Origin: a phage
Length of the DNA stretch: 64,000 nucleotides
Sequence record: NC_135728.1
Reading direction: 5' to 3' (one strand)
Below the pieces are notes generated by a model. That model worked only from the letters and a program-made list of their open reading frames with translations, was not told the DNA's origin and searched no databases. The number at the start of each line of letters is the position of its first letter. Positions within the stretch are counted from its first letter, which is position 1. Made by a program: the position numbers and the translations under genes. Below are positions 1 to 64,000 of this stretch, in pieces.

Positions 1-1983
1 TTATTTGGTGTTATTCTTTGCGTCGATCAGTTCACGGTATTCAATCATAGCAGGAGTGTCCCAATATTTCAAGCCCACATGCTTCAAAAGCGGATATTTC
101 TTTTCCAATCTTGCAATATAGGCCTTCCCGCACTTGACTCGGTTAGCGATTAAGATTTTGGCACGATGATTTAGCTCACTGTGCTTCCACGCGGTGTTAC
201 CTTCCCACTTGTGGAAATGTGGCCGATAATTTCCAAAATCTTGCATGGGGATAATTTTCCCTAATTGTCTATACAGGCTGTCATATGAAGTTTCATTTGC
301 TGCGCGAGTCAGTAAGAATTGCCAGGCGTCCTCTTTCAACAAATGTTCCACATTTTTCTCTGTAACATACTGGCAATCAGGATCAGTCCAAAGCAGACGA
401 GATTCTGATACCAGGTACAGATCTTCACCTTTAGGAATCTGGAGTGCCGCACGCACACGGTCATAATTTTGCTGGTAGATGTTACTCAGCTGTCCCAGCC
501 AACAACTTCCACGTTGGATATCACCCTCATAAGGAATGCAATGCTTAATCTTCTTGAACTCTGCCTTAGTAATACGCTCACGACGGAAGTAACCATCCTT
601 CTCAAGTTTTTTAACCCAATAGCCTGGCTCATAACGAGTTTTTGTTTCACCTTTCTTGACAGGTCGGCGAGGGAGCTCTGATAACAATTTGACCGTATCT
701 GCAAAGAACGGGTGGTGTGCCGCTTCTTTAAACTCTTCCACCAGATCCGTGTTCCGGCAATAGAAAACGTTGCGTCCGGTGATCTCGCTTAAGTAGTTAC
801 ACTTATTCCGGTTATATTTGCCGTCTCCGTCGTTAAATACAAGGTATACACCTCGTAAGAACTCCGACTTTCCGTAACGAGCATAGCCTATGCGGCCCTT
901 ATTTAAGCCGCCAGCGAAAATTTCACAATCGCCTAAGTCACCAAGCCCTGTTTCTTCCCAACGGTTCCACATAAAGTTTTTGCCGAAGATGTGTCCGAAC
1001 ACACCACTATTCTTCATCATTTCACGTGCTTCTGCGGAGGTTTTTGCCGTCTCCAGTTCTGCAACAACTTCTGCCCCGCGAAGACGTATACCTTCTTTGA
1101 CAAAGGCCTCCAGGCGATCCTGGAATCCACCGTCGTCATGGCCCTCTATGGTCCATTCACGCCCAGGGTTAATATTGCAATCCCCAATAGGAATTTCCAC
1201 GCAGATTGCAGGGTAATCGGTCAATGTCTCCAGGAACTTAGAGCGGTAAGGTTGGTGACCCATCACAACACGGCTCTCATCAGAACTGGTATAACCTTTC
1301 AGGATGGTCATTTTCCAGCCATCCTTCTCGTAACGATACTGTGCCTCAACCTTGTCACCTTCTAACATCTTACTGGTCATGGGATCGGTGACGGTGAACG
1401 GAAACTTCGCATAGCGTAAGCACGATGCAATAGCAGTGCGATATTTCAGGACATGCTCTTTCTTAACATGGAACTGAACTTTTACCCCGTTGTGCTCTTC
1501 AGTCTTCCGCTCGCGGATCTTGGTAACGTTTGGGATACCCTGATCCAAGAACAATAGATATGTGCTTTCAACACCATTATGCACACTGATCACATCGAAA
1601 GTGTCCACCATGCTGAACGGAGCCTTTGAACCAACACCTTTATTACCTACCAGAGCGTTGCTGTTGCGCTTGGTTGACTCCCCGAGGTTCATGAAAGTGT
1701 TGCGGACCATCTCTTCTGACATGCCCAATCCAACGTCCTGTACAAAGAAGTATGGTTCAAGGTCTGTAGGAGAGTGAATGATGATCGGTACATCACCACG
1801 TCCAGACTCAACATGAGAGTCCACAGCATTGAAGATTGGTTCACGGCAGCTTGCCAGCACCTTATCTTCGTAAATCCCTTTAATGATTAGCCCAAAAGTC
1901 TCTTTGTTCAGAGAAATTGATCCCCTGGTGACCTCCATATTTCCGGTTAGCACTGCTTTAGTTTCATTACTGTTTACAATCAT
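1..1983 (-). CDS. GHKL-type ATPase domain protein, rIIA-like (660 aa)
   Basis: Complete ORF with stop at 1-3. N-terminal Bergerat-fold motifs: N-box REPIFNAVDS, G1 QDVGLGM, G2 GNKGVGSKA. Size and phage context fit rIIA-type proteins; homology not verified. Confidence 0.5.
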   Translation of the reverse strand: MIVNSNETKAVLTGNMEVTRGSISLNKETFGLIIKGIYEDKVLASCREPIFNAVDSHVESGRGDVPIIIHSPTDLEPYFFVQDVGLGMSEEMVRNTFMNLGESTKRNSNALVGNKGVGSKAPFSMVDTFDVISVHNGVESTYLLFLDQGIPNVTKIRERKTEEHNGVKVQFHVKKEHVLKYRTAIASCLRYAKFPFTVTDPMTSKMLEGDKVEAQYRYEKDGWKMTILKGYTSSDESRVVMGHQPYRSKFLETLTDYPAICVEIPIGDCNINPGREWTIEGHDDGGFQDRLEAFVKEGIRLRGAEVVAELETAKTSAEAREMMKNSGVFGHIFGKNFMWNRWEETGLGDLGDCEIFAGGLNKGRIGYARYGKSEFLRGVYLVFNDGDGKYNRNKCNYLSEITGRNVFYCRNTDLVEEFKEAAHHPFFADTVKLLSELPRRPVKKGETKTRYEPGYWVKKLEKDGYFRRERITKAEFKKIKHCIPYEGDIQRGSCWLGQLSNIYQQNYDRVRAALQIPKGEDLYLVSESRLLWTDPDCQYVTEKNVEHLLKEDAWQFLLTRAANETSYDSLYRQLGKIIPMQDFGNYRPHFHKWEGNTAWKHSELNHRAKILIANRVKCGKAYIARLEKKYPLLKHVGLKYWDTPAMIEYRELIDAKNNTK

Positions 1984-2480
1984 TTATTGCGCTCCTTGTA
2001 GTAGATATGGCTCCCGAATTGGGCTGTCCTCTGCATCTTTTTTGCCCATTTCGGTCGTACTTTGGTTGTATGGTAGTGTGTTGCTCCACCTGTTATGTCC
2101 ATAGCCATGTATGCAACATGGTTGTTATTATAGACCTTTAGAAGCATCTTTGCAAGACTTTTAGCGTGATCCCATGAATCTTTTTCTGTCACCTTAAAAG
2201 TTTTGCCGTGGTTTGTCCACGAAAACTGGTTAGGTTGGTAGACAATCTTTCTTATGGTGTCTGGGTATTTGGGGTGAGATTTCCTGTTTAGGGTGGCAAA
2301 CCCAGATGCCAGCATACCCATCGTGCCATCCCCTCTAGCTTCCCTGTAGATATTGCATGCTAGAATGTTTTCCTTAGTATCTGATGGCTTGCAAGTATGG
2401 TATACTTTTTGTTTTGGTGCTGCAACAACAGGCAGCGATAAAAATGCGCTCAAAATAATAGCAAAGATCTTAATTTTCAC
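1980..2480 (-). CDS. secreted cell-wall hydrolase, SleB-like (166 aa)
   Basis: N-terminal signal peptide MKIKIFAIILSAFLSLPVVAAP; NIYREARGDG motif typical of the SleB/cell wall hydrolase family; 4-nt overlap with the downstream gene. Confidence 0.6.
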   Translation of the reverse strand: MKIKIFAIILSAFLSLPVVAAPKQKVYHTCKPSDTKENILACNIYREARGDGTMGMLASGFATLNRKSHPKYPDTIRKIVYQPNQFSWTNHGKTFKVTEKDSWDHAKSLAKMLLKVYNNNHVAYMAMDITGGATHYHTTKVRPKWAKKMQRTAQFGSHIYYKERNK

Positions 2481-2486
2481 AATAAC

Positions 2487-2517
2487 TCCAAATAGAAAAT
2501 CCCCGCCGAAGCGGGGG
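2487..2517 (-). terminator. intrinsic terminator, CCCCCGC-UUCG-GCGGGG hairpin plus U-run
   Basis: Minus-sense stem-loop with UUCG tetraloop followed by AUUUUCUAUUU, directly after the stop of the 2530-2910 gene. Confidence 0.6.
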
Positions 2518-2529
2518 AGGTCTTAGAAA

Positions 2530-2910
2530 TTAATCGTAGTGTGCCAAAATCTCTCCATCGTTGCAAGTTCCCTCTACAAAGTTATGAAGATTCATGCACT
2601 CATCTTGATAGAAGAATTTACCGCTTTTCAGCCGTAAGCCAAACAACTCCGCATCTCCACGATGGCAAGCCTCTACAAGTTCATAGATTTCATACGGCAA
2701 CTCTCCGTCGTCATGGAAGAACCCAGCCTTATCGTTGACATAGATGAAGAAATAATCACTGCTGTCGCAAGCGTCCAATATTTTAAACCAGATTTCATCT
2801 ACATCTTTTTCTCGGATATCGATCACGCAAGTGGAGCTGCATTCGTACTCCTTCTCCGGCTCCTCGGTCAATACCACCAGGTAGTTTCCCCGCTTACCTA
2901 CTTTAGCCAT
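2530..2910 (-). CDS. hypothetical protein (126 aa, acidic)
   Basis: ORF in a tightly packed same-strand array. Confidence 0.5.
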   Translation of the reverse strand: MAKVGKRGNYLVVLTEEPEKEYECSSTCVIDIREKDVDEIWFKILDACDSSDYFFIYVNDKAGFFHDDGELPYEIYELVEACHRGDAELFGLRLKSGKFFYQDECMNLHNFVEGTCNDGEILAHYD

Positions 2911-2919
2911 ACAACCCCC

Positions 2920-4104
2920 TTAAGCTTTAGCCAAAATGGCGCTAAACTCTTCACCAAACTCTTTTACAATCTTCATCAGGTTTGGGTATGCTTTGATCAG
3001 CTGAGCAACAATCTTGTCACGCCCTTTGCCGATAAGCAAGGCATTTCCTAAGGCATTAGGTTTCATCATCGCCATAAAGACTGAGAATACAAAATCTCGG
3101 TTCTCGTCCTTGAAGTTTTCCCAAAGGAAATCGAGGAAGTTTGCCACGCAGCTGACAAGATCTTCGTCTGAGATACTTGCATTTTCCATCATATTACGAA
3201 TAGCGATACAACCTTCAGATCCAAGAATCCACAAAATGTCTGGCTGCTTAGGACCTACGTATTCTTTGCAACCACCTGCCATAATCCGACCGATTTCAGG
3301 TAAATTGCGTTTCTTGGTGTGGTATGTCCAGATCTCTACCGCTGCAGTGTGACCAATAGCACCTTGCAGAAGAACACGGGCCATAGCGTCAGAAATAATA
3401 CCGCTGTCAAAATCGTGCAAGATGTCAGATGCAGCAACCCAAGATCGTGGTGTGGCAAAAGATGGACAATTAATCTCAGCCATAGCCTCATAATTATCAA
3501 TAGCTGATGGAACTCTTTTCAGATACCCAATTACAGAGGAGTGAACCCCGTTGAGGAATGCGTAGTCCTCAATAAACACCTCTGCATTGCTTGTAACCTC
3601 TACAATGATAAAACGGTTAGCCAGAGGGGCTTCGAGCGCCGAAAGAACCGCACCATCTGTAGAACGGTTACCCGCAGCCACAAAAACAGAACCCTTAGGG
3701 AATGCATAGGTGCCGCACTTGTGGTCAAGCATAATTTGCATTGCAACCTTTTGCAGGTAGTTATCTGCATGAGTGAGCTCATCCAGAAAGATAATTCCGC
3801 TCCAGTCAGGATCCGCAGGCCAAAATTCTGGAATTGCAAACACTGTACGTGTAGTTCCATCCGCTTCTACAGGGATAGGTAGCCCAGATAAGTCGGCAGG
3901 ATCTTTATCTGACAGTCGCACGTCAACAAGGTTGTCATCTCGCTCACCGAACATATTATCAGCGATCTGCTTCATCACCTGGCTTTTACCCACACCCATT
4001 GGTCCCAAAATTAGGACAGATCGGCTATGACGTTGGGCAAACTGAATAATAGCTGGCAACTCACGGACAGTGATTTGACCACTTTCGAATACGTTTCTTG
4101 ACAT
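2920..4104 (-). CDS. AAA+ ATPase, MoxR-like (394 aa)
   Basis: Walker A GPMGVGKS and Walker B IIFLDEL; length and layout typical of MoxR/AAA_5 ATPases. Confidence 0.7.
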   Translation of the reverse strand: MSRNVFESGQITVRELPAIIQFAQRHSRSVLILGPMGVGKSQVMKQIADNMFGERDDNLVDVRLSDKDPADLSGLPIPVEADGTTRTVFAIPEFWPADPDWSGIIFLDELTHADNYLQKVAMQIMLDHKCGTYAFPKGSVFVAAGNRSTDGAVLSALEAPLANRFIIVEVTSNAEVFIEDYAFLNGVHSSVIGYLKRVPSAIDNYEAMAEINCPSFATPRSWVAASDILHDFDSGIISDAMARVLLQGAIGHTAAVEIWTYHTKKRNLPEIGRIMAGGCKEYVGPKQPDILWILGSEGCIAIRNMMENASISDEDLVSCVANFLDFLWENFKDENRDFVFSVFMAMMKPNALGNALLIGKGRDKIVAQLIKAYPNLMKIVKEFGEEFSAILAKA

Positions 4105-4373
4105 TAGTAAAAGTCCTCTACTTGTGTGTAAGTGTTTTCAAAGTTTTCCAAAACAGATATCACATCGAATCTGTCAATATCATACGTGACTCTCCAGTTG
4201 TACGCAACCCTTTCTGCTGTTGCCTCTTCTGGCGCTAGTCGTCTGCTGGCATAAAAGAGTGTTGGAGTACACTTTCTTGCTTGCCCTCTAACTTTCCCAT
4301 AATAATATCTGTGAATATCTTTGTCAAAATTTAACTCTTTTTCTGCACGAAGTTCATATTGCTGGTATAACAT
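4104..4373 (-). CDS. hypothetical protein (89 aa)
   Basis: ORF whose stop overlaps the start of the downstream gene. Confidence 0.45.
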   Translation of the reverse strand: MLYQQYELRAEKELNFDKDIHRYYYGKVRGQARKCTPTLFYASRRLAPEEATAERVAYNWRVTYDIDRFDVISVLENFENTYTQVEDFY

Positions 4374-4417
4374 CTCTACTACTCCTTAAGCGGCATCCTT
4401 GCCGCCATTCCTGCCCA

Positions 4418-4798
4418 CTAAAATGCAGTCCGAATCCAGACAAGGTTCTTATCTGCCCAATCATAGAGGCAAGTCATTGCACTATTGAATTGCTCACACG
4501 GAGGATAATCTTCTTCCATCTGGCGCATAGCAGAGCCTTGTGGGTAAAGCTCCCGTGCTGCAAACCACGCATCGTAGTCATCCACGGTATCGAAGTAGTA
4601 TACAACATCCTCCAACTCAGGATCGAACTTTGAACTATCAGGATCCAGTTGTTCAGGGAACTTGGAGCGTAACTTGCCAGCCACAATACTTGCCAACTCG
4701 CTAACATGCTTATTGTCCCACTCCACTAGCTTCCCGTCTTCAGTGATGCGTCCTAACCACTGATCATGAAGGTCAACTGTTGTCTTCCACTGAGCCAT
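4418..4798 (-). CDS. hypothetical protein (126 aa)
   Basis: ORF in same-strand array. Confidence 0.5.
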   Translation of the reverse strand: MAQWKTTVDLHDQWLGRITEDGKLVEWDNKHVSELASIVAGKLRSKFPEQLDPDSSKFDPELEDVVYYFDTVDDYDAWFAARELYPQGSAMRQMEEDYPPCEQFNSAMTCLYDWADKNLVWIRTAF

Positions 4799-4800
4799 TA

Positions 4801-5058
4801 TCAGTCCACCTCTTCTTCTCGTTGTAGTTCAAGATACCCGTAGGTCTGGACATCTTGAAGGGTGTGGAACTCCCCCTCTGCCGCTAAGGCACGAACAACT
4901 TGGCACAAAACCTTATGAGGAACTTCATCCAAACCTAGATTCAGTGCAGGAAACACCTTATCTAAGTCAACAAAATAAACGAACTGTAGCTCACCAGCTT
5001 CAAAAGGTGTATCTTCAATAAACATCTTCTCGGCATTAGTCAAGATCTGCACTTTCAT
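4801..5058 (-). CDS. hypothetical protein (85 aa)
   Basis: ORF in same-strand array. Confidence 0.45.
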   Translation of the reverse strand: MKVQILTNAEKMFIEDTPFEAGELQFVYFVDLDKVFPALNLGLDEVPHKVLCQVVRALAAEGEFHTLQDVQTYGYLELQREEEVD

Positions 5059-5414
5059 TATTCTACCTCCTCTTCTTTTTCTTCGGCATTAGTTTCATGG
5101 CTACTCCACTCGGGAGTTTCCACCTCGATAGTAAACTCACGCACTACACGGTAATTGCCCATGAAGCGCTCTACTTCGTCAAGGCTTATGGAGAGGCCAT
5201 TGGCAACCAGGTCTGCAGCACCCTCTTCTACCAGGTAGTCCAGATTGGCTTCCAGAGCCTCAGGTTCAAACCCTGTCAATGCAATCAGATAACCTTCCCC
5301 TTCATCAGGGAGGACAATACAGCCCAATTGATTTTCTTTAAAAAGGCAGTGACCATCATTATTGATTGGGTGTTCATTGCAGTACATAGCTGCACGATAA
5401 GTAACTTTAGACAT
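5058..5414 (-). CDS. hypothetical protein; start moved to the internal ATG (MSKVTYRA...)
   Basis: Track ORF begins at a TTG (5435); the ATG at 5414 is preceded by AAGGAGA at good spacing. The start lies inside the 29-bp inverted repeat. Confidence 0.5.
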   Translation of the reverse strand: MSKVTYRAAMYCNEHPINNDGHCLFKENQLGCIVLPDEGEGYLIALTGFEPEALEANLDYLVEEGAADLVANGLSISLDEVERFMGNYRVVREFTIEVETPEWSSHETNAEEKEEEVE

Positions 5415-5419
5415 CGGTA
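5391..5419 (-). repeat. 29-bp perfect inverted repeat, copy A (TACCGATGTCTAAAGTTACTTATCGTGCA in minus sense)
   Basis: Exact reverse-complement match to 7253-7281; spans the start codon and first 8 codons of the 5058-5414 gene. Confidence 0.85.
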
Positions 5420-5427
5420 AGGTCTCC

Positions 5428-5706
5428 TTAGGCAATTGTCATTTTACATTCTTGAAATTTTAACACAAGACGGTGATTGTGTCTAGTGTCTAAAAAGATT
5501 TTTTCAACCATCAGGCACACGGTATAACCGTCCATCTTGTTGACAACAAAATCTCCAGGATGAGGGAGGATGTCTCCCGGATTGGGGAAACATAGTCCAC
5601 TCAGAAAGGCATCGTCAGTGGTGGACTTAATAGATTTCCACACACTGTCTGCCTGAACATGTTCACCGACGTAATATACATTACCACACGCCTTCATCAT
5701 AGTCAA
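5428..5706 (-). CDS. hypothetical protein (92 aa)
   Basis: ORF with ATGA stop/start overlap to the upstream gene. Confidence 0.45.
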   Translation of the reverse strand: MTMMKACGNVYYVGEHVQADSVWKSIKSTTDDAFLSGLCFPNPGDILPHPGDFVVNKMDGYTVCLMVEKIFLDTRHNHRLVLKFQECKMTIA

Positions 5707-6602
5707 ACCCTCGCATAAATTAAACTTGTATCAGTATACTTCTTTAATGGGTAAATATCCTGTCCATAGATGCAATCATTAAACACCTCATCTACCCAAA
5801 GGCTACACTTATATCCCATCATTTCTAAAACACCCATCTCTTCTTCGGTAAACTTATCACCGCTCTTGCAAGATGTCAATACCTCATTCTGAACTCTTGC
5901 TACCTCGAAGCGGTTATTGGCAATATCGCTATTGGCGATCAAATACTCACCTAGAGGGTGTGCGGCATTAAAGATGCACAGTGGACGGCTGACGTAATAG
6001 TCTCCGGGTGTATAAAAATTGTTGAGGTCTTTCACTAGAACATTCTTATCAGTCACTTCATTTATAACATCATGCATATCGCACATCTTTATATGTTTGA
6101 GGATTCCATCCCCCATCACAAAATAAAAACTTGCTGAGACACTTTCGGCATAGATCTTACTAGATCCGTTGTAGTTGTATTTTACTCGGATGCTAACGGG
6201 GGTTTTTCCTGTCGCGTTAGCCATCATCCAAAGAAATGGCAGCTCATACTTCTCCTCTGAGGAAACAAAAGGTGAGGTAGCCAGAGATCGAAAACCTCCA
6301 GAGAAGTTGAAAGTTACAGAACCGCTCCGGCGGTATGATACCGCGTATTCTACTTTTATATCGACGTACCCATTGGAATAGGTGTGTCCTTCATTATCTA
6401 AATATGTCCACTTATCAGACCCAGATACCAATCTACGCTCAATAACCTTCATCACTACAGGAATTAGTGGGTTGGTACAAACCGCTTTTGAAGTAGCTTT
6501 ATCATCTAAAGCCTCGTAAATTGCAGAAAGGATGTCCCCAGCTGAAAGATTGGTTGTTATGTCCTGTTTCCACCGCGTACTAAAACTGTTAAGATTTGCC
6601 AT
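5703..6602 (-). CDS. hypothetical protein (299 aa)
   Basis: ORF with AGGAG RBS about 9 nt upstream of the ATG; first gene of the leftward early block. Confidence 0.55.
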   Translation of the reverse strand: MANLNSFSTRWKQDITTNLSAGDILSAIYEALDDKATSKAVCTNPLIPVVMKVIERRLVSGSDKWTYLDNEGHTYSNGYVDIKVEYAVSYRRSGSVTFNFSGGFRSLATSPFVSSEEKYELPFLWMMANATGKTPVSIRVKYNYNGSSKIYAESVSASFYFVMGDGILKHIKMCDMHDVINEVTDKNVLVKDLNNFYTPGDYYVSRPLCIFNAAHPLGEYLIANSDIANNRFEVARVQNEVLTSCKSGDKFTEEEMGVLEMMGYKCSLWVDEVFNDCIYGQDIYPLKKYTDTSLIYARV

Positions 6603-6642
6603 AAGTAAGTGCTCCTATGTTAGTTTTCTTTCGAATGGGTGC

Positions 6643-6671
6643 ACTATATTGTGGAGTTAGAGTAAAGTCAA
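6643..6671 (-). promoter_or_regulatory. sigma70-like promoter (TTGACT-17-TATAGT) for the leftward early block
   Basis: Minus-sense -35/-10 hexamers with 17-bp spacer in the divergent intergenic region. Confidence 0.45.
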
Positions 6672-6684
6672 CACGTTTTTGATG

Positions 6685-6713
6685 TTGACATCTGTTGAGA
6701 CAATTGATACGAT
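6685..6713 (+). promoter_or_regulatory. sigma70-like promoter (TTGACA-17-TACGAT) for the rightward block
   Basis: Plus-strand consensus -35 with 17-bp spacer and partial -10, back to back with the minus promoter. Confidence 0.4.
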
Positions 6714-6744
6714 TTCTTCACTTACAGAGCACGAGAGACGACTC

Positions 6745-7722
6745 ATGAATCTTGAAAAATATTATACACCAGAAGAGTTAGAGCGCTTGCTCAAAAAATA
6801 TAGACGCAAACAGAATAACGCACGGAAACGAGATATAGAGTTCGACCTGTCATGGGAAGAATACCTCCTATTTGGTAAAAAACTTTTAGGAGATGGAGTA
6901 TGCGACTATACCCTTATACCTTTTGACATGCACACAGATGAAAACGGGCTGGGAAATCCTTTCTACCCATCTCTGGAGCGGATAGATGATGAAGGTCCTT
7001 ATGCGGTTGATAACTGTTGTGTGGTGGGATTGAGATGCAACTCTCTAAAGGACTGTCTGGTAGATAAAAAGACTGCAGTCTTGATTAAAGACGAAACTGA
7101 TCGAAAAATTGTCCAGCAGATGATGCTCCACCTGAGCGAAGAGCGTATGGAGAAATTGAAAGGTGATTATACTTTTGAAGATTTCATCTTGCAATATGGA
7201 ACGGAAGAGGATAAACTAGCACTCTTTGACGAAGAAGAGGAGGAAGATATGCTACCGATGTCTAAAGTTACTTATCGTGCACCCAAGAAGCACATTTCCG
7301 ACATTGTAAACGAGCCTATCACAGAAGAGATTGAAGAAATGACGCAACAGGTGCATGAAGAGGAAAAAGAGACTCAGGAGGTCGAAGAGGAGCTTACAGA
7401 AGAGGTTCCTGCACTACCTGATGATGTTGAGATTGCCAAAGCTTACACTTTCTATTGTCAAACGTTCTACGATGTAGGTATGAAAGTTGATCTGTCGTTC
7501 AGCCAATTTAAGAGTTCGTATATTCGCAAATGCTGTGCTTTAACTGGTGAACGTCTTGGAGCTGGACTTAAACCTCTGTTGGTGACCGACTGGAATAAAG
7601 GTTTCACTAAAGGAAACTTTATGGTAGTATCTCCAATTATGGAGAAAGCTATGACAGATCTTATGAAGACCACCCGCATGACAATGACCGAGTTGGCAGG
7701 TATTTTCAAACACGTTAAATAA
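6745..7722 (+). CDS. hypothetical protein with HNH (His-Me finger)-like motifs
   Basis: Track ORF starts at TTG 6679, upstream of the predicted promoter; first ATG after it is 6745 (MNLEKYY). Motif SLERIDDEGPYAVDNCCVVGLRCNSLK plus an acidic linker; a second in-frame start (MSKVTYRA, 7258) sits in repeat copy B, so this may be two genes. Confidence 0.45.
   Translation: MNLEKYYTPEELERLLKKYRRKQNNARKRDIEFDLSWEEYLLFGKKLLGDGVCDYTLIPFDMHTDENGLGNPFYPSLERIDDEGPYAVDNCCVVGLRCNSLKDCLVDKKTAVLIKDETDRKIVQQMMLHLSEERMEKLKGDYTFEDFILQYGTEEDKLALFDEEEEEDMLPMSKVTYRAPKKHISDIVNEPITEEIEEMTQQVHEEEKETQEVEEELTEEVPALPDDVEIAKAYTFYCQTFYDVGMKVDLSFSQFKSSYIRKCCALTGERLGAGLKPLLVTDWNKGFTKGNFMVVSPIMEKAMTDLMKTTRMTMTELAGIFKHVK
7253..7281 (+). 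repeat. 29-bp perfect inverted repeat, copy B
   Basis: TACCGATGTCTAAAGTTACTTATCGTGCA on the plus strand; identical to the reverse complement of 5391-5419. Confidence 0.85.
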
Positions 7723-7734
7723 TAACAGGGGCCA

Positions 7735-9216
7735 ATGGCCCCTTCTGGAGTTTTAATGGATAGCAGAAGTTCAGAAATCATTGCCTCGCAGAAAGATGAT
7801 GCCCTGAGAATGTTGCAGGCTGCACGTATGTATCTCCTTGAAAAGCTGCCGTTCTATGGCACACTACTGTCAGGGTTGCAGTTCGTAGAAAACCACACAT
7901 GGTGCTCCACCATGGCAACCGACCATAAACGCATCTATTACAGTCCTGAGTTCATTATGGGATTGGCTGATGAACGCAAGGCTATTCTTAAGGCTTCTCT
8001 AACTGACGAGCAGTTTGAGATGGCTGAAGTTTTCTATTCCCCAAAATCTGTGAAAGAGGTGGCCTTCCTTCTGTCACATGAGGTGGGGCATATTATCTGT
8101 GATCACCTAGTCCGTGGTAAAAGCTTTGAGCCGGAACTGTTCAATATTGCTTGTGATCACGTTATCAACACAGGCCTTGTGGTTGACTTTAGCAAACCTC
8201 CTTGTGTTTTCTTCCCGAAGGGGAAAAGCACTACGTTCGTGAAAGGTAAGCCTTTTGGCTTCTTAGCCAGCTGCTACTGCGACATGAAGTTTCATGGATG
8301 GATTGCTGAGAACGTTTATGCAGTTCTTGATAAGCAAAGAGATCAGAATAACGGTAAAAGTAAGAACGGTAAAGGTGAGAACTCTCAAAGTGATAAGCGA
8401 CAAACCGATGATCACATGAGTGGGAACGGTGGCACCAGTGATAATCTTGGAAAGGCTATGGGGTATGATCAGCCACAACCTGTAATCAGCCAATCTGATA
8501 AAGATCAGGCCATGCAGGACTCTGGTGATATGCTGGAGGCAGCAATGCAAGCGTCCGGAGGCCGTTGCCCTGAGGCGGTGCGTGAGTTTGTCAAGAACAG
8601 AGGTAAACCTGTAATCAACTATATAGACATCATTAAGCAACGCATGTTGTCTAAAAGAAAGGCCGAACTGACCTACAGAAAACCTGGTCGCCGATCTGGG
8701 TCTTTGACCAGCACAATGCGAAAAGTTGGGGCTATAAACAAGAACCAGCACGTTATTGTTCCTGGTCGTAATCCGGAAAACACTATAGATATTGTGGTGG
8801 CTTTAGACGTTTCTGGCTCGATCTCTCAAAGAACTTTAAAGAAAATGTTCAATGAAATCACCGGATTGTGCAATCTGTATAAAGAGTTTAAGGTTACAAT
8901 GTTCTGTTGGTCAACTGAGGTTGGAGAGGTTAAAGTATACACTCGCGGCAACATAGACGAGATGATCAACTATGAGGTCCACTCAACATGGGGCACAACA
9001 GCTGCTTGCGTGTTCGAGTATCTGGATGCCAACATACCTAATGCAAAAGATGTCATCGTCCTGACCGACCTATACTTTGAGCATAACTTTGAACAAAAGG
9101 TTGTTGACAACAAGTGGAAAAAGTACGATACTCTATGGGTCCTCACTGAGGGGTATAATAAAAATTATATCCCGAGCTTTGGGAAAACTGTGGAATTAAT
9201 CGAGTACGCTAAGTAA
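7735..9216 (+). CDS. vWA-domain protein with N-terminal HExxH metallopeptidase-like motif (493 aa)
   Basis: HEVGHIICDH zinc-binding motif; C-terminal MIDAS-like VVALDVSGSIS; true start may be the ATG at 7756, since a hairpin overlaps 7726-7744. Confidence 0.65.
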   Translation: MAPSGVLMDSRSSEIIASQKDDALRMLQAARMYLLEKLPFYGTLLSGLQFVENHTWCSTMATDHKRIYYSPEFIMGLADERKAILKASLTDEQFEMAEVFYSPKSVKEVAFLLSHEVGHIICDHLVRGKSFEPELFNIACDHVINTGLVVDFSKPPCVFFPKGKSTTFVKGKPFGFLASCYCDMKFHGWIAENVYAVLDKQRDQNNGKSKNGKGENSQSDKRQTDDHMSGNGGTSDNLGKAMGYDQPQPVISQSDKDQAMQDSGDMLEAAMQASGGRCPEAVREFVKNRGKPVINYIDIIKQRMLSKRKAELTYRKPGRRSGSLTSTMRKVGAINKNQHVIVPGRNPENTIDIVVALDVSGSISQRTLKKMFNEITGLCNLYKEFKVTMFCWSTEVGEVKVYTRGNIDEMINYEVHSTWGTTAACVFEYLDANIPNAKDVIVLTDLYFEHNFEQKVVDNKWKKYDTLWVLTEGYNKNYIPSFGKTVELIEYAK

Positions 9217-9231
9217 GAGAGGAGGTTATTT

Positions 9232-9495
9232 ATGGCAACAGAGTTAAAATTTGCATCAAACCGTAAAACTAAGAAGTATCTGTCCTCAGTAGCTCCAGGC
9301 ACTGTGGTGATGTTTGTTGATGAACTTGGGGATGTGAATACAGCACTTGTTGTAAAATCACATCCTGCAAACATATATGTTGGGGTATTTGACCTGTTCA
9401 GAAAGGTGTTTGTAGAACTACCTCACAGTTTGGTTGTTACAGAAATGGATGCCTGCATAGAAATTCTTGGCGAAGTTATGGTGGAGGAACAATAA
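9232..9495 (+). CDS. small paralogous protein 1 of 4 (87 aa)
   Basis: Strong RBS GAGAGGAGG; shares G-T-V-V and V-x-E-x-D-x-x-I-x-I-L-G-E pattern with the next ORFs. Confidence 0.55.
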   Translation: MATELKFASNRKTKKYLSSVAPGTVVMFVDELGDVNTALVVKSHPANIYVGVFDLFRKVFVELPHSLVVTEMDACIEILGEVMVEEQ

Positions 9496-9758
9496 TGGCT
9501 ACCAGCATTGTATTCAATTCTAAGGTGAAGAACAAAAAGCGTGCAGACAGCTTTCCGTGTGGGACCGTGGTAAGTTGCGACGGAGACGGCATTCAAAACA
9601 TAGTTATGATTGTCAAAACAGGAGAACATTGTGTGTGGGGGTTCGATTTAGAAAATAATGAGTTGTACGATCTGCCACCAAACATGAAAGTTACAGAGCT
9701 TGACACCAAAATTACCATCCTTGGAGAGACAAGCTATTCAAAAGAAGGAGGAGAATAA
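9495..9758 (+). CDS. small paralogous protein 2 of 4 (87 aa)
   Basis: Same length and motif pattern as 9232-9495; ATGA-type coupling. Confidence 0.55.
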   Translation: MATSIVFNSKVKNKKRADSFPCGTVVSCDGDGIQNIVMIVKTGEHCVWGFDLENNELYDLPPNMKVTELDTKITILGETSYSKEGGE

Positions 9759-10021
9759 TGACCACAAAAATCACTATCGCAGAACCGAAAGCTAACACTC
9801 AACCTATCGAAAAGTTTAAGTGCGGTGAGGTGGTAACATTCACACCAGATAATGAAGATGCTAAGATTTTCGCAATGGTCACAGCTGAGTGGATGTGTGA
9901 CAACACCACACAGGTTCTGCGTTTTGACACCTATCTTACCGATGAAATCAGGAACGACAAGATTGTGACTGGTGTGGATACTGAGATTGTTTTCTACAAG
10001 AGCTTTTTAGAGGGTTTCTGA
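9758..10021 (+). CDS. small paralogous protein 3 of 4 (87 aa)
   Basis: Same length and related pattern (CGEVVTF...). Confidence 0.5.
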   Translation: MTTKITIAEPKANTQPIEKFKCGEVVTFTPDNEDAKIFAMVTAEWMCDNTTQVLRFDTYLTDEIRNDKIVTGVDTEIVFYKSFLEGF

Positions 10022-10022
10022 T

Positions 10023-10256
10023 ATGGCAAAAATTCGTAAATTATCTAGCAATCAGGTTGTGAAAGACTTTGAATCTGGAGAGATTCTTTATGTTCGTGAT
10101 GCAGATGACGAAGGTGAAGATCTCGTTATGTTGGTGGGGCACGCTGAGGACGGATGCATCCAAGCTGTTTTTCTTGAAACAGCTATGGTGCACTGGATAG
10201 AGCTGGACCTGAAAGCACGAAAACCTAAAGCAGAAATCCTGATTTACGAAGATTAA
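10023..10256 (+). CDS. small paralogous protein 4 of 4 (77 aa, more diverged)
   Basis: Related pattern (GEILYV ... LVMLVG). Confidence 0.45.
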   Translation: MAKIRKLSSNQVVKDFESGEILYVRDADDEGEDLVMLVGHAEDGCIQAVFLETAMVHWIELDLKARKPKAEILIYED

Positions 10257-10271
10257 TAAAAGGAGAGAGCC

Positions 10272-10721
10272 GTGTTGAGCAAACGTGAATGCGACAGCAT
10301 TAGCCTGAATTCTTATAAGAAACAATGGTTTGGGGTGGAAGTTTGCCGACTGCGGCTAGGCTCCTACCTGAACTTCGTTTATTATGAGAGCGATAGTCGT
10401 ATCGTTTCTTATGAAGTGTTCTACACTAAGAACACCTTCGAACTGCGCCGTAAAGTGGAGGGTGGGAGAACTACCCCCCAGAATAATTGGGAAACTATCC
10501 TACCTACAGATGTTATAGGAAGTCCTCTGAATGTATCTGAAGATGAAAATCTTATGGTTCATGCTATGATGGGGCTTGACAGCTTAGAGCTGGCGATCTA
10601 TGATATGTCCATCGAAGCAGTTAAGCTGGACTACATCGAAAACACTTTAGAGGAAGGTATCAAGAAGTTTCTCAGTGAGAAATTAAAAGACCACTTTCAT
10701 AAGGAGCTATATCTGTTATGA
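10272..10721 (+). CDS. hypothetical protein (149 aa)
   Basis: GTG start preceded by AGGAGAGAG. Confidence 0.5.
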   Translation: MLSKRECDSISLNSYKKQWFGVEVCRLRLGSYLNFVYYESDSRIVSYEVFYTKNTFELRRKVEGGRTTPQNNWETILPTDVIGSPLNVSEDENLMVHAMMGLDSLELAIYDMSIEAVKLDYIENTLEEGIKKFLSEKLKDHFHKELYLL

Positions 10722-10963
10722 AGACCCGTAAAGAACGTAACAAAATTTTACCTGGAGCTCTCGAACACCTGATGAAGTGCAGATCTATTTGGCACTCTGC
10801 CAAGGAAGGGCAGAAGGTGGTTGTGGTTAGTGACAATACCAACCCGTTTGGAGATTATACCACCATGATGGCCCCATATGTCCGTGATGGCGTTGTAGAA
10901 GTGGTCCCTTACAACGGTCTGCATGAACGGCACTTTGAAAGCACTTTGTTAGTGGAGCTATAG
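10718..10963 (+). CDS. hypothetical protein (81 aa)
   Basis: ORF overlapping the upstream stop. Confidence 0.45.
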   Translation: MKTRKERNKILPGALEHLMKCRSIWHSAKEGQKVVVVSDNTNPFGDYTTMMAPYVRDGVVEVVPYNGLHERHFESTLLVEL

Positions 10964-10965
10964 TC

Positions 10966-11532
10966 ATGGCGGTCAATGTGGCTTACAACACAGGAAAGCT
11001 TGACAGAGACATTGGGTGTCTTGTCCTTTCAGATACAGAAGAGTATTGGGGTTATGGGTTGCTGTCAGACCCACACCCGAGCAACCTTGTATCAACAGTG
11101 CTATACCGCTACGACCCTGTGCCAACGGTACACGACAAAGACATTCACGACCTTCGGATCAAGTGTCTGGAAGATCTGCTGAACAATGGTTGCAACGATC
11201 TGCGGGTAGCCAAAGAGAAGCTTACAAACATTCACAAAGAGGAAGTGATGAGCACTCTCAGTAAGAGATCAGTGCACAAAAAGATGATGCTGAACTTTGC
11301 AATGGGTATCTACATGGATGGGTATAAGGGAGGTGATCCGATTCTCAAGCTTCGCTGCCCAACACTGTGGGAAAGGGTGGTTGACAGTAAGGACGGCACT
11401 GCCCTGCTTGAGCTTCACACTGCAGGTTGGATATGGCGGTATGTTGATGGATACCCTCTATGGGCATGTGGGCCTGGGGAATTTGTTGACAGGCCTAGTG
11501 CGGTGGTGGACTTGCTATTGCAGTTTGAATAA
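10966..11532 (+). CDS. hypothetical protein (188 aa)
   Basis: ORF in same-strand array. Confidence 0.5.
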   Translation: MAVNVAYNTGKLDRDIGCLVLSDTEEYWGYGLLSDPHPSNLVSTVLYRYDPVPTVHDKDIHDLRIKCLEDLLNNGCNDLRVAKEKLTNIHKEEVMSTLSKRSVHKKMMLNFAMGIYMDGYKGGDPILKLRCPTLWERVVDSKDGTALLELHTAGWIWRYVDGYPLWACGPGEFVDRPSAVVDLLLQFE

Positions 11533-11587
11533 AAGTGAGATATAAGGTGTTCATGCACCTACTAACAATACAACAAGAGAGACTGAG

Positions 11588-11863
11588 ATGACGAAAGAAG
11601 AAGCTGACGTATTAGACTTTGCACTGGAGGCTACGCAAGAGGCTCTGGTGTTAGCTTGGAAAATGAACCAGCGTGCTGCAGAATGCAACCGCCGAATCAA
11701 TGAGATCCTGGGCATGTCTATGTATGATTTCACCATGCATGCCGGAGAGATTCCTGAATTAACTGCTGAGATGAATGATCTTGACGATAAAATTAATATC
11801 ATTCTGAAGACAGCAGAAACAACTCACCAAACCGCCCGTAAATTTATCAACGAGAAGGTGTGA
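11588..11863 (+). CDS. hypothetical protein (91 aa)
   Basis: ORF in same-strand array. Confidence 0.45.
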   Translation: MTKEEADVLDFALEATQEALVLAWKMNQRAAECNRRINEILGMSMYDFTMHAGEIPELTAEMNDLDDKINIILKTAETTHQTARKFINEKV

Positions 11864-12339
11864 ATATGGACTACAGCTACTGCGGGGAAGAGGTTCCTTT
11901 TAACTACAGCAATCTTACCACAAGCAATCCATATGAGACACGCCACGGAACACACATCATTGCCATTGACTTTGATGGAACATTTAATGCGAGTCCTTTC
12001 ATCTTCTCCCGCCTGATTAGGGACTTGAAAAAGGAAGGGTGGACAGTCTACCTTGTGACTTTCCGATTCATCACTCAAGACAACGTAGACATTGAGTATT
12101 GGCGCAAGGAGCTCGATGTTGGTGTGTTTTATACTGGCGGTGTTCAGAAGGCAGCCTACCTGGCGCAGTTTGATATCTACCCAGATATCTGGATTGATGA
12201 TTCTCCGGCATGTATTCCGGCTAAAAATCAGTTAGAGTTTGCAATGAAGGAGATTGAGTACAAGTCTGAGGCTAAGCGGAACGGATGGCCTTTTATTATT
12301 GAAGATTACCCAGATCCTGAACCGGAGAAAGAGCCATGA
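11860..12339 (+). CDS. HAD-superfamily phosphatase-like protein (159 aa)
   Basis: HAD motif I IAIDFDGT and C-terminal IWIDDS motif. Confidence 0.5.
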   Translation: MNMDYSYCGEEVPFNYSNLTTSNPYETRHGTHIIAIDFDGTFNASPFIFSRLIRDLKKEGWTVYLVTFRFITQDNVDIEYWRKELDVGVFYTGGVQKAAYLAQFDIYPDIWIDDSPACIPAKNQLEFAMKEIEYKSEAKRNGWPFIIEDYPDPEPEKEP

Positions 12340-12506
12340 GGCGAAGATATCATTACCTGATGTGGAAGTTATATCATGGTGCTGCTAAAGCTTACCGCAC
12401 CGTGTTTGGTAATGACAATCACTGCATTATGTTACACCTTACCGCCATTGAACATCACAATGAGTGGATTCGTGCAATCGTAATAGGTGACAAAGATTTT
12501 AAGTAA
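12336..12506 (+). CDS. small hypothetical protein (56 aa), absent from the ORF track
   Basis: ATG overlaps the upstream TGA (ATGA); fills an otherwise empty gap. Confidence 0.35.
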   Translation: MRRRYHYLMWKLYHGAAKAYRTVFGNDNHCIMLHLTAIEHHNEWIRAIVIGDKDFK

Positions 12507-12536
12507 AGTATTGCTTTCTAGATGGAGACTGATTAA

Positions 12537-12917
12537 ATGTGCAAGTGTAAATCCTATAATTGGAAAGTGAAAGGTGCCAAGCATCAAAATGTTATCGTTG
12601 ATGTGCCTAAAAAGCTCCGTGACGGCAAAAAACGTGTGTGCCTTGATAAGTGTATGGCTAAGCCTATCATGAGTCTATGGGCGGCAGGATTGAAAACTCT
12701 AAACTGCTGCTGTGGTCATAACAAAGATGTTCCAAGTATCATTATCCCAGAGGATGCAGACCCTAAAGCTTATGCCAAAATACTGACTCGCTACCCCAGC
12801 ACCTTTCTGATCGGAAAATGGTGTCACGATGAACTTCAATGGTGGGTAGCATACGGTAGTATAGGTACTGCTTTTGGCTTCCCAGCTTTGTCAGAGCGCT
12901 ACGTCAAAGTGTCATAA
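12537..12917 (+). CDS. Cys-rich hypothetical protein (126 aa)
   Basis: ORF with several Cys clusters (CKCKS, CLDKC, NCCCGH). Confidence 0.5.
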   Translation: MCKCKSYNWKVKGAKHQNVIVDVPKKLRDGKKRVCLDKCMAKPIMSLWAAGLKTLNCCCGHNKDVPSIIIPEDADPKAYAKILTRYPSTFLIGKWCHDELQWWVAYGSIGTAFGFPALSERYVKVS

Positions 12918-13021
12918 CCTATTTTAAGGCCTCAAACGAGGCCTGTGCCTTCATAAATTGCCCTACCCTGTGAGATTACCCTCCTGAATAAAATACCCTC
13001 TCAAATTGCTTAAAATTAAGC

Positions 13022-13050
13022 TTGACATCAACACCAGATTTATATATGAT
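13022..13050 (+). promoter_or_regulatory. sigma70-like promoter (TTGACA-17-TATGAT)
   Basis: Consensus -35, 17-bp spacer and near-consensus -10, 30 nt upstream of the ATG at 13081. Confidence 0.5.
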
Positions 13051-13080
13051 TATCTCATCAACCAAGCAGAGGAGATTGTC

Positions 13081-13488
13081 ATGGATAATCTTGCAAGTGT
13101 GAACGTCGAAATTGTTAAACTAAAGTTCTTGGGCTTTCGAGACCCGAATTCTTTAACAGCTATACTGATGGATACCCACTTCACACCTGGGAAAGAGTAC
13201 ACCGCCTTCCGTTATATTTGTGGAGACCACGAATCAGCCTATAGTGTGAATACAAATCTTGGCGAGGGATATTTCATCAAAGATATTACAGACCACCTGT
13301 GGGGTATATGGGAGCTGGTGGAAGAAGAGAATAAATCCCTTCCTAAAGAGATTTGGGTGCACACCTTCCACACAGGCAAGTTTGGAGGTACGGAACATAA
13401 GTCTATCCACTATGATGAAGAGAGTGCCATCAAGCAACAAGCTGTGCTTGGTGGATCTGTAGAAAAATTTGTTAAATGCGAGGACTGA
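13081..13488 (+). CDS. hypothetical protein (135 aa)
   Basis: First ATG (MDNLASVN) after the promoter, with GAGGAG RBS; the track start at 13006 lies upstream of the promoter. Confidence 0.5.
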   Translation: MDNLASVNVEIVKLKFLGFRDPNSLTAILMDTHFTPGKEYTAFRYICGDHESAYSVNTNLGEGYFIKDITDHLWGIWELVEEENKSLPKEIWVHTFHTGKFGGTEHKSIHYDEESAIKQQAVLGGSVEKFVKCED

Positions 13489-13491
13489 GAA

Positions 13492-13692
13492 ATGGCTGAT
13501 TTTTGTAAAGATTGCTCTGAAGAGTTGTTTGGCTTTGACTGCAAAGATTTGGAAGGTCTGATCACTGAGGATCAGTGGAAGGAAGGCTATGCAGCACCTG
13601 TTATTTGTGAAGGTTGTGGCTATACCTATGTTGACCATAAAGGTAAGCGCGTCAAGCCGTCTGAAGATGGGGCATGTTGGGAGTATTACTAA
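13492..13692 (+). CDS. small Cys-rich zinc-ribbon-like protein (66 aa)
   Basis: CxxC ... CxxC pairs (CKDC, CEGC). Confidence 0.45.
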   Translation: MADFCKDCSEELFGFDCKDLEGLITEDQWKEGYAAPVICEGCGYTYVDHKGKRVKPSEDGACWEYY

Positions 13693-13704
13693 TTATAAAA
13701 AGAA

Positions 13705-13730
13705 AGGGGCCGTTTGGCCCCTTTTTATTT
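13705..13730. terminator. bidirectional intrinsic terminator between convergent blocks
   Basis: AGGGGCC-GTTT-GGCCCCT hairpin flanked by T-runs on both strands. Confidence 0.65.
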
Positions 13731-13739
13731 ACCCCCTTG

Positions 13740-16700
13740 CTAACGAGAAAAGGTTGCGTAGGCTTCTAGACGATACTGCTGGTCACCAGGGAACATAACA
13801 CCTATAGAGGCTGTCCCTAGAATCCTGCCTTCCTTTCCAGACTCCATTCTGAACCCTACCCATCCTGAACTTCTTGCAGCATCGATGTTGTCGCTATACC
13901 CGAAAGTGGCAAGATCGTCAACACCAGCCCCAAACAGCAACTGAAGCTGACTTCTCGGAAGCCCTATAATTTCAGGAATATACGCACCAAAGTACACCAT
14001 CTGTCCTACCTTAGGACCGCTGCCGTACTCCATCGGTTTGCTTGTAGAGAAAGTCTTCATACCAGAAGTACCTGCCGGATTAGGGTATGCCCCGTTTGTT
14101 GCTGTACCTATCCACATTCTCCACTGTGGTGCCATCTGTCTGACAGTAAACGATGTTGAAGACGTTTTGCGGCCTGCATCATCTGTAACTACAAACTTTA
14201 TGGTGACATTCCCAGTAGCTTTAAATGTTACCAGCCCTGTGGTGGCATCCACTGTCGCAATGTTGGTATTACTACTTTCCCAAGTCTTTCTAATCCCGGA
14301 TACGTTGGAAGGGGTAATAGAAGGTTCCTGCATCTGCAACTTACCACCCACAATCCCTATGCCGTTACCTGGATTATACAACACACCAACCTCGTCTATA
14401 ATGTTTCCTGCTTTGAGACTATACTTCCTTGAGAAGTTGTAAGTTCCGTTATAAGTGTGTGTCCCTGAGAAGGTGACATCTGCTTTTCCGTAAGAGATGC
14501 AAACCAAAGCATACTTCCTGTCAGGCAACGTTGCTCCCGTCTCTGGGTGGGTTTTACCAACCTGGAACACGCTGGGGTCAGTAGAATCGTGGCTATCGCT
14601 GACAGAGCTTGGACCACCCATCAACTGAGGTAAGCAATTCCTTACCCACGTCCAGTTATTATCGCTAGAAAAGTCAACAGCCAGATCAAATACAACCCAC
14701 TCATTTGGCTTCCATACTGGTGTTGCAATAGATTTACCTACGCCACCTCCTTGGAGTGTTGCCGACTGTTCAGTGATCAGGGCCGCATAGGCTAGAGTTC
14801 CTAAACTCAGAGTCTGGCTTGCTGTCCTCACTACCTTAGAATCAGCATCTGTGAAGTTGTTGATGATCTGGAATGTGCCATAAGTGTTTTTACAGGTAAT
14901 TCTGGCGTTCAGCGTGTCAATCTTCCTCACATCTGCCATAGCAGTGTTAGACACAGAGAAGTCAGAAGCTTTAGCTGAGTTTGCCGCAACAGCAGGATCA
15001 ACGTTAAGAGTTGCGTTGAACTGGCAGGCAGGGGTAACCAGCAGCTTGTTATCACCTATTTGCTTCCATGAAACACTTTGAACAGGGAGATTCCATTTAA
15101 TACCTGAGAAAACCTTAGCAACCCTTGGCCCCAAAGCTCCAGTCCTGTTGTCTTTACAGCACATAGACATGGTGATCGTTGACGGAGTGGCCTGACCAAA
15201 TAATTGCTGTGCTTTTGCAGAGGACATAGTGTAGAAATTGTCCTTAACAAACTCATCAGCAGCTAAAGACCCATCAGCTCTCCACCACTGAACCTGATAC
15301 CCTGTTTTGTCCCAACCACCGACCTGCTTCAAGTCCTCCCAGGAGATTTCCAGATCCCCAGTGGTAGGGTTGATTGCAGCAGTTCCCGGTGTTCCAGAGG
15401 ACCATAATGGGATATCGAACCACGCTGGTTTAACAGATTGTACTGCGTTCGGCCCTATTGCAGCAGCAAGTTGCTGACCCATCAACACACGAGCATCTTT
15501 TACCAAGCCCCATTCAATCATGGACCCGGAGTAGCCTTCTTTCTTATAGGCCGAAGATCCGTTCAAATGGATAAGCCTGCTGCAGTCGAAACCATACGCC
15601 CCGCCACCGTTAGGATCTGCAAAGTTAGTTATGATTCTATCCCTTATATTTTTCCATGCCCTGCCTCCAATCTCATAGTCATGGTCATAACATCTCTGCA
15701 GCGTTGTCCAGCAAATGATTGCCATTCTTCTGCCACCAGTAAACCCGAAAGCGCCGTCATTCAACTCTTTCCACAGATAGCAGTTAGTTGCCCACATAGC
15801 TCTGTGGATATTGAACCAGTTTATAGACTTAGCAGAATTGTCCCACTGAGTTCCCGGTAATTCAGGCCACACCGCATTCACCAGCATATCCTCTGTGCCA
15901 GCATCGACCAAGAAGCCTCTTACCTTCCTACCCATCCCTTCTCTGTCTTTAGCAATCCAATTGCCAAACAGCCTCAGTTTTGGACCATAAACAACATCTT
16001 CAGGGTGCTCAAAAGAGACATACTTCAAGTATACCGTAGGATCACCGTAGGTGCCATCACAAACACTTTTATGCATGTTCTCACCCAGGTCTAGACGAAG
16101 TCCTGTCACCACTTTAGATGTGTCGGTGAATTTGTCTGTTAAATCAAATTCATACCACCACCATTCGCCACCAAGCATAAATTTCTTGCACCGCGCAGTG
16201 TCTGTATCTGATATTCTCTTATCTCCTGCAAAAGGTGAATCAGCAAACTGATAGTGCAGAGCAGTCTCAAATAGATGTGTTGAGGTTCCGTTTTCTGCAA
16301 GAACTTGCTTACCTATTAAGTCACACTTAATGATCATCACAACACGCTTGTAGCCGTTTGTTATCGGAACCTGCATAGATATGGATGTTCCGTCCATGTT
16401 CGATCTTAGTGCGGTCATGATGATGTAAGGATCAACAGCATTACCCAAAGTTTCAGGTCCTGGAATTATCTTGTATTTCTTGACCTGGCCCATAAATCTG
16501 TCACTGGCGTAAGTTGCAGCCTCAAAACAAGAGCCACCACCAGGTAATTCTCCAGGTCCCCAGAAAAATGCCCCATAGCAGTTATAGAACCACTTATTAG
16601 GGTCGTATTTGTTCTTGAAGGTCTGGACCTCGTTGGCCTGTTTTGTCAAGAAAACCTGCGTGTCTGTGAAGATTGCAGGGTTTACTCTCGCCTGTCTTGG

Positions 16701-19376
16701 AGGGTAACCTGTAGTTTGGTTAAACCACAAATTACAAGAGTAATCCCTCATATAGTCATAATCAGAGTATTTGTTTACATCTTCGTTCCAACACATGTTT
16801 AGGTTGGTACCGCCCATGCATACAATATATTCTGCGACATACTTATCACTTCTGGTAGGAATACCTATGAACCATCTGTTAACAGGCTCATCCCAAGCTG
16901 TGCGCTCATCTTTAACGCAGATAGCAATCCAGTCATGTGTTCCTGTTTTCTTGCACACATCTCGCTTCATACCATAGTAGAACTCTTTAGTATTCGGCTC
17001 AGGTGCATTTATCAGGTAACTCCATGCCTGATTTGCATAAGTTCCATTGGTGCGTGGATCATGATCAAAGGCATACATGATGATCCTTTCCCCACCAAGA
17101 TGTTCGCCAAGAGTAACTTTGACATTCACATCGCCGTAACCATTGCGAACAACATCCATATTATCAATAGAGATACCTCTGGGCGTGTAGGCAATTTTCA
17201 GCGAGTTATCTTCACTAGTGCCGCCAAGTGTAATCCCTATGTTGTTTGTTGTCCCGTCGACATATCTTACTGTAGCTTCCCAGCGTATTCCGAAATACCC
17301 TGCATCATGGCTGACAATTTTCAGTGTACGAGCTCCTGGGTGAGGTTTTCCAGGATCAGGCCAAGGGTCTGGGTGTTCGTGAACAGTCAACGACGTTCCG
17401 TTCTGCTCATTAACCTGCAACATTTTACCACCCTTGCCATTAGGATTGAACTCCCACAAGGCTTGTGTTTTCACAATATTGTCATACGTGGCGCGTCTTT
17501 GATCGTAGATCTCTTGGGTCACATCATAAGTGACTGATCCAGCATCCATTCTGTGGAGTCTGACCATATACGATGTATCCCCTTCTACTGCAGGCTGGGT
17601 CCCATTCAGCCCAAAGTATACAGTATCATTAACATGGAACTGTTTGTTTCTACCGACAGTATGCCATTTACCATCAGACGGGTACGCAGGAACTATGGTG
17701 TTCCAGTTCAAAGTCCTTGTCGTATGGGTTCTGCCTGTGCCATGCTTGTCATGATAGGTTATTTTTACAGAGTACAGGCCACGTCTGTTAACATTTCTGT
17801 TATACTGGGTAACAACAACTTCGTTGGCCCCGCCGTGGTTCCAGTTGGTGGAGAATTGGTAATTTGCATCTGTAACAACCGTACCTGCAGCATTCACCAG
17901 TTCAATCTTGTCAATGATGAACGTAGCTCCCTCTGGCTGAGGCTTCAATTTCATCTTGACCGTGTCACCAATGTAGATATTGCTAACACTGCTAACACCA
18001 TTAACGTCGAAAATATCATCAACGCCCCAACTGTCTACTGGGACATTTTTATACCAATTCTCAGGAACCTCTGTGAACCCCTGACTATTAAGTCTGCCGC
18101 CAAACAGGTTATTAGAGCCTGTAAAACTTCCCCTCGGGATACCTGACCACCAAAGTTTACCATTAACAACAGTAAAGGTCCCTAAGAAACCTTCTCTGTG
18201 GATGCCTTGGAAATAAACACTCTCTGTCCAGCTGACTGGCAGGCGTTGCTCAACATATTTAGCTGTAGCAAGAGCTTGATAGTGGATAAAATCGGCCCTA
18301 GGACTATTGTTTGCAGATTGTGCACCAATATCATTACATAAGTTGCGAGAGAACCCACGATACTGCTTAGTGCCATTATTGAAGAAAATGCCACTTGTGC
18401 CGTACCCACGAGCCATCATTACCTCATGGGTGTAGGTGATATTCAGTTCCCGCCATGTATCATCTCCCCAAATGTTTTGACCATAAAATACGTTAACAAG
18501 CTGCTGGTCATCGGGTCTATGCATCCTCTGTGTAGCAATTACTGCCCCGTTAGGACCACACATAAACCCTTTCCACTCCTCATCTGCAGGAATGCCCCTC
18601 AAATCGTTACGAGTAATCTGCACAGGAGGCCAAACAAGGTCGTTTCTACTGTTATTTCTCAGAAAGTCGTAACCTGCAATCCAGAATCCGTTAGGACCAC
18701 CAAAAATAACCGAGTTGTCATGAACTTCACAATTAATTCTTGGATTTTTCCAAGGACCTGTCTCTGGACTTTCAGATGTTTCACCGATCTTAACTGGAGT
18801 AGCGTGTTGACTTTTGTCAACATGAAGAGAGCCGTAAGTATTATTGCCAGAGCCGTACAGGTGAAGCATACCATCAGCCTCTGGTGCAGCAATTACCCAC
18901 ACGGTATTGTTTACGCCACCCATCACTTCAACAAGTCTCTCAGGATGGGTGTCCAAATGCAACCCTGTTACGATCTGTTCCGGCAAAGGTGTCCACTCTC
19001 TGACACAAACATCGTTTCCACCTGCTGCCTCCGATCCGATAAGACCAGCTGTGCAACCAATATAGAAAAATTTATTATCGAATGTGCGGATTACAAATGC
19101 ACGGTCAGCTCTCCAAACATGGTCTACGTTCCAAGCTGCCTCATTAGGATAGTTTATTGTATCAAGATCTCCAGTCCGACACTCTCCGAACCTATTATAG
19201 CCAGTAATATTAAGCTGACCATCATCAAAAAGTATAGCTAAGCTATTTACATAGGATACTGTGTTGCTTGTACCATCACTGTTGTCTATTGGGTATGACA
19301 GAACAGCAAGTTCCTTAATTCCACCCCTCTTATCGAGGAAATGACGACCAAGTTTTAGCAAAGGGATTGGAAGCAT
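13740..19376 (-). CDS. giant virion-associated protein (1878 aa) with C-terminal Big_2-like Ig domain
   Basis: Uninterrupted ORF; C-terminal segment TGLVTFKATGNVTIKFVVTDDAGRKTSS resembles bacterial Ig-like group 2 domains; last gene of the structural block. Confidence 0.6.
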   Translation of the reverse strand: MLPIPLLKLGRHFLDKRGGIKELAVLSYPIDNSDGTSNTVSYVNSLAILFDDGQLNITGYNRFGECRTGDLDTINYPNEAAWNVDHVWRADRAFVIRTFDNKFFYIGCTAGLIGSEAAGGNDVCVREWTPLPEQIVTGLHLDTHPERLVEVMGGVNNTVWVIAAPEADGMLHLYGSGNNTYGSLHVDKSQHATPVKIGETSESPETGPWKNPRINCEVHDNSVIFGGPNGFWIAGYDFLRNNSRNDLVWPPVQITRNDLRGIPADEEWKGFMCGPNGAVIATQRMHRPDDQQLVNVFYGQNIWGDDTWRELNITYTHEVMMARGYGTSGIFFNNGTKQYRGFSRNLCNDIGAQSANNSPRADFIHYQALATAKYVEQRLPVSWTESVYFQGIHREGFLGTFTVVNGKLWWSGIPRGSFTGSNNLFGGRLNSQGFTEVPENWYKNVPVDSWGVDDIFDVNGVSSVSNIYIGDTVKMKLKPQPEGATFIIDKIELVNAAGTVVTDANYQFSTNWNHGGANEVVVTQYNRNVNRRGLYSVKITYHDKHGTGRTHTTRTLNWNTIVPAYPSDGKWHTVGRNKQFHVNDTVYFGLNGTQPAVEGDTSYMVRLHRMDAGSVTYDVTQEIYDQRRATYDNIVKTQALWEFNPNGKGGKMLQVNEQNGTSLTVHEHPDPWPDPGKPHPGARTLKIVSHDAGYFGIRWEATVRYVDGTTNNIGITLGGTSEDNSLKIAYTPRGISIDNMDVVRNGYGDVNVKVTLGEHLGGERIIMYAFDHDPRTNGTYANQAWSYLINAPEPNTKEFYYGMKRDVCKKTGTHDWIAICVKDERTAWDEPVNRWFIGIPTRSDKYVAEYIVCMGGTNLNMCWNEDVNKYSDYDYMRDYSCNLWFNQTTGYPPRQARVNPAIFTDTQVFLTKQANEVQTFKNKYDPNKWFYNCYGAFFWGPGELPGGGSCFEAATYASDRFMGQVKKYKIIPGPETLGNAVDPYIIMTALRSNMDGTSISMQVPITNGYKRVVMIIKCDLIGKQVLAENGTSTHLFETALHYQFADSPFAGDKRISDTDTARCKKFMLGGEWWWYEFDLTDKFTDTSKVVTGLRLDLGENMHKSVCDGTYGDPTVYLKYVSFEHPEDVVYGPKLRLFGNWIAKDREGMGRKVRGFLVDAGTEDMLVNAVWPELPGTQWDNSAKSINWFNIHRAMWATNCYLWKELNDGAFGFTGGRRMAIICWTTLQRCYDHDYEIGGRAWKNIRDRIITNFADPNGGGAYGFDCSRLIHLNGSSAYKKEGYSGSMIEWGLVKDARVLMGQQLAAAIGPNAVQSVKPAWFDIPLWSSGTPGTAAINPTTGDLEISWEDLKQVGGWDKTGYQVQWWRADGSLAADEFVKDNFYTMSSAKAQQLFGQATPSTITMSMCCKDNRTGALGPRVAKVFSGIKWNLPVQSVSWKQIGDNKLLVTPACQFNATLNVDPAVAANSAKASDFSVSNTAMADVRKIDTLNARITCKNTYGTFQIINNFTDADSKVVRTASQTLSLGTLAYAALITEQSATLQGGGVGKSIATPVWKPNEWVVFDLAVDFSSDNNWTWVRNCLPQLMGGPSSVSDSHDSTDPSVFQVGKTHPETGATLPDRKYALVCISYGKADVTFSGTHTYNGTYNFSRKYSLKAGNIIDEVGVLYNPGNGIGIVGGKLQMQEPSITPSNVSGIRKTWESSNTNIATVDATTGLVTFKATGNVTIKFVVTDDAGRKTSSTSFTVRQMAPQWRMWIGTATNGAYPNPAGTSGMKTFSTSKPMEYGSGPKVGQMVYFGAYIPEIIGLPRSQLQLLFGAGVDDLATFGYSDNIDAARSSGWVGFRMESGKEGRILGTASIGVMFPGDQQYRLEAYATFSR

Positions 19377-19424
19377 TGTGTTCTCCAGATAAGAAAACCG
19401 CCCCGTCAGGAGCGGTTAGATATA

Positions 19425-21170
19425 TTAACGTTGTGCAATTACTACGTCTACGATATCACCAACACCACAATACGTTAATTGCAGCAAGGTAACACTGTTA
19501 GCCTTGTTGTTAATAACAGGTGTTGCCGACAGGATAGCATACTTATCGTGCAAAGTCACGTTGTGACCTACAGCATCCTGAATTACATAGATAACCGCAG
19601 TGAATGGATAAGGTTTATCTTCCGCTGATGTCCCAGGCCACTGCCCTATTGTAAAATCCCCTTTAGCGTGGACAACATACATACTGGCCTGCCCGTTAGG
19701 TGTCCATGTCCCACTGGCCGCGTCAACCTCCTCTAAATCGAAATCTACCTTCCCTGCGTGGAAAGTGGGGGCAGTGATGGTTTTACCAGCCTCAATTTCT
19801 TGAGAGGTGGTTATCTTACCACTGGAGTTAATGCCATTACAGACAAAGTTGACATTAGAGAAGTCTGGCAGCCATCCGGTCACCGTGCCGGATATTTCAA
19901 GGTTGTGAACAGAGGTGGTGCCAGTCCCTGCTGCGTTTAAACTGACATCTCCATTTACCTGCAAGTTGCGGGTAACGTTGCAGTTTTCAGAGTTTGCAGT
20001 TGTTGCAGTTAAAGTGGTTGTTGTCAGCTCGGTAATTACACCTTTGTTGGCTGTAAGCCCTTCTCCTTCAAAAGTTGCACGCTCATTGACTCTTAAGGTA
20101 TTCAGAGCTATGTTTTGGATAGAGGCCGTACCTCGAATAACTACAGACCCGCCAACCTCCAAATCGCCATTTATCAATGCATCACCCGTGCTTTCAATAT
20201 AGCTAGGGTAGATCATGGTGCCATCGACAGAGTATGTTATCCCTGTAACGGTACCTGTCACCTCAAGGTTCTTAACCCTGGTGGTCCCATCGACCTGCAA
20301 TGTCGGTTCGGTTGCTGCCTTCATGGCATTACCACGAATGTACACGTAGTCAAAAAAGTTATTACCCAGACCATCAAAATGCACATCGTTATTATTAGCC
20401 ACTGGTTTCCCAGAAGTTATAGTGTCAGCTATAACCCTGTGGGTGGACACTTCATGAGGTTGCAGCTCTGTACTTCTCCAGTCTGCATGCTTAGGATCGC
20501 TCCACGCAAAAGTAAGTGTAGAAGTATTTGCCGTGAGGATTAGATTCCTAAAGCGTGCAGTAGAATCTGCCCCATTAACAGGTCCATGCAAGGTAAGGGT
20601 GCCACCAACTATAGTGTTAGCGAGCTCTGTAAGACCTTTTACCACCAAAGATCCTACAGTAACTTTCATCCCCTCCATGGCTTTAAATATGCTATCAACA
20701 TAGTCAACAACAAACTCTGTGTTTGCTATGGACTCTGACTTATCGTCCATTGGAGGTGTAGGTACTCGCGGGTCACCTTCGAACCTTGGGCTGTTAAGTT
20801 TTGCGTAGTATTTTGCCATTACTGCAGAATCGGTATATAATCTCCAGTTTGGAGATTGTGAAGGATCTGCTGGCATTCTAACCGGGTTAGATTTTGATGC
20901 TGCGGGAGCGTACCACCACTGAGGGCCTGTGTCCCCTTTAAACTCGTACAGCTGGTTAAAAACTGTTGTGGATGCACCATACGCCCAAGGGATCGGTGGC
21001 GTTTTAAAATAAAGGGTGTCAAGCATGGCTTTTCGTACCGTAGGGATGGTGGTCCCATCCTCTACGACAACTTCATCCACAGCGTTACCGTTGACAATCA
21101 GGTGCAAACGTTCAGAATCAACAATTACTTGATCTACCGCCTGCTCAAAGCTTGTCATGTCTTGCGCCAT
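19425..21170 (-). CDS. tail fibre/tailspike-like protein (581 aa)
   Basis: Thr/Gly/Asn-rich repetitive beta-strand sequence; position in the fibre module. Confidence 0.5.
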   Translation of the reverse strand: MAQDMTSFEQAVDQVIVDSERLHLIVNGNAVDEVVVEDGTTIPTVRKAMLDTLYFKTPPIPWAYGASTTVFNQLYEFKGDTGPQWWYAPAASKSNPVRMPADPSQSPNWRLYTDSAVMAKYYAKLNSPRFEGDPRVPTPPMDDKSESIANTEFVVDYVDSIFKAMEGMKVTVGSLVVKGLTELANTIVGGTLTLHGPVNGADSTARFRNLILTANTSTLTFAWSDPKHADWRSTELQPHEVSTHRVIADTITSGKPVANNNDVHFDGLGNNFFDYVYIRGNAMKAATEPTLQVDGTTRVKNLEVTGTVTGITYSVDGTMIYPSYIESTGDALINGDLEVGGSVVIRGTASIQNIALNTLRVNERATFEGEGLTANKGVITELTTTTLTATTANSENCNVTRNLQVNGDVSLNAAGTGTTSVHNLEISGTVTGWLPDFSNVNFVCNGINSSGKITTSQEIEAGKTITAPTFHAGKVDFDLEEVDAASGTWTPNGQASMYVVHAKGDFTIGQWPGTSAEDKPYPFTAVIYVIQDAVGHNVTLHDKYAILSATPVINNKANSVTLLQLTYCGVGDIVDVVIAQR

Positions 21171-21179
21171 GATTTCTCC

Positions 21180-21446
21180 TTAAGCTTTTTGCTCTTCGTT
21201 TTTAACGTGGTCAGGGTGCTGGCAACCCCACCGGAGCGAGATGAATTTGCTAATAAGCTGGGGGCAAGCTACTGAAGGCGCGTATATCCACGCATACCAT
21301 TCAGGAAGCGTATCATTATACCCCATATGAATAAACACCCCAGTCATCACCGCCATGCCTATGTTCGACCATAGCTTAGATTGGGACACTTTCGTAGGGT
21401 CATCAGATGCCGCAACCAGTCCCCATAAAAACTGAGTTAGTTTCAT
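21180..21446 (-). CDS. small membrane protein (88 aa), possible holin
   Basis: Hydrophobic segments WSNIGMAVMTGVFIHMGY and WYAWIYAPSVACPQLI; function is inferred only. Confidence 0.35.
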   Translation of the reverse strand: MKLTQFLWGLVAASDDPTKVSQSKLWSNIGMAVMTGVFIHMGYNDTLPEWYAWIYAPSVACPQLISKFISLRWGCQHPDHVKNEEQKA

Positions 21447-21457
21447 TTACCCTCTTT

Positions 21458-22504
21458 TTAAGCATAAGATATAGTGATCCATTGACCATTTACAAGTTTT
21501 TGGATAGCACCTGTCCAGTAATCACCTTGATAAGGGTGTTTATAAGCGTAGTTACCAGAGCACATCACATGTCCAGGGTAGACTCTTGACTCTCTGTAGG
21601 TGGTTTTAAAACGGTTTGCTATCCTTACATCATCAACCCCTCTGCTAGGCATAGGGATAGTAAGGTTACCGCTACTGTCTGCGCCGTTACCATTTACCCT
21701 GCGGACCACGTTTCTTCCACCAACTGTTGCATATTGGCCCCTGACGGTTTCATCGTTACAATCAACTCTTCCACCTATTTGAGCGCTTCCGCAGGATTGT
21801 TGTCCATTAACAGTGGCTCTTGGTATCGTGACCGCATTGGCATTTGCAGAGGAACTTTTTGCATCGTTGCATTCAAGATTTCCTTGGATAGCCAGTCTTG
21901 CACGGTTGGCAGTTATAGCATTGAGCTTCATAGCTGAAAACACAGGCTGCCCACCAGAAGGTTGAAATCTCCAACGGAACCCATCTATTTGGTGAGAAGG
22001 ATCATCAAGGTCTGTGCCGTCAGCACCACCGATGTTGTCCATAATCCAGAAATCCATCGTCGTCTTGTCTGGAGTTATGGTGGTATATATTGCCGCACTG
22101 TCTGTTGACGCAGATGCAAACTCGATTCTTTGAAGACCTAAAGTTTGAGTCTGAGTCATTATGTCTCCAGACTTGTCAACATATAGATCGTCCATTTCTT
22201 CAGGTGAGTATACATTGAGAACTTGACGTGCAGCAGCTTTGTCTGGAACGTCTGCTAGATTATTAGTGACCCTTAAGAATCTATTATCCCATCCTGGGAC
22301 AACATCTTCTGTTAAATGCTTCAACCACGCAGAAAGCATGTGAAGTTCAAAGTTAACAACTTCACATGCCATTCTTTGTGTCATATCCCAACCTTTCAAT
22401 CTCTCTTCTTTTTTTGGTTGAGATTTATTCAACTCTCCCGTATTTTCAAGCACAACATCCTGATTGGCCCAAATATCAAGAGGGATAACTGGTTTAGTCA
22501 TCAC
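21458..22504 (-). CDS. tail fibre protein, paralogue B (348 aa)
   Basis: Shares N-terminal (PLDIWA), central (GPDKTT-DF, LNAITANRA) and C-terminal (QKLVNGQWIT) blocks with 23516-24556. Confidence 0.6.
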   Translation of the reverse strand: MMTKPVIPLDIWANQDVVLENTGELNKSQPKKEERLKGWDMTQRMACEVVNFELHMLSAWLKHLTEDVVPGWDNRFLRVTNNLADVPDKAAARQVLNVYSPEEMDDLYVDKSGDIMTQTQTLGLQRIEFASASTDSAAIYTTITPDKTTMDFWIMDNIGGADGTDLDDPSHQIDGFRWRFQPSGGQPVFSAMKLNAITANRARLAIQGNLECNDAKSSSANANAVTIPRATVNGQQSCGSAQIGGRVDCNDETVRGQYATVGGRNVVRRVNGNGADSSGNLTIPMPSRGVDDVRIANRFKTTYRESRVYPGHVMCSGNYAYKHPYQGDYWTGAIQKLVNGQWITISYA

Positions 22505-22548
22505 GTTCTCCTGAGAAAATTCCTTAGGACTATTTTAACACTTTAGAG

Positions 22549-22580
22549 AACAAAATGCAAGAACGGAGTCCTTTCCGTTC
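22549..22580 (-). terminator. intrinsic terminator
   Basis: GAACGGA-loop-TCCGTTC hairpin followed by a U-rich run in minus sense. Confidence 0.5.
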
Positions 22581-22590
22581 TGACCTTTGT

Positions 22591-22905
22591 TTACCTTTTA
22601 CTATGCTCTACGAGCATGTGCAAAATCTTTTGTACATCAGCTCGGATGCCGGAGACATCTGTCCTGACATCCTGCTTAAGGTCGTTAATATCGGCCTCTA
22701 GCTTGCTTAACCGAGTCTCGATAACGGAATCAAGTCTATCTTTTGTAACCATACTGTTTTTCACTAAGATGAGGTCTTTCTCCAGCTCATCCAACCTCTT
22801 GGAAATGCCTTTCCATTTGGTGTGCCACTGGTTGAAAGCCCATACACAGATCGGGACAACGGTACCCATGCAGATACCGTACAATGCCGCCAAATCCAAC
22901 TCCAC
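22591..22905 (-). CDS. membrane-anchored coiled-coil protein (104 aa)
   Basis: N-terminal hydrophobic segment followed by heptad-rich region. Confidence 0.4.
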   Translation of the reverse strand: MELDLAALYGICMGTVVPICVWAFNQWHTKWKGISKRLDELEKDLILVKNSMVTKDRLDSVIETRLSKLEADINDLKQDVRTDVSGIRADVQKILHMLVEHSKR

Positions 22906-22916
22906 AACACCTCCTC

Positions 22917-23501
22917 TTAGAGGGTAGGTCGCTCCGGGAAGAAAATGTCAGGGGCTTTAGATGTATCTATTTCAAGAAGTTTTACCCTGTACATTTTCAA
23001 ATCTCTGATGTTACGTTTCTGGTCATCAGTAAGATCATATTCAAGGTCAATCATGTCTTGATAGGCACCAATTCTAGCAGTAGCCCAAGCAAGTTCTGTC
23101 TCTATGACACCCTCTGCCTGTTGAACAAAGAATTCATTGTCTGTGACAAATCCATCACCAACTAAACGCAAAGCGTCGTGGTGAAGCGTAATGTTTTCTG
23201 GTACCTCTTCTTTTTTGGCGATAACCACACGGAGACCTGGAGCAGGCCATAAGGCATCAGGTTCTTCTGTAGATGTCTTAAGAATTCCCTTCTCGTCAAC
23301 AAGCAGGAAGATACAACCTGGATTTTCTTGTCGTAATGTTCGTGACTGCACATACCAATCGCCATCATCATTACGTAAAAAATACCCGGTGTATGCGGTG
23401 TAATCCTCAACCTCTTGAGGGGTCAGCTCTTTGGTTTCCTTGTTGGCGTGGTATTCGCCAGATCCCGGTTGGTAAAGTTTAAACTCTTGAAGTATTTTCA
23501 T
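22917..23501 (-). CDS. tail fibre assembly chaperone (Tfa-like, 194 aa)
   Basis: C-terminal motif YRVKLLEIDTSKAPDIFFPERP typical of tail fibre assembly proteins; immediately downstream of a fibre gene. Confidence 0.55.
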   Translation of the reverse strand: MKILQEFKLYQPGSGEYHANKETKELTPQEVEDYTAYTGYFLRNDDGDWYVQSRTLRQENPGCIFLLVDEKGILKTSTEEPDALWPAPGLRVVIAKKEEVPENITLHHDALRLVGDGFVTDNEFFVQQAEGVIETELAWATARIGAYQDMIDLEYDLTDDQKRNIRDLKMYRVKLLEIDTSKAPDIFFPERPTL

Positions 23502-23515
23502 GCTAGTCCTCCGAT

Positions 23516-24556
23516 CTATGCATAATTAACAGTGATCCATTGACCATTTACAAGTTTTTGTAAAGGTCCTGCCCAGTAGGTTGAACCACGCATCTCTTTT
23601 TTGTCACCGAAATGCCAGCCTGTGACAACGTAGCCGTTGCGGATTGGAGATTCAGAAACGCCGTCCACAAGTCTTGCACCGATTCTGATGTCTTGCACAC
23701 CTGTCTGCGGGATAGTGATCGTTACATCACCGTTACCGTTAGCCGTCACTCCGTTCACAGAGCGAACCACATTTCTGTTACCTACAACACAGTGCTGGCT
23801 TCTTACAACCATACTGTCACAACTTGCACCACCATTAACATATACTGACCCAGCCGTCAACTGACTGGCCACATTACAGTTGGTGAATGTTGCGGTATTG
23901 CTGATAGTAAGGTTATTGCACCTCATGTTATCGACAACTTCAACATTGCCTACCACTTTCAACAGCGCACGGTTAGCCGTGATCGCGTTAAGGTACATCA
24001 AAGTGAACTCCGGATTAATATCCGGCTGAGTTGGCTGGAATCTCCAACGAAACGCATCTATTGTAGATGTGCCACCATCATCAAACGCCCCAGTATTATC
24101 ACTTAACCCAAAGTCGAGAGTTGTCTTATCTGGGCCAATAGTTGTCTCTATCCAAGCCTTATCTGTCTCGGCAGCTTTAAAGTTGATACGTTGCAAACCC
24201 AATGGGCCTGTCATTGTATCACCTGTAACTTTTACATACCTGGCGTCTGCCTCTTCCTTAGTAATAATCCCAAGGTTTCTACGGGCAACAGGAATGTTCA
24301 AAAGATCACTCAAGTTATTATCACGTACCAGATAACGGCCTTCTTGAGCGGGGATCTGCTCGTCAGCAATGTATTTTGCCCAAGTTCCGAGCATATTGAA
24401 AATATAGTTAAGTTCTTCACATGAGGGCTTTTGACCAAGATCCCAACCTTTTCTCCACAAATCATCAATCGGGCGTAGCCTGTTCTGTCTGTGGGTGTTA
24501 GGCAGAACCTGATCCTCCTCTGCCCAAATCTCTAATGGAAAACTAGGTTTTGACAT
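23516..24556 (-). CDS. tail fibre protein, paralogue A (346 aa)
   Basis: Paralogue of 21458-22504. Confidence 0.6.
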   Translation of the reverse strand: MSKPSFPLEIWAEEDQVLPNTHRQNRLRPIDDLWRKGWDLGQKPSCEELNYIFNMLGTWAKYIADEQIPAQEGRYLVRDNNLSDLLNIPVARRNLGIITKEEADARYVKVTGDTMTGPLGLQRINFKAAETDKAWIETTIGPDKTTLDFGLSDNTGAFDDGGTSTIDAFRWRFQPTQPDINPEFTLMYLNAITANRALLKVVGNVEVVDNMRCNNLTISNTATFTNCNVASQLTAGSVYVNGGASCDSMVVRSQHCVVGNRNVVRSVNGVTANGNGDVTITIPQTGVQDIRIGARLVDGVSESPIRNGYVVTGWHFGDKKEMRGSTYWAGPLQKLVNGQWITVNYA

Positions 24557-24568
24557 TTTATCTCCTGA

Positions 24569-26641
24569 TTATGAGAAGTCTGGCGGGACAACATCTTCTA
24601 CATACCCTTTCAGAGCAACCTGCCCCATATGAAGCACGGTAGAATCTCTAGCGGTAACAGTGATGCTGTCAGACATTACTTGCGGATATGCCCATACATA
24701 CTGTTTTACCTCAGGGTATCTATACTCTATAGTTGCCATGTTTCCGCAAATACATCTCCATAAAAATTCTTGGTAATTCCTAGTTGGGTCGTAGCCATAT
24801 ACCGGAGCAAGCTCTTTACTAGGAACGAACCCTGCAAGGTATTGTATTTCAGACGGTTGCCAACCTAACTTAACGATAGGTATGTTTACAGACTCTTTTG
24901 CCTTTTCAATACCTCCCTGCATCACCCAATCGTAGCACTCAGTGCAGAAGAAATCAAGAGCACCTGCTTCCTTTTTATATTGGTCAGCAAGGTTCAGCTT
25001 TTGCGTAAGCTCGGTTTCCATAATGGTTGGGAAAAACAGCAAAGCTGTCATCTGAGCTGATGCAGCGTGTGCCTTTATTGCCTTTGAAATGGCCGCAATA
25101 CGAGCGCCAAGCTTACCACGACAAAATGCTACATACTTGTCGTAAACACCGCCAGTTTTAGGATCGTCAATAGTCCCAATATCTAATGCATACTCACCTG
25201 TCTCATCATAAAACGCCTGCTTTGTAGGGTAATCATAAATACAAGGTCTACGAGTATCGGTATTGTACCACCACCACGGTTCACCAACCTGCATAATCAC
25301 TGGCAGGTTGTTTCTCATAGCGGCTGATGCAAAATTCTTAAATACTGCAGTAAGGAAATTCATACCCTCTTCAATGGTTGGAGACAGGAGGTAGCTACAG
25401 GGTGTATACCCTGTTTTAGCGTAGTTATCGTTCCAGTCTCTTTGGGTCCATTCCAACGGGCAGGCATCGCTGAAAAGCTCAAAACTTACAGATTGCATAA
25501 CGTCGAAGTTATGTCGTTTGGCATTGTACATAAAATCATCATGCCATTTATAAGCTGCAGCGTTTAGCGCCCCTGTTCTGTTTATAGACCATTGGGTTCC
25601 TGACCATGTGTAGTCATAATAATGACTCATACCAACATAATGGTTTATGGTTCCGGTATAGCCCAGACGCTTGATATTGTTCAACACCCTTAAAGGAGAT
25701 ACGTTCCACATATCGTCATATGCGGTGCAGATCCCAACGTCGTGCTCTTTAACCTGAATATTGTTAAGTTGCATCATTTTCCAGCCTGTGTCTGGCTGGA
25801 GCAGATCTAGGCGCAACTCACACTCTACATTTTCCGTTCTCGGGTCTGTGCTATTACTTACCCAGTCTTTAGGCATAAGCGGTATTAAAATCCTTCTCAC
25901 CTGTCGAGGATCAACACCCATCATGTTGTTGTTCTGATCCATCCCGACGCAGTCCTCGAAATCAATATGAATCTCTGCAACATTCTTATCCTCTGAGATG
26001 CTGACAGCATATTGAGCTAAAGGAACATAGATGATTGTGCCATCAACAAGGTCTACAGTCATAATCATCTTTTCAGGGGTGGAGAAGTTGCTGGCATTGG
26101 TTATTGACATTCTGAACCAAAGCTTGGTGTTTCTCATCTCATAGTGATCATCAAACCCAATACCGAAATGGTCATACTTGTCAACTGTTTCCCAAATGCA
26201 CCCAGCCATACCTCCATATGTTCTTGACACTAAACGGTTAATACAACAGTTGTCATCTGCAACAATACAGGTACTTTCAGTCTGCTGAGTGGTTGTAACC
26301 CAATATCTTGGGTGAAACATTCTCTCCTCAACAGTATCCCAGGATATCCTGTCAAGATTCTCATCTGAAACTATTGTACATTTCGCCCTTTGTGTTCCAA
26401 TCATCACCCCTTGAGATTTTGATGAAAACTCCATAAAGAAGCTTCTTGGCAACCTGTTGGGTAATTTGTCAACAATTTCCACAGGGATCTCAATACTGGT
26501 TGCCCCAATTGGGATAGTTACATCGCCCTCAACATGATTATAATCCCTACCAGGAACGGCAGTATCCTGAACTGTTCGGTAATGAAACTGTGCAGCCATT
26601 GTAGAGTAATCACGGTAAGGTTTAAAAACAGCTGTTGCCAT
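24569..26641 (-). CDS. tail/baseplate-associated protein (690 aa)
   Basis: Large ORF in baseplate module; no diagnostic motif. Confidence 0.45.
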   Translation of the reverse strand: MATAVFKPYRDYSTMAAQFHYRTVQDTAVPGRDYNHVEGDVTIPIGATSIEIPVEIVDKLPNRLPRSFFMEFSSKSQGVMIGTQRAKCTIVSDENLDRISWDTVEERMFHPRYWVTTTQQTESTCIVADDNCCINRLVSRTYGGMAGCIWETVDKYDHFGIGFDDHYEMRNTKLWFRMSITNASNFSTPEKMIMTVDLVDGTIIYVPLAQYAVSISEDKNVAEIHIDFEDCVGMDQNNNMMGVDPRQVRRILIPLMPKDWVSNSTDPRTENVECELRLDLLQPDTGWKMMQLNNIQVKEHDVGICTAYDDMWNVSPLRVLNNIKRLGYTGTINHYVGMSHYYDYTWSGTQWSINRTGALNAAAYKWHDDFMYNAKRHNFDVMQSVSFELFSDACPLEWTQRDWNDNYAKTGYTPCSYLLSPTIEEGMNFLTAVFKNFASAAMRNNLPVIMQVGEPWWWYNTDTRRPCIYDYPTKQAFYDETGEYALDIGTIDDPKTGGVYDKYVAFCRGKLGARIAAISKAIKAHAASAQMTALLFFPTIMETELTQKLNLADQYKKEAGALDFFCTECYDWVMQGGIEKAKESVNIPIVKLGWQPSEIQYLAGFVPSKELAPVYGYDPTRNYQEFLWRCICGNMATIEYRYPEVKQYVWAYPQVMSDSITVTARDSTVLHMGQVALKGYVEDVVPPDFS

Positions 26642-27327
26642 TAACCCTCCTGTCTAGTTGCGTTTACTGTAATACTTTCACAATAAATGGTTGTGGTGTC
26701 CCAATCAGGTCTTACGTCAGGAACATATAGCAAAGTAGCCAGCCCACCAACTCCGAATTGGCTTTCTTCCCACACTGATCCGAAGCCAAGAGCTGTAGAG
26801 TCCCCTTCAAAACCAAAAGCTTGCCCTTGCGATTCTGTAAGACGTAAATGACAAGGTAATGGTAGCATATCTAAGATCTGATCGATAGACTGCAATATGT
26901 CAAAGCAAGTTTTTCTAATATTTATGTCAAACCTGAAGTTGTCTCCTTTCCACGTATCGAAATTGTCTCTTCCGAACAATTGTCGCAAGGTGGAGATGAC
27001 ATCTTCGCGAGTCCCGCCCCTTGATGCTGCGGCCTGCTGAATAATTAGTGTGGCACGAAAATCAGCATCTGAAAGTCCATTCCTAAGAATACCAAGTTGA
27101 TTACCAACTTCGTCAAGGTATCTTCCGCTGGCATTGTTAAGCAATCTTCCTTCAGCCAAACCTACCAGCATCTTATCAACATCCTCCAACCTTTTAAGGT
27201 ATACGGTTAAGAATGTGACTAAATTAACCTTCTCAGCCAGAAAATCTCCAGGTAGGTAGTCAAGACCTCCCTGAACAAAATCTGGCAGAGTGTGGATGTG
27301 GTTAACATCCGACTTAATCTCTGCCAT
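26641..27327 (-). CDS. baseplate-associated protein (228 aa)
   Basis: ATGA-coupled to the upstream gene. Confidence 0.45.
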   Translation of the reverse strand: MAEIKSDVNHIHTLPDFVQGGLDYLPGDFLAEKVNLVTFLTVYLKRLEDVDKMLVGLAEGRLLNNASGRYLDEVGNQLGILRNGLSDADFRATLIIQQAAASRGGTREDVISTLRQLFGRDNFDTWKGDNFRFDINIRKTCFDILQSIDQILDMLPLPCHLRLTESQGQAFGFEGDSTALGFGSVWEESQFGVGGLATLLYVPDVRPDWDTTTIYCESITVNATRQEG

Positions 27328-27338
27328 ATCTCGCCGCC

Positions 27339-28829
27339 TTAAATAGTTTGTTGGAAAGTTATATTACTTTCGTCGAGGTCAAACACCTCGGTCATGTTCG
27401 CAACAATATCGTTTGTAGTGTAAGCTTCATCAGAAGCTCCTACGGATTTAACTTGAATTACCAGTCTATTAAATCTGCCTATTGACACAGCAGCAGATGC
27501 AGCACCTACCAATTGGATATTATACAACGTATCTGCAACATCCAGTCCGTTAACAACCTGCAAAAGAGCCTCTATAATGGCATCTTTTTCGGTTGTAGAA
27601 AGCGCAGCACCGGAGTAGGTAATTCTCATATCCAGGCGGTAGGTGTTTGCCTTGGAGTAATAAATTCTTTCAGTTTGACCGTCAGATGTAGTGACATCGT
27701 AGAAAATATTACCATAAGTCCTGTTCGTACAGGCTATAGTTTGGTAAAGTGCTTGGCAAATGTCTTCCGTTGCACCACCAAACACAACCACTTGGAACTT
27801 GTAAGGAGGTATACCTTTAGCATCAGTTTTATCGGTGTTGTTGGAGAACACTCTCACTTTCTCAACACCTTTCACCTCGCTTACAGCGCTAAGGATTGCA
27901 GGACGGGTAGCCTTAGATGTTAACTGTTTTGTGCTGGAAGCTCTTAAGCGATACTCTGAGTCTTTCTCAACATCCCTGCCCTCATTGAATCTTTCTCGGT
28001 TGGTAAGCTTGATAAATCCACTAGGAGTAGGTGACATTGTTGTCACGGTTTCTGCTTCTCTTGACAGCTCACCAGCCTCGTTAGCGATAACATCCAGTGT
28101 GATAGTTCTTTCCCCTACAATCGGGGATACTCTGAAATCTACCCTACTATTAAGTCCAACTTGATCAAGATTCGAATTGTACCCTATCCACAACGTTCCT
28201 GTCAACATATCGATCTGAATCAAATCGTCGTTCAACAGGGTTGTATTATCGACAATGAATTGCTTAATCTCTCCGTAAAAGCTTGGCAGATCAGAAGAGT
28301 CCAGAGCCTTATCTGTTAAAACCAAACTTTTTGTTTTGATACTTCCATCTGTCTGGTTGGTAATTTGAAAGTTGTATTTACCAATCCTCAGGTCTGGAGC
28401 ATTTATTCTGTGGGCAATAAGATTCCCTGCCACTTGCACATCATTGCTAAGAACAAAGTTGCCACTATCCAGCGTATAAGTTTTGGAATCATAAATCATA
28501 TTGTACGGCACAGTTGTGTTGATCGTCAACTGGCAGGTACCTGATGATTTAGAACGGCCTCTTCGGTAAATACCCCGTCTTCCAAGAAGCTCATCCAGGT
28601 AAATACCTTCTGCCCCATACAGCGTCTGTGATGCGTATACAGATGCTGCCATAAGAATAAGTTGATACTCTCGCTCGTTGAAGATAGTGGTCAACTTATC
28701 TGCAACGGAGTTACTCTGTACGTTGAAGTTTTCGCCAAAAGCACGGATCAGGCTTTGCTTAGTTTCAACGATTAGGTCATTTAGGGTTGGTATAACGAAA
28801 CCAGCCTCTGTCAATCCATACTTAGCCAC
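27339..28829 (-). CDS. baseplate protein, possibly J-like (496 aa)
   Basis: GTG start with GGAGGA RBS; call by position and size, homology not verified. Confidence 0.45.
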   Translation of the reverse strand: MAKYGLTEAGFVIPTLNDLIVETKQSLIRAFGENFNVQSNSVADKLTTIFNEREYQLILMAASVYASQTLYGAEGIYLDELLGRRGIYRRGRSKSSGTCQLTINTTVPYNMIYDSKTYTLDSGNFVLSNDVQVAGNLIAHRINAPDLRIGKYNFQITNQTDGSIKTKSLVLTDKALDSSDLPSFYGEIKQFIVDNTTLLNDDLIQIDMLTGTLWIGYNSNLDQVGLNSRVDFRVSPIVGERTITLDVIANEAGELSREAETVTTMSPTPSGFIKLTNRERFNEGRDVEKDSEYRLRASSTKQLTSKATRPAILSAVSEVKGVEKVRVFSNNTDKTDAKGIPPYKFQVVVFGGATEDICQALYQTIACTNRTYGNIFYDVTTSDGQTERIYYSKANTYRLDMRITYSGAALSTTEKDAIIEALLQVVNGLDVADTLYNIQLVGAASAAVSIGRFNRLVIQVKSVGASDEAYTTNDIVANMTEVFDLDESNITFQQTI

Positions 28830-28862
28830 GTCACTCCTCCGGTATGAAAATCTCTACAAGGT

Positions 28863-28891
28863 ATTTTACCAAATTTTGTAACAATAGTCAA
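28863..28891 (-). promoter_or_regulatory. sigma70-like promoter with extended -10 (TTGACT-N14-TGGTAAAATA)
   Basis: Hexamers with 17-bp spacer between the upstream terminator and the GTG start at 28829. Confidence 0.5.
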
Positions 28892-28898
28892 TCTGAGC

Positions 28899-28926
28899 AT
28901 AAAAATAAACCCCGCCGAAGCGGGGC
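28899..28926 (-). terminator. intrinsic terminator, CCCCGC-UUCG-GCGGGG hairpin plus UUUAUUUUU
   Basis: Same hairpin core as the 2487-2517 terminator; follows the J-like gene. Confidence 0.65.
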
Positions 28927-28934
28927 TTTAAAGG

Positions 28935-31900
28935 TTAGTCGTGAGACTCGTTCCAAGGTCCTTGGAAACTAGAGTTAGAACGGCTTACCACAACAGTAGG
29001 ACAGGATATTGCGACCCCTGTTACAGAAGACGTTGACCATGGTGTGTAGATTTCAACAACAATATCTATGGTTTGTTCACCAAGACCTGTTATCCCTACC
29101 GCACACATGCCGTTGTTGTCGTTTCCGTACTTCTTACCTGCAAGGATTTGATGTCCGGCTATCCAAACGTTGAGCTGGGAGCTGGCAAGAGTACCATTCA
29201 GTTTAAAGAAGAATGTTACGTTCTTACCCTGACCTGAAACGTTATCTACATATCTCCACCTCCAACGGCAAACCCTTTGCTGGGAGTTATATACTGGAGC
29301 ACAATCCCCGTAAGTCCTGTGTGCAACTATTGCACCTTCGAACTGGTTAGCACGGATAACAGAAGCTTCTACACGACCACGGAATGTACCTCCGGTTGCA
29401 TCTATGGTGCCTCTAAAGCTACCATTATTGGCATAAACATCCCCACGGAAGGTACCACTAGTGGCGTTAACTGCCCCTGTGAAGTTACCAGAACTGGCGT
29501 TGATGTTGCCTTTCACCCACACATCCATAAATTGGGCGTGCCCGTTCTTGTTAATATACCAACCGTATTGATGGTACCCGTTACCATCGTAGTTGTTTGA
29601 CGAAATTTCTTGTGCGATCTTGGCAGAGGAGATCGTGCCATTCTCTATAAAAGCGTCTTTCAAGAACGCTTGGTTGTTCTTGATTGCGAAAGCAAGGGTT
29701 GCTGTTCCATTTCCAGGGTTGTATACCGCAAAATTGTTTGCACTAACCATGAAGTAGGATTGAACTTGTCCTCCAGACCCCTCCATGCCCAGCTGGATAC
29801 CTGCAACATATTTATTACCATGGCTGTCAACCTGAATCTTAGCTCCCCACTGAGCATCTATTTTACCCTCAAGTGTTGTTACAGCTTTAGAGGTATTAGA
29901 TACTGTAGCCCTGAGCTCATCAATATTACCCATTTCGTCAACAATTTCTTGTTTTGCAGAGGTAAGTTCTTGACGGATCGCTGTGGCTGTATTATTAACA
30001 AGATCAACTGTTGTACTATTAGTTTCTTGAATAGATGCTTGCAGATTGGCAACCTCTTTCTGCACATCATCTTCCAGCTTGGTGATCTTCCCTGTAGCTG
30101 CCACCAGATCCTGCTTAATAGCTTCCGTTGTCTTATTTAGCAGATCGGTTGTTGCCTTGTTGGTTTCTTGAATAGAGGAGTTAAGTTTGCTCTCAGTGTT
30201 CTTCAACTCTTCCCGCAGAGTACCTTGAGTTGCAGTTATTTGCTCACTCAATGCTTGAGTTTTACGATTAACAAGATCAACGGTTGATCTATTTGTTGTC
30301 TCGATTAGTGACCCAAGCCTACCAGACTCTGCTGCAAGTTTATCGTCAAAGGATTGCTGAGCTGCTACCAGCTTACTGTTAAGGGCAGAAATTTCTCCAT
30401 TAACCCCTGTAAATTTTTCTGTCGTCTCTCTGACAACACCCTCTATTGTATCCCCAAGCTCTTCAAAAATGCTAGTAACACGGTCATTGACTGCACCAAC
30501 ATTTTTATCCATTTCCTTGACTGCATTATCAAGATTGGCGGTAAGCTCTTTATAAGTCTCTGTCTTTTTGAACTCAGCATCAATCTGTGGCATAAGATCT
30601 TCTATGGATGTGTAACAGTGGGCTGCACACTCCATAAAAGCAGATGAACCAAAAGCATTTGTTGTCCTGATATACCAGTAATAAATCTTATCGTTCTGCA
30701 GACCTTCAGATGTCCAAGTTGAACCAACACCCATACGAGTGGCTTTTGAAGTAACTGTTACATCACTGGTATCTGGCAATCTTGTCATCCCAGATGTCCA
30801 AAAGTCGTACTGGGTGCTTACACTAGCCAAGTCTCTGCTGTGCGGGATCAGGGTAATAGCAAAGTATCCCTGCTTAACCTCTACAGAAACAGGAGCTTCA
30901 GGTGCCTGAATGTTGAACTCGCAGTACGCTTCTGGAGATACACCACCTTTATAAGATGTTGCAACCACGGTTGCTGTGTATGATCCTTTGGTCAAGCCTT
31001 CTACTCGGACAAACTGCTCAACTGTCTGTGCTGTCCAAACAATCTCTCCGTTCTTTCTTACCTGCACAATATTTTGAGCGTAAGTTCCAACGTTGTCCCA
31101 AGCCAAAACACCGTGAGTTACTTCCCCGGCTTGGAGAACGGAATATCTGAAGTTTTGCGGTTGAGCTACACCAGATGGAGATATCGGAATATCTACATCA
31201 CCAGAATCCGGAAGTTGCCCTGTGGCATCATTCCACTCTTTAGCATCTTGACGAAGTTTTACCTTGACACCGCCCTTTTTGGTGAACTCCCATTCAAGAA
31301 CCCTCATTTCTTGGCCTACTATACCAATACTTGGAAGGTCCATTGTAACGTAACGGCCAGGTTTAAATTTAAAACCTCGCATATTGCAGGTGACTTCAAT
31401 AATCCTGCCAGCTCTAGCACGTCTTAAGAAGATTGCAGAAACACGCTGAGCTTGATAAGGACTGGTAACAAAGCGATAGTCTATATCAATTATCTTTCTT
31501 TCTCCATCCTTCTCTATCCACTCTGGGACAAACACTGATGGAAAATCTGTTTCAGAATACCCTTTGGTCGGACTAGTGAATCTGCCAGTTATTGTGTTGG
31601 ATCTCTTGTCAAAGGAGGCTTCCGGATAGATCTTGACCTCACCACAGACACAATCCTCACTCAGTGTCATTGTTGCTGGGCCATAGTATGCACCAACCAG
31701 CAAACCATACTTACCAGCAACATAACTAAGGTCTGCACCGCAAGCTTTCAGCATTTCTGCCATAATACTTGCTGGGGCCTCATCCATGTCAAACTCACCG
31801 TTAATGGTGTAACGTCGCTCACTGGTTCCGTCAGCGTTTTTTACCGCCTCGTCGCATATATTGGCAGCCTCCCTAAAGGACTCCCAGTTGATGGTTTCGT

Positions 31901-32534
31901 CAGGACATTTAAGGTACGTTCTTAAATAGTCCAGGATCACCAAGGCTGCGTTATTGGTGTACACCTCTTTACTGATGCGAGGATCATAGCATTTTTTACC
32001 AACCTTGACGAGTGTAACGTTTGGCAACCCAAAAGGAAACTTGTTAGGGTCAAACTTGAAACTGGCACGTAGCCAACTGATCCCTCTACCTATCATGTCG
32101 GGTGACCATGATGGGCAGTGTGTACCCATGAAAGGATCAGATGTTTTTCTGTCGTTATGTAGCTCCCACGATACCAGATCTCCATACGAGGAAATAGGAT
32201 TACCGTCGATGAGTATGTCTTCTATACCTTCCAGAGGATGATTAGCAAGAACAATGGCACAATGGAGGGTTCTGTCTCTGTCCTGCTCCAAAAACGCAAG
32301 CAGCCCAGACGTGCGTGTCTTCCCATACACTACAGAGCAGGGTGCAGCAGAAGATCTGAGAAGCTTTTGTCTATCTTGCTGACTTCTGTAAGATTTGTTG
32401 CCCTCAAAAATCTTATCCAGAGTTCTGGTGGTAACAGTGTTCAGGCTGTCAGCCAGAGCTGCCTTGGATGCGTTCCAGTCATAACTTGAAGATCTTGCAG
32501 AAGCAACGATGTTATCAATCATTGCAATTGGCAT
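28935..32534 (-). CDS. central tail fibre/host-specificity protein, lambda J-like (1199 aa)
   Basis: Architecture and local sequence reminiscent of lambda gpJ (e.g. KIYYWYIRTTNAFGSSAFME versus lambda DYYFYIRSVNTVGKSAFVE, recalled from memory); coiled-coil repeats; C-terminal receptor region. Confidence 0.65.
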   Translation of the reverse strand: MPIAMIDNIVASARSSSYDWNASKAALADSLNTVTTRTLDKIFEGNKSYRSQQDRQKLLRSSAAPCSVVYGKTRTSGLLAFLEQDRDRTLHCAIVLANHPLEGIEDILIDGNPISSYGDLVSWELHNDRKTSDPFMGTHCPSWSPDMIGRGISWLRASFKFDPNKFPFGLPNVTLVKVGKKCYDPRISKEVYTNNAALVILDYLRTYLKCPDETINWESFREAANICDEAVKNADGTSERRYTINGEFDMDEAPASIMAEMLKACGADLSYVAGKYGLLVGAYYGPATMTLSEDCVCGEVKIYPEASFDKRSNTITGRFTSPTKGYSETDFPSVFVPEWIEKDGERKIIDIDYRFVTSPYQAQRVSAIFLRRARAGRIIEVTCNMRGFKFKPGRYVTMDLPSIGIVGQEMRVLEWEFTKKGGVKVKLRQDAKEWNDATGQLPDSGDVDIPISPSGVAQPQNFRYSVLQAGEVTHGVLAWDNVGTYAQNIVQVRKNGEIVWTAQTVEQFVRVEGLTKGSYTATVVATSYKGGVSPEAYCEFNIQAPEAPVSVEVKQGYFAITLIPHSRDLASVSTQYDFWTSGMTRLPDTSDVTVTSKATRMGVGSTWTSEGLQNDKIYYWYIRTTNAFGSSAFMECAAHCYTSIEDLMPQIDAEFKKTETYKELTANLDNAVKEMDKNVGAVNDRVTSIFEELGDTIEGVVRETTEKFTGVNGEISALNSKLVAAQQSFDDKLAAESGRLGSLIETTNRSTVDLVNRKTQALSEQITATQGTLREELKNTESKLNSSIQETNKATTDLLNKTTEAIKQDLVAATGKITKLEDDVQKEVANLQASIQETNSTTVDLVNNTATAIRQELTSAKQEIVDEMGNIDELRATVSNTSKAVTTLEGKIDAQWGAKIQVDSHGNKYVAGIQLGMEGSGGQVQSYFMVSANNFAVYNPGNGTATLAFAIKNNQAFLKDAFIENGTISSAKIAQEISSNNYDGNGYHQYGWYINKNGHAQFMDVWVKGNINASSGNFTGAVNATSGTFRGDVYANNGSFRGTIDATGGTFRGRVEASVIRANQFEGAIVAHRTYGDCAPVYNSQQRVCRWRWRYVDNVSGQGKNVTFFFKLNGTLASSQLNVWIAGHQILAGKKYGNDNNGMCAVGITGLGEQTIDIVVEIYTPWSTSSVTGVAISCPTVVVSRSNSSFQGPWNESHD

Positions 32535-32971
32535 TAATACCTCCAGACATCAACAACGATAGAATCTTTCATGTCGAACATAAAGACCCCTTTATCACCT
32601 TTCGCCCAAATCTGGTTGTTCCAGAACACACCAGCGGTGAGCCCGTTCAGACCTTCGAAAATGACAATATCTCCACGCTGAACCTGTTTAGGAGTATCCA
32701 GCCGAGTCATAAAGAGATCAAAAATAGTAGGCAGGTGTGTGGTTTTGAAACGGAGCATGCACCATCTTTTGCTTTCCAACTCTGTTTTATACGTTCCTTC
32801 GAAGTTAGAAAGAAAATCTGTTCCGTACTGGGCATCAACACACTTAGCTGCAAAGGTGCAACAATCGTGGAATCCCCATTCAAAAGGTATGGTGGCCTCT
32901 TCGTCAAACACTTTCCACAATCTTTCTTGCCAATCCACTAAACGAGGGTGTGTGCTCATTAAACCTCCCAA
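32534..32971 (-). CDS. tail-associated protein, possible NlpC/P60-like peptidase (145 aa)
   Basis: HDCCTF Cys-containing motif; position immediately upstream of the J-like gene as for lambda gpK. Confidence 0.4.
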   Translation of the reverse strand: MGGLMSTHPRLVDWQERLWKVFDEEATIPFEWGFHDCCTFAAKCVDAQYGTDFLSNFEGTYKTELESKRWCMLRFKTTHLPTIFDLFMTRLDTPKQVQRGDIVIFEGLNGLTAGVFWNNQIWAKGDKGVFMFDMKDSIVVDVWRY

Positions 32972-33525
32972 ATGATCGGGCGGCTCGCCACCTGATCCAC
33001 ATATTTAAAAAATCTGTCATTATCGTTTCTTGAGCTGTGGCTTTCCTCCGTGTACCTATAAGGAAAACCTCTTAACCAACTGTTGAAGATGGAAGAGATG
33101 GATATGGACAAAGCACTATTCTCACCTGTCTGAATAGCCATATCTGTTATAAGGCCGTCAAACAAGCCATTAGTTGTAACAGGCAGACCATTCTCCATAG
33201 CGGTAATGTACAACGTGGCACGACAACCAGAATACTCCGTCTTCAGCAGATCACCAACATACTTAGGATCAAACCCGTTCAATGTTGCTACCACAGATCC
33301 GAAGTTGGTGGCATCTTTCTCAGACACAGCAGTTAATGTTGCTGATCCACCTATCCCTATAAAATGTTGCCCCTCAATTACTACAACACCAGTGCCTGAG
33401 CACACCCTGACAGTTCCTGTCGGTAGCTCCAGCTTTGCAGCAATTAAGATCTCAACACCATCAAGCTCCAGCTTTTCAAGAAATAAATTATCTAATGGCG
33501 CTCTGATCATCTTAGAAATCCTCAA
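32959..33525 (-). CDS. minor tail protein (188 aa)
   Basis: Overlapping start/stop with neighbours; positional call. Confidence 0.4.
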   Translation of the reverse strand: MRISKMIRAPLDNLFLEKLELDGVEILIAAKLELPTGTVRVCSGTGVVVIEGQHFIGIGGSATLTAVSEKDATNFGSVVATLNGFDPKYVGDLLKTEYSGCRATLYITAMENGLPVTTNGLFDGLITDMAIQTGENSALSISISSIFNSWLRGFPYRYTEESHSSRNDNDRFFKYVDQVASRPIIWEV

Positions 33526-34102
33526 AGAAGTTGATAACTATATTATCACCTTTTTGCATAGCATCGACTTTTTGCTTAATTTTATAAATATCTCTGATAT
33601 GAAACCTACCCTTTGGGGATTGAGTTATTATCTTCATAGTATCCCCTGCGGCAATAGGTTTCCTAAGTCTTGGAGATATGCTTATAACAGCAGCCCCAAC
33701 ACCATCGCTGCGTACTGGAGCTGTTACTACTTTCAACTCATCGTTCACAGATATTTTATCACCAGCTCTGGCTATGTCTCTGTTTGGCTCCCACCCGACC
33801 GTCTTCAAAAAATCGTCGTTACCAGTAGGCCCAAGAGCGATTGGCTCATTAGCTGTTACCGAGTGACCGTAAGTTTTAATGAGAAATATGTTCCCATCTT
33901 TATATACCTGATCAACAAAGCTCTTAAGCTCTAACAACTGTGACTCGCTGATATTGGAAACCGTCAAAGTGCCTTTCCAGTTAGGTGTGGCATAGGTTAC
34001 TTTTTGCGTTTTACCTGTAAACGGACTTTTAAACGTAACAATATCTGCTAGCAGCTCCAATCTAATATCTGGAAGGTATCTAGGCCTTTCCCATAAAAAC
34101 AT
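33512..34102 (-). CDS. minor tail protein (196 aa)
   Basis: Positional call. Confidence 0.4.
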   Translation of the reverse strand: MFLWERPRYLPDIRLELLADIVTFKSPFTGKTQKVTYATPNWKGTLTVSNISESQLLELKSFVDQVYKDGNIFLIKTYGHSVTANEPIALGPTGNDDFLKTVGWEPNRDIARAGDKISVNDELKVVTAPVRSDGVGAAVISISPRLRKPIAAGDTMKIITQSPKGRFHIRDIYKIKQKVDAMQKGDNIVINFFEDF

Positions 34103-34133
34103 TGTGCCTCCAGGTTAAACAATCATGATAGTT

Positions 34134-34162
34134 ATTTTACCAGATTTTAAGTTAATACGCAA
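34134..34162 (-). promoter_or_regulatory. sigma70-like promoter with extended -10 (TTGCGT-N14-TGGTAAAATA)
   Basis: Shares the TGGTAAAATA motif; sits between a terminator and the gene start at 34102. Confidence 0.45.
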
Positions 34163-34165
34163 TAT

Positions 34166-34194
34166 AAACAAAAAGCCCCCGCCGAAGCGAGGGC
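34166..34194 (-). terminator. intrinsic terminator, GCCCUCGC-UUCG-GCGGGGGC hairpin plus U-run
   Basis: Third copy of the UUCG-tetraloop terminator motif. Confidence 0.55.
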
Positions 34195-34199
34195 AATAC

Positions 34200-34532
34200 T
34201 TAAAATACTTCCAAGGTAGACGCTGGAGGGTCGAACATGTTCAATTTCATCGACTCTACAACTTTTCCGCTTTTTGAGATAATGTTTTCTGCACCTTCGT
34301 CCAGAGTTAAAACATTAACATAAAACAATTCGCTTTTCTCACAAACAGGATAGACAACCATGTTGCCAAACTCATCTTCTGCCTCATAGGTATCTCCCGT
34401 CTCTGTGTAAACAAAGCCAGCAACCTCTACAAGAAGTGTGTTTTGCAACACCTCATTTTCGTAAAAGCCGATTTCATCCATGAAACCGTTGAAGTCCTCC
34501 CTGTCAGTGAACCCGAGGGTAAAGGTATTCAT
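34200..34532 (-). CDS. hypothetical protein (110 aa)
   Basis: ATGA-coupled to the 1479-aa gene. Confidence 0.45.
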   Translation of the reverse strand: MNTFTLGFTDREDFNGFMDEIGFYENEVLQNTLLVEVAGFVYTETGDTYEAEDEFGNMVVYPVCEKSELFYVNVLTLDEGAENIISKSGKVVESMKLNMFDPPASTLEVF

Positions 34533-37500
34533 TATTCAACACTCTCCATCATAAGTTGGGTATCTGTCAGCGCAGAGTTCCAAACTCTTATGTCCTTAAT
34601 ATGACCAAACAAATGTCTTTCTCCTGTTGCCGTTTGACCACCGATACGGATGAAAGCTCCTCCTGCCAGGAACTCCCAAGAAGACTGTGTTTCAGTGCTC
34701 ACCAGTCCGTTAGCAAAAGAGCAAGTTTTACCGTCTTCTTTTATCCTGAACCCCATCTTCAGTTTACGCGCTTTAGCCATCTCGTAGACACGTCTGTTTG
34801 ACCCTCCAATATCGCAGTATGGATACCCATCCTCTGCAATATTTGTTGCAGAACCAAACCCGAGAATAAAAGCTGCGCTCGTCTGGTGTCCTTCTGTGTC
34901 TATAACCCTAGGGGCTGCGTTAGGAGCTTTGCCCCAACCTCTCCAGTTAGCATCCACAGTAGCGGCGATAGTGAACGGTCTAGGTGCTAAGTTATCCGTC
35001 ATCGGGAATTTGCAAAGGTCTGCCGCTCTAGTTACAGGTGAAGATCCTGTGGGAATAAACGAGGACTCGCAAGAACCTAACTCAAATTGAGGTATTGCAA
35101 CATCAACCCAATCCCCTACAACATGCTGAGCACCTTCAGGTGGAGAAATCTGGAACTGGCACCCGATATTCTTGTCAGAGGCCACTGCCTCAAACGTAGC
35201 GGCAATCCTTACCCAAGCAGGTCCGGCTGTTTGCCATCTCTCAGCTTTTACTTTAATTCTCCCAGCTGCACCACCTGTTGTTTTAACTTCAAGTGTTGAC
35301 AGGTTAACATAAGCGTCACCTTGGAATACTGTGGTGGATCCGTCATACATGTCGAATCTTACACGTAATCTCTGGTTCGCTTTACCTCCCCTTGCAATAA
35401 TAGACCCAGTACAGAATTTCTCAGCACCTGTCACATCGGCACCTCTGGTGGCTGGAACTGTAGCAAGGTTTAACGCTGTTGTTTCCACACCGGATGCAGT
35501 GTTTACTGTAAATCTTGCACCTTTTGTGCCGTTGGTGTTTGTTACAGTACCACCAACAGTAATCTGTTGACTGGCTCCCCATTTACTAGGGTCTTCACTG
35601 TTAAGCATTAGGTTTGTCCTTTGCCCTTCAATAAGCAGACCATCTCTTTCAAACCGAGGATGATCGTTCTGAGCAGTAACCATCACACCGCGTTTAGAAA
35701 AGTATGTTGCTGTAGAAGGTCTGGAGAATACCATCTCTCCCTCACCAAGTGCAGGTTTTAAGTTGGAGGTCAAAGGTAACCAAAGATCAGGCATAACTGG
35801 GGCGGTTGTGCTTTCCGGGAAGCTTGTTCTCTTCCAAGGACTCCAAGCCATTCCACTACCAGTGTTATTATAATACCTTTCCCATGTTCCACCAAGGTAC
35901 ATCTTGTAGATCTGAATACAGCCCGTGCCCTCGTTAGCAGAGTTTCTAAGCACAATCAGCGTACCAGCCATCTGCTGTCCAGGCGGGTAATGTCTTTCAG
36001 CTGTAGCGTTAGCATTCGCCTCTTGATGGTAGATACCTTCACGATCTGCTTTATAATCGTTAAGGTCGCTATTCCCCAGTCCTTGACCACGGTGCTGAAT
36101 AACCTTGTTCCACGCTCTGTGATTTCCCTGCTCTATGGAACGGGTATATAGCTGATCTAATCGACCTGCTATCTGGAAAGCATAGTTCCCAGAGAATGCC
36201 ACAGACAACCCGCCAACAACCATCGAACCTTCAGGCCCGTTAACATTACCAGCCATTATTTTAGAAGGGTTGTTATTCCCGAACTGGTTGTTCCAGTCTG
36301 CACCTGTGTGGCATACAAAACCACCAGGAGCTGAGAAAGTGCCATCTTTGTTGAAGTTGTAGAATCTATGGGATGAACCAACAACATCTCTAACAATGAC
36401 CTGACCAGCCTCTGGGGTAGACCTGAACTCTGCCTGACCTTTGAGACCAGCACCATTACCGCATTTAGAGGTAAATGTACCGTTAGTTAAGTCCTCTGTC
36501 CCATCTGATGCACACTGGAATCCTGCATTAGAGAATAAAGCCTTTCTAGGGCTGCCGTAGCACAAATAGTCAAGACCGTCTGCCCATAGCTCGACTTTTG
36601 GCATATTCATTTTGCTCATCACAGCATAGCGTTCAGCAGTGCCTATATAGTGCCACTGTGTACCGCCGCCAGTGTAGAATCCAGAGGTACCTTTGAAGTC
36701 AACAATAGGTCTGGTGTTGGTATTGTTATCTCCAAGAACAGCAAGATTCAAATCTGCCGACTGGAGAGGTGCAACAAACTTAACCCCGTCCTGATTGTTT
36801 GTTACAGAACCAACCTGGTAGTCTTGTTCTTTGGTAAACACCTCTAAAACATTTCTACTTGCGTATATGCTGACAGGGAAAGCACGCGCCTCTGCATAGA
36901 AAGCAACATATTCTTGTTTACCCCTTGTTGGAGCAACCATCCCAAGAATTGCTTTTTCATTCTGGTAGAAATTTACTACTCCGTAGAAAGAGTCCCCTCT
37001 ATCTGTCCACCCACCAGTTCTATAATGACACTGTAAGGTAGCACAGTTCATGGGGTCACCACCAGATGACGACCTAGTAACTATGGTAATATCGGTGCCA
37101 GTAGCTGGAGCATAATACGGATCTGTTCTAACTATAATTGGGTAGTATTTCCCATCTTCCATCCCTGCGGTTCTTGGCAGCGTTAAGAAATCTTTTACGC
37201 CTGCAGCTATAGGAACTCTAAACAGATTCTGAGCCTCTGCCAAAGTTGTAGCCCCAGTACCACCTGCGGCTTGCGGTAAAGGTTCCCACTTGGCCTTCCG
37301 GTTGTTATAAACACCCCATTCCAGAGTGCCGTTACCGGATTCATCCATCCCGCCATCCCAGATGACCATCTTGGCGGCTTTCTTGGATCCCCAGAAGCCT
37401 CTTTCTGCTCCTGAACTACGGATCCACTCTCCGAGTCCCCAGTTTGTCAGCTGACCAGTAAGATCCCCAACCTGCATGTATTTAGGGCAGTCTAGCACGC

Positions 37501-38971
37501 CGTCTTCTCGGAAACCTAAATATCTATGGGTTTCAGATCCTTTTGCACCTTTGTGCAGGTGGATTGTCAACCAAGCCTTATTGTCGTTTCTTACCTCAGA
37601 ATAGATCCTATAACCATGCTCAAGAACACCATCAGTATTATATTTATCTCCATGGAGAATACCTGAGGCAGATTTAACATCTCCAGAGTATTGAGCTAAG
37701 TAAAGGTGCCCGAAGGCTGGTGAGTTGTTTTTACCAAGGCCGATATGAGATCTGAAGGTATCATCGTTACGAGGTCTGACCATCGGCTGCCATGCAGTCC
37801 ACTGATTTGTGTTGGCCTGATAGGTTCTCAAATACCAAACATCTACGTTAGAGAATGGATAGTATTCCTGACGACAACCTGCACCGCCGTTAGCATTGTT
37901 CTGCCAAACAATCAGGTGACCAGCACCAGAACCTGCTGGGTAACCATTTGCCTCGGTGGCATTGGCAGTCATGGGCTGGTAGTATACACCATCCTGATTG
38001 CCAGTCAAATTGTTAATATTGAAATTTGCCTCAAGGGCTGCACGTTGTTTATAAAAAGTTCCTAAATTAATACGTGCACCTGCGGCATCTCTGGCACCTG
38101 TACCACCTTGCTCTATAGCAAGAGGTTGCCATGAAGATGTCTGTTGGTTCCACATGCCCCAACGACCTGTTGCATCAAGCTGCAAGTACCCGGCTGTGTT
38201 TACATCATCACCAGCACGAATAACGGTTCTTGTTGGGTTGTTTGCCTCTAGGCGTTTAAATTCATCACGAAGTGCTATTCTTTTTGTTGTTGCTACACCG
38301 TTGGTTACTGCAATGGTGTACATAGCTCCGGAGGTAGCGCCACGGAAAATACCATCAACAGTTGTAGTATCACGACGAGATACCACACCGTTCAGGAATT
38401 TTTCACCAGCTGCTACGGAAGGGTAGTTAGTAGTTCTTCCCTCTTCAATAACTGCAGGGCCAACAAAATTGACAAGGTGAATAACATCGCCTACAGTGTG
38501 CACGGTACCAAAATCTACCCGCTGTGCAAGTGCTTTAGCATCGTTGGCGGTCTTAACTGTAACATCCATTACATCCTGGACAGACTGACCTTCAGCTGTC
38601 ATAATCATGGATGCGCCAATAGTTGATTCCAGCTCCTCTCTTAATGATGGATCTGTATATACCATCCATGCAGCATCAGTAATCCCACCATCGGAGTACG
38701 GTGAAGATAGTGCAGGAACGGTGTGCGGAAATTCGCCTTTCCAACGCAGGTAGAGGTCTTCCTCTTCGAAGTAGGCAAAATCCATTGGGCCGTTTAACTT
38801 ACCACCTTCCTTAAAGGAGATTACATGAGAAACAGTCCCATCCACATGGACAACATCGCCAATTTTTACACGACGAGTCAGGTCTGGTTGTTGAACAACC
38901 AGGTAATCATCCTCTGTCACTGCGGTAGTGGCAGGAAGAGATTCAATTCTGACAACTTTAATATCAGCCAT
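34532..38971 (-). CDS. large tail fibre/tailspike protein (1479 aa) with conserved N-terminal anchor
   Basis: N-terminal ~80 aa shared with 41606-42274 (DDYLVVQQPDLTRRVKIGDVV ... EGGKL ... DFAY); long Gly/Asn/Thr-rich body. Confidence 0.6.
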   Translation of the reverse strand: MADIKVVRIESLPATTAVTEDDYLVVQQPDLTRRVKIGDVVHVDGTVSHVISFKEGGKLNGPMDFAYFEEEDLYLRWKGEFPHTVPALSSPYSDGGITDAAWMVYTDPSLREELESTIGASMIMTAEGQSVQDVMDVTVKTANDAKALAQRVDFGTVHTVGDVIHLVNFVGPAVIEEGRTTNYPSVAAGEKFLNGVVSRRDTTTVDGIFRGATSGAMYTIAVTNGVATTKRIALRDEFKRLEANNPTRTVIRAGDDVNTAGYLQLDATGRWGMWNQQTSSWQPLAIEQGGTGARDAAGARINLGTFYKQRAALEANFNINNLTGNQDGVYYQPMTANATEANGYPAGSGAGHLIVWQNNANGGAGCRQEYYPFSNVDVWYLRTYQANTNQWTAWQPMVRPRNDDTFRSHIGLGKNNSPAFGHLYLAQYSGDVKSASGILHGDKYNTDGVLEHGYRIYSEVRNDNKAWLTIHLHKGAKGSETHRYLGFREDGVLDCPKYMQVGDLTGQLTNWGLGEWIRSSGAERGFWGSKKAAKMVIWDGGMDESGNGTLEWGVYNNRKAKWEPLPQAAGGTGATTLAEAQNLFRVPIAAGVKDFLTLPRTAGMEDGKYYPIIVRTDPYYAPATGTDITIVTRSSSGGDPMNCATLQCHYRTGGWTDRGDSFYGVVNFYQNEKAILGMVAPTRGKQEYVAFYAEARAFPVSIYASRNVLEVFTKEQDYQVGSVTNNQDGVKFVAPLQSADLNLAVLGDNNTNTRPIVDFKGTSGFYTGGGTQWHYIGTAERYAVMSKMNMPKVELWADGLDYLCYGSPRKALFSNAGFQCASDGTEDLTNGTFTSKCGNGAGLKGQAEFRSTPEAGQVIVRDVVGSSHRFYNFNKDGTFSAPGGFVCHTGADWNNQFGNNNPSKIMAGNVNGPEGSMVVGGLSVAFSGNYAFQIAGRLDQLYTRSIEQGNHRAWNKVIQHRGQGLGNSDLNDYKADREGIYHQEANANATAERHYPPGQQMAGTLIVLRNSANEGTGCIQIYKMYLGGTWERYYNNTGSGMAWSPWKRTSFPESTTAPVMPDLWLPLTSNLKPALGEGEMVFSRPSTATYFSKRGVMVTAQNDHPRFERDGLLIEGQRTNLMLNSEDPSKWGASQQITVGGTVTNTNGTKGARFTVNTASGVETTALNLATVPATRGADVTGAEKFCTGSIIARGGKANQRLRVRFDMYDGSTTVFQGDAYVNLSTLEVKTTGGAAGRIKVKAERWQTAGPAWVRIAATFEAVASDKNIGCQFQISPPEGAQHVVGDWVDVAIPQFELGSCESSFIPTGSSPVTRAADLCKFPMTDNLAPRPFTIAATVDANWRGWGKAPNAAPRVIDTEGHQTSAAFILGFGSATNIAEDGYPYCDIGGSNRRVYEMAKARKLKMGFRIKEDGKTCSFANGLVSTETQSSWEFLAGGAFIRIGGQTATGERHLFGHIKDIRVWNSALTDTQLMMESVE

Positions 38972-39006
38972 TCTTTCTCCTGAAAGGGGGCAAACAGCCC
39001 CCTATG

Positions 39007-41604
39007 TTAAAGGTACAATCCACGGTATTGAGCATAAAGGCCCAGACCGCGAAGGATTTCGCCAGAGTGATAGCCAACCGGATCAGAAACTGCCCAGCAG
39101 CCGTTTAAAACATTATCCCCATTAATGAAGTGGTGCTTTTGCAGTAGCTTCACACAGGCCTCTACAACAATATCTATTTGGGGTATTGTCTCTGAATACC
39201 CGCACAGACCTAGCCAGCAGCAACCTGCAAGCCATTCACCTACCACCCACATCCTGTCGCCTCTATCTTGATAAGAATATCCCCCAGAGGTGTTAAAGTC
39301 TGTAGGTAGGTTTCCTGAATGAGATGACTGGAATCTGTTGAGAAACCATGCCCATTTCTGGCAGAACAGGAATAATCTTTCATCAACAGGTTCTTTATGT
39401 TTCTTGAGCTCATAGATTGTGCGGCACGCAGCAACAAAAGATCTTGACTGGAGTTTAGAGTTATCTACCATCTCCCACCAACCAGTCAACCCTTCATTAC
39501 CTCTTTGCCATACATAACGTGAGGCAACTGGACCCTCTGTCTTAAATGTATTATTATACCAGACTTGAGCGTCATACAGAAAGCCTATTGTATTTGACAA
39601 TCTATGGCGATCTATGTTTTCTGCACCCATGCAGTATACTGCTGGGTATTGCATGCCAGGGTAGGGCCAATTTGGCTTTTCCTCTAAGAGATAGTTTTCC
39701 TTATCTATCACCTTTCCGGCAGGGAACACACCTGGTGTGTGCCTGTATGCACCTTGCTTGTAGTTTCTGACATAGCAATCACCAACCTTAGCGGTTGATT
39801 CTGTCTTGCTTGCCATCCATACGCTAAACCATATTAGATAAGCATCCCTATCTGCAATATAGAACTGCGGCAGCGTGTTTACGCAGTACAGATCAAACAA
39901 GCCATTGCCTATCTGCCTGTCGCTTAGGCTGAAATCTACAGAGGTGAGTCCCTTAGGATTAGCAAAGAAAGGTTTAATCTCTTCTTCGGTGTGATGAGGT
40001 TGTGTCGGATCTAGTTTGAAATCTCCTAGAGTAAGAGTTTCTGTTATCCATTGTCCATTAGTGGCATATAGATCAGCATACCATAACCACCTATCTTTGT
40101 CAAGAAATTTGACCCTTACCATCTCATCATCTGATCGATAAGTTACTGAGTTTAAAGAAATCTCTCTCCCAAAATTGAAAGTTACTTTACCTCTTGCTAT
40201 ATTACAACGGGTGAAGTTGTCAGAGTGGTTGTAAATGTCGGTATCATACTGCATACTAACACTAGCGCCACCGCTTACGACAATGTTTTCCTCTTTAGGT
40301 AAGAGATACGGATTACCGTCTTTACCAACTACCTCTACGAAATCAGTAACCTTGGCAACTATTTCTGTTACCTCTGCCCCTCCAAAAGGAACCCCTATCC
40401 TGTACTGTTTTTTGTTATTGTTGCCATCATTAAGGATGAAATGTGGCTGGAACAGAACCCCTTCTCCTCCGAAATTCATAACAATTTCAGCATCTCTGCC
40501 TATTTTGTATGTAGTCCCTTTTTGAATTATTTCGCAAGGCTGGCGTGCGTTCATTCTAAAATTGATATACCCGTCACTGTCCCTGCTCATGGCAGGAACT
40601 GTTCCTGCAACAAGGCAAGTACCATCTGTAAACGGTGCCTTAATCAACGTGGTCTTCCTAAACAGTTTGTCGTAGGCGTTTATATCACTGAAATTAAGCA
40701 ATTTGTTGTAAGACTGTTTAAACGCGGTGTAATACTTTTCCTCACCTGTCAAGGTGTAGAGTTGATAACAAGCGTCACACCACATTTCTTCCCCGTCCAA
40801 CTCTGGGGCCTGATTATCTGCAACCACGTTTATAGGATTTACAATTACAGGGGATCCTGCAGGTATCACCGATCCGCCCTGCTCTTGAGGTAATCTTACA
40901 CAATAGGTCACCTTGTGGCTGCCTGTAACACCCTTATCTTGTAATTGGATTGTGCCGAACTCTACAGACGTATGACCACTGTCGGCTATGCTACCGTTAG
41001 CCCAATAGCGGTTACCATCCCATGCTATGTACCACTCAACCCCCCAACTTAATCCGGATGTTGTCCAATCTGGGTTAGCATCTGTGCCACCGTAAACATC
41101 GGAGTCTACAGTATCTCTTCCTAACACACCGTTATACGCTTGGAATGCCTTGTCAAGGTATTCCCCCCATGTCGGAGATCCAGCTGGGATTTTTCCTCTA
41201 CCGTTGGTAAAAGACACCACCACATCTTTAAACCCACCATGTGATGGAACCCCATCTGTGGATAGAGGGTAGTGGGACAATCTTTGCATTTTACTTTCTA
41301 CTGCATATGCACCCAGAAGATGACTATTGTAAGCTTCCCAAGCATCTTTTGCCCTATCCAGATAGAAATCGCTTTTCGATGCCCTGTATGCTTCAATGTA
41401 TCCCAGAATCAACACAGCTTGGGACTCATGCATTGCCCAATCATTATTTATCTTATTACCTGCCCACCCTGCAGCTATAAGACCATCAGGGTTTACTAAC
41501 TTATTTTGAGTATGGGTGTTGGTAATACCTGTGTTGTTATCGAGGCACTTCCTGTGCCCCTCAATCATCTGAAATACGTTATCAATGTTGTGTTGAATAC
41601 GCAT
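39007..41604 (-). CDS. large tail-associated protein (865 aa), possible depolymerase or receptor-binding protein
   Basis: Large ORF between two fibre genes; aromatic/Gly-rich; no catalytic motif identified. Confidence 0.45.
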   Translation of the reverse strand: MRIQHNIDNVFQMIEGHRKCLDNNTGITNTHTQNKLVNPDGLIAAGWAGNKINNDWAMHESQAVLILGYIEAYRASKSDFYLDRAKDAWEAYNSHLLGAYAVESKMQRLSHYPLSTDGVPSHGGFKDVVVSFTNGRGKIPAGSPTWGEYLDKAFQAYNGVLGRDTVDSDVYGGTDANPDWTTSGLSWGVEWYIAWDGNRYWANGSIADSGHTSVEFGTIQLQDKGVTGSHKVTYCVRLPQEQGGSVIPAGSPVIVNPINVVADNQAPELDGEEMWCDACYQLYTLTGEEKYYTAFKQSYNKLLNFSDINAYDKLFRKTTLIKAPFTDGTCLVAGTVPAMSRDSDGYINFRMNARQPCEIIQKGTTYKIGRDAEIVMNFGGEGVLFQPHFILNDGNNNKKQYRIGVPFGGAEVTEIVAKVTDFVEVVGKDGNPYLLPKEENIVVSGGASVSMQYDTDIYNHSDNFTRCNIARGKVTFNFGREISLNSVTYRSDDEMVRVKFLDKDRWLWYADLYATNGQWITETLTLGDFKLDPTQPHHTEEEIKPFFANPKGLTSVDFSLSDRQIGNGLFDLYCVNTLPQFYIADRDAYLIWFSVWMASKTESTAKVGDCYVRNYKQGAYRHTPGVFPAGKVIDKENYLLEEKPNWPYPGMQYPAVYCMGAENIDRHRLSNTIGFLYDAQVWYNNTFKTEGPVASRYVWQRGNEGLTGWWEMVDNSKLQSRSFVAACRTIYELKKHKEPVDERLFLFCQKWAWFLNRFQSSHSGNLPTDFNTSGGYSYQDRGDRMWVVGEWLAGCCWLGLCGYSETIPQIDIVVEACVKLLQKHHFINGDNVLNGCWAVSDPVGYHSGEILRGLGLYAQYRGLYL

Positions 41605-41605
41605 C

Positions 41606-42274
41606 TTAGATAGCTCCTGCGATAATCAGTGCTCCGTACCAAGTTAACCCGTTGTCGTAGGTTTCCAACTTGAAAATGTCTGTTGCACCAGCTGTAAATG
41701 TTAGGATAGGATCTCTTCCGTAGGCCCATTTAACATTATCAGGCCAATAGACTTTGTTGCCGCCAGCGGTCTGAGTAATGCATACGGTTATAGTTCTCGC
41801 CACCCCTTCAAGACCTTCTGTTTGATTTTCAAAAGAGATTGTGGTATTTGAAGTTAGTCGAACTTTAAAGGTGTCTGCAACTTCAAGATCCATATCAAGC
41901 TGACCACCGATAGATCCGTAATCAACTATCCTGCCAGAAGAAGTTGCAGCAAGCTCACCAAAAACAGACCATGCTTTTGCAGACACACCCCCAGCACCCT
42001 CTACAGTGGAGTCTGGGAGGATTATTTTAGGATAATCCCCGTTCCACGTGTAGTAGCGCTTGGTCTCTGGATCATAGGCAAAGTCCTTCTTGCTCTTAAG
42101 ATAACCACCCTCTGTGAAATAGATTATTTTAGTAATGCTGAGATCGTTGACAACATCATCAATCTTAGCCTTTCTTGTCCCATCAGTCTGGTTGACAACC
42201 AAGAAGTCATCACTCAGGACTGTTTCTGCATCTTCAAGATCTGGAATTGGTATTGTAGGATAAGCTACAGCCAT
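41606..42274 (-). CDS. tail fibre protein with conserved N-terminal anchor (222 aa)
   Basis: N-terminus DDFLVVNQTDGTRKAKIDDVV ... EGGYL ... DFAY matches the 34532-38971 N-terminus. Confidence 0.55.
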   Translation of the reverse strand: MAVAYPTIPIPDLEDAETVLSDDFLVVNQTDGTRKAKIDDVVNDLSITKIIYFTEGGYLKSKKDFAYDPETKRYYTWNGDYPKIILPDSTVEGAGGVSAKAWSVFGELAATSSGRIVDYGSIGGQLDMDLEVADTFKVRLTSNTTISFENQTEGLEGVARTITVCITQTAGGNKVYWPDNVKWAYGRDPILTFTAGATDIFKLETYDNGLTWYGALIIAGAI

Positions 42275-42283
42275 GATTTCTCC

Positions 42284-43000
42284 TTAGTTAACATCAATAG
42301 CACGACCAGACTGGTTGGCAATAGCCTCATCATTGGAGGTAGCAATAACACCAGAGTATTCGCGCTCATCTGGAGCAAGCGTCCAGGTATTGCGGTTAAT
42401 GGTTTGTTCTGCCTCAGTCATCAGCAGATCTTTATCCTGAGTCAACAGAGAGCCTACAGGGATCGGGTTTTCCATCTCAGGACCAGCATACTGGTTCCAC
42501 CATGTGGCATCTCCGGTTCTAGGCAATCTGAAGTTAATCAGGTAGTACAGTTTATTAGCCCACTTAATCCAACCTTCATCATCACAGAGAGAGGTTGTCC
42601 CAGAATCAGGCTGTGGGTAGGTAAACTGATCAAGACCTACGAAAGCCAGCCTTACAATCTCGTTCTCTTTGGTAACAACCTCAAAGAACGCTTGGTATGT
42701 TCTCGATCTTCGATCCATAGTAGACTGGAAGTTTATGATGTTTAGCACATCCGGCTCTTGTCTTGCCACTTCCATGATCTTGTTATCAAGAACAGTCTTC
42801 ATGACCTTCTTACTGAGAAAGTCCATATAAGGGAAGCCAAACAACTCGTCAAAGTACCAGCTCCCCTTCCACGTATTAAACCTCATCCACAAGCGCTGGC
42901 GCAGACTTACCTGGTTTGAATCTATCAACTCAAGACCTTTGTCTATCGCCAAATCGCCTGTCTGTGGGTCCATCAATATATCACTATAAAGCGTAGCCAT
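42284..43000 (-). CDS. baseplate protein (238 aa)
   Basis: Positional call. Confidence 0.4.
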   Translation of the reverse strand: MATLYSDILMDPQTGDLAIDKGLELIDSNQVSLRQRLWMRFNTWKGSWYFDELFGFPYMDFLSKKVMKTVLDNKIMEVARQEPDVLNIINFQSTMDRRSRTYQAFFEVVTKENEIVRLAFVGLDQFTYPQPDSGTTSLCDDEGWIKWANKLYYLINFRLPRTGDATWWNQYAGPEMENPIPVGSLLTQDKDLLMTEAEQTINRNTWTLAPDEREYSGVIATSNDEAIANQSGRAIDVN

Positions 43001-43012
43001 GAAAGCCCTCTA

Positions 43013-43690
43013 TTAGTGCGGTCCACTTGTCTCGCCATCAGGGCAAGAGTGGGTATGACCTTTATATTCTGCATAGAATGAATCCAAATCCACACCAGCA
43101 GCAGTTATAATTCTACCAGATGGGTCTATTGTGGCACCATTCATTCTGATATTTCCATCCACAGCAGCTCGCAAATTGGCAGCACCGTTAGTGAAAGAGA
43201 ACTCCCCGCTGCTGTCGCACCGTAATGTCCCACCAGGTGTTTGAAGCTCAAAATCGCCAGAAGGTGTCAGTTTAAAATAAACCCTATCATTCCATAACTC
43301 TACGTTATCAGGATCGATCTGTAAAGCGTTCGAGTCTGAATGAACAGAGGTGATTGCCCACCCAGGAAACAGGCCGTGAGTTTGTTGATCATCGTTATTG
43401 TTTTCATTTCTCTCTGAAAACTGCAATCCTACAACATCTCCAGCCTTAATAGGAAGTGTTAACCTTGCCTTTCCGCTGTTTGCAGACATCACCTGAATTG
43501 GAACGTCATAGATAAGAGGGTATCTCTCTACATCCCCGTCATCAAACGTAGTTTCAGCTATTGGCTGCACGGCTGCAGAAGGTATACTGTAGTCTACACT
43601 GACAACCCTGGCCCTGATACTGGTGTGGTAGTCCCTCATTATTTTTTCTATAAAAGATCTTACAGCAGCATCTTTCCTATTTATTGCCAT
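43013..43690 (-). CDS. baseplate central spike protein (gpV/gp5-like) with metal-binding apex (225 aa)
   Basis: C-terminal His/Cys cluster YKGHTHSCPDGETSGPH resembles the spike-tip metal site of contractile-tail spikes. Confidence 0.5.
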   Translation of the reverse strand: MAINRKDAAVRSFIEKIMRDYHTSIRARVVSVDYSIPSAAVQPIAETTFDDGDVERYPLIYDVPIQVMSANSGKARLTLPIKAGDVVGLQFSERNENNNDDQQTHGLFPGWAITSVHSDSNALQIDPDNVELWNDRVYFKLTPSGDFELQTPGGTLRCDSSGEFSFTNGAANLRAAVDGNIRMNGATIDPSGRIITAAGVDLDSFYAEYKGHTHSCPDGETSGPH

Positions 43691-44694
43691 TATACCTCCT
43701 CAGTTTTGTCAACAACTCCACCCACTGTTTCCCCAAGGCCAAGCTCTGTAGTGTAATCACCACCTTCTATGGTGCCCTTATGATGCACCGTGATCACCTT
43801 ATAGAAGCCTGTATATTGCTTGCTTTTAAGATAAATAGTGGACTCTGGGAGGATAGCTCCGTTAAGGCATGTGGTTACAGTAAGGCCAACATCCTCTCTC
43901 GGGTTTTTCTTTTTCTTTTTAGATGTCGAACCACCTTTGGCAGCAGCTTTAGCTCTTCGTTTTTTAGCAGGTTCTGGGTTTTTAGGAGTAGGAGATCCGT
44001 GCATCCCAGACTCTGCACTTATTTCAAACACAGAGTCCTTGAACCTTTTTCCAACCTTGGTCCAATACAAAGCCCCATCCTGAACGCTAAATGTTGAGTT
44101 GGTCAGCCTTGCAAACCTGCGGAGGTTCTCTGCAGTGTTTCCAGAGAAAGCCATAGAGTATTGCAAAGTCTGGTTTCCAAAACCAACAACCCTACCCTTT
44201 GGCAAGTTCATATCCTTCAGTAGGTCATTAAGCACAGAGTTCAGAGGTGTGCCTTTCTGATAAGATCTTGTGCTTTGGCACTTAATGATGTTCTCAGTGC
44301 CATCCCCAAAGATGAACTTAGTTTTTCTGGTCGGACCTTCCCATCTGTCTTCAACAAACTCCACAGTTCCGGAGAATATCAACTGGTTCTCATTATCATA
44401 GCCAGCTTCAAACATAACTGCAAGGGCATCAGCCTGATGCATATCCAAATAGTTAACTGTATCGTCAGACAGGTTGTAAACTGTCACATAACCTTTGTTT
44501 GGCTCTTTGGTATTGTCCTTTTGTATGTCAAACTCTATATTGGCAGCACCAGTGTCCGAGCTAACTTCATAAACTCCGGAATCACTCTCCCCTTTCTTTT
44601 CAACAGATTTTGGGATATTGGTTTTTGATTTGCCGCCATGTTCTACAGGACGACCAAACAATAATCGCCATGTTCTACGTCTGTACTCTGCCAT
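43690..44694 (-). CDS. baseplate/tail protein with Lys-rich segment (334 aa)
   Basis: ATGA coupling; internal KKRRAKAAAKGGSTSKKKKK tract. Confidence 0.45.
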   Translation of the reverse strand: MAEYRRRTWRLLFGRPVEHGGKSKTNIPKSVEKKGESDSGVYEVSSDTGAANIEFDIQKDNTKEPNKGYVTVYNLSDDTVNYLDMHQADALAVMFEAGYDNENQLIFSGTVEFVEDRWEGPTRKTKFIFGDGTENIIKCQSTRSYQKGTPLNSVLNDLLKDMNLPKGRVVGFGNQTLQYSMAFSGNTAENLRRFARLTNSTFSVQDGALYWTKVGKRFKDSVFEISAESGMHGSPTPKNPEPAKKRRAKAAAKGGSTSKKKKKNPREDVGLTVTTCLNGAILPESTIYLKSKQYTGFYKVITVHHKGTIEGGDYTTELGLGETVGGVVDKTEEV

Positions 44695-45074
44695 TATTCT
44701 AACCCTTGCTGTTCCTTGTAAAGATCAACCGGGGTGCCGTATACAAGCTGTAGCTCAGATCTCGCCCCAAGGTTATATCTTCCAACCCTGCCCCAATATT
44801 GATCGTCTTTAAACGACAGCGCCATCAGTCTACCTTTCGGTAAATCATCTCTGTAATGCAGTCCGTCTAAAATATCTTGACAAGCTGTTACTTTTCTGGT
44901 TACTAAAGGGCTGTCACCTACTGGACCAAGAGATAACCACCAGGACTCATCCCTCTCATTCCATTGCATACGCATTTCATACGTTTCATTGTCTAAAACA
45001 ACACGCATGGTTTGATCAGGAAAGCCATCAATGTCCCACACAAAAGTGATTACACACCAATCTTTAAGCTCCAT
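44694..45074 (-). CDS. tail protein (126 aa)
   Basis: ATGA-coupled. Confidence 0.4.
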   Translation of the reverse strand: MELKDWCVITFVWDIDGFPDQTMRVVLDNETYEMRMQWNERDESWWLSLGPVGDSPLVTRKVTACQDILDGLHYRDDLPKGRLMALSFKDDQYWGRVGRYNLGARSELQLVYGTPVDLYKEQQGLE

Positions 45075-45085
45075 TGCTGTTCCCC

Positions 45086-45997
45086 TTATTTTCCGTTAAC
45101 TTTGTCGTAGTTTCCCTGCTCTGACGGAACTATAGTGGAAGGTCTTCCATATTCCTGATAGTACCAATCGGCAGCGGACTGGGTAACACCGTTTTCATCT
45201 GTCCACATCATAGACTTGTATGGCTGCCACTCTTCTGCAGCATTTGTGGATGCAGTGTCTGCAAATGCCCCTGTATCTCTCTTGTTACCTACATTACTAC
45301 CATTCTTACAATCGTTGACAGCACCTTTTTGCTGGGTCTTCCCAACTTTTTTAGGATTGCTGTACACTGTTGCATTAACAACTTTGTTCAAGTAAAATGT
45401 GCGGAATTCTGTAAGTTCTACATCAAACACCATTGCAGCTCCTTCACCAACAGACTTGTTGGCAGAAAGGCTGGTTATGATATAGTTCTCAAGGAGTCTC
45501 TCCTCGGTAACCAAGGAAACCAACTGTCGCTTATTGATAATCTCAGTCAAAGCCTCCAATGCAGCTCCTGGTCTCATAGATGCTGCAGGGTTTTTAGAGT
45601 CAGTATTCCTATCAATGTAGTTTTGCTCATAAATTATATGTGGGGATGTATTTACCCTGCCAGTAAAAGAAAATACACCATCTTTAATTACAGCGTGGTC
45701 TGACATGGTAGATTTATCTTCCACTGCAAAACCAGTTTTATCAACAGAATGTTTGAAAGAATAGTTCTCAACCTGGTCGAAGATAATGGCAAGATCGTTA
45801 GTAAAGTTTTTACCCTTCATCTCCGTATTGCGACCACCATAGTTAAGACCGCTGACAAACATAGTGTACTTTACATCACCTTCAGTTTGCTGCTCAGCCT
45901 TTTCAGCCTTTGGAGACTTAACCTCTTGAGGCTTGTACAGATCTTTTTCATCAACTATATTATTTGGCATAACCTCTCCAGGACACTCCGATACCAT
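45086..45997 (-). CDS. tail protein (303 aa)
   Basis: Immediately downstream of the tape measure gene; an alternative start with GGAGAGG RBS lies near 45970. Confidence 0.45.
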   Translation of the reverse strand: MVSECPGEVMPNNIVDEKDLYKPQEVKSPKAEKAEQQTEGDVKYTMFVSGLNYGGRNTEMKGKNFTNDLAIIFDQVENYSFKHSVDKTGFAVEDKSTMSDHAVIKDGVFSFTGRVNTSPHIIYEQNYIDRNTDSKNPAASMRPGAALEALTEIINKRQLVSLVTEERLLENYIITSLSANKSVGEGAAMVFDVELTEFRTFYLNKVVNATVYSNPKKVGKTQQKGAVNDCKNGSNVGNKRDTGAFADTASTNAAEEWQPYKSMMWTDENGVTQSAADWYYQEYGRPSTIVPSEQGNYDKVNGK

Positions 45998-46037
45998 TTA
46001 GATATTGTATCATAAAATAGCTGTTTTTACAACACCG

Positions 46038-46066
46038 ATAAAAATAAAGGGGGCCGGAGCCCCCCC
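46038..46066 (-). terminator. intrinsic terminator after the tape measure gene
   Basis: GGGGGC-loop-GCCCCC hairpin followed by UUUAUUUUUAU. Confidence 0.5.
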
Positions 46067-46074
46067 GCAGTTTA

Positions 46075-48414
46075 TTACCAAAGATCTGTTGACATAAAGT
46101 TAATATCTTTGCTATTCTCCCACTCAAGTTTTGCATCAAGTATTTTGCTAAACTCACCTTCATCTATAGAAATGGTGATTTTACCATCGCTGATCTCCAA
46201 AGGTAACATTTCCATGGTTCTCAGTTGAGAGGCAAAACCAGGGCCACCAGGTAGCGGAAGGGTTCCACCAGGTAAAGTGTCTAGAGGATTAACAAACCCG
46301 TTGCCACCCGATACTATATCTTTGCGGATCATGTCACTAATAGTATCCAGCTGTTGATTTCTCTCACTGAAAGGGTTGAAACGATCATTAACCATAGCCC
46401 CAGCACTCAATAATGTCCCAAGTATCCCCAACTTACCTAACATACCGGTACCTTTGATGCCTGGTGCTTTTATTCCACCACCTTTTCCTGCTGCGCCACC
46501 TACAGAACCCCCTGTGGTGATGGCACCAGCGCCAGCAGCTCCAGCTGCACCTTTCAGGGTGCTAAGGAACTTAAAAGTTTTTACAAGCATGGATGCCATG
46601 ACAAACCCTTTTGTAAGAGCGTGCACTACCAGCATAATGGCAGCAGCATACCCTGCCCATTTGGCAGTGCTGAAGGTGTCATGCAGCTCTTCGGAATACT
46701 CCTTCGTCTTAGCTGTTATGAACCCCCATTTGATGCCCCACTCAAGGAAAAACAGGCGGATCTTAACTATAGTGTTGTTTAGCTCACCAACAACCCAGTT
46801 AAGGCCTCTAATAAATCCGCTAACAAAATCACCTGAGGCATCCCACACAAATTGCAGAGTCTCACCTGTGCGGATCAAGGTGTAGTAGAACTCTGTCAAT
46901 TCATCTGCCCAACGGGTGAACAGTTTCTGACGAGACAGTTCTATGAAGGTTTTCAGTCTGTTTTCTGCCAGTACGTTAGACTTCTGCATTCTTTCATAAC
47001 CAGCTGCAGATGCCTCGTTCATGTACTTAGCCACATACTTCATGATCTTAGCTGTTTTAACCTCACCTTTCTTCATCATATCCATGAACTGATCCATGGA
47101 GAGTTCAGAAAGACCAAAAGCCTCTTTGGTGGCCTTGATAAAAGGTTCGTATGCACCAGGTAATGCTTCAGCAAGTTGTTGCTTCAGTTCTTCGGACATT
47201 ACTTGTCCCTTGCCTAGCATCTGTTGGATTGCCATGATACCACGCTGGTATTTTACCTCATCGGCACCATAAGCAGCAGCATACTGGGAGTATGCAGAGA
47301 ACAGCTCATGAACCTCCTGATTTGTCATCTGGTTTTTGGCGTTTACCGCCATCTGGGCGTAACCTTGAAGACCAGATTTGAGATCAAAACCAAGACGCAT
47401 AGCCTCTTGCTGGACAAACGCAACCTCACTGTTGGCTTTGTTTGGATCTCCAGTAACAGCAGTAAGAGCAGCACTTGCACCCTCCATCATGTGACCGGAT
47501 CTGTTAACAGCAGTAAATCCAGAAAAAGCCGTATACGCAGCTGTTGCATTAATAACAGATCTACGTAAGTCTCTCATGGCATCGCCTAGTGTAAGCGTTT
47601 GGTTGGTGGCGCTTTTAAACCCAGACTGCAGCGCTGACAGGTGGGCGTTAAAGGTTGACTTCTTCATCTCCCCGCGAGCAAACCTGGACTCTAACTCTGA
47701 GTATCCTGGCAAGCTTCCACGGAATCCGGCCCCATACTTGGCAGAAAGTCTTATCGCGGAGTTGTAGAGGTGGGTTCTCCTTGCCTCACGATCCGACATA
47801 AGCTTATTATCCATACCAGCTTTACTGTCTCTTCTTAGCTGTCTATGATAACGATTCATAGCGGCTGTCTGAGCTTTCACAAGGTTAGGGTCGGAAGCCA
47901 CACCACCCATATTAGGGTTACCGGGGATATATTTGAAAGATTTGGCATTAGCCAAAACTCTTGCCTTAGGTGCCTTATAACCACCGTAAGACACTGGTGC
48001 AGATTTGGCAGCCTTTTTGGCCTCTTTAGCTTGCTGCTGGTAGAACTTACGCATCCTAGCCATTTCTGGATTTTTAGCGGTAAGATTACCTACAGCTTGT
48101 TTACGTCTCGCATTCTCCCTACGTTCTATTGCAGCCCTTACTGCAGCCTCTTTCTTGGCCTGTGCTACGCTCTCTCTGTGCAGTTTAGCATTTGCCTGAG
48201 ATTGCTGTCTGGCAACCCTCTGCATTGTCTGCTGGGTTTTAACAGCTACCGCCTGCCATCTACTCATGGGGTTGGCTGAGTTAAAATCCTCGCCCAGTTT
48301 CCTGAACTCCCTCCCAATACTGCGAATTTTCTCTACAGCTTTTTTGTAGGAGGAGTTCTCTATCTCAAAGCCAATCTTGTTGACTGTTGTGGCAACTATT
48401 TTGTTTGTAGCCAT
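46075..48414 (-). CDS. tail tape measure protein (779 aa)
   Basis: Long helical, Ala/Gln/Lys-rich protein with C-terminal Gly-rich hydrophobic segment (GAAGAAGAGAITTGGSVGGAAGKGGG); sits after the tail chaperones. Confidence 0.7.
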   Translation of the reverse strand: MATNKIVATTVNKIGFEIENSSYKKAVEKIRSIGREFRKLGEDFNSANPMSRWQAVAVKTQQTMQRVARQQSQANAKLHRESVAQAKKEAAVRAAIERRENARRKQAVGNLTAKNPEMARMRKFYQQQAKEAKKAAKSAPVSYGGYKAPKARVLANAKSFKYIPGNPNMGGVASDPNLVKAQTAAMNRYHRQLRRDSKAGMDNKLMSDREARRTHLYNSAIRLSAKYGAGFRGSLPGYSELESRFARGEMKKSTFNAHLSALQSGFKSATNQTLTLGDAMRDLRRSVINATAAYTAFSGFTAVNRSGHMMEGASAALTAVTGDPNKANSEVAFVQQEAMRLGFDLKSGLQGYAQMAVNAKNQMTNQEVHELFSAYSQYAAAYGADEVKYQRGIMAIQQMLGKGQVMSEELKQQLAEALPGAYEPFIKATKEAFGLSELSMDQFMDMMKKGEVKTAKIMKYVAKYMNEASAAGYERMQKSNVLAENRLKTFIELSRQKLFTRWADELTEFYYTLIRTGETLQFVWDASGDFVSGFIRGLNWVVGELNNTIVKIRLFFLEWGIKWGFITAKTKEYSEELHDTFSTAKWAGYAAAIMLVVHALTKGFVMASMLVKTFKFLSTLKGAAGAAGAGAITTGGSVGGAAGKGGGIKAPGIKGTGMLGKLGILGTLLSAGAMVNDRFNPFSERNQQLDTISDMIRKDIVSGGNGFVNPLDTLPGGTLPLPGGPGFASQLRTMEMLPLEISDGKITISIDEGEFSKILDAKLEWENSKDINFMSTDLW

Positions 48415-48468
48415 GGTTTCCTCATAATAAAAAGGGCCAGATCCCAGAAAAGGAATCCGGCCCTTAGA

Positions 48469-48717
48469 TTATCCTCTCCTGCGCTTAGCTTTCGCAGCAG
48501 CTGCGGCAGCCTTCTGCTCCCGCTCCATTTCCCTGTTTTGGACGGTATCTAGGAATTCTTCGATATCAAGATACTCACAGAGCTTCAGGAAATACGCCAT
48601 ATCTGCAAGATTTAGCGATTCAAAATTTTCCCCTTTGAAATTCTTGAGCACTCTGCACCAAAGAAAGTCGAACCAGTTGAGTGAACTGTTCTTGGCTGCC
48701 CACTCACTGGCCCTCAC
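48469..48717 (-). CDS. tail assembly chaperone, -1 frame extension ORF (T part of G-T)
   Basis: Lies in the -1 frame relative to 48729-49202 and is open back to the slippery site; GTG is only the first in-frame start in the track. Confidence 0.45.
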   Translation of the reverse strand: MRASEWAAKNSSLNWFDFLWCRVLKNFKGENFESLNLADMAYFLKLCEYLDIEEFLDTVQNREMEREQKAAAAAAKAKRRRG

Positions 48718-48728
48718 AACAACCTTGC

Positions 48729-49202
48729 TTATTCCTGCTCTTCCGGAGTCTGATCCAGGTTGTTCACCTGCTGAATCATACCCATCTGCTGTAACATCTC
48801 CAGAAGGCTTCCTAAACCGTCTTGTGTGAAAAAACAGCCGTAGTTAACCTCCAGAACCTTACCTGCCAGCTTAATCATCTCCAGCAGATGCCCTGCAAAC
48901 ACAACATCTGGGTTAAGCTTATCCACACCATCTACGGTAATATCTTCGAACAAGATTTTAAATAACTCTTCAATAGAGCTATCATCAAGTTCTTGGAACA
49001 GGTAAGCCAGGGCAGTAGGAAGGACCTCTGCCATATTCTGACCGCCTGAGATAATAGATCCACCGATAGCACCTAGCGGAACAGCCACAATCTTACCGAT
49101 TTTAGGCATGTTTTTCATTGCTTTCATCGGTCCCCAGTGGGTGATCACAAAGTTGTGCCCTGCTAAATCAATCTCTGTTGTAGGTCTAAAGTTTATAGCC
49201 AT
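48729..49202 (-). CDS. tail assembly chaperone (G-like, 157 aa)
   Basis: Position between tube-like and tape measure genes; contains the heptamer T_TTT_TTC about 35 codons before its stop. Confidence 0.55.
   Translation of the reverse strand: MAINFRPTTEIDLAGHNFVITHWGPMKAMKNMPKIGKIVAVPLGAIGGSIISGGQNMAEVLPTALAYLFQELDDSSIEELFKILFEDITVDGVDKLNPDVVFAGHLLEMIKLAGKVLEVNYGCFFTQDGLGSLLEMLQQMGMIQQVNNLDQTPEEQE
48828..48834 (-). other. candidate -1 programmed ribosomal frameshift site (U_UUU_UUC)
   Basis: In-frame slippery heptamer in the chaperone ORF; the -1 frame is open from here through 48469. Confidence 0.45.
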
Positions 49203-49245
49203 TTTATAGCATCCTTATTAGTCATGTTGTGCACCATATTTGTGT

Positions 49246-49274
49246 ATTTTACCATGATTATGGTGCATTGTCAA
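49246..49274 (-). promoter_or_regulatory. sigma70-like promoter with extended -10 (TTGACA-N14-TGGTAAAATA)
   Basis: Consensus -35, 17-bp spacer and TGGTAAAATA, upstream of the chaperone and tape measure genes. Confidence 0.55.
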
Positions 49275-49310
49275 TTTAACCTTTCAAGCAATTCAAGAAC
49301 GTGTGTCAAA

Positions 49311-49347
49311 ACCATAAAAAGCAAAAAGCCCCACCCTAAGGTGAGGC
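49311..49347 (-). terminator. intrinsic terminator after the tube-like gene
   Basis: 8-bp GC-rich stem (GCCUCACC/GGUGGGGC) with 4-nt loop, then CUUUUUGCUUUUUAUGG. Confidence 0.6.
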
Positions 49348-49365
49348 TTATGCTAAAGTGTGCCC

Positions 49366-49839
49366 TTAGATAATACCTGCAAGACCTGCGAGGCCAGTGA
49401 GAGCACCAGTAATGTTATCACGGTTGAGCCATGCATCCAGAATACCGATATCCCAGTCCAGTTGACCTACTTCGGTTCCGTAAGTCAGGTCTGGTTGTTT
49501 CTGGATCCAACCGATTGTGGAAATACCAGGGCCCTGGCTACCTTCCAGCAGAACCGGGAAGAATACCAGGCCAGTAATCGATGCCTGTTTCTGCCAGTCA
49601 GAGAGGTAAGCGTTCCATACTGAAGTGTTCTGCAAAGACACAGTCATGACACCAGATTGGTTACGGGACAGAGCCGCAGACATTTCACCATCCACACCGA
49701 CGTGAGGATAAATGTTGTCTTCGTTTCTTGAAACAACAATCTTGGTGTCAGCAGCGAAGCCAGTGACACGCTGCTGCATCAGATACAGTTTGACCTTTTT
49801 AGGGTCATACGCATAAGGAGTTAAAATTTGAGTTTCCAT
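49366..49839 (-). CDS. tail tube protein (putative, 157 aa)
   Basis: Size and position between sheath-like and chaperone genes; no sequence motif verified. Confidence 0.4.
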   Translation of the reverse strand: METQILTPYAYDPKKVKLYLMQQRVTGFAADTKIVVSRNEDNIYPHVGVDGEMSAALSRNQSGVMTVSLQNTSVWNAYLSDWQKQASITGLVFFPVLLEGSQGPGISTIGWIQKQPDLTYGTEVGQLDWDIGILDAWLNRDNITGALTGLAGLAGII

Positions 49840-49849
49840 CTAGGCTTCC

Positions 49850-51226
49850 TTATTCAGTCATTGCAACAGCATTGGTGGATTTAGAACCAACTTTGTCCAG
49901 AAGGACGTTGATCCGGATACGAACGAAGTGCAGGGCGTTATTATACACCAGTTCTACTTTCACACCTTCCAGAACACGAGCAGCCAACTGATTGGTTGGG
50001 ATTTCTGCACGTTTAGGAACTGTGATGATCGGGTCGTAGAATACATTATTGTCTTCGTCGAAACCTGTCAGGATCGCACCATTCTTAATGCCAGTGTTGA
50101 TTGGGTTGTTCATCAGGACAGACTTGATAACCGGAAGATCATCATCAGACATCTTCATGCTCAGACCCATATTAGATCGGCGATGCATGTATCCAAACAT
50201 AGACTCTTCGGATCTGAATTTAATCCAGTGGGCGAAGCGGATAGCATCTGCATACTGACCAGAAGCACATTTACCTTCCCAGAAAGCACCAACACCGTTG
50301 ATTGTTCTGTAGAAGTTAATGTTGTTCTCCCAAATCGCCATGCGCTGGGTCAAGGTCAGGGATGGTGCAAGAACACCAGGCATCTGTTTTAAGTGTAAGC
50401 TGTCGCCGTAGGACGGATCGTTGGATGCCATAGCACCGATAATACCGCCCTCTGGGAAGTCTTTGTCGGCGCGAGGGTCGTACATACCAATACTGTCATA
50501 TTTTGCAGCTTTCAGTTTAGTGGCAATGTTGCTGTCTTTGCCAGTCACATCTTCTGCAGTAGAGTAGACATGCAGTTTGTAGTTAGCCTGAGCCCACTTA
50601 GCACATGCTTCAATATCTGTGTGGTCTTCATGGCACAAGAAGTACCAATTATCCTGCTCAGCGTTGATCTTGTCGATCACGGTAGAAGGTTTTTCACTAT
50701 TGGCAATGTTTTTGATCGTATAATTACCAGTATGATAACCAACAGTACAATCACCAGTGATGGTGATAACACCTTCGTCTGCCTGCACGGTGATACCGTC
50801 TAAGCTATCATCAGCCTCAATTTTTTCCTTCATTGCCTCTGCGATCTGAGTTGCCCCTGTTCCACCAGAGATAGGGACTATCAAGGCAGTATTGTAGTCA
50901 CCTTTTGCAATAGTCATTACGACATCGGTATCAGCTGCGGCAGCAATACCTTTAAAATCTACAGTGGTCTTTTCTTTGGCCTGTCTGCCGATCATAACGT
51001 ATTGTGGAGGGAATACACCACCAAAAGCTTTTGCTGCAAACTCATACGCTGCAGAGCCTTGTGCGAAACCATCTTCCACCATCTGATCCAGCTCCGCATA
51101 TACGCGAGCTCGCTCAGTAAAGTTATTGTGGATAGCGATGAACAGGGGAGTTTCGAAACCTACAGTGTCAATAGGCTGGGTTCCGAGGTTAACTGTAACA
51201 TCTACCACTTTATCTAAATATGGCAT
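49850..51226 (-). CDS. tail sheath protein (putative; alternatively major tail protein, 458 aa)
   Basis: Size, position after neck proteins, codon usage of a highly expressed gene; call is positional. Confidence 0.45.
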   Translation of the reverse strand: MPYLDKVVDVTVNLGTQPIDTVGFETPLFIAIHNNFTERARVYAELDQMVEDGFAQGSAAYEFAAKAFGGVFPPQYVMIGRQAKEKTTVDFKGIAAAADTDVVMTIAKGDYNTALIVPISGGTGATQIAEAMKEKIEADDSLDGITVQADEGVITITGDCTVGYHTGNYTIKNIANSEKPSTVIDKINAEQDNWYFLCHEDHTDIEACAKWAQANYKLHVYSTAEDVTGKDSNIATKLKAAKYDSIGMYDPRADKDFPEGGIIGAMASNDPSYGDSLHLKQMPGVLAPSLTLTQRMAIWENNINFYRTINGVGAFWEGKCASGQYADAIRFAHWIKFRSEESMFGYMHRRSNMGLSMKMSDDDLPVIKSVLMNNPINTGIKNGAILTGFDEDNNVFYDPIITVPKRAEIPTNQLAARVLEGVKVELVYNNALHFVRIRINVLLDKVGSKSTNAVAMTE

Positions 51227-51298
51227 TTGTTTCCTCTTAATATCTGTGCACGGATATCAAACACGCAGTGTAATCATTACACTACACAATTATAACGA

Positions 51299-51850
51299 TT
51301 ACTGACCACTGTCTGTAACCGCTTTACCAGAATTGGGTGAAGGGAAGTGTGTGGTTATTTCAGCCTTAATTCCCTGAAGATCCTCAAAAGCCCCAATGTC
51401 TGTTTCAACAAACCTTACGTTAAATGTCAGCATCACAGTGGCTCTATTTTCATACGTCTGCTTATTCAACGGCACTCTTTGAGGTGAGATTGTTGAATTG
51501 TTAGAGTAGGCAAAGCACGATCCCAGAGGGAAATACTTGTCATAAAACATTGGAAGGTTTATTGCTTGCAATACTCTGCTAAGTGCAGCATATGCCCTGC
51601 CACGATAAGCTGTTAATAGATAAGTAACAGTGTAGCTGTGGGTGACGTAAGCATTACCCTCCGCATCTTGAAATTCATTATCTTCCCAAGTGGTGGGATT
51701 GATCGCTAAGGTTTGTAAAAGTACAAACTCACCTTCCGGCTTCGGTATGGTAGAGCTTTCTGCCAGAACTACAGTTCTTCCTGTGGCAACCTTGACGAGC
51801 TTAGCAATGGTTGTTTCAAGATCAGAAAAAACTTTTTCGAAAGCTTCCAT
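51299..51850 (-). CDS. head-tail joining/tail completion protein (183 aa)
   Basis: Positional call. Confidence 0.4.
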   Translation of the reverse strand: MEAFEKVFSDLETTIAKLVKVATGRTVVLAESSTIPKPEGEFVLLQTLAINPTTWEDNEFQDAEGNAYVTHSYTVTYLLTAYRGRAYAALSRVLQAINLPMFYDKYFPLGSCFAYSNNSTISPQRVPLNKQTYENRATVMLTFNVRFVETDIGAFEDLQGIKAEITTHFPSPNSGKAVTDSGQ

Positions 51851-52275
51851 CAGTTCTCTCCTTCAGGCTCTTCTACCACAAAAAATCTATATCTCCCGCC
51901 GCCGGAGGTAACATATGCATCGCATTTTAAAACGGTAAACCATTTCAAGTCACCACGGATGTCAGGCAGCTGAATTTGGTCAGCCATTGCATATGTTCCT
52001 TCGTCCGGACTATACAACTTGGTTGAGGAGTAAACTGTAAAAGCCTCGTACTGTCTGTCACCTTCAGGGTTTATTTGAGAGGAGTAATCTTTAGCTGCCC
52101 TTCCTGTCAACGGCTGCACAACACACTCTAAGACATCAAACTCTTCATACTCAAGCTCTAACCCCTCGTTGACAAAAGGACCGCCAACTGTTTTGTTATA
52201 CACTCTGTGGCGACCTTTGAATGTTTTACGAGGTATTAGTCTGTTATTTCCTATCAGCTTATAACCTGCTGCCAC
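51850..52275 (-). CDS. head-tail connector protein (141 aa)
   Basis: ATGA-coupled; positional call. Confidence 0.4.
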   Translation of the reverse strand: MAAGYKLIGNNRLIPRKTFKGRHRVYNKTVGGPFVNEGLELEYEEFDVLECVVQPLTGRAAKDYSSQINPEGDRQYEAFTVYSSTKLYSPDEGTYAMADQIQLPDIRGDLKWFTVLKCDAYVTSGGGRYRFFVVEEPEGEN

Positions 52276-52290
52276 TCAACCCCCTTATTT

Positions 52291-52761
52291 TTACTGTCCG
52301 ATTTTAAAGGTTGCAGATTCAAGCAGCACATCGTAATGCCGCATAGCCTCGTTGAAGCCCTTTTCTTGTGCCCACTGCTCACTAACAGTAGGATTACTAA
52401 ACTGACCAGCCTCAATAACAAACTGGATAGCTTTGGCCCCTGTGTCCCCCATCTGCTTAAGAATAGCCTCTGCACTTGATCCTCTAGCCATAGCTCTCAA
52501 CAATTTTTCTGTCAAGGTCTGTAGTTGAGTGCTGTGAAATGCAAAGGCTGTCTCCATGAAATTGCGAACAGGCAGCCCGTTCCAACCGAAGTTGTGAATG
52601 GCTGCCAATGTTGCCATATTTAAGCCTGACGGGTGAGGTTCGTCATAAAAGCCGTAGGTTATTGTTTTACTTTCAAGTCTCACAAGTTCTTTGTAGAAGC
52701 TATCTAAACGCTTTAGGTTGAACCTTGTTTGACATTTAACCTTTAGCATTATATCCCTCAC
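52291..52761 (-). CDS. head-tail connector/neck protein (156 aa)
   Basis: GAGGGA RBS; positional call. Confidence 0.4.
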   Translation of the reverse strand: MRDIMLKVKCQTRFNLKRLDSFYKELVRLESKTITYGFYDEPHPSGLNMATLAAIHNFGWNGLPVRNFMETAFAFHSTQLQTLTEKLLRAMARGSSAEAILKQMGDTGAKAIQFVIEAGQFSNPTVSEQWAQEKGFNEAMRHYDVLLESATFKIGQ

Positions 52762-52767
52762 TAATGT

Positions 52768-52796
52768 ATTTTACCACAAAGATACATCAAAAGCAA
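52768..52796 (-). promoter_or_regulatory. sigma70-like promoter with extended -10 (TTGCTT-N14-TGGTAAAATA)
   Basis: Fourth copy of the TGGTAAAATA motif, upstream of the 52291-52761 gene. Confidence 0.45.
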
Positions 52797-52802
52797 CAAT
52801 TT

Positions 52803-53480
52803 TTAAAAACTGCGTTTGCGTCTTGGGTGGCGAGGAGGTTGGTTATTTAGACCACTGATAGGTGTAATACCCTGGACATCGAACGGCCCGTTGCTGTTTT
52901 CATTAAATTTAACCCGAATTCCTTCATCTACACGAACACCACCAATGATAATCATTCTGCTGTAAGCATCTAGCTCAGAATCTACATAGTCTGGGTGTGC
53001 CAGCAGCCAATCAAGGAAATCTTTCCATTGGGCGTAGGAAGATCCACCACGAATCTCTATGGTCTCATCACCTATTTTTTCCAGACGGGAAGTTATACTT
53101 GCATTACCGCTGGAAACTTCCTGCATCATCAGCCATCGCACAAGCTGCACAAGCACATTGTACTTAAGCAGTGGTAGCTTATCAGGGTCTGCCGGATAAT
53201 TTAGTTTCAGCTTCTCCATATCAAGGAATGTTTTAATTACCTCATCAGGGAGTGTTTCCTCATCAACATTGCCAAGCAATAACCTCATAATATCAATAAG
53301 AGGTTGGTCTGGATCAGGTTCCGGAGGTACAGGATCTTCTTTTGGTGGCTCTTCTGGGGTATCGACTACACCATCATGGTTAGGCGGGGACGGGATAATA
53401 TCTTCATCTTCATACCATGCCATTTGAAAATACCTCGTAAAAATAAAGCCCCATTCCTGATTTGGAAGGGGCCTTAACAA
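52803..53480 (-). CDS. head completion/adaptor protein (Pro/Glu-rich N-terminus)
   Basis: Positional call; start may be the internal ATG (MAWYEDED). Confidence 0.4.
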   Translation of the reverse strand: MLRPLPNQEWGFIFTRYFQMAWYEDEDIIPSPPNHDGVVDTPEEPPKEDPVPPEPDPDQPLIDIMRLLLGNVDEETLPDEVIKTFLDMEKLKLNYPADPDKLPLLKYNVLVQLVRWLMMQEVSSGNASITSRLEKIGDETIEIRGGSSYAQWKDFLDWLLAHPDYVDSELDAYSRMIIIGGVRVDEGIRVKFNENSNGPFDVQGITPISGLNNQPPRHPRRKRSF

Positions 53481-53482
53481 AA

Positions 53483-54307
53483 TTATGCCAGTGCAGCCTC
53501 AAAATCTTTCATCATATTTTGGAAAGTTTTTGCCTTACTTAAGGTAACACCGTGCTCTTTAGCGAAGGTTTGGAGTGCATCTTTTGAACCACTTTTGTCA
53601 TCTTCGTTGTTAAGAGCTGCGGCCTGTTTAAGGATTTCATCCTTATTCTCAACAGCTGTAGATGCGAAAGAGGCTACAGCCACATCTTGTGGATCTGCTA
53701 CAGGACCTTCACCGTCACCCTCTCCAGGCGGCTCAGGCTCTGGTTCAGGCTCAGGTTCTGGTTCAGGTGCTACTGTAGAAGTCAAACCCAGATTTATAAC
53801 CTGAGAACGTTTCTTAGGCCACTCAATGGTGAAAGTTTGGGTATCTTCTTCATAAACAATGTTGCATTGCTCATCGTTTATGGTCACTTTTTTAGGCATT
53901 CCTGCAGGGTCCCATAGATGGCCCTCTGCCACGGAAACCTTGAAAGCAGCATCTACCTCTTTAAACACTGAAGGGGTAAGTGTAATGTTGACATCACCAC
54001 TTTGAAGTGTTAAAGTGCTTTCATCAAGGTTTTCTGTGAAGAACAGAAGAATAACACCCATACGGATAGTTGAAATACCAGTATCAATTGGCAGACCTGT
54101 ATGTTTTGCAATCTTCTCGAAGAAGTCTACAATCGTTCTACATGGATAGTGAACACTGCCAATAACGAATTCTGTTGGTGGCAGAAGGGCTGATAAACCA
54201 ACATTGATTTCTGGATTATATTGTGCTAAAAATTGATAAAAACTTAACTGATTGTTGAAAACTCTTAATAGAGGATCATACTCAACTGGATATACGGCTC
54301 TCTTCAC
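53483..54307 (-). CDS. structural protein with (PE)n linker (274 aa)
   Basis: PEPEPEPEPEPEPPGEGDGEG low-complexity linker; lies after the capsid gene and its terminator. Confidence 0.45.
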   Translation of the reverse strand: MKRAVYPVEYDPLLRVFNNQLSFYQFLAQYNPEINVGLSALLPPTEFVIGSVHYPCRTIVDFFEKIAKHTGLPIDTGISTIRMGVILLFFTENLDESTLTLQSGDVNITLTPSVFKEVDAAFKVSVAEGHLWDPAGMPKKVTINDEQCNIVYEEDTQTFTIEWPKKRSQVINLGLTSTVAPEPEPEPEPEPEPPGEGDGEGPVADPQDVAVASFASTAVENKDEILKQAAALNNEDDKSGSKDALQTFAKEHGVTLSKAKTFQNMMKDFEAALA

Positions 54308-54330
54308 GGGGCACTCCTGTTAAACCCTAA

Positions 54331-54364
54331 TAAATAAAAAGGGGAGGGGGAGAACCCCCTCCCC
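54331..54364 (-). terminator. strong intrinsic terminator after the major capsid gene
   Basis: GGGGAGGGGG-UUCU-CCCCCUCCCC hairpin followed by UUUUUAUUUAUU. Confidence 0.65.
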
Positions 54365-54391
54365 ATATGGGATGAATCACCTCAGTGATTA

Positions 54392-55399
54392 TTAATCACC
54401 TTTCAGAGTTGCTTTAACAACCAGCTCTGGACGGGTGTTAACTGCCAGCATAGAAGTTTCAGATTCAATCTTCTCTTCACGCAGGTATGCAGAGTGTTTA
54501 TACCACATATACAGTTCCTGTGCTGGGGTATTTGCTTCGTTAACATCATCTGCCGGAGCAAAGTGCAGCTGGAACATCTGATCAATACCCATCGGCAGAA
54601 TGCGAGCTTCTTTCTTAGGAATATTGCCAGAGATATCTTCGATAAAGGTGATACCTTTATGTTCGAACACACGATAAACGCTGTCCTGACCGCCAGCACC
54701 CAGACGACGACGCAGAGGTTCCTGAGCAGAGCCGTAGTAGGTGTATGCCAGCTCTACCAGCGGGTGGTGAGTGACTGCACTGAAGAACTCAGGAGAGCAC
54801 AGAGCCACGATACGGTAGCCAGCAGCGTTGTCACCAGCTTGCAGGGCGATATGCAGACGAGCGTCTTCCAGAACTTCCATCGGGTCCTGATCTGCTTTTG
54901 CAGGATCGATCTCAACAGATTTCTGAGACACACCCCACAGAGTGTAGTAATCATACTGGCAGGTAGCGTCACCAGGTGCATAGGATTTACCCAGAATAGC
55001 CTGGAACAGCGCTTTCTCACGCAGTGCTTCATGGGAAACACGGATACGGCGAACAACTCGGGTTACTACGTCCTGAACAGTTTTCGGAGCATCAGGGGTG
55101 AAGTAACGACGGAAGTTCTGAACATCTGCGGCGGTGATGCCTTTGTCCAGAGGGAAGAACGGGATGTTCAGGTTTTTAACCTGAGCACGTTCATTACCAA
55201 CGTAGTTACGCTCACCACCACGACGGCGTGCCGGAATGTCGGTTACAACTTCATCAACACGCTCGATCTGAGCAATCGTTGAGGTGCCGAGACGGGTTTC
55301 GAACAGATCCATACCAGTAATCAGTCGGAATTGGCGCGGAACAAGGTCCAGAGTAGCACCTAAATCAACAATGCCAAATTCATCTTTACGAGTAATCAT
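54392..55399 (-). CDS. major capsid protein (335 aa)
   Basis: Position after scaffold and decoration genes; high-expression codon usage; strong terminator downstream; homology not verified. Confidence 0.6.
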   Translation of the reverse strand: MITRKDEFGIVDLGATLDLVPRQFRLITGMDLFETRLGTSTIAQIERVDEVVTDIPARRRGGERNYVGNERAQVKNLNIPFFPLDKGITAADVQNFRRYFTPDAPKTVQDVVTRVVRRIRVSHEALREKALFQAILGKSYAPGDATCQYDYYTLWGVSQKSVEIDPAKADQDPMEVLEDARLHIALQAGDNAAGYRIVALCSPEFFSAVTHHPLVELAYTYYGSAQEPLRRRLGAGGQDSVYRVFEHKGITFIEDISGNIPKKEARILPMGIDQMFQLHFAPADDVNEANTPAQELYMWYKHSAYLREEKIESETSMLAVNTRPELVVKATLKGD

Positions 55400-55447
55400 T
55401 TATTTCTCCAAAGTAAAACTTAAATATTTTCCCGAACAATTTAGGGC

Positions 55448-55837
55448 TTACTCATCACCAAGAGTCTGGACGTGAACTTTGTTACCTAAAGCTTCCAACT
55501 TATCCAGAATTCTTTGGTCTGCTTTAGTTCCACCTGCACCTAACAGCATGTCTTTTGCAAAGGTAACACCATGGACGGCAACAACCAGGTTATAGGCTTG
55601 ACCTACTTCTAAAGGTTTTGCAAGATGAACCGTACCAGCATCTTTGACAAGAGCACGGTCAACAAGAACGCCGTACACATCAGAACCGTCTGCGTTAGCG
55701 ATGGTACCTGTTTTTGTTACAACAGTGCCAGCGTGGTGATGCTCTGTCAGTGTTACCTTAATCTCTTTAAAATTGTAGCCAGCATCGCTAGAATCAACTT
55801 TGCCGAGCACGATATCAGAATATTGAGCGGTAATCAT
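55448..55837 (-). CDS. head decoration/small capsid protein (129 aa)
   Basis: Small Gly/Ala/Val-rich protein between scaffold and capsid genes. Confidence 0.45.
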   Translation of the reverse strand: MITAQYSDIVLGKVDSSDAGYNFKEIKVTLTEHHHAGTVVTKTGTIANADGSDVYGVLVDRALVKDAGTVHLAKPLEVGQAYNLVVAVHGVTFAKDMLLGAGGTKADQRILDKLEALGNKVHVQTLGDE

Positions 55838-55857
55838 TTATTTCCCCCGTTAATGTC

Positions 55858-56835
55858 TTATTTGGCAGATTCTGCACGTGCACGAGCAAGTGCTTTTGCA
55901 ACGTTTTCAGCAAGAATTTCTTCTGCGGATTTTGCAATATCATCCACAACAGGTTCGCCATCATTACCATGTTCAGTGGTGGCAAACTCTTCTTTGGTTT
56001 TATGCACCTCTGCTTCCAGCTCTTTAATTTTGGCTTGAGCTTTCTCCAGCATAGCTACGATAGGTTCGTTAGCTTTTTCCAGCATGAAGTCAACCAGGGT
56101 TGCATGATCTTCTTCACCAACAAAGCTTAAAGCTTGAGCCTTGGTCAGCATTTTAGCTTTTTCAACTTCAACCTGGGCCTTAATAATTTCTTCAGCTTTA
56201 CTCTGGGTCGCTTTCAGCTCTTCTACTTGCTTCAGCAGGTCCAGGTACTCTTTGGTTTTGGTTACGTCCACCGGATTCTCCTCGGTATTTGCGGATTTTT
56301 CAATATCATCCACCTTGGTAGTTTTATCCACCTCAGCAGGTTCCTGTACCGCCTTAATCAGGTTCCCTTCTTTATCGAAGAGATCAGCGGTTACTTGTTC
56401 AAAAATCTGTTGTGTTTTTAACAGACTGTATTGATCTACCACACTAAGCTGCTTGCCTTCTTTTGCAGCTTTATGAATGGTCACGTTATCACAACGCTCT
56501 TCCAGCCATGCAATACAAGACTCTGCGTCAGCTTGCGCCCATTCCCAATCAGGATGCTCTTTAGCCCAAGCCTCTTCTTCAATCTCAAAGCCAAGCATGT
56601 GTGCAAGTGCTTTAGCATCATCATACCACATATCGAAGAAACGACGCAGGTATTCTTCAAAACTAAGCTCCACAGTAACTTGACGAAGTGCCTTAACAAT
56701 ATCGTCTGTTAACTGCTCAGGCTTAAGATCACTCTTCATCAAAAGAGATACAGGTCTGTTGTTAGCGCTATAGCCTTGCGCCTTGTGGCACAGGGCAATC
56801 CCCTTCTCTTTAATAGTAATCGTTTTTTCAGACAT
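55858..56835 (-). CDS. capsid scaffolding protein (325 aa)
   Basis: Highly charged, Ala/Glu/Lys-rich helical C-terminal half; position between protease-like and capsid genes. Confidence 0.55.
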   Translation of the reverse strand: MSEKTITIKEKGIALCHKAQGYSANNRPVSLLMKSDLKPEQLTDDIVKALRQVTVELSFEEYLRRFFDMWYDDAKALAHMLGFEIEEEAWAKEHPDWEWAQADAESCIAWLEERCDNVTIHKAAKEGKQLSVVDQYSLLKTQQIFEQVTADLFDKEGNLIKAVQEPAEVDKTTKVDDIEKSANTEENPVDVTKTKEYLDLLKQVEELKATQSKAEEIIKAQVEVEKAKMLTKAQALSFVGEEDHATLVDFMLEKANEPIVAMLEKAQAKIKELEAEVHKTKEEFATTEHGNDGEPVVDDIAKSAEEILAENVAKALARARAESAK

Positions 56836-57254
56836 TATTCATTGCCCTCTTCTACAACACTGATCCCGAAGTTTACGTTGGTAATTTCACCAGTTTCTTC
56901 ATCAACATTACCTGTTGCCTGAATGCTTAGGCCACCAACAATGCCAGCCTTCTTAGCTTCCCATAATTCAGGATTATTGTATTTAACTTTAGCAACCCAA
57001 GAGCCAGCCTTGATGACCTGCTCAGTGCCAATCACTACAACATCAAACTCTTCTTGAATCCACGTCTTTTCAATGGTGAAAGCATCTGTAGAGGTCAAGT
57101 GAAAAAGGTTTTCAGAAACTAGTCCTGCGGCGTATGCTGCGTCCCAGTTATCTTTAGCCTTTTTGATGGTGTCTTTACTCATCCACTCACCGTGAGCATC
57201 TTTAGTGTCAGGCTCGTAGATGATTTCGTAGGAAATCATTTCTTCCTGTGGCAT
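56835..57254 (-). CDS. prohead protease-like protein; start ambiguous
   Basis: The track ORF (start 57410) overlaps the portal 3' end by 89 nt; internal ATGs at 57266, 57254 and 57239 are more plausible, the last with an AGGAAG RBS. Confidence 0.4.
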   Translation of the reverse strand: MPQEEMISYEIIYEPDTKDAHGEWMSKDTIKKAKDNWDAAYAAGLVSENLFHLTSTDAFTIEKTWIQEEFDVVVIGTEQVIKAGSWVAKVKYNNPELWEAKKAGIVGGLSIQATGNVDEETGEITNVNFGISVVEEGNE

Positions 57255-57321
57255 CTTATTCCCCATGTGGATTATTTTATCACGCCAAAGGAGGTTTTGC
57301 AACCCCCTGTGTTGATAATTT

Positions 57322-58878
57322 TTAATTTTCCATGTTGGATATGGAATTATCTCTGGTTGATGACATCTTAGAAGTGCCGTTACCCGTGGATCCTGCAGCC
57401 ATTCCATCACCAGCTCTACTGATGTCCTGGCCCAAGAGCTTCATCAGCTCTTCCTGATCCATGTCCTCGTCAAATCTTTCATCAAACCCACCTACTTCAA
57501 GAATCTTATTAATTACTGCAGGAGTTTTTGGCAAGTAACCTACAGCACCGATCCTCTGGACAAACTTGGAGAAGCTCTCCATGTCCACCTCTTCAATCAG
57601 ACCAGGTTTCAGTTTAGGCATATCATCATCTTCAAGGATGATACCATTCAATGCCAAAAGCTGTGGAATAAGATCTTTATTGAAGGCTTCAGTGATAATA
57701 TCTATATCACGCTGAACAAAATGACCATGGATAGACTGTTTTGACTCAGACAGAGAGAAGGATCCAACGTTATCGTTACCGAGGTTAATAAAGCCAGCAC
57801 CGAAACGGTCAAGAATCGCCTTCTTACGGGCATCAATCAAATCTTTAGTGGAATACTGCTTACCCATACCGTCAACCCCCTTCAGGGTCATGGAGTAAAG
57901 CTCTTTACCAGACTTATCTCTATCAGACGGAAGTATAAAGAAACTTTGCTCACCACTATGGGCGTTTGCTGCGTCAAGCATAAGATCTGCAACCATTCTC
58001 CCTTCCATTGAATTCGGGTCAATGCTGGCCTTGTTCAAAATATTGGAAGGAATTTTCAGCTCAAGTACACCACCAAGGTCTTTGGAACAGCCAACAACCT
58101 CAAGGTTTTCAATCAGAACTTTCTCACGGAAAGATCTGTAGCAACCTATCATAGGTGACACACCTGCAGGGTTAGATTCTGTTCCTGACAGGGTCATGAG
58201 CATAAGTTTTTTAGCAGGGATGAAAATTTCAGGCTCATTAAAGCCTTTTGAAGGCATTGCAGCAAGAGGTCCAGCCCAGCGTGCATTCTGAGTGTTTAGA
58301 AATGCATTAGGTGACTGATAAATACCTGTCAGTGTTCTACTGTTCTTGTCAAAGACAAACGGCTCTGATCTAGACAGACTGGCCTGAGGTCGGAATGCAA
58401 TTTTATCAATAAGAAGCATCCCGGCATATTTACCTTCTTTCTCTCTGCGGTATACTTTCTCAAACAGTGAAAAACCATACTCGTTAAAGGTAGCTGCGCT
58501 TCTTGCAATATCCCGAAGGGTTTGTTGGTTTGCCAAATTACGCAAAGAATACTCTATAAGCTCTGCAGCTTTCTTAGAGTCTTCACTTTTAACATTATAA
58601 AGGATCTTAAAATCATTAAATGCTTTCGTGATGAAAACGTATTTTGTATCTAAGGCAGTAGCAACTGTGGAATCACATTTCATAGTCTCCACTGTGGCAA
58701 TCAGCTGAGGCCAACGCAATTCCTCAACCATCATAGATTGCGATTCTGCCATAATTTGGGAAAGTGCGCCAGAACCGATCTCACTCATACGAACATTATG
58801 AGTTGGTGCGCCTGCGTTCCCAGATTTATTCACAGTTTTGGCTGTGGCGTTGTGTTTCCTGCGGTTCTTTTTGGACAC
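57322..58878 (-). CDS. portal protein (518 aa)
   Basis: Size, acidic C-terminus and position directly downstream of the terminase large subunit. Confidence 0.65.
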   Translation of the reverse strand: MSKKNRRKHNATAKTVNKSGNAGAPTHNVRMSEIGSGALSQIMAESQSMMVEELRWPQLIATVETMKCDSTVATALDTKYVFITKAFNDFKILYNVKSEDSKKAAELIEYSLRNLANQQTLRDIARSAATFNEYGFSLFEKVYRREKEGKYAGMLLIDKIAFRPQASLSRSEPFVFDKNSRTLTGIYQSPNAFLNTQNARWAGPLAAMPSKGFNEPEIFIPAKKLMLMTLSGTESNPAGVSPMIGCYRSFREKVLIENLEVVGCSKDLGGVLELKIPSNILNKASIDPNSMEGRMVADLMLDAANAHSGEQSFFILPSDRDKSGKELYSMTLKGVDGMGKQYSTKDLIDARKKAILDRFGAGFINLGNDNVGSFSLSESKQSIHGHFVQRDIDIITEAFNKDLIPQLLALNGIILEDDDMPKLKPGLIEEVDMESFSKFVQRIGAVGYLPKTPAVINKILEVGGFDERFDEDMDQEELMKLLGQDISRAGDGMAAGSTGNGTSKMSSTRDNSISNMEN

Positions 58879-58948
58879 AAGCTTTACCCCTCAAAACAGT
58901 ATAACAAAATAGCCCTCGTGTTAGAGGGCTAGTATCTCCGATTAATCT

Positions 58949-58977
58949 ATTCTACCACATCTAATTAAGATTGGCAA
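58949..58977 (-). promoter_or_regulatory. sigma70-like promoter (TTGCCA-17-TAGAAT) upstream of portal
   Basis: Hexamers with 17-bp spacer; a hairpin plus U-run (58901-58925) lies in the predicted leader. Confidence 0.4.
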
Positions 58978-58980
58978 CAC

Positions 58981-60069
58981 TTAGATAAAACGCTTGAACA
59001 TAGAAGGTGATGAGATTGATGGAATCACACAAGGAAGTGCTACCTCCTCTTTCTCCAGGAAATTAATTGCAGAAGCTACACAGTCAGCCCAGTCGTCTTT
59101 TCTGTTAAATGTTGATCTTTCCCCGTTGAATTTTTCAAGTTCGGTCAGAAATGCTTCCAGAGTATCAGGATGGAAACTGGATTTTACAATCCTCACCATC
59201 CCTTGTTGGGCAAGATTGGCAAAAGGTGAGAACCTTGTCAGTTTAGACTTGTTGGAAGGCATTGGGTCTTCTTCAACCCTGAACCCTTCTGCGAGCAAGG
59301 ATCTGGATGAGGTTAAGAACTCACTCTTACCTGCCTGACCAGGGTCCACAGAGAATACGATTATGCAATCATCACCATCAAACTGCGCCTGTTTCCTGAT
59401 GATCACATCTCGTTCACCAGCCTTTTTACAGAACTTGCCTTCCAGACCTGTGGAATACCTCCCGTCATCCACGTTTTCAGGACAATAATCCCCTGACAGG
59501 TAATAAAAGCCGTCGCTATCTTTACTTACCTTAATACTGGCAGTAAAGTCAGGAAATTTATTGCCAGAAGTTCTCTCGGTTCCTGCCTTATCCCATGCCC
59601 TGCAAGATACTGATCCAAGGGGTACTCTATCGGCATCACGAAGGAAAGATCTTTGAAAATAGTTTGCACCCTCAGGCTTTGCAAACCAGTTACCATGGAG
59701 AAGCTGAGCTTTTTCCAGCTCTGGTAGACCTTCGAGGAAAGCAAGGTATTCTGGGTTGTCTCTCAAACAGACAGGATTATCAAATATTGTTGCGCCTATG
59801 AACGAGAATGACAACGGTCTTGGCTTGATCTCTACACCCAGTCCGTTAACCGTGGTGTATTTCTCTATCAACTCTTCCTTAGAGTCTCCCCAAATAAATT
59901 CACCGTCGCGTCGGATAAAATATCTTTTCTTACCACATTTCTCCGGATCTGGATACCCTTCATCGTCCAACCACCATCTAACCAGTTTGGCAAGCATGTG
60001 TTCTGAATCAGGGTTACAGCTGATAACCATCCTTGATGGATACTTTGACTGAGATCGCAGACGAGACAT
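58981..60069 (-). CDS. terminase large subunit, exon 2 (nuclease domain); 5' boundary approximate
   Basis: Continues the ATPase exon after the intron; Asp/Glu-rich RNase-H-like C-terminal region; the real 3' splice site lies within about 50 nt upstream of the ATG at 60069. Confidence 0.7.
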   Translation of the reverse strand: MSRLRSQSKYPSRMVISCNPDSEHMLAKLVRWWLDDEGYPDPEKCGKKRYFIRRDGEFIWGDSKEELIEKYTTVNGLGVEIKPRPLSFSFIGATIFDNPVCLRDNPEYLAFLEGLPELEKAQLLHGNWFAKPEGANYFQRSFLRDADRVPLGSVSCRAWDKAGTERTSGNKFPDFTASIKVSKDSDGFYYLSGDYCPENVDDGRYSTGLEGKFCKKAGERDVIIRKQAQFDGDDCIIVFSVDPGQAGKSEFLTSSRSLLAEGFRVEEDPMPSNKSKLTRFSPFANLAQQGMVRIVKSSFHPDTLEAFLTELEKFNGERSTFNRKDDWADCVASAINFLEKEEVALPCVIPSISSPSMFKRFI

Positions 60070-60418
60070 CAGATAGTCTATCTGCTCCCATTCAAATTGT
60101 GTCGTTTATGTTCGGGCAAGGTCGCTAGTCTTGCCCCGCCATTTTCAGGCAGCTGCATGTCTCCATGCAGACCAGACTATATCTTATAAGCGACAACAAC
60201 CGCTTACCCTCCCGTTTCGAATCGCTTGATTCTACGTCTCTCGACTAGTCGTTGAACGTTCATCCTCTCGGATGCTTCGCTGCGGATTATCTAAATTAAC
60301 ACACTGTTACCCTACCTTCGATCTCTCTTCGAAGCCTCTATCATGTTACCATGACAGGTTGGTGGTGTCAATAATAAAGATTTCCCCGCAATTAGGGAGG
60401 TTTTACGAGAGCTGCAAA
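60070..60418 (-). ncRNA. group I self-splicing intron (ORF-less) in the terminase large subunit gene
   Basis: In mRNA sense, conserved core elements in canonical order: P AAUUGCGGGGAAA (60393-60381), Q AAUCCGCAGC (60288-60279), R GUUCAACGACUAGUC (60257-60243), S AAGAUAUAGUCU (60185-60174); in-frame TAA right after the exon-1 GGU. Confidence 0.8.
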
Positions 60419-60847
60419 TTAACCCTCATCGAAGCAAACCATGGTGTACTCAAGCCCCTGATGGTTAAGCTTATCTTGTACATACTCCATGTGGCAGTAT
60501 TTTACAACAGCTCCCTTTTTGCTTCTATCCCACTTACCAGTGTTCGGATCAAACCGTGGAAAAATGAACTTATGATCCTTCTCTCTGAACTTTGGCTTAA
60601 TGTTTTCAGGCAGATCACTATAAATAGCTACTGCTTTAGGCCATAGTCCACCCTCACCTTCCAACTGTGGGGTTGTTCTTCGGAACATAACCACAGAGCT
60701 GTGGGGGTCATCAATAATTTTAAGTGGCATCAACTGCAAGAGGAACGACTTGCCAGACCCTGCGGCACCTCCGATTACCAAAATATCTGCATCGTTTTCT
60801 AGGATCATCTTCTGCTTTTCAGAACACGGTCCGTAAATCTTAGACAT
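60419..60847 (-). CDS. terminase large subunit, exon 1 (ATPase domain)
   Basis: Walker A GGAAGSGKS and Walker B MVCFDEG; ORF ends ...GAU GAG GGU UAA at 60422/60419, with the stop probably intronic. Confidence 0.75.
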   Translation of the reverse strand: MSKIYGPCSEKQKMILENDADILVIGGAAGSGKSFLLQLMPLKIIDDPHSSVVMFRRTTPQLEGEGGLWPKAVAIYSDLPENIKPKFREKDHKFIFPRFDPNTGKWDRSKKGAVVKYCHMEYVQDKLNHQGLEYTMVCFDEG

Positions 60848-61134
60848 TAACCTCTCTCCTTTGGAAACAGTGTTCTAATATAGTCTTGCAAAATGATCAA
60901 TTTAGCTCTATCATTACTACAAGACAGATTATTATCCCTCATAATGCCAGAATTCACCGCATCTGGCGCACCTTTCTTCAAAGGCATAGCTCTAGCAGGT
61001 GGTTTCATGGCACCTTCTGGGGGTTTAACAATCAACCTTCCTACATCTGGAGTGTCAATCCTATATTCTCTCTCAACGCTGGTTGCACACCCACATAATA
61101 ACAAGCACACAATAAACAGTGTAGCAACTCTCAT
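60847..61134 (-). CDS. o-spanin-like outer-membrane lipoprotein (95 aa)
   Basis: Lipoprotein signal with lipobox LLLCGC; Pro-rich; immediately follows the i-spanin-like gene. Confidence 0.5.
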   Translation of the reverse strand: MRVATLFIVCLLLCGCATSVEREYRIDTPDVGRLIVKPPEGAMKPPARAMPLKKGAPDAVNSGIMRDNNLSCSNDRAKLIILQDYIRTLFPKERG

Positions 61135-61529
61135 CGATCCTCCTGATTGATACTCTCATTATAAATATCTATAAGCTGATCAGGGAGTGTTGACTTCTTA
61201 CCTTCAGGTGATTGGAGGTAGATAGTCTGCTTTTCTCTACCTGCCCTCTCAGCTATATTTAATTTATCCTGCAGATCAGAAAGAGATTTTTCAAGGTTTT
61301 TAACCTCCTCTGCGTGGCCCATTTTAATTTTGTCGGCCTGCTTTTGTTGCTGATCAAGGATCCGTTCCCACTTTAACTCTGTTGCTGACACACCCTCTTG
61401 GTAGGCATCATTAAGCTTAGAGTTAAACCAATACACGGCCCCAAGATAAGCTGTACCTATAGCCGCTGCAAAAACTAAACCTTTTATGATCCCTCTATAC
61501 CTACTAAGCCATGTTAAACCTGAAATCAT
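61131..61529 (-). CDS. i-spanin-like protein (132 aa)
   Basis: N-terminal transmembrane segment (GLVFAAAIGTAYLGAVYWF) followed by a coiled-coil-rich periplasmic region; overlaps the o-spanin gene start. Confidence 0.5.
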   Translation of the reverse strand: MISGLTWLSRYRGIIKGLVFAAAIGTAYLGAVYWFNSKLNDAYQEGVSATELKWERILDQQQKQADKIKMGHAEEVKNLEKSLSDLQDKLNIAERAGREKQTIYLQSPEGKKSTLPDQLIDIYNESINQEDR

Positions 61530-61634
61530 TTTAAGGCTCCAGAAACGAAAAAACCCCGCAGCTATACAGCTAACGGGGCGGGTTAAAATTGAGTAACCTA
61601 AATAGATCGAAACTAACTAAAAGGAGACTAATAC

Positions 61635-61904
61635 TTATCGAGGCACTCGGTGGATGATTCTAACAGTAACTGCATTTTCATTCATCAAGTATGCATCTAC
61701 ATCTCTGTAAATATAAAACTTCTGCTCACTATCAACAACACAAGCTACCGCCCCTTCAGAGTTGTCTTCAAAAAAGACCACCACTGCATCGCAGCTGAGT
61801 TCATGATATGACTCTCGAAGATTTACAGCCAGAGGATTGAAATCGTCACGAAAATCTACAGTATTGGTTGGATTTACACGCTCTACAATTTTAAGTGTAT
61901 ACAT
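61635..61904 (-). CDS. hypothetical protein (89 aa)
   Basis: ORF between the tRNA cluster and the spanins. Confidence 0.4.
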   Translation of the reverse strand: MYTLKIVERVNPTNTVDFRDDFNPLAVNLRESYHELSCDAVVVFFEDNSEGAVACVVDSEQKFYIYRDVDAYLMNENAVTVRIIHRVPR

Positions 61905-61950
61905 TTTAAAGGTTCCTTTCGTTTGTATATGTTTAAAGTATAACTAAAGG

Positions 61951-62027
61951 TGGTCTCCACGGAGTGATTCGAACACTCGACCTCCTGATCCCAAATCAGG
62001 CGCTCTACCAAGCTGAGCTACGCGGAG
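61951..62027 (-). tRNA. tRNA-Pro (anticodon UGG), CCA encoded
   Basis: Manual cloverleaf: acceptor CUCCGCG/CGUGGAG (C1-G72), D-arm GCUC/GAGC, anticodon loop UUUGGGA, T-loop UUCGAAU. Confidence 0.8.
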
Positions 62028-62038
62028 TATTTATAATT

Positions 62039-62113
62039 TGGTGGCCCTGGGTGGAATTGAACCACCATCTGGCGATTATGAGTCGCTTGCTTGAACCTTC
62101 CAGCTACAGGGCC
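62039..62113 (-). tRNA. tRNA-Met (anticodon CAU; elongator or Ile-lysidine type not resolved), CCA encoded
   Basis: Acceptor GGCCCUG/CAGGGCC, anticodon loop CUCAUAA, T-arm GGUGG-UUCAAUU-CCACC. Confidence 0.7.
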
Positions 62114-62114
62114 A

Positions 62115-62190
62115 TGGTGCTGATGGCAGGACTTGAACCTGCAACCTATTGATTACAAATCAATTGCACTGCCAATTGTGCTACATCAGC
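62115..62190 (-). tRNA. tRNA-Thr (anticodon UGU), CCA encoded
   Basis: Acceptor GCUGAUG/CAUCAGC, D-stem GCAC/GUGC, anticodon stem AUUGA/UCAAU, loop UUUGUAA, T-loop UUCAAGU. Confidence 0.8.
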
Positions 62191-62195
62191 AAAAA

Positions 62196-62294
62196 GGTGC
62201 TAGGCGGTGGAATCGAACCACCTATGTATTCAACGACTACCTCGTCTATTTTCAGGATTAAAAATCCTCGCCCTTGCCAAAGGGCTTACCTAGC
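62196..62294 (-). ncRNA. atypical tRNA-like element (~99 nt), possible disrupted tRNA-Lys(UUU) or stable tRNA-like RNA
   Basis: Canonical T-arm GGUGG-UUCGAUU-CCACC and acceptor GCUAGGU/GCCUAGC, but ~30 nt of extra sequence between the anticodon-like hairpin (AGGA-UUUUUAA-UCCU) and the T-arm; no encoded CCA. Confidence 0.4.
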
Positions 62295-62392
62295 TCAGTA
62301 TGTTGACCATGTTGCTAGTCGGCGATGACGACTGTAACATTTGATAATCCGGTTCTGCTTCCGGCTTTCGCTTAATTACAAGGTCAACAATG

Positions 62393-62483
62393 TGGCGGAG
62401 AGTAATGGAATCGAACCATCATCGAGTCATCCTCAATGGGACGGTTTTCAAGACCGCTTGAGCACCATTGCTCCCTACCCTCC
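62393..62483 (-). tRNA. tRNA-Ser (anticodon UGA), type II with long variable arm, CCA encoded
   Basis: Acceptor GGAGGGU/ACUCUCC, anticodon stem GCGGU/ACCGU, loop CUUGAAA, ~20-nt variable arm, T-loop UUCGAUU, discriminator G. Confidence 0.75.
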
Positions 62484-62598
62484 TTTATAAATTATACTGA
62501 TAATGACACTGATTTTCGAGCAGTTAGTGACTAGTATAAACGACGATAAATATCAATGCCATTATCTGTATTATTTACGCATCTAAAAAATATAAATT

Positions 62599-62685
62599 TG
62601 GTGGGGAGTGGTGGAGTCGAACCACCCGAGTCGCAATGACAATAGATTTACAGTCTACACCGCTACCTCTACGGGATAACTCCCC
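62599..62685 (-). tRNA. tRNA-Tyr (anticodon GUA), type II, CCA encoded
   Basis: Acceptor GGGGAGU/ACUCCCC, anticodon stem GUAGA/UCUAU, loop CUGUAAA, ~15-nt variable arm, T-loop UUCGACU. Confidence 0.75.
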
Positions 62686-62689
62686 AATT

Positions 62690-62764
62690 TGGCACCCCGT
62701 ACTGGACTCGAACCAGTGTCAACGGCTTAGAAGGCCGCTGCTTTATCCACTAAGCTAACAGGGC
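62690..62764 (-). tRNA. tRNA-Arg (anticodon UCU), CCA encoded
   Basis: Acceptor GCCCUGU/ACGGGGU (two G-U pairs), D-arm GCUU/AAGC, anticodon stem GCGGC/GCCGU, loop CUUCUAA, T-loop UUCGAGU. Confidence 0.75.
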
Positions 62765-62860
62765 ACTGGGTGGCTTTCTTTTACACCTTAGCCGCCAGAA
62801 AAGGTGGGAGACCATGTTTACAATATTACACTGTTAAGCAAAGTTTGTCAAGAAAATATT

Positions 62861-63199
62861 TTAGCTATTGCTAACAGGCTGTATTTCTGTAGTAAATGGC
62901 ATAAAAGGTGCTGGTTTTTCAGCCTCTTCTACTACCACCTCTTCCTCTTCACCAAACATCTCATCATATTCTTCCTGCATTCGGTCTGCCTTATCAAGAA
63001 CATACTCTGCAATGCTTTGACGAATATTTTGTTTGGTTTTCGGGTCCAACATCAGCTCTCTTAAAACTTTGTGAGCTTCTGGAACCATCGCTATGAAAGA
63101 TTCCTTCATATCAAGGATGTTCTTCTCTAGCTGAATGGCGTTGGACTCCTCTTTCAGAGGTCTGCCTCTACGGCGACGCTTTTTAGTTGTATCCGCCAT
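62861..63199 (-). CDS. small basic protein (112 aa), possible DNA-binding protein or terminase small subunit
   Basis: Start moved to the ATG at 63199 (MADTTKKRRRRGRP) with GGAGGAAAC RBS; Arg/Lys-rich N-terminus and acidic C-terminus; function speculative. Confidence 0.4.
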   Translation of the reverse strand: MADTTKKRRRRGRPLKEESNAIQLEKNILDMKESFIAMVPEAHKVLRELMLDPKTKQNIRQSIAEYVLDKADRMQEEYDEMFGEEEEVVVEEAEKPAPFMPFTTEIQPVSNS

Positions 63200-63545
63200 G
63201 TTTCCTCCATTATCACGTGATAGGTGGATTTTATCATAGCAAATACTGATTGTCAAGTTCGCCGCAGGGTGGTATTCCCTGCGACTTGTCCAGCGTCCTG
63301 GACCAGCAAGACCCAACAAGTGGGTTACCAGAGGCCTATTACCCGCGCTTCGGCCCGACCTTGTTACAGGTTGGCTGGGGTCACATCGTCATGTGCTGGC
63401 TGCCCCTACCATTTTAAGTGTGGTGCACTATCAAGCCCTCTGAGGGGAACTCAGCTTTCTCCGAACCCTGTTTCAAAGCATCCGGAGATAAAGCCATCAA
63501 ATTCATCTTTAAATTGGATATTCATCATGATACACGAAAACAACC

Positions 63546-63788
63546 TCATTGTAAAGCACAAATAAATAAAACATACTTAATTTGTTTGTTATCAGGCTCA
63601 GGGTAGAAGTAGAAGATCTTGCTATCACCGATCTGAACACCACCATCCCAACAGCATAGCCCATAACCTGTATTCATACAAGCTAAGTCGTTGGCAAAAT
63701 CTATTGCATCATCCAGTGCACGAAATTCACCTTCATCTTCTAAATAATCCTCATTCATGGAACGAAAAACGAGCTTAACCTTAAACAT
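63546..63788 (-). CDS. hypothetical protein (80 aa)
   Basis: ORF from track. Confidence 0.4.
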   Translation of the reverse strand: MFKVKLVFRSMNEDYLEDEGEFRALDDAIDFANDLACMNTGYGLCCWDGGVQIGDSKIFYFYPEPDNKQIKYVLFICALQ

Positions 63789-63864
63789 AGCATTACCTGT
63801 AGACCTCGTAAGTTAAAATTGCATCACATCATATTGCAGATCTTATCAGGTAACACTATTTTTG

Positions 63865-64000
63865 TCAACAGATTCCGGCCTTATCCTTCCTGTCTGCGTA
63901 TTCTTTAATCGCAACCTCATCTGCATTAGTGACCAGGTCTTCAAAGTAACTCTCAAGCTCCTCATCAATGTCAGGAGACCAGCTCTTTTTCCTGTCAGTG
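63865..64000 (-). CDS. hypothetical protein, C-terminal fragment (gene continues beyond the window)
   Basis: Open minus frame from the window edge to a TGA at 63865-63867 (...EYADRKDKAGIC*). Confidence 0.3.
   Translation of the reverse strand, partial: TDRKKSWSPDIDEELESYFEDLVTNADEVAIKEYADRKDKAGIC

Follow-up and report, generated by a model that had tools for sequence, protein, structure and literature searches.

The minus strand of the window (the stretch of DNA analysed here, comprising the first 64 kb of a Vequintavirus, an rV5-like E. coli phage) carries the sequence CCC(C/T)CGC-TTCG-GCGGGG followed by a T-run at three positions: 2487-2516 (site 1), 28897-28928 (site 2), and 34164-34194 (site 3). 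The initial annotation had read these as one terminator hairpin reused after three unrelated genes and spread as a cassette by recombination. Are these sequences terminators, and does their likeness reflect copying or convergence?

Anatomy of the three hairpins

All three hairpins were found on the minus strand where the initial annotation had placed them. They are nearly identical, except that the stem of site 3 reads CCCTCGC rather than CCCC(C)GC. The core 14-mer, CCCGCTTCGGCGGG, occurs three times in the window when up to two mismatches are allowed (in each case on the minus strand), against an expectation of 0.04 from dinucleotide shuffles; a count of three was reached in 0 of 100 shuffles.

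At site 1 (2487..2516, minus strand), a 6-pair predicted stem, CCCCGC-UUCG-GCGGGG (2516-2501; CCCCGC-TTCG-GCGGGG and then ATTTTCTATTT in the DNA), is followed by an interrupted U-tract, AUUUUCUAUUU. Site 2 (28897..28928, minus strand) has a stem of 7-9 pairs, AAGCCCCGC-UUCG-GCGGGGUUU (core 28926-28909), with the U-tract UUUAUUUUU; the corresponding DNA is (AAG)CCCCGC-TTCG-GCGGGG(TTT) at 28928-28907, then ATTTTTAT. Site 3 (34164..34194, minus strand) has 8 pairs including one U.G, GCCCUCGC-UUCG-GCGGGGGC, with the U-tract (C)UUUUUGUUU; in the DNA this is GCCCTCGC-TTCG-GCGGGGGC (34194-34175, one T.G wobble), then TTTTTGTTT. The loop is 4 nt throughout and is closed by C-G at all three sites (...GC-UUCG-GC...), giving a C(UUCG)G tetraloop, and a U-rich tract begins within 2 nt of each stem, that of site 1 being weaker. 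Predicted RNA stabilities are -15.3, -16.5, and -16.9 kcal/mol for sites 1, 2, and 3, respectively.

The hairpins are non-coding and start 13, 6, and 5 nt past the TAA stops of minus-strand genes: a 126-aa hypothetical protein ORF at site 1 (2530-2910; phrog_12370), a 1199-aa J-like central tail fibre gene at site 2 (28935-32534), and a 110-aa ORF at site 3 (34200-34532; phrog_1361). These genes belong to three different PHROG families and a direct comparison of ORF3 with ORF40 found them unrelated, bearing out the description of the upstream genes as unrelated. The three sites are among approximately 13 strong terminator-like minus-strand hairpins in the window, the remaining ten of which have different stems and loops.

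It is scarcely tenable that the recurrence is pure coincidence, or that the hairpins are recognition sites (for packaging, replication, or a regulator) that have nothing to do with transcription. We found no specific support for this, although with three copies only, chance among selected G/C hairpins is conceivable. Against it stand the excess of copies over the shuffled expectation and their placement, strand-matched to the genes, just past stops, and with U-tracts. An Rfam search found no matching family at sites 1-3, and stem sequence varies at the orthologous positions in other genera (discussed below), which argues against sequence-specific recognition.

The anatomy is that of C(UUCG)G-capped intrinsic terminators: a 6-9 pair G/C stem under a C-G-closed UUCG loop, with a U-tract immediately after. 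Like rV5 t003 and t041 and the CUUCGG hairpins of T4, the sites are intergenic, on the coding strand, and just past stop codons. By what is established for such elements, the short G/C stem would fold in the nascent RNA, capped by the unusually stable tetraloop, and the U-tract would then release the transcript. The hairpin remaining at the 3' end probably also shields the upstream mRNA.

Sites 1 and 3 are direct orthologues, identical in sequence, of the predicted rV5 terminators t003 and t041 (Table S4 of Kropinski et al. 2013, PMC3606486). Site 2 is absent from that 2013 table and present in later GenBank records, being Terminator_10 in OV101294 (where site 3 is Terminator_09) and an ARNold terminator in MT682716; terminator features are also present in the Alma and Gotham records. 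Apart from this omission there is no difference of substance from the predicted rV5 terminators, and site 2 can be added to the published list. A literature search found no transcript 3'-end mapping for any Vequintavirus. The canonical anatomy, the location just past stop codons, the position kept in other genera, and the earlier predictions all uphold the initial reading of these hairpins as terminators, and the view that all three are ordinary Rho-independent terminators of a known type, two of them already published, is well supported at the level of sequence.

Transcriptional setting of the three sites

At site 1 the T-run directly abuts the endolysin gene's GGAG ribosome-binding site, with its GTG start at 2480, leaving no space for a promoter. 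Given the broken U-tract and the absence of a promoter before the endolysin start, site 1 is most likely a partial terminator (attenuator) within the gene 10-to-1 transcription unit; that is, it is probably a leaky attenuator inside an operon.

Sites 2 and 3 each appear to be a composite junction, in which a hairpin and U-run are followed by a predicted sigma-70-type promoter with an extended -10 element (TGGTAAAATA); a stem-loop and such a promoter share one intergenic unit at sites 2 and 3 and not at site 1. Just 3' of site 2 is TTGACT-17-TGgTAAAAT (28863..28891, minus strand; P036 in rV5 Table S4), predicted to serve the baseplate wedge gene (27339-28829). Just 3' of site 3 is TTGCGT-17-TGgTAAAAT (34134..34162, minus strand; P040 in the same table), predicted to serve the gene for a Dit-like distal tail protein (33512-34102). 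Between them the two sites bracket a four-gene tail-tip module (28935..34102, minus strand) consisting of the Dit-like gene, two small ORFs, and the J-like fibre gene, and they would insulate and then re-start transcription on either side of it. Within its subfamily, this module is confined to Vequintavirus; outside Vequintavirus, the relatives of its Dit gene are in siphoviruses only, at no more than 37% identity.

The hairpins might instead act mainly in RNA stability or processing, as 3' protectors or 5' stabilisers with little termination, in the manner of the intercistronic CUUCGG hairpins of T4; we judge this to be very unlikely. CUUCGG hairpins abound in T4 intergenic regions (Tuerk et al. 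1988) and between phage genes generally, with roles beyond termination that include mRNA stabilisation (Tuerk et al. 1988 and Gorski et al. 1985, both through the summary in PMC8948821). Endolysin and rIIA would also need read-through of site 1, since no promoter is predicted in between. However, every stem has right behind it a U-tract that a pure stability element would not need and that is kept at orthologous sites. A promoter also lies behind site 2 and another behind site 3, the arrangement one would look for where transcription from upstream comes to an end. Stability and termination roles are not mutually exclusive.

The initial annotation had also linked the hairpin to module boundaries, a remark that holds for sites 2 and 3, where tail-fibre genes end in sharp divergence boundaries. 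In comparisons with FFH2, Alma, and Gotham, divergence falls there from 30-37 to 1-7 mismatches per 250 nt. This drop lies at about the 96th-97th percentile of random positions, the boundary is one-sided, and it amounts to essentially one event per site because the three phages share nearly one pattern. It is equally expected where variable tail-fibre C-termini lie beside conserved backbone genes. No indel or replacement bounded by both units was seen relative to these three phages.

The hairpin beyond the window

At orthologous positions in other genera, what is conserved is structure and not sequence, as is characteristic of Rho-independent terminators. The wedge and endolysin junctions of Seunavirus and Mydovirus have fully paired stems of other sequence, followed by T-runs. 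Upstream of the wedge gene, 4MG has GGGGC-TTCG-GCCCC and VIK251 has CCACCC-TCCG-GGGTGG; upstream of the endolysin gene, GAP31 has AGCCCC-TGCCCT-GGGGCT and KpS8 has AGCCCC-GCAAT-GGGGCT. As at site 1, TTTTTAATTTGGAG and then the start codon come next in both endolysin cases. Further Vequintavirus diversity was sought in IMG/VR, which yielded only 3 loci, and no lineages at 80-95% wedge-protein identity were found.

The same hairpin recurs in phages and bacteria that are unrelated to this one. Queried by blastn, the site 2 intergenic region matched 561 phage records, approximately 446 of them non-Vequintavirus; those sampled from the latter (Salmonella, Klebsiella, Pseudomonas, and Rhodobacter phages and a microvirus) align over the hairpin and T-run only. 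In IMG/VR, a T-run follows the 14-mer in 108 of 123 copies among the matches listed, on at least 120 unrelated contigs (GC 33-67%). Among the matches listed from bacterial genomes, which include Escherichia albertii, Serratia, and Pseudomonas, a T-tail is present at 57 of 122 copies (22 of 31 below 58% GC). Stem usage was gauged from the T-tail fractions of three exact 14-mers of the same composition, in place of the degenerate SSSSCTTCGGSSSS: among the matches listed, these were 66/125 for GGGGC, 93/124 for CCGCC, and 108/123 for CCCGC, making CCCGC/GCGGG the most terminator-associated of the three stems tested. Across 2.1 Mb of unrelated viral contigs, none of the 221 non-seed terminators has the exact 14-mer, a result that speaks against a simple appeal to a "universal base rate"; approximately 6% of these 221 have UUCG loops.

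Within rV5, UUCG loops cap 6 of 21 terminators, on 4 different stems (Table S4 plus site 2). Two further terminators in the window serve as comparators. The first, AAGCCUCACC-UUAG-GGUGGGGCUU (49326..49349, minus strand; t052 in Table S4), has a UUCG loop in FFH2 and rV5, suggesting that such a loop can be gained or lost by a single point change on an unrelated stem. The second, GGGGGGGC-UCCG-GCCCCC (46047..46066, minus strand; t049 in Table S4), has a UNCG-class loop on a different stem. The window terminators at 7743 and 13724 share the stem GGGGCC/GGCCCC and differ in their loops. In the whole genome of the relative FFH2, only the three sites and one CCCTC/GAGGG variant are found.

Origin of the likeness

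We favour the view that these are three independent canonical intrinsic terminators of the host RNA polymerase whose likeness is probably best explained by convergence: the lineage has a strong bias towards C(UUCG)G loops, and 5-7 pair G/C-only stems leave few alternatives. Against this view, three copies among the approximately 21 terminators of one genome exceed what a universal base rate would give, with a probability of roughly 1e-3 at a 1% rate; by a crude estimate, it is only when the UUCG preference of the lineage and the uneven usage of stems are taken into account that this rises to an unremarkable 0.1-0.25 or so.

Transfer of a cassette is less likely, and the initial proposal of spread by recombination fares poorly. 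The shared sequence is a stem-loop of 16-17 nt only, many phages and bacteria with no relation to this one use the 14-mer as a terminator hairpin, and other stems occupy the orthologous positions in Seunavirus and Mydovirus. Flanks were compared by local alignment for every pairing of the 13 terminators (78 pairs), taking 40 nt on the upstream side and 45-60 nt on the downstream side. Site 1 gave background scores only against sites 2 and 3, whereas sites 2 and 3 formed the top-scoring of the 78 pairs. Their intergenic regions reach a z of 5.2 against a plain shuffle, and 1.4 (p 0.10) beyond the functional blocks, with the T-run, TTG, TGGTAAAATA, and GGAGG held fixed. As the block-fixed shuffle removed the signal, flank homology was rejected as a sign of common descent for sites 2 and 3.

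It is nonetheless conceivable, if doubtful, that at least two of the three hairpins were copied from one sequence by recombination, through junction duplication or short-patch gene conversion. The most plausible case would be sites 2 and 3, with the duplication accompanying insertion of the Dit-to-J module on the upstream side of the baseplate wedge gene. These sites bracket an acquired module unique to Vequintavirus in the subfamily, next to a wedge-gene junction that is ancestral, and their whole intergenic regions, the best-scoring pair in the window, are approximately 58% identical with their elements in one order. Terminators at large seldom have the exact core (none of the 221 above), and rV5 has two identical 22-nt hairpins at other places in its genome, t213 and t232 (PMC3606486), so copying of terminators may occur in rV5. 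However, outside the functional blocks the likeness of sites 2 and 3 falls short of significance, and they differ in stem length, wobble position, U-tract, -35 hexamer, and hairpin-to-promoter spacing (33 versus 38 nt). Site 1 lacks a promoter, its flanks are unrelated, and its position already has a terminator with outer CCCC/GGGG arms in other genera. Hundreds of unrelated phages have evolved the same hairpin.

A more elaborate form of this idea, which we consider quite unlikely, is that sites 2 and 3 are paralogous homology anchors for host-range module swaps, one of them duplicated when a siphovirus-type Dit-to-J module was captured and both now marking the 3' breakpoints of tail-fibre exchanges. 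The model would be the PeSL (promoter-early stem-loop) cassettes of T4-type phages, which number approximately 50 per genome, are concentrated in hyperplastic regions, often have a stem-loop overlapping the promoter, and bound indels and mini-circles (Arbiol et al. 2010, PMC2839356; Comeau et al. 2014, PMC4122927). Like PeSLs, sites 2 and 3 combine a stop codon, a stem-loop terminator, a sigma-70-like promoter, and a Shine-Dalgarno sequence, and lie at edges of exchangeable genes where divergence falls sharply. Unlike PeSLs, there are two units here, with an identity accounted for by functional elements; their hairpin is upstream of the promoter, and site 1 has no promoter. Many copies sharing sequence beyond function were not found: there are three sites and one variant, with the p of 0.10 given above.

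The sites also recall the REP/BIME-type palindromes of enterobacterial genomes in being short palindromic hairpins, rich in G/C and found repeatedly in intergenic DNA. REP/BIME elements are approximately 35-40 nt long and imperfect, have no obligatory U-tract, and are present in hundreds of copies that are often clustered, whereas the three hairpins described here are perfect, 16-20 nt long, and each followed by a U-tract.

On the reading preferred here, convergence, the finding matters little for new biology, and identical UUCG-capped hairpins within one genome need not imply common ancestry. It nevertheless describes rV5-like phages whose structural-gene region would be partitioned by terminators, both strong and compact, and by terminator-promoter pairs. 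Site 1 predicts that endolysin is expressed by attenuated read-through, and sites 2 and 3 may provide clean borders at which the tail-fibre modules of therapeutic Vequintaviruses could be engineered or exchanged.

An rV5-like genome with three predicted UUCG-capped terminators

A 10-kb piece of the window is matched at 90-97% identity by 122 phage records, nearly all from the genus Vequintavirus (rV5-like E. coli myoviruses). Coordinates run parallel to those of Escherichia phage FFH2 from the first base of FFH2, indicating that the window is the first 64 kb of a Vequintavirus genome. The genes, mostly on the minus strand, begin with rIIA and the endolysin gene, continue with those for tail, head and terminase, and end with a tRNA cluster. 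Approximately 18 records named "Campylobacter phage" (MG0656xx; C15, A12a, A116 and others) are among the best matches to this E. coli-type phage (96% identity); such names are probably mislabels or contaminants. Two stretches of the plus-strand early-gene block (approximately 9247-9655 and 13036-13466) have no counterpart in FFH2 and are small-gene indels among short ORFs. Between ORFs 58981-60069 and 60419-60847 there is a match to the Rfam group I intron RF00028 at 60153-60457 (minus strand; 79 bits, E 1.6e-18), where FFH2 has one uninterrupted terminase large-subunit gene. The full intron region is found in 52 of the 120 matching Vequintavirus records, including rV5, and the intron is therefore polymorphic in the genus.

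Three hairpins with C(UUCG)G caps are present on the minus strand where the initial annotation placed them, and are predicted intrinsic terminators. Site 1 (2487-2516) is CCCCGC-TTCG-GCGGGG at 2516-2501, followed by ATTTTCTATTT. Site 2 (28897-28928) is AAGCCCCGC-TTCG-GCGGGGTTT at 28928-28907, followed by ATTTTTAT, and site 3 (34164-34194) is GCCCTCGC-TTCG-GCGGGGGC at 34194-34175, its stem including a single T.G wobble, followed by TTTTTGTTT. Predicted RNA hairpin energies range from -15.3 to -16.9 kcal/mol, and each hairpin starts 5-13 nt after a TAA stop codon. The upstream genes are unrelated to one another, as had also been claimed: they encode a hypothetical protein of 126 aa (site 1), a J-like central tail fibre of 1199 aa (site 2) and a protein of 110 aa (site 3). 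The core CCCGCTTCGGCGGG (up to two mismatches) has three copies in the window, all on the minus strand, compared with 0.04 expected. That strand carries approximately 13 strong terminator-like hairpins, the other ten of which differ in stem and loop.

These elements are ordinary and largely already published. Kropinski et al. (2013) predicted 20 rho-independent terminators in rV5 (Table S4, PMC3606486), including t003 and t041, which are sites 1 and 3 and are identical in sequence between the table and the window. Site 2, not in that table, has a terminator annotation in phages Alma (OV101294, Terminator_10) and Gotham (MT682716, ARNold). UUCG loops occur in 6 of the 21 terminators of the rV5 lineage (Table S4 plus site 2), the others in the table having different stems: t052 (GCCTCACC), t109 (GGGGC) and t122 (GCCCTC) (PMC3606486). 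The t052 orthologue in the window (49326-49349, minus strand) has the loop TTAG (UUAG) instead of the TTCG of FFH2 and rV5, a single base change by which this phage loses a UUCG tetraloop. From Tuerk et al. 1988 onwards (summarised in PMC8948821), C(UUCG)G hairpins have been known to abound in phage intergenic regions; their stability is reviewed in PMC4371310. A stem shared by two other terminators, GGGGCC/GGCCCC, is found at 7727-7743 (loop ATT) and 13703-13724 (loop AAAC); the latter is bidirectional and sits where the gene 26 and gene 27 blocks converge, as already noted for rV5 (PMC3606486).

Copy number, flanks and orthologous junctions

The initial annotation attributed the shared hairpin to a terminator cassette spread by recombination. 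This reading is not supported; four tests argue against it: whole-genome count, flanks, generic occurrence of the hairpin and orthologous positions. The whole FFH2 genome contains the same three copies and a CCCTC/GAGGG variant only, and a search of it found no repeat family of the hairpin. At FFH2 92080-92125 (plus strand), between protease and methyltransferase genes, GCCCTC-TTCG-GAGGGC and TTTTAT are followed directly by GGAG and ATG; this hairpin is rV5 t122 and abuts the ribosome binding site as at site 1.

When all 78 terminator pairs were compared, similarity of site 1 to sites 2 and 3 was at background in both the upstream and downstream flanks, and sites 2 and 3 were the best downstream-flank pair. 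Their whole intergenic regions are approximately 58% identical when aligned. In plain shuffles this pair scored z 5.2, above the z 2.1-2.5 of true wedge-junction orthologues across genera, which allows that the two junctions may share an origin, possibly by local duplication. Under a constrained shuffle, in which the T-run, TTG, TGGTAAAATA and GGAGG were kept in place and the remainder randomised, the excess fell to z 1.4 (p 0.10). The nearest precedent for spread by recombination is the PeSL (promoter-early stem-loop) cassette of T4-type phages (PMC2839356, PMC4122927); sites 2 and 3 are like it in composition and placement, but differ from it in copy number and sequence identity.

The hairpin is also widespread elsewhere. 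Its 14-mer occurs in at least 120 IMG/VR contigs; among the matches listed, these have 33-67% GC and unrelated flanks, and a T-run follows 108 of 123 copies, compared with 66 of 125 and 93 of 124 for two less terminator-associated control stems of identical base composition. The 14-mer is common in bacterial genomes too, among them Escherichia albertii, Serratia and Pseudomonas. When the site 2 intergenic region served as a blastn query, 561 phage records matched, approximately 446 of them non-Vequintavirus; in the sampled rows only the hairpin and T-run matched, mostly in unannotated sequence.

Other genera carry terminators at the equivalent junctions. At the baseplate wedge gene (27339-28829, downstream of site 2), 4MG (Seunavirus) has GGGGC-TTCG-GCCCC, a T-run and TGATAAAATA, and VIK251 (Mydovirus) has CCACCC-TCCG-GGGTGG, a T-run and TGGTAAAATA. 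The endolysin junction has AGCCCC-TGCCCT-GGGGCT in GAP31 and AGCCCC-GCAAT-GGGGCT in KpS8; in both, TTTTTAATTTGGAG and then the start codon come next. The site 1 and site 2 terminators thus predate the genus; their stems have turned over in place with the structure kept.

Junction types and the tail-tip module

The three sites represent different types of junction. The T-run of site 1 leads straight into GGAG and the GTG start codon of the endolysin gene, without room for a promoter. Because Kropinski et al. predicted no rV5 promoter between P010 and gene 1 and treated genes 10 to 1 as part of one transcription unit (PMC3606486), endolysin and rIIA would have to be made by read-through; the interrupted U-tract of site 1 is consistent with a leaky terminator. 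At sites 2 and 3 the terminator is paired with a minus-strand promoter, TTGACT-17-TGgTAAAAT (28891-28863) and TTGCGT-17-TGgTAAAAT (34162-34134), respectively; comparison with PMC3606486 identifies these as rV5 P036 and P040. The motif TGGTAAAATA, found by MEME upstream of rV5 genes 27-66 and called "late" (PMC3606486), reads as an extended -10 element of sigma-70 type. Exact copies lie at 28862-28871, 34133-34142, 49245-49254 and 52767-52776 (minus strand), and allowing one mismatch gives 22 matches in the window versus 6 expected.

Sites 3 and 2 bracket four genes (Dit-like, two small ORFs and a J-like fibre). Matches to the Dit gene at 90% identity or more come from Vequintavirus only; outside the genus it occurs in siphoviruses, at 37% or less. 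Seunavirus and Mydovirus do not have the module at this position. This distribution suggests that the bracketed module was acquired: 28935-34102 (minus strand) has the appearance of a siphovirus tail-tip module captured within a myovirus baseplate region.

The remark on module boundaries is supported at sites 2 and 3, where mismatches to FFH2, Alma and Gotham fall from 30-37 per 250 nt to 1-7, a drop that ranks at about the 96th-97th percentile among random positions; site 1 has no such divergence boundary. The sharp changes, at 34165-34207 and 28926-28962, coincide exactly with the ends of ORF40/ORF41 and ORF36; for site 3 the transition lies between 34202 and 34165, an interval containing the hairpin. 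All three comparators have essentially the same pattern, suggesting one event per site. Variable tail-fibre C-termini adjoining a conserved backbone would be expected to give such a drop just as well. Further mosaic blocks, at approximately 13.6-18.8 kb and 45.0-47.0 kb, correspond to an Ig-like giant protein and to the tape-measure C-terminus with the gene that follows it, respectively.

Convergence and copying of terminators

Convergence is, on balance, the probable explanation for the likeness of the three hairpins; that at least one pair arose by copying seems rather unlikely. UUCG loops capped 13 (6%) of the 221 non-seed terminators located in unrelated viral contigs totalling 2.1 Mb, and this core was present in none of them, so a universal base rate does not account for three copies in one genome, a point on the side of copying. 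Under convergence, the three-copy coincidence is unremarkable only given the UUCG preference of the lineage and its uneven stem usage (bracketed estimate about 0.1-0.25). Copying gains further plausibility from rV5 t213 and t232, outside the window, which share one 22-nt hairpin sequence (GCCCTGCCCGAAAGGGTGGGGC, mismatch included) at 121343-121370 and 132395-132422 of the rV5 genome (PMC3606486 Table S4). This pair is a better candidate for true terminator copying than the three hairpins studied here, and suggests that local copying of terminators may happen in these genomes.

Follow-up and report, generated by a model that had tools for sequence, protein, structure and literature searches.

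Whether a MoxR-type AAA+ ATPase and its VWA-domain partner still act together once their genes have been separated, and for what purpose, is the question raised by the early region of the phage DNA analysed here. We refer to this DNA, a 64,000-nucleotide stretch of sequence record NC_135728.1, as the window; it belongs to a Vequintavirus of the rV5/Murica-like type. Our analysis favors, with a probability of roughly 0.6, a split but still cooperating counter-defence remodeller or protease, the Vequintavirus copy of the N4 gp24/gp25-type module.

The pair itself is this well-known module, noted before in jumbo phages (PMC7824862). GenBank already annotates the genes as MoxR ATPase and metallopeptidase/VWA, and gp24 and gp25 are two of the 14 core genes of N4-like phages, still labelled unknown since the first N4-like comparison. 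The window joins three lines of work, namely the comparative genomics of the module in N4-like and jumbo phages, the NorQD grip model, and the activity of the Bas54 MoxR protein against DS-28, no phage member of the module having had a phenotype before. A split in gene order alone would be an ordinary rearrangement; an ATP-driven anti-immune protease, if that is what the pair is, would add a new class to phage counter-defence.

Organization of the early locus

Both open reading frames are found where the initial annotation placed them, with the motifs it quoted (ORF list and translations). Their coordinates bear out its description of two genes about 3.6 kb apart on opposite strands, and the divergent promoters it described correspond to back-to-back sigma70-like promoters in a 140-nt intergenic region flanked by the two genes (Table 1). 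Promoters were predicted in the corresponding region of rV5 (PMC3606486) and of phage Gotham (PhagePromoter annotation), and promoters of a similar type, with TTGACA and TG, occur in Av-05 and pEp_SNUABM_01. Early sigma70-type promoters thus precede both genes, which lie amid host-takeover and nucleotide-metabolism genes; co-transcription of the two is lost in the window.

The peptidase-VWA gene probably starts at ATG 7756 instead of ATG 7735. GGAG at 7747 precedes ATG 7756, the annotations of Murica, Gotham and the BASEL phages have the 486-aa version, and ATG 7735 falls within a GC-rich hairpin that is possibly an attenuator or an RNA-stability element. Residue numbers for this protein nevertheless count from ATG 7735 (493-aa ORF).

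Table 1 Coordinates of genes, motifs and regulatory elements of the split pair
Feature	Position	Strand	Remarks
Intrinsic-terminator-like hairpin	2501..2516	-	After gp3, closes the ATPase-containing unit; annotated in Murica and Gotham
MoxR-class AAA+ ATPase, 394 aa (predicted)	2920..4104	-	rV5 gp4 (rV5 Table S3); N4 gp24 homologue
Walker B IIFLDEL, res. 104-110	3775..3795	-	D108, E109 invariant
Helix-2 insert region, ~res. 61-99	3808..3924	-	Modelled beta-hairpin; invariant cluster D71, G74, A90, P92, P96, P99
Walker A GPMGVGKS, res. 34-41	3982..4005	-	G37, G39, K40, S41 invariant
Sigma70-like promoter TTGACT-17-TATAGT	6643..6671	-	For ATPase arm; sequence, PhagePromoter feature in Gotham, rV5 paper (PMC3606486)
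Sigma70-like promoter, extended -10, TTGACA-17-TG-TACGAT	6685..6713	+	For arm with Srd-like gene and peptidase-VWA gene; sequence, Gotham
Palindromic GC hairpin AGGGGCCAATGGCCCCT	7727..7743		Between Srd-like gene and peptidase-VWA gene; annotated as terminator in Murica
Putative metallopeptidase-VWA protein, 486 aa	7756..9216	+	rV5 gp12; N4 gp25 homologue; 493 aa if begun at ATG 7735
Zinc-binding/catalytic motif HEVGHIICDH, res. 115-124	8077..8106	+	H115, E116, H119, H124 invariant; D141 likewise, downstream
VWA domain, ~res. 350-493	8782..9213	+	Complete MIDAS: D358-x-S360-G-S362 (nt 8806-8820), T421, D445

The ATPase is a divergent member of the MoxR class

The Walker A and Walker B motifs reported initially for the ATPase are present. 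Together with sensor 1 (N146), sensor 2 (R220) and the arginine finger (R164), they show no variation across 32 homologues, the most distant at 30% identity; judged by this alignment, they are not chance matches. Family assignment is less direct. We found no Pfam match of the window ATPase to AAA_3 or AAA_5 above gathering score, and comparison with Pfam, NCBIfam, PADLOC and PDB sequences gave nothing beyond P-loop-level, sub-threshold matches. Twelve of the 32 homologues (E ~1e-44 to the query) match AAA_5/AAA_3 and five match bpMoxR; because the window protein itself stays below threshold in the family models while these homologues match, MoxR membership is reached by transitive homology. 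A profile search with the ATPase also matched midasin.

An AF2 model of the ATPase (pLDDT 81.7) has both the helix-2 insert and the beta-hairpin that precedes sensor 1, its hairpins spanning model residues 75–88 and 128–133, and its fold is closest to solved MoxR proteins, the best Foldseek matches being NorQ (9qh*) and CbbQ2 (6l1q). Transitive homology, profile and structure model together identify a predicted, divergent MoxR-class AAA+ ATPase, so that the initial MoxR-like assignment stands, although Pfam is sub-threshold on the protein itself. By analogy with NorQ, whose H2 insert holds the finger of NorD (PMC13036017), we infer that the helix-2 insert would be the docking site for the VWA partner.

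The partner combines a putative metallopeptidase with a VWA domain

The N-terminal domain of the partner matches Pfam DUF2201_N (PF13203) at 4.6e-28, scoring 99 bits against a cut-off of 23.2. An N-terminal profile gave a weak match to selecase MJ1213 (E 0.0018), confined to the edge strand and the HExxH helix, and reached M48 peptidases (HtpX, BepA) at E 0.05–0.3 through these two elements alone. The C-terminal part has the alpha/beta fold of a VWA domain, with the NorD VWA domain among its structural matches; structure searches with the protein were dominated by this domain, and the whole protein had no match among PDB sequences. Residues H115, E116, H119, H124 and D141, as well as D358, S360, G361, S362, T421 and D445 of the MIDAS (VVALDVSGSIS spans residues 353–363), are invariant in 31–34 homologues down to ~20% identity and, on this conservation, are not chance matches. 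The product of 7756–9216 is thus best described as a putative zincin-like metallopeptidase domain (DUF2201_N) followed by a VWA domain whose MIDAS is complete, which upholds the claim that one protein carries both HExxH and vWA/MIDAS motifs. The literature searched contains almost nothing on DUF2201, PF13203 or PF09967, and no report of a proteolysis assay for any DUF2201_N family member.

An ancestral operon that was split once

Related loci were collected with the ATPase alignment as query. The two genes are neighbors in the same orientation in 58 of the 60 informative IMG/VR viral loci (median gap 114 nt), in nine of ten MAG contigs, in jumbo phage phAPEC6, in one bacterium, Sulfurivermis, and in the basal Vequintavirinae CR8 and ABPH49. 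The statement that MoxR/vWA pairs normally adjoin in one operon is therefore correct, and the co-occurrence check across phage genomes proposed with it finds the pair present together, adjacency the rule and the split derived; in the window the partner is present and unlinked. The module reaches 32,969 clusters, or tens of thousands of phage lineages. Among 185,579 species genomes scanned, only ten close relatives came up, each on a MAG contig in phage-like surroundings, which makes this subfamily essentially one of viruses.

In the ATPase tree as in the partner tree, the split lineages form a monophyletic group, and the trees are congruent at clade level. These comparisons indicate that a two-gene operon with the ATPase first is the ancestral state, that the window arrangement is derived, and that the clade comprising Vequintavirus, Avunavirus, Henunavirus and their relatives underwent a single split, which placed the genes on either side of a bidirectional early promoter of the sigma70 type. 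Both genes have been kept in every Vequintavirinae lineage examined while almost all neighbors changed, and they are among only six of 25 early genes conserved across Vequintavirinae loci. We found no conserved third gene beside either partner among gp3, gp5 and gp7–gp10 across these loci; near the pair, gp6 (4418–4798) alone is partly conserved. Thymidylate synthase and other nucleotide-metabolism genes often adjoin the module.

Relation to known MoxR-VWA systems

In tblastn searches the window proteins matched features annotated gp24, gp24-like, gp25 and N4 gp25-like. N4 gp24 (AAA ATPase) and gp25 (vWFA), present in all N4-like phages (Schitoviridae), are homologous to the window pair and have the same domain content. 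The N4-type order, adjacent and co-oriented with the ATPase upstream, is seen for example in vB_Eco_Jura (55888–56889 and 57126–58085) and is absent from the window. The N4 genes are middle genes and, like the window pair, precede the late genes in expression. The Vequintavirinae proteins are also longer than their N4-like counterparts, owing to a C-terminal helical extension in the ATPase and an insertion between the NPEF strand and the VWA domain in the partner. In group 2.2 jumbo phages the architecture is identical, a MoxR protein being paired with a vWA protein whose N-terminal part is a metallopeptidase (Iyer, Anantharaman, Krishnan, Burroughs & Aravind 2021, PMC7824862), and the adjacent genes of phAPEC6 (Asteriusvirus) are detectable homologues of the window pair.

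NorQ/NorD and CbbQ/CbbO, which supply the structural matches described above, have only ~15–20% sequence identity to the window proteins. The window partner shares the NorD-type layout of N-terminal domain, linker and VWA, and the NorQD structure (PMC13036017) makes a finger-in-pore docking likely for the window pair as well. The N-terminal domain is a target-binding domain in the NorD/CbbO type, whereas that of the window partner is zincin-like, and the window pair is encoded by a virus. FtsH-type AAA+ zinc metalloproteases likewise combine an AAA+ ring with an HExxH peptidase, but as a functional analogy only: they belong to another AAA+ clade, while the window peptidase sits on a separate polypeptide that would be tethered via VWA, with no membrane anchor and no sign of substrate threading. 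We do not assign the pair to the FtsH type.

Phenotypes of the pair in phage Bas54 and a probable counter-defence role

The window ATPase is 100% identical in amino acid sequence to Bas54_0063, and the peptidase-VWA protein is 98% identical to Bas54_0055, the ancestral operon partner of Bas54_0063, encoded eight genes away. A 2025 preprint on the transposon-sequencing method HIDEN-SEQ identified Bas54_0063 as an anti-DS-28 gene, DS-28 being a two-gene HEPN-nuclease defence system; loss of the MoxR gene renders the phage sensitive to cloned DS-28, and the gene is dispensable on E. coli K-12 (bioRxiv 10.1101/2025.11.20.689424). On K-12, insertions were recovered at 60 of 64 and 81 of 86 TA sites of the two genes, both classed as non-essential (bioRxiv 10.1101/2025.11.20.689424). 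The comparison of K-12 with E. coli CFE311 in the supplementary table (the run is on a sheet mislabelled CFE303, the name of the other clinical host) gives a log2FC of -7.23 for the MoxR gene (adj p 0) and of -2.20 for the metallopeptidase gene 0055 (adj p 0.009). ATPase mutants are lost completely on this host, whereas partner mutants are depleted ~5-fold. The seven genes between the pair (0056–0062) and 0064 just past the ATPase are unchanged, and 0055 is the sole gene of block 0042–0067, besides the MoxR gene, to be significantly depleted.

The preprint passes over the co-depletion of 0055 without comment and treats Bas54_0063 as a solitary ATPase, reported together with the unrelated gene 0140, making no connection to 0055; the partner was overlooked because it no longer lies beside the ATPase gene. 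Bas54_0140, a small gene unrelated to the pair, is likewise required against DS-28 (bioRxiv 10.1101/2025.11.20.689424) and proved on checking to be neither the partner of the ATPase nor a gene of the window. According to these data both genes are dispensable on defence-poor K-12 and needed on CFE311; the specific requirement against DS-28 concerns the ATPase. A counter-defence role, raised initially as a speculative possibility, is thus partly demonstrated: the transposon-sequencing preprint backs it for the identical ATPase and, more weakly, for the partner, through Tn-seq depletion in its supplementary data from CFE311, the natural host. All functional data come from this one preprint.

A model for the split pair and its alternatives

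In the reading that we prefer, the partner gene relocated a single time, to the opposite arm of the bidirectional early promoter and beside the Srd-like anti-sigma gene. Because both arms belong to the same promoter, joint early expression would have been kept, host RNA polymerase still switching on both genes together early in infection. The ATPase would assemble as a hexamer whose conserved helix-2 inserts grip the VWA domain of the partner by a finger or loop, by analogy with NorQ/NorD. The partner, laid out as zincin-like metallopeptidase domain, linker and VWA (MIDAS) domain, would bind an acidic residue on a target protein through its MIDAS site; rotating or stretching the linker at the expense of ATP would then remodel the target and present it to the HExxH peptidase domain or activate that domain. 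We infer the physical interaction in the window phage, the proteolysis and the target.

With depletion so unequal, the ATPase and its partner could act separately: MoxR, alone or with Bas54_0140, would neutralise DS-28, and the peptidase-VWA protein would do something else early in infection. The very different CFE311 phenotypes, the naming of 0063 and 0140 as the anti-DS-28 genes and the loss of co-transcription agree with such independence. However, the preprint's strain list includes no 0055 knockout, and 0055 is the only other gene of its block depleted on the same host. Retention of both genes amid neighbor turnover, trees that agree at clade level, a helix-2 insert (the partner-binding element in NorQ) still rich in invariant residues and an intact partner MIDAS also argue for continued cooperation, and we regard independence as unlikely. 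Somewhat less probable again is that the pair matures a phage or host (metallo)protein in the manner of NorQD/CbbQO, or remodels it in a general host takeover; every characterised MoxR-VWA pair is a maturation or remodelling factor. HExxH may then bind metal without proteolysis, and sensitivity to DS-28 may follow indirectly from a wider function, for example if the HEPN nuclease is triggered by altered physiology or by an intermediate left unprocessed. The wide distribution of the module, often by thymidylate synthase and nucleotide-metabolism genes, fits this proposal and speaks against specificity for a single E. coli system. Against it, the catalytic Glu of HExxH is invariant, which metal storage alone would not need, no metalloenzyme partner is conserved beside the pair across lineages, and mutants in either gene show no detectable fitness cost on K-12, unexpected if the pair matured an important enzyme.

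A chaperone or processing protease for virion assembly was proposed for group 2.2 jumbo phages by Iyer et al. 2021 (PMC7824862), with an analogy to the MoxR-vWA pair of Acidianus two-tailed virus, and the phAPEC6 MoxR ATPase gp265c appears in a virion mass-spectrometry list (PMC7247149). The list is not confined to structural proteins, however: thymidylate synthase is on it, and the paper further places SSB and a topoisomerase subunit in the particle. Neither window protein is among the rV5 virion proteins named in the text of PMC3606486, nor did a keyword search of its MS table bring up either one. Early promoters, the company of host-takeover and nucleotide-metabolism genes and the middle-gene status of the N4 counterparts also disagree with this role, and it is largely refuted for Vequintavirus by dispensability: ~94% of TA sites are disrupted in both Bas54 genes on K-12, whereas structural genes in the same table tolerate none. 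The pair is not needed for plaques on K-12, the ATPase is needed against defence, and we consider a function in virion assembly highly improbable.

That the module exists only to counter one E. coli system is unlikely, because it spans tens of thousands of phage lineages and is core to N4-like phages of marine hosts. We tentatively consider a broader form of the cooperative reading, in which the N4 gp24/gp25-type module would be a general ATP-powered counter-defence machine that captures host immune proteins, such as DS-28 components, via its MIDAS and disarms or cleaves them. The subunits of such a machine would act in trans, so Vequintaviruses could have unlinked the genes without losing function.

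The ATPase belongs to the MoxR class

The ORF at 2920–4104 (minus strand) encodes an ATPase of 394 residues, whose Walker A motif GPMGVGKS and IIFLDEL motif occupy residues 34–41 and 104–110 (true numbering). Sequence searches of Pfam, NCBIfam, PADLOC and the PDB returned only sub-threshold P-loop matches, and PHROGs assigns the protein to phrog_1297, 'ATPase'. A large protein collection yielded a graded series of homologues, in which relatives of ~360 amino acids (E ~1e-44) match PF07726 (AAA_3), PF07728 (AAA_5) and sometimes PF20030 (bpMoxR). In a 32-sequence alignment, which like the AF2 model omits the first codon and is numbered one lower, 12 members carry an AAA_5/AAA_3 match and five a bpMoxR match. 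Midasin is the top PDB match of the alignment profile (1.5e-9). Every nucleotide-handling motif is invariant, and the helix-2-insert region is unusually dense in invariant residues (D71, G74, A90, P92, P96 and P99). The AF2 model (pLDDT 81.7) places a β-hairpin, the helix-2 insert, after strand 2 and a short hairpin before sensor 1; its best 12 Foldseek matches are NorQ chains (11) and CbbQ2 (one), both solved MoxR ATPases.

Based on the homologue families, the midasin profile match, the NorQ/CbbQ2 fold and the invariant motifs, this is a divergent but genuine MoxR-class ATPase, and most likely a catalytically competent one. The initial annotation had proposed a MoxR ATPase here and a metallopeptidase-VWA partner encoded elsewhere. 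Both ORFs and their quoted motifs are present, and the MoxR assignment is borne out through homologues, profile and model rather than by a direct Pfam match. Overall, its observation is confirmed and its interpretation supported.

A widespread phage module

The partner gene (7756–9216, plus strand) encodes a zincin-like metallopeptidase (DUF2201_N) joined to a VWA/MIDAS domain. By tblastn, 663 phage records contain the partner and 820 the ATPase; the host distributions of the two run in parallel, and the matches include features annotated 'N4 gp25-like', 'gp25', 'gp24' and 'gp24-like'. A 'MoxR ATPase' adjoins an 'N4 gp25-like protein' in phAPEC6. N4 genes 24 and 25 are middle genes, and both belong to the 14-gene core of N4-like phages (PMC4193335, PMC2784036). 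The same MoxR and metallopeptidase-vWA pair as in the window was described in group 2.2 jumbo phages by Iyer et al. 2021, who proposed a role in virion assembly (PMC7824862). The partner family comprises 32,969 clusters (50% identity, E ≤ 1e-3), or 14,074 at 1e-30. A scan of 185,579 species genomes for close relatives of the phage-type ATPase came back almost empty, its 10 matches all lying on MAG contigs. The window pair belongs to a phage module that is known and widespread but biochemically uncharacterised, and its split arrangement here is derived.

Genes of nucleotide metabolism, rather than structural genes, tend to accompany the module. Unrelated phage groups repeatedly have a thymidylate synthase gene 1.1–1.6 kb downstream of an adjacent pair; in N4-like phages it (N4 gp30) lies a few genes after gp24/gp25, and a 5'-3' exonuclease gene precedes the pair in metagenomic contigs L003–L006. 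PHROGs labels both phrog_3118 (the Srd-like anti-sigma gene, 6745–7722) and phrog_1314 (the peptidase-VWA partner) 'HNH endonuclease', a label that has spread to the RefSeq annotations of Av-05, KpS8, pEp_SNUABM_01 and Murica (NC_041871). The label is plainly an error in the case of phrog_1314.

A single, derived split of the pair

An HMM scan for the partner covered 80 IMG/VR loci, of which 60 were informative, with at least 1,300 nt of sequence downstream of the ATPase. The partner is present in all 60. The expectation that such pairs normally sit side by side in one operon held in a co-occurrence analysis: in 58 of the 60 loci the partner directly follows the ATPase on its own strand, after a gap of 57–537 nt (median 114 nt), and the other two are Vequintavirus-like and split. 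The genes are likewise adjacent in nine of 10 MAG contigs, the tenth being too short, and in metagenomic large-phage contigs, phAPEC6 and the bacterium Sulfurivermis fontis. L047 (IMG/VR 3300043446_001178, 2935–4004) is the sole viral locus in which the partner went undetected in the ~1,070 nt downstream of the ATPase, which may reflect insertion or loss.

Within the Vequintavirinae, Certrevirus CR8, Acinetobacter phage ABPH49 and contig L008 have an adjacent pair, and contig L007 has four small ORFs between the two genes. The pair is split across a divergent promoter in Vequintavirus, Avunavirus Av-05, Henunavirus pEp_SNUABM_01 and contigs L009 and L012. In neighbor-joining trees of both proteins these five split lineages group together as a single clade, and lineages with adjacent genes form the sister group and the outgroups; the split therefore arose a single time and is a derived state. 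In ABPH49 the Srd-like gene lies on the arm opposite the intact pair, and in split genomes the partner lies downstream of the Srd-like gene, which indicates that the partner gene moved without inversion of a block. Homologues are detectable across Vequintavirinae loci for only six of the 25 early genes of the window (rIIA, cell-wall hydrolase, ATPase, gp6, the Srd-like gene and the partner), and the co-retention of ATPase and partner despite their lost linkage is strong.

Both genes matter on a DS-28 host

The HIDEN-SEQ preprint (bioRxiv 10.1101/2025.11.20.689424) reports saturated transposon libraries of phage Bas54, which is MaxBurger (MZ501093.1). The window ATPase has the same amino acid sequence as its Bas54_0063 ('MoxR ATPase'; 100% identity), and the partner shares 98% identity with Bas54_0055 ('putative metallopeptidase'). 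On K-12 both genes are classed as non-essential (TA sites disrupted: 60 of 64 for 0063 and 81 of 86 for 0055), and the authors report that knockout of 0063 or of 0140 sensitises the phage specifically to DS-28, which is a defence system found in uropathogenic E. coli CFE311 (bioRxiv 10.1101/2025.11.20.689424). Gene 0140 encodes 99 amino acids, is unrelated to 0063 and is absent from the window. DS-28 was described in the DefensePredictor study as two genes, for a hypothetical protein and a HEPN-family nuclease (PMC13092281).

In the preprint's resampling table of K-12 versus CFE311, 0063 is depleted with a log2FC of −7.23 (adjusted p 0) and 0055 with −2.20 (p 0.0009, adjusted p 0.00896), and 0056–0062 and 0064 are all non-significant (−0.08 to +0.79). 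In this comparison, the only one covered, the ancestral operon thus supplies the only two genes of block 0042–0067 that gain importance on the DS-28 host. In supplementary file 10 (Data S6/S7), the sheet 'resampling_K-12_vs_CFE303' holds the CFE311 command line and numbers and is identical to Data S7, so the values cover K-12 versus CFE311 and not CFE303. The preprint includes no 0055 knockout in its strain list and no mention of 0055 in its text. What is new and useful is the connection between the reported anti-DS-28 MoxR ATPase and its peptidase-VWA partner, which is genetically unlinked and is co-depleted in published data. With this connection, N4 gp24/gp25-type genes can be tested for their function directly.

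A PIF1-like DNA helicase gene next to rIIB (bas54_0068; log2FC −6.32), whose orthologue lies just beyond the window start, is also depleted on CFE311, as is an intimin-domain lateral tail fibre gene (bas54_0041; −2.23). The latter appears to correspond to the 1,878-aa ORF at 13740–19376 (minus strand), matched by product name and the Murica annotation.

Proposed mechanism and alternatives

In NorQD, a characterised complex of a MoxR ATPase and a VWA protein, hydrolysis of ATP turns the VWA domain against the N-terminal domain and so stretches the linker, and the authors of that work expect AAA+/VWA pairs in general to act this way (PMC13036017). The phage partner is likewise built of an N-terminal domain, a flexible linker and a VWA domain, and the phage ATPase retains a highly conserved helix-2 insert. 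We propose from these two features that the ATPase ring would grip the VWA domain, while the MIDAS would bind an acidic residue of the target. ATP-driven strain on the linker could then remodel the target and deliver it to the HExxH domain, or activate that domain. Speculatively, R319/R320, a near-invariant pair (TYxRPxRR) that immediately precedes the VWA domain, could contact the pore or the acidic insert. A component of DS-28 itself may be the target, or else some product of phage or host that sets DS-28 off.

A role in essential virion maturation might be read from the mass-spectrometric virion list of phAPEC6, which includes the ATPase; this evidence is weak, as thymidylate synthase is on the same list. 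Such a role is incompatible with the dispensability of both genes, and the early-promoter position and N4 middle-gene timing fit it poorly. The much weaker phenotype of the partner could instead mean that the two proteins became functionally uncoupled after the split, which we consider unlikely; both genes have been retained in the split genomes and both are depleted on CFE311.

Gene starts, promoters and phage identity

The partner most likely starts at ATG 7756 (486 aa), preceded by GGAG at 7747, a start shared with Murica, Gotham and BASEL phages; the in-frame upstream ATG 7735 falls within a GC hairpin. This palindrome might act as an attenuator for the partner or as a stabiliser of the mRNA upstream. 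The Srd-like gene starts at ATG 6745, TTG 6679 being rejected as located in the promoter. Both divergent promoters are predicted in Gotham too, and the inverted repeat at their −35 boxes could be a shared operator or bidirectional element.

Regulatory elements in the window and thymidylate synthase loci near the pair
Feature	Sequence	Coordinates	Strand	Remarks
Terminator-like hairpin	window	2516–2501	minus	ends ATPase unit, after gp3
Near-consensus sigma70 promoter, TTGACA-17-TATTAT (11/12)	window	4299–4327	minus	inside gp5, upstream of ATPase
Sigma70-like promoter, TTGACT-17-TATAGT	window	6671–6643	minus	intergenic region, back-to-back pair
Sigma70-like promoter, TTGACA-17-TACGAT with TG extension	window	6685–6713	plus	intergenic region, back-to-back pair
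Inverted repeat GTCAACACGTTTTTGATGTTGAC	window	6667–6689		contains most of each −35 hexamer; −35 boxes within or adjoining repeat
GC-rich perfect palindrome AGGGGCCAATGGCCCCT	window	7727–7743		between Srd-like gene stop and partner start; terminator in Murica annotation
Thymidylate synthase	L003–L006	about 9570–10460		near pair
Thymidylate synthase	L095	23015–23944		near pair

The gp5 gene (89 aa, 4104–4373, minus strand) terminates in TAATG overlapping the ATPase start codon, an arrangement that suggests translational coupling. It is labelled 'ATPase' in several GenBank records and in phrog_13164; for gp5 no family match was obtained, and no homologue turned up beyond Vequintavirus. Immediately after the ATPase, gp3 (126 aa, 2530–2910, minus strand) has a homologue in phage T5, T5.083 (6e-22), according to the rV5 gene table, and is not conserved beside the ATPase in other Vequintavirinae. 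Directly downstream of the partner, four consecutive small ORFs (87, 87, 87 and 77 aa; 9232–10256, plus strand) are weak mutual paralogues, with 38% identity between the first and second, a shared G23 and an I76 motif; they form a tandem array.

Region 2500–9500 of the window matches Escherichia phages Gotham, JLBYU08 and Murica (Vequintavirus, rV5-like) at 99.7% identity, and coverage of this region reaches 80% or more in 114 phage records. Coordinates of rV5 and Murica, which start at rIIA, agree with those of the window; in rV5 numbering the ATPase is gp4 and the partner gp12. Sixteen unannotated 'Campylobacter phage' records (MG0656xx, host Campylobacter jejuni) are ~97–99.6% identical to the same region and probably reflect mis-assigned hosts or contaminating coliphages.

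Follow-up and report, generated by a model that had tools for sequence, protein, structure and literature searches.

Templated mutagenesis from imperfect direct and inverted repeats was reportedly described in phage T4 by Schultz and Drake in 2008, and quasipalindrome-associated template-switch mutations are said to have been characterized in E. coli by Ripley and by Lovett. Loytynoja and Goldman reportedly found short-range template-switch mutation clusters in genome comparisons in 2017. Such clusters also emerged from the genome comparisons of Walker et al. in 2021 (PMC7954356). A survey of inverted repeats considered only spacers of up to 70 bp (PMC5941160), and shorter spacers were favoured in a template-switch survey (PMC8604942). 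In yeast, Sugawara, Towne, Lovett and Haber described ectopic template switching in the synthesis of double-strand-break repair and gene conversion; repair synthesis there yields both quasipalindrome mutations and microhomology-mediated ectopic template switches (bioRxiv 10.1101/2023.08.09.552703).

Here we describe a perfect inverted repeat with far more distant arms. The window analysed is a stretch of 64,000 nt from a Vequintavirus (rV5-like) coliphage, with 99.8% identity to FFH2, Gotham and Murica. One arm of the repeat covers the start of gp008 and the other lies inside gp011, on the opposite strand. We consider that one templated mutation, in the line leading to a particular gp011 allele here called M type, left the repeat as its scar, and give this reading a probability of roughly 0.82.

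The inverted repeat and its two genes

The 29-mer TACCGATGTCTAAAGTTACTTATCGTGCA has two exact copies in the window, at 7253–7281 on the plus strand and at 5391–5419 on the minus strand, with 0 mismatches; no third copy was found in the window at up to 3 mismatches. The spacer between the arms is 1,833 nt and the sequences flanking them are unrelated to each other, so the first-pass annotation described the repeat correctly. Nowhere else in the 64 kb is a long inverted repeat perfect; the other listed pairs are 71–95% complementary. Each arm contains an in-frame ATG, and both encode (L)PMSKVTYRA. The probability that the repeat is due to chance, convergence or an assembly artefact is negligible: the number of 29-mer matches expected by chance is 0 (100 dinucleotide shuffles), and the repeat occurs in at least 27 records, independently isolated in the USA, Denmark, Switzerland and Germany, as well as in a human-gut metagenome contig.

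The donor gene, gp008 (5058–5414, minus strand), encodes a genus-specific protein of 118 aa (phrog_12908). The donor arm (5391–5419, minus strand) comprises the last 5 nt of the gp008 5′ UTR (TACCG), the ATG at 5414–5412 and codons 2–8 (SKVTYRA). The earlier call of a start preceded by a ribosome-binding site at 5414 holds: this ATG is the annotated gp008 start in FFH2, Murica, rV5 and others, and the AAGGAG Shine-Dalgarno sequence upstream of it is annotated as the ribosome-binding site in Murica. The arm was found with 0–3 mismatches at every Vequintavirus locus fetched. It is kept without the second arm in rV5, V18, FV3, slur16, A142, YP-6, ECP26, EI-SP-GF, JeffSchatz and I29, and likewise in two IMG/VR contigs. 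Its sequence is native to gp008. The gp008 homologue of an outgroup has just 28% identity and a different N-terminus (MKIVILRN), and therefore could not be a donor there.

The recipient gene, gp011 (6745–7722, plus strand), encodes a two-domain protein of 325 aa that is Srd-like or degenerate HNH-EndoVII-like. It matches PHROG 3118, 4592 and 1400; the N-terminal domain matches the PHROG families ‘HNH endonuclease’, ‘endonuclease VII’ and ‘Srd’, with no Pfam match at E ≤ 0.1. The HNH label stems solely from PHROG 3118 and RefSeq naming. The other PHROG matches are to Srd anti-sigma or ‘decoy of sigma70’ proteins, and the rV5 annotation also places gp011 in the Srd-like family. Full-length homologues with 37–40% identity occur in Seunavirus, Mydovirus and Avunavirus, and the linker between the domains is hypervariable. 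The recipient arm (7253–7281, plus strand) falls in this acidic linker, where it encodes residues 170–179, (L)PMSKVTYRA.

Distribution and polarity

The gp011 arm is restricted to one clade, the M type, with 27 records at ≥99% identity plus ECP32 (97.2%); carriers of the M-type allele include FFH2, Murica and Gotham. The first-pass annotation had let its case depend in part on the repeat persisting in close relatives, and there it is absent or degenerate: the gp011 copy is missing in 90 of 117 Vequintavirus records with otherwise identical gene order. These 90 records, and a syntenic outgroup of ~65–70% identity, have a homologous 25-nt segment at the gp011 site. Because all genus members fetched have the gp008 arm and the gp011 arm is found in the M clade only, we read the latter as a templated copy of the former.

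Two closer outgroups, P0017 and P0018, match the gp011 portion of the search query at 70–71% identity and gp011 at 65% by BLASTP. Their linker reads MTPAQELREFMEKRAEKH, a homologue of MSPMQDFKNFMADRAANKH but not of MLPMSKVTYRAPKKH. The homology extends to the DNA level (CAGGAATTACGTGAGTTCATGG...CGTGC), which indicates that the anchors described below are native gp011 sequence. A tree of the linker with the patch columns removed, rooted by midpoint only, places M as sister to the FV3/A142 lineage with the rV5 lineage outside, and both of those lineages have the 25-nt form. We take the 25-nt form as ancestral since it is homologous to the outgroup linker and this tree agrees.

The reverse polarity, in which the 29-bp gp011 copy was ancestral to the genus and was lost by replacement in the rV5 and FV3 lineages, would suit the single split that parts M from non-M alleles within the genus and the midpoint rooting of the tree. 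It is nevertheless highly improbable, as it conflicts with the outgroup homology of the 25-nt form in protein and DNA. M is moreover nested, the N-part of its gp011 within the FV3 group and the C-part within the rV5 group, and a search of the window found no further copy of the 25-nt segment that could have acted as template.

The M-type allele occupies a block at ~6970–7450 (plus strand) that differs from otherwise near-identical genomes and carries the patch. Outside this block JeffSchatz and I29 show 0–5 differences from the window per 100 nt; the counts rise to 14–15 at 7000–7100, 31–34 at 7200–7300 and 25 at 7300–7400. In M-type gp011 the N-terminal part most resembles the FV3/ECP26 group, and for the C-terminal part the rV5 group is nearest. 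The block behaves like a mosaic module that moves by homologous recombination.

Among the 10 clade sequences inspected, three have 1–3 uncompensated mismatches between the arms (ECP32 matches at 26/29 positions, PMBT16 and nomine at 28/29), with all changes confined to one arm. The arms thus drift independently, and the repeat is decaying by separate point mutations.

The patch and its anchors

The patch was delimited in an alignment of gp011 DNA across 12 relatives. Its core (7261–7273, plus strand) is the 13-nt TCTAAAGTTACTT, identical to the gp008 start. In its place the ancestor had 25 nt, CAGGATTTTAAAAATTTCATGGCTG; the exchange removes 12 nt net, in frame (4 codons), and changes QDFKNFMAD to SKVTY; the replaced motif, Q[DE][FL][KR][NE]FM..RA, is conserved as far as the ~65–70%-identical outgroup. 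The patch matches the donor at 13/13 positions, versus 6/13 for the sister lineage. All 7 of the positions that differ from the sister allele changed to the donor base, with the 12-nt deletion besides, against a background divergence of 9–13%. The T at 7253 is also donor-type. Without a template the probability of the patch is ~1e-8 to 1e-7, which argues for a templated origin.

The patch is bounded by two stretches of native gp011 sequence that constitute pre-existing microhomology. At the left anchor, ACCGATG (7254–7260, plus strand), the region reads TCACCGATG in rV5 gp011 and TCACCAATG in the FV3 type; the outgroup reads ACACCTGCA, so the CACC core is old. At the right anchor, ATCGTGCA (7274–7281, plus strand), the region reads GATCGTGCAGCC in rV5 gp011, AATCGTGGAGCC in the FV3 type and AAACGTGCTG in the outgroup, where it encodes the conserved R-A. 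The right anchor is longer in the rV5-type allele (ATCGTGCAGC). Both ACCGATG (7 nt) and ATCGTGCAGC (10 nt) are common to gp008 and the rV5 type, and the FV3 type has 6/7 and 9/10 of these; the non-M gp011 site keeps both flanking gp008 matches, with 25 unrelated nt between. Bipartite inverted microhomologies of 10 + 7 nt number 237 per 64 kb (130–171 in shuffles), and 14 pairs lie within 3 kb (11–19 in shuffles). Such pairs being common by chance, the anchors need no special explanation.

The locus has the marks of a templated footprint: clustered changes that derive from one donor, a donor that pre-existed and is unaltered, polarity given by an outgroup, and microhomology at both junctions. 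Some observations count against it. Outside the patch the M linker is ~9–10% different from its sisters, with no intermediate allele, and the C at 7252 matches neither the donor nor the ancestor (T in both), so an extra synonymous change (TTA to CTA) is needed.

Proposed origin

The ancestral gp011 linker would have read ...ATG TCACCGATG CAGGATTTTAAAAATTTCATGGCTG ATCGTGCAGCC..., sharing by chance 6–7 nt (ACCGATG) and 8–10 nt (ATCGTGCA(GC)) with the gp008 start, 1.8 kb away and in the opposite orientation. A nascent 3′ end may have disengaged in gp011 just after copying ACCGATG, during replication or, more probably in a phage, during recombination-dependent or repair synthesis. It would then have paired with the complementary ACCGATG where gp008 begins, either on the opposite strand or in a sister genome, copied TCTAAAGTTACTT from gp008, and returned to gp011 via ATCGTGCA. 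Alternatively, an identical scar would result if these microhomologies had bounded a short-patch heteroduplex conversion. The outcome would be a donor-derived tract of ~21–29 nt and a hypervariable acidic linker shorter by 4 codons in frame, the perfect 29-bp inverted repeat being a by-product of tract copying. The M allele was presumably tolerated and spread, and ordinary homologous recombination now shuffles it among Vequintavirus genomes.

The classical quasipalindrome event, an intra-strand hairpin switch acting over tens of nt, does not fit the spacer of 1,833 nt. In place of a simple hairpin, the model requires a switch across the fork, between molecules or in a D-loop. For the enzymology we infer either a template switch or heteroduplex repair (short-patch ectopic conversion). 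We assume that the change was neutral; the loss of the conserved replaced motif could also have had phenotypic consequences or have been favoured by selection.

The interval between the arms

The interval (5420–7252) contains gp009 (5428–5700, minus strand), gp010 (5703–6602, minus strand), gp011 codons 1–169, and a divergent pair of sigma70-like promoters predicted by a promoter scan at 6643–6671 (minus strand) and 6685–6713 (plus strand), the latter coinciding with the annotated P11 of rV5. The divergent promoter pair and the three coding regions listed in the first-pass annotation are therefore all present. In 115/115 relatives (≥80% query coverage) the interval aligns colinearly as one BLAST piece, and it is syntenic in the ~65–70%-identical outgroup contig L026. 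The gp011/gp012 pair, divergent from the leftward operon, is conserved in other genera. By these comparisons the interval is ancestral rather than an insertion.

RefSeq and PHROG 3118 call gp011 an HNH endonuclease, and a 1.8-kb segment flanked by inverted repeats could suggest that this ‘HNH’ gene came in with a homing endonuclease or transposon, the arms being terminal inverted repeats or a target footprint of the insertion. We consider this extremely unlikely. There is no presence/absence polymorphism, gp009, gp010 and gp011 having the same order in all relatives and the outgroup, and the gp011/gp012 arrangement is kept beyond the genus. Since one arm falls midway along gp011, the ‘element’ would halve a conserved two-domain gene, and that gene has no Pfam HNH match and belongs to an Srd-like family. 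The gp011 arm is, moreover, derived and arose in a genome already holding the interval. The earlier suggestion of a gene-conversion or recombination footprint from a mobile insertion is thus probably right about the footprint, the gp011 arm being a templated copy of the gp008 start, and unsupported as to the insertion. Similarly, the ‘intervening ORF with HNH-like motifs’ does carry the PHROG and RefSeq label, but it is gp011 itself.

Possible regulation at the internal ATG

ATG 7258 is in frame within gp011 (6745–7722), at the position claimed for it, and initiation there would yield the C-terminal domain of gp011 as a separate product. A single factor, either protein or sRNA, might then bind both the gp008 start and the gp011 copy as a shared cis-regulatory element and co-regulate gp008 with the start at 7258. 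The element is in sense orientation in both mRNAs and covers the ATG plus 7 codons in each. UCU AAA-type codons are generally considered favourable early in a coding region, and UCU AAA follows the ATG here; the internal product of 154 aa would be the complete C-terminal domain.

This reading is nonetheless quite improbable, as the gp011 copy is missing from 90 of the 117 records. The copied arm holds just 5 nt of the gp008 5′ UTR, without the gp008 Shine-Dalgarno sequence. The nearest SD-like GGAGG (7239–7243) is 14 nt upstream of ATG 7258 and better spaced (5 nt) for ATG 7249, which is present in all lineages; ATG 7258 thus lacks a good ribosome-binding site. Folding gave no significant RNA structure (z = −1.0, −0.3 and −0.05) and a search for an Rfam match to the repeat found none. 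The mismatches in ECP32, PMBT16 and nomine lie within the 5 nt upstream of the ATG, where operator constraint would be expected, and are unmirrored in the other arm. The ‘shared translational operator’ proposed earlier finds no support in these results.

Possible inversion of the segment

The arms might instead mediate inversion of 5391–7281, at low frequency or as a programmed event. Inversion would yield in-frame chimeras, one joining the gp011 N-domain to gp008 (289 aa) and the other a stand-alone gp011 C-domain (154 aa) under the gp008 ribosome-binding site; the inverted junctions would read GAAGATATGC-arm-GCTATGTACTGC and AAGGAGACCT-arm-CCCAAGAAGCAC. Each arm has the same frame with respect to its gene, so both ORFs would stay open, and the flipped segment carries both divergent promoters, such that in silico all genes would stay transcribed. 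A length of 29 bp is near the minimum for homologous recombination.

We regard inversion as very unlikely. All 115 relatives with ≥80% query coverage are colinear, including all M-type genomes listed, and the sole metagenome contig with the gp011-side junction has the native arrangement; the search for both orientations thus returned the native one alone. No inverted junction was found in IMG/VR, and no match among 5.8 billion proteins covers more than 67% of the diagnostic chimera. Pfam and PHROG searches of gp007–gp012 revealed no invertase, integrase or recombinase. The repeat is also young, clade-restricted and already degenerate in 3/10 members inspected. The view of the arms as boundaries of a rearranging segment is not sustained.

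Significance

The repeat is most likely an ordinary mutational footprint, with no sign of a switch, an operator or a mobile-element border. It reveals no new biological system, the type of event being already known. It does offer a clean natural case of microhomology-anchored templated mutation over 1.8 kb, between opposite-strand genes of a lytic phage, in which the polarity, donor, anchors and later decay of the gp008-to-gp011 event are all documented. The 1.8-kb range is far beyond the tens-of-nt spacers in surveys of inverted repeats (PMC5941160, PMC8604942). A single event rewrote several linker residues, and the resulting allele was then passed on by mosaic recombination. The case also calls for caution: a perfect inverted repeat over two ‘starts’ mimics a regulatory or recombination site, yet comparison shows a young scar.

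That the copy has since been co-opted, through internal initiation at 7258 (the early gp008 codons having been transplanted behind this ATG, with release of the gp011 C-domain) or low-frequency inversion of the promoter-bearing 1.9-kb segment, we hold to be quite improbable. If it were so, a single templated mutation would have sufficed to give rise to a new protein isoform; in the inversion variant, a subpopulation of genomes would carry the gp011N-gp008 and stand-alone gp011C chimeras.

Comparison with known systems

Translational control sites of the T4 RegA or gp32 type, which act autogenously, differ in that only the gp008 copy here is in an annotated initiation region, the gp011 copy being clade-restricted and without a properly spaced Shine-Dalgarno sequence. 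The Gin, Cin, Hin and Min invertase systems and shufflons resemble the locus in having a ~2-kb segment with short inverted repeats inside coding sequence, and inversion here would also swap protein parts in frame. However, there is no recombinase among the six genes gp007–gp012 and no alternative orientation in any assembly, and the repeats are not conserved in relatives and already decaying.

The likeness to quasipalindrome template switches is in the outcome: an imperfect inverted repeat made perfect in one step, a substitution cluster and indel fully explained by copying the other arm, microhomology at both junctions, an unchanged donor arm, and a multi-residue replacement when the event hits a coding region. 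The differences are that 1,833 nt, not tens of nt, separate the arms, making an intra-strand hairpin implausible; that the tract is near the upper limit of the size range (≥21 nt, of which 13 nt form the novel core; net deletion, 12 nt); and that the result is a clade-wide fixed allele in natural phage genomes, not the product of a reporter assay. In short-range template-switch clusters a local mutation cluster in an alignment is likewise one inverted copy of nearby sequence, but the copying is local, whereas here it links two opposite-strand genes across a divergent promoter region. In the switching of Sugawara et al. a partly copied strand dissociates, re-aligns via microhomology and returns. 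That system is in yeast, and the break or D-loop is hypothetical here, but such switching works over long distances and between molecules, which fits a donor 1.8 kb away or in another genome of a recombinogenic phage pool.

Setting of the repeat

The 29-mer TACCGATGTCTAAAGTTACTTATCGTGCA occupies 7253-7281 of the plus strand, and its exact reverse complement occupies 5391-5419. It has no third copy in the window even when 3 mismatches are allowed, zero matches are expected in shuffled sequence, and the pair is the only perfect long inverted repeat within the 64-kb window. The sequences just outside the two arms are unrelated, so the first-pass annotation of a perfect repeat with unrelated flanks holds. 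The phage is a Vequintavirus, an rV5-like myovirus of E. coli, and its 4800-8000 region has 99.8% identity to FFH2, Gotham and JLBYU08, with the coordinates of FFH2.

The left arm (5391-5419, minus strand) consists of the last 5 nt of the gp008 5′ UTR, the ATG at 5414-5412, and codons 2-8; this start is annotated in FFH2, in Murica (with an RBS) and in rV5. The right arm (7253-7281, plus strand) falls midway through gp011 (6745-7722) and in its frame, and both arms encode PMSKVTYRA. Annotation and translation agree with the earlier description of an RBS-preceded minus-strand start at 5414 and of 7258 as in frame within the 6745-7722 reading frame. Between the arms are gp009, gp010, a divergent pair of sigma70-like promoters (6643-6671, minus; 6685-6713, plus) and gp011 codons 1-169, as had been described for an interval with divergent promoters and three coding regions. 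The gp008 residue 10 (5388-5390), adjoining the arm, is Met (GCTATGTAC) in the window and Ile (GCTATTTAC or GCCATTTAC) in every relative fetched; the Met is a substitution private to the window.

Neighboring genes. The products of gp008, gp009 and gp010 have PHROG matches only of unknown function and no Pfam match; gp008 is restricted to the genus (116 records, almost all with at least 90% amino-acid identity). The gp011 product also has no Pfam match, and its PHROG matches are labelled HNH endonuclease, endonuclease VII, 'decoy of host sigma70' and 'Srd anti-sigma factor'; the rV5 authors call it Srd-like in their record. It is an old protein, found full-length at 37-40% identity in Seunavirus, Mydovirus and Avunavirus. 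In these homologues a hypervariable acidic linker joins two conserved domains, and it is in this linker that the right arm falls. BLASTP of the N-terminal against the C-terminal domain gave E = 1.2, and no internal duplication is claimed.

Some public labels in the region are unsupported. The label 'alpha 1-3 fucosyltransferase' on gp010 (5703-6602) has no Pfam match behind it, and gp012 (7735-9216), labelled 'HNH endonuclease' or 'anti-sigma factor', is actually a DUF2201 metallopeptidase-like and VWA-like protein, whose partner is the MoxR-type ATPase gp004 (2920-4104), so annotated in the rV5 and FV3 records. A GC-rich hairpin (AGGGGCCATTGGCCCCT, 7727-7743) between gp011 and gp012 is marked as a terminator in the Murica annotation, and our scan picked it up on the minus strand. 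The V18 record has a frameshifted or truncated gp011, YP-6 has gp008 split into two CDSs, and in the protein P0019 gp008 and gp007 are fused; either sequencing error or genuine variation could account for these cases.

Distribution of the two arms

The two arms have different histories. We compared 12 loci lacking the second arm (rV5, FV3, V18, slur16, A142, YP-6, ECP26, EI-SP-GF, JeffSchatz, I29 and two IMG/VR contigs). All 12 have the gp008-start arm, with 0-3 mismatches, and in none of them was the gp011 arm found even at six mismatches. A 106-nt query spanning the gp011 site, searched against public phage records, matched 27 records at 99% identity or above (all 26 among the matches listed being at 100%), ECP32 alone at 97.2%, and 90 records at 60-80%, one of which, a Synechococcus phage, is spurious; no record fell between the upper groups (at least 97.2%) and the 60-80% group. 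An IMG/VR search for gp008 relatives added little diversity, yielding two loci only, neither with the second arm. Sixteen MG0656xx records named 'Campylobacter phage' turn out to be ordinary Vequintavirus genomes with as much as 99.7% identity to the window, and three 'Campylobacter phage' records, including A142 and C2, carry an UNVERIFIED flag; the Campylobacter host attribution is therefore probably wrong.

Replacement in the gp011 linker

In the gp011 DNA alignment the rV5-type allele reads GATATG TCACCGATG CAGGATTTTAAAAATTTCATGGCTG ATCGTGCAGCC and the window reads GATATG CTACCGATG TCTAAAGTTACTT ATCGTGCACCC; the gp008 start, set beside them, reads AGACCT TACCGATG TCTAAAGTTACTT ATCGTGCAGCT. 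The non-repeat gp011 alleles already have two stretches in common with the gp008 start, ACCGATG to the left and ATCGTGCAGC to the right; the FV3 type matches the gp008 start at 6 of 7 and 9 of 10 of these positions. Between these anchors the repeat-bearing (M-type) allele holds the 13 nt of gp008 where others hold 25 unrelated nt, an in-frame loss of 12 nt that turns QDFKNFMAD into SKVTY. The T at 7253 is donor-type as well. The perfect 29-bp repeat is thus a donor-derived core plus short homology that existed beforehand.

Relative to the sister allele, 7 of 13 aligned bases of the patch are changed, each to the donor base; with a local background divergence of 9-13%, the probability of such a patch arising untemplated is ∼1e-8 to 1e-7. 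Bipartite inverted matches of 10 + 7 nt with gaps of at most 30 nt number 237 in the window versus 130-171 in shuffles, and 14 versus 11-19 when restricted to pairs within 3 kb. The junction microhomology is not special, being one used among many substrates supplied by chance. We also considered G/A covariation between the two sites just 5′ of the ATG, and rejected it; the bases are concordant in rV5 and in the A142 group and discordant in FV3, V18 and slur16, which fits phylogeny and recombination.

Direction of copying. The composition of the M-type gene, a linker tree and outgroup sequences show that the 25-nt form is ancestral and that copying went from gp008 to gp011. M-type gp011 is a mosaic, its N-terminal part nearest the FV3/ECP26 group (2.5-4%) and its C-terminal part nearest the rV5 group (1.1%), and is therefore not a deep sister of all other alleles. 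In a midpoint-rooted NJ tree of the linker with patch columns removed, M and the FV3/A142 lineage form one group, to which the rV5 lineage is external; the 25-nt form is found in the FV3/A142 and rV5 lineages alike. The gp011 of Seunavirus, Avunavirus and Mydovirus has a linker too divergent to decide polarity as a root, and polarity was settled with two 70%-identical outgroup homologues from a protein search, P0017 and P0018, which represent an unsampled lineage (70-71% identity over the gp011 part of the query; 65% to gp011 by BLASTP). Their linker MTPAQELREFMEKRAEKHVKDIV is homologous to MSPMQDFKNFMADRAANKHISDIV, not to MLPMSKVTYRAPKKHISDIV. On the contig that encodes P0017, synteny extends across gp003-gp012, and the linker DNA there, CAGGAATTACGTGAGTTCATGGAAAAACGTGCTG, shows homology to the 25-nt form, right-anchor CGTGC included; the gp008 homologue on this contig has 28% identity and the N-terminus MKIVILRN. 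The anchors accordingly are native gp011 sequence rather than remnants of an older copy. The window contains no second copy of the ancestral 25-mer that might have templated the reverse event.

The same contig (Logan ERR13991562_3269, 64 kb) carries the most similar outgroup gp011 recovered; with Vequintavirus synteny across gp003-gp012 and proteins only 28-73% identical, it apparently represents an unsampled phage lineage placed between the genus and other Vequintavirinae genera.

Spread and drift. JeffSchatz and I29 are nearly identical to the window at 4800 to ∼6950 and ∼7450 to 8000, and have an rV5-type allele inside ∼6970-7450, indicating that the linker allele has been exchanged among genomes by homologous recombination. 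The arms are perfect in seven M-type sequences (the window, FFH2, Gotham, Murica, MiataMamis, C2 and a human-gut contig); the BASEL phages CarlMeissner and WalterGehring are M-type as well. ECP32 reads TACCTATG... in gp011 against TATCAATG... at gp008, with 26 of 29 positions matching, and PMBT16 and nomine have TGCCGATG... at gp008 only (28 of 29). All arm mismatches are within the five bases 5′ of the ATG, and none is compensated by the other arm. Because the coding part of the gp008 arm is kept throughout the genus anyway, the 24-nt identical core needs no selection on the pair.

Functional readings

A shared translational operator had been suggested, and is not borne out. The gp008 Shine-Dalgarno is not among the copied bases, neither of the two contexts, nor the 29-mer by itself, gave an RNA fold better than shuffles, an Rfam scan at E ≤ 1 gave no match, and the element is missing in most relatives with the same gene order. 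The GGAGG nearest to ATG 7258 (7239-7243) is 14 nt from it and only 5 nt from the in-frame ATG 7249, which is gp011 Met169 in the motif EEDM. Both this ATG and the SD-like GAGGAGG/GGAGG (together within 7237-7251) are conserved across all genus lineages. Of the two ATGs, 7249 is the better candidate for an internal start that would give the C-terminal domain alone; the SD-like sequence could equally be a by-product of Glu codons. A promoter-like TTGACG-16-TATGCT at 7226-7253 (plus) reaches just one base into the arm, and its -10 hexamer ends in a T that belongs to the derived allele only (ancestral TATGTC). The site agrees with the consensus at 9 of 12 positions, and the count of such sites in the region is within chance expectation.

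The arms had also been proposed to bound a rearranging segment. In silico, inversion would yield two chimeric products in frame, 289 and 154 aa long, and the inverted junctions would read GAAGATATGC+TACCGATGTCTAAAGTTACTTATCGTGCA+GCTAT(G/T)TACTGC and AAGGAGACCT+arm+CCCAAGAAGCAC. A junction-pattern scan of metagenome and viral contigs and a search for the chimeric protein found only the native orientation. Each of the 115 full-coverage relatives aligns colinearly as a single piece, the sole metagenome contig with the gp011-side junction has the native arrangement, the pattern scan of IMG/VR viral contigs found none, and among 5.8 billion proteins none covered >67% of the diagnostic 289-aa chimera. 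Pfam and PHROG scans of gp007-gp012 found no recombinase. Co-option as an internal start or rare inversion, taken together, are without support and we consider them very improbable.

The remaining proposal, a recombination footprint from a mobile insertion, is half right: there is a footprint, a templated copy from gp008, but no support for a mobile insertion, since no relative lacks the interval and its synteny holds in all of them and in the outgroup. The divergence of gp011/gp012 from the leftward operon is conserved in other genera.

Proposed mechanism and comparison with known systems

The best explanation is a single templated event, of which we infer the enzymological details. A growing DNA end in the gp011 linker would switch to the inverted gp008 start via ACCGATG, copy at least 13 nt there, and switch back to gp011 via ATCGTGCA. 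Short-patch heteroduplex conversion would be expected to leave the same scar.

Templated mutagenesis was reportedly described in phage T4 by Schultz & Drake (2008). The copying proposed here follows the logic of quasipalindrome template-switch mutagenesis, which makes imperfect inverted-repeat arms uniform (PMC5941160, PMC8604942, PMC7202029). Spacers of up to 70 bp have been considered for that process (PMC5941160), with shorter ones favoured (PMC8604942). The spacer here, 1,833 nt, far exceeds the range of the classical hairpin model. We therefore favour a switch that crossed the fork, went to a sister genome, or took place in recombination-dependent or repair synthesis. Microhomology-mediated ectopic template switches are documented in such synthesis (bioRxiv 10.1101/2023.08.09.552703).

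What the comparison usefully provides is an account of a conspicuous repeat. Tested as an invertible segment, as the border of a mobile element and as a conserved translational operator, it failed on defining features of each, and it lacks the short spacer of the classical quasipalindrome subtype. It has the features that define a template-switch or ectopic micro-conversion footprint, namely clustered changes that a single donor explains, a donor left unchanged, microhomology at the junctions and a polarity supported by an outgroup. As a new case of a mutational event of a known kind, the repeat stands out chiefly for its range and its clean reconstruction.
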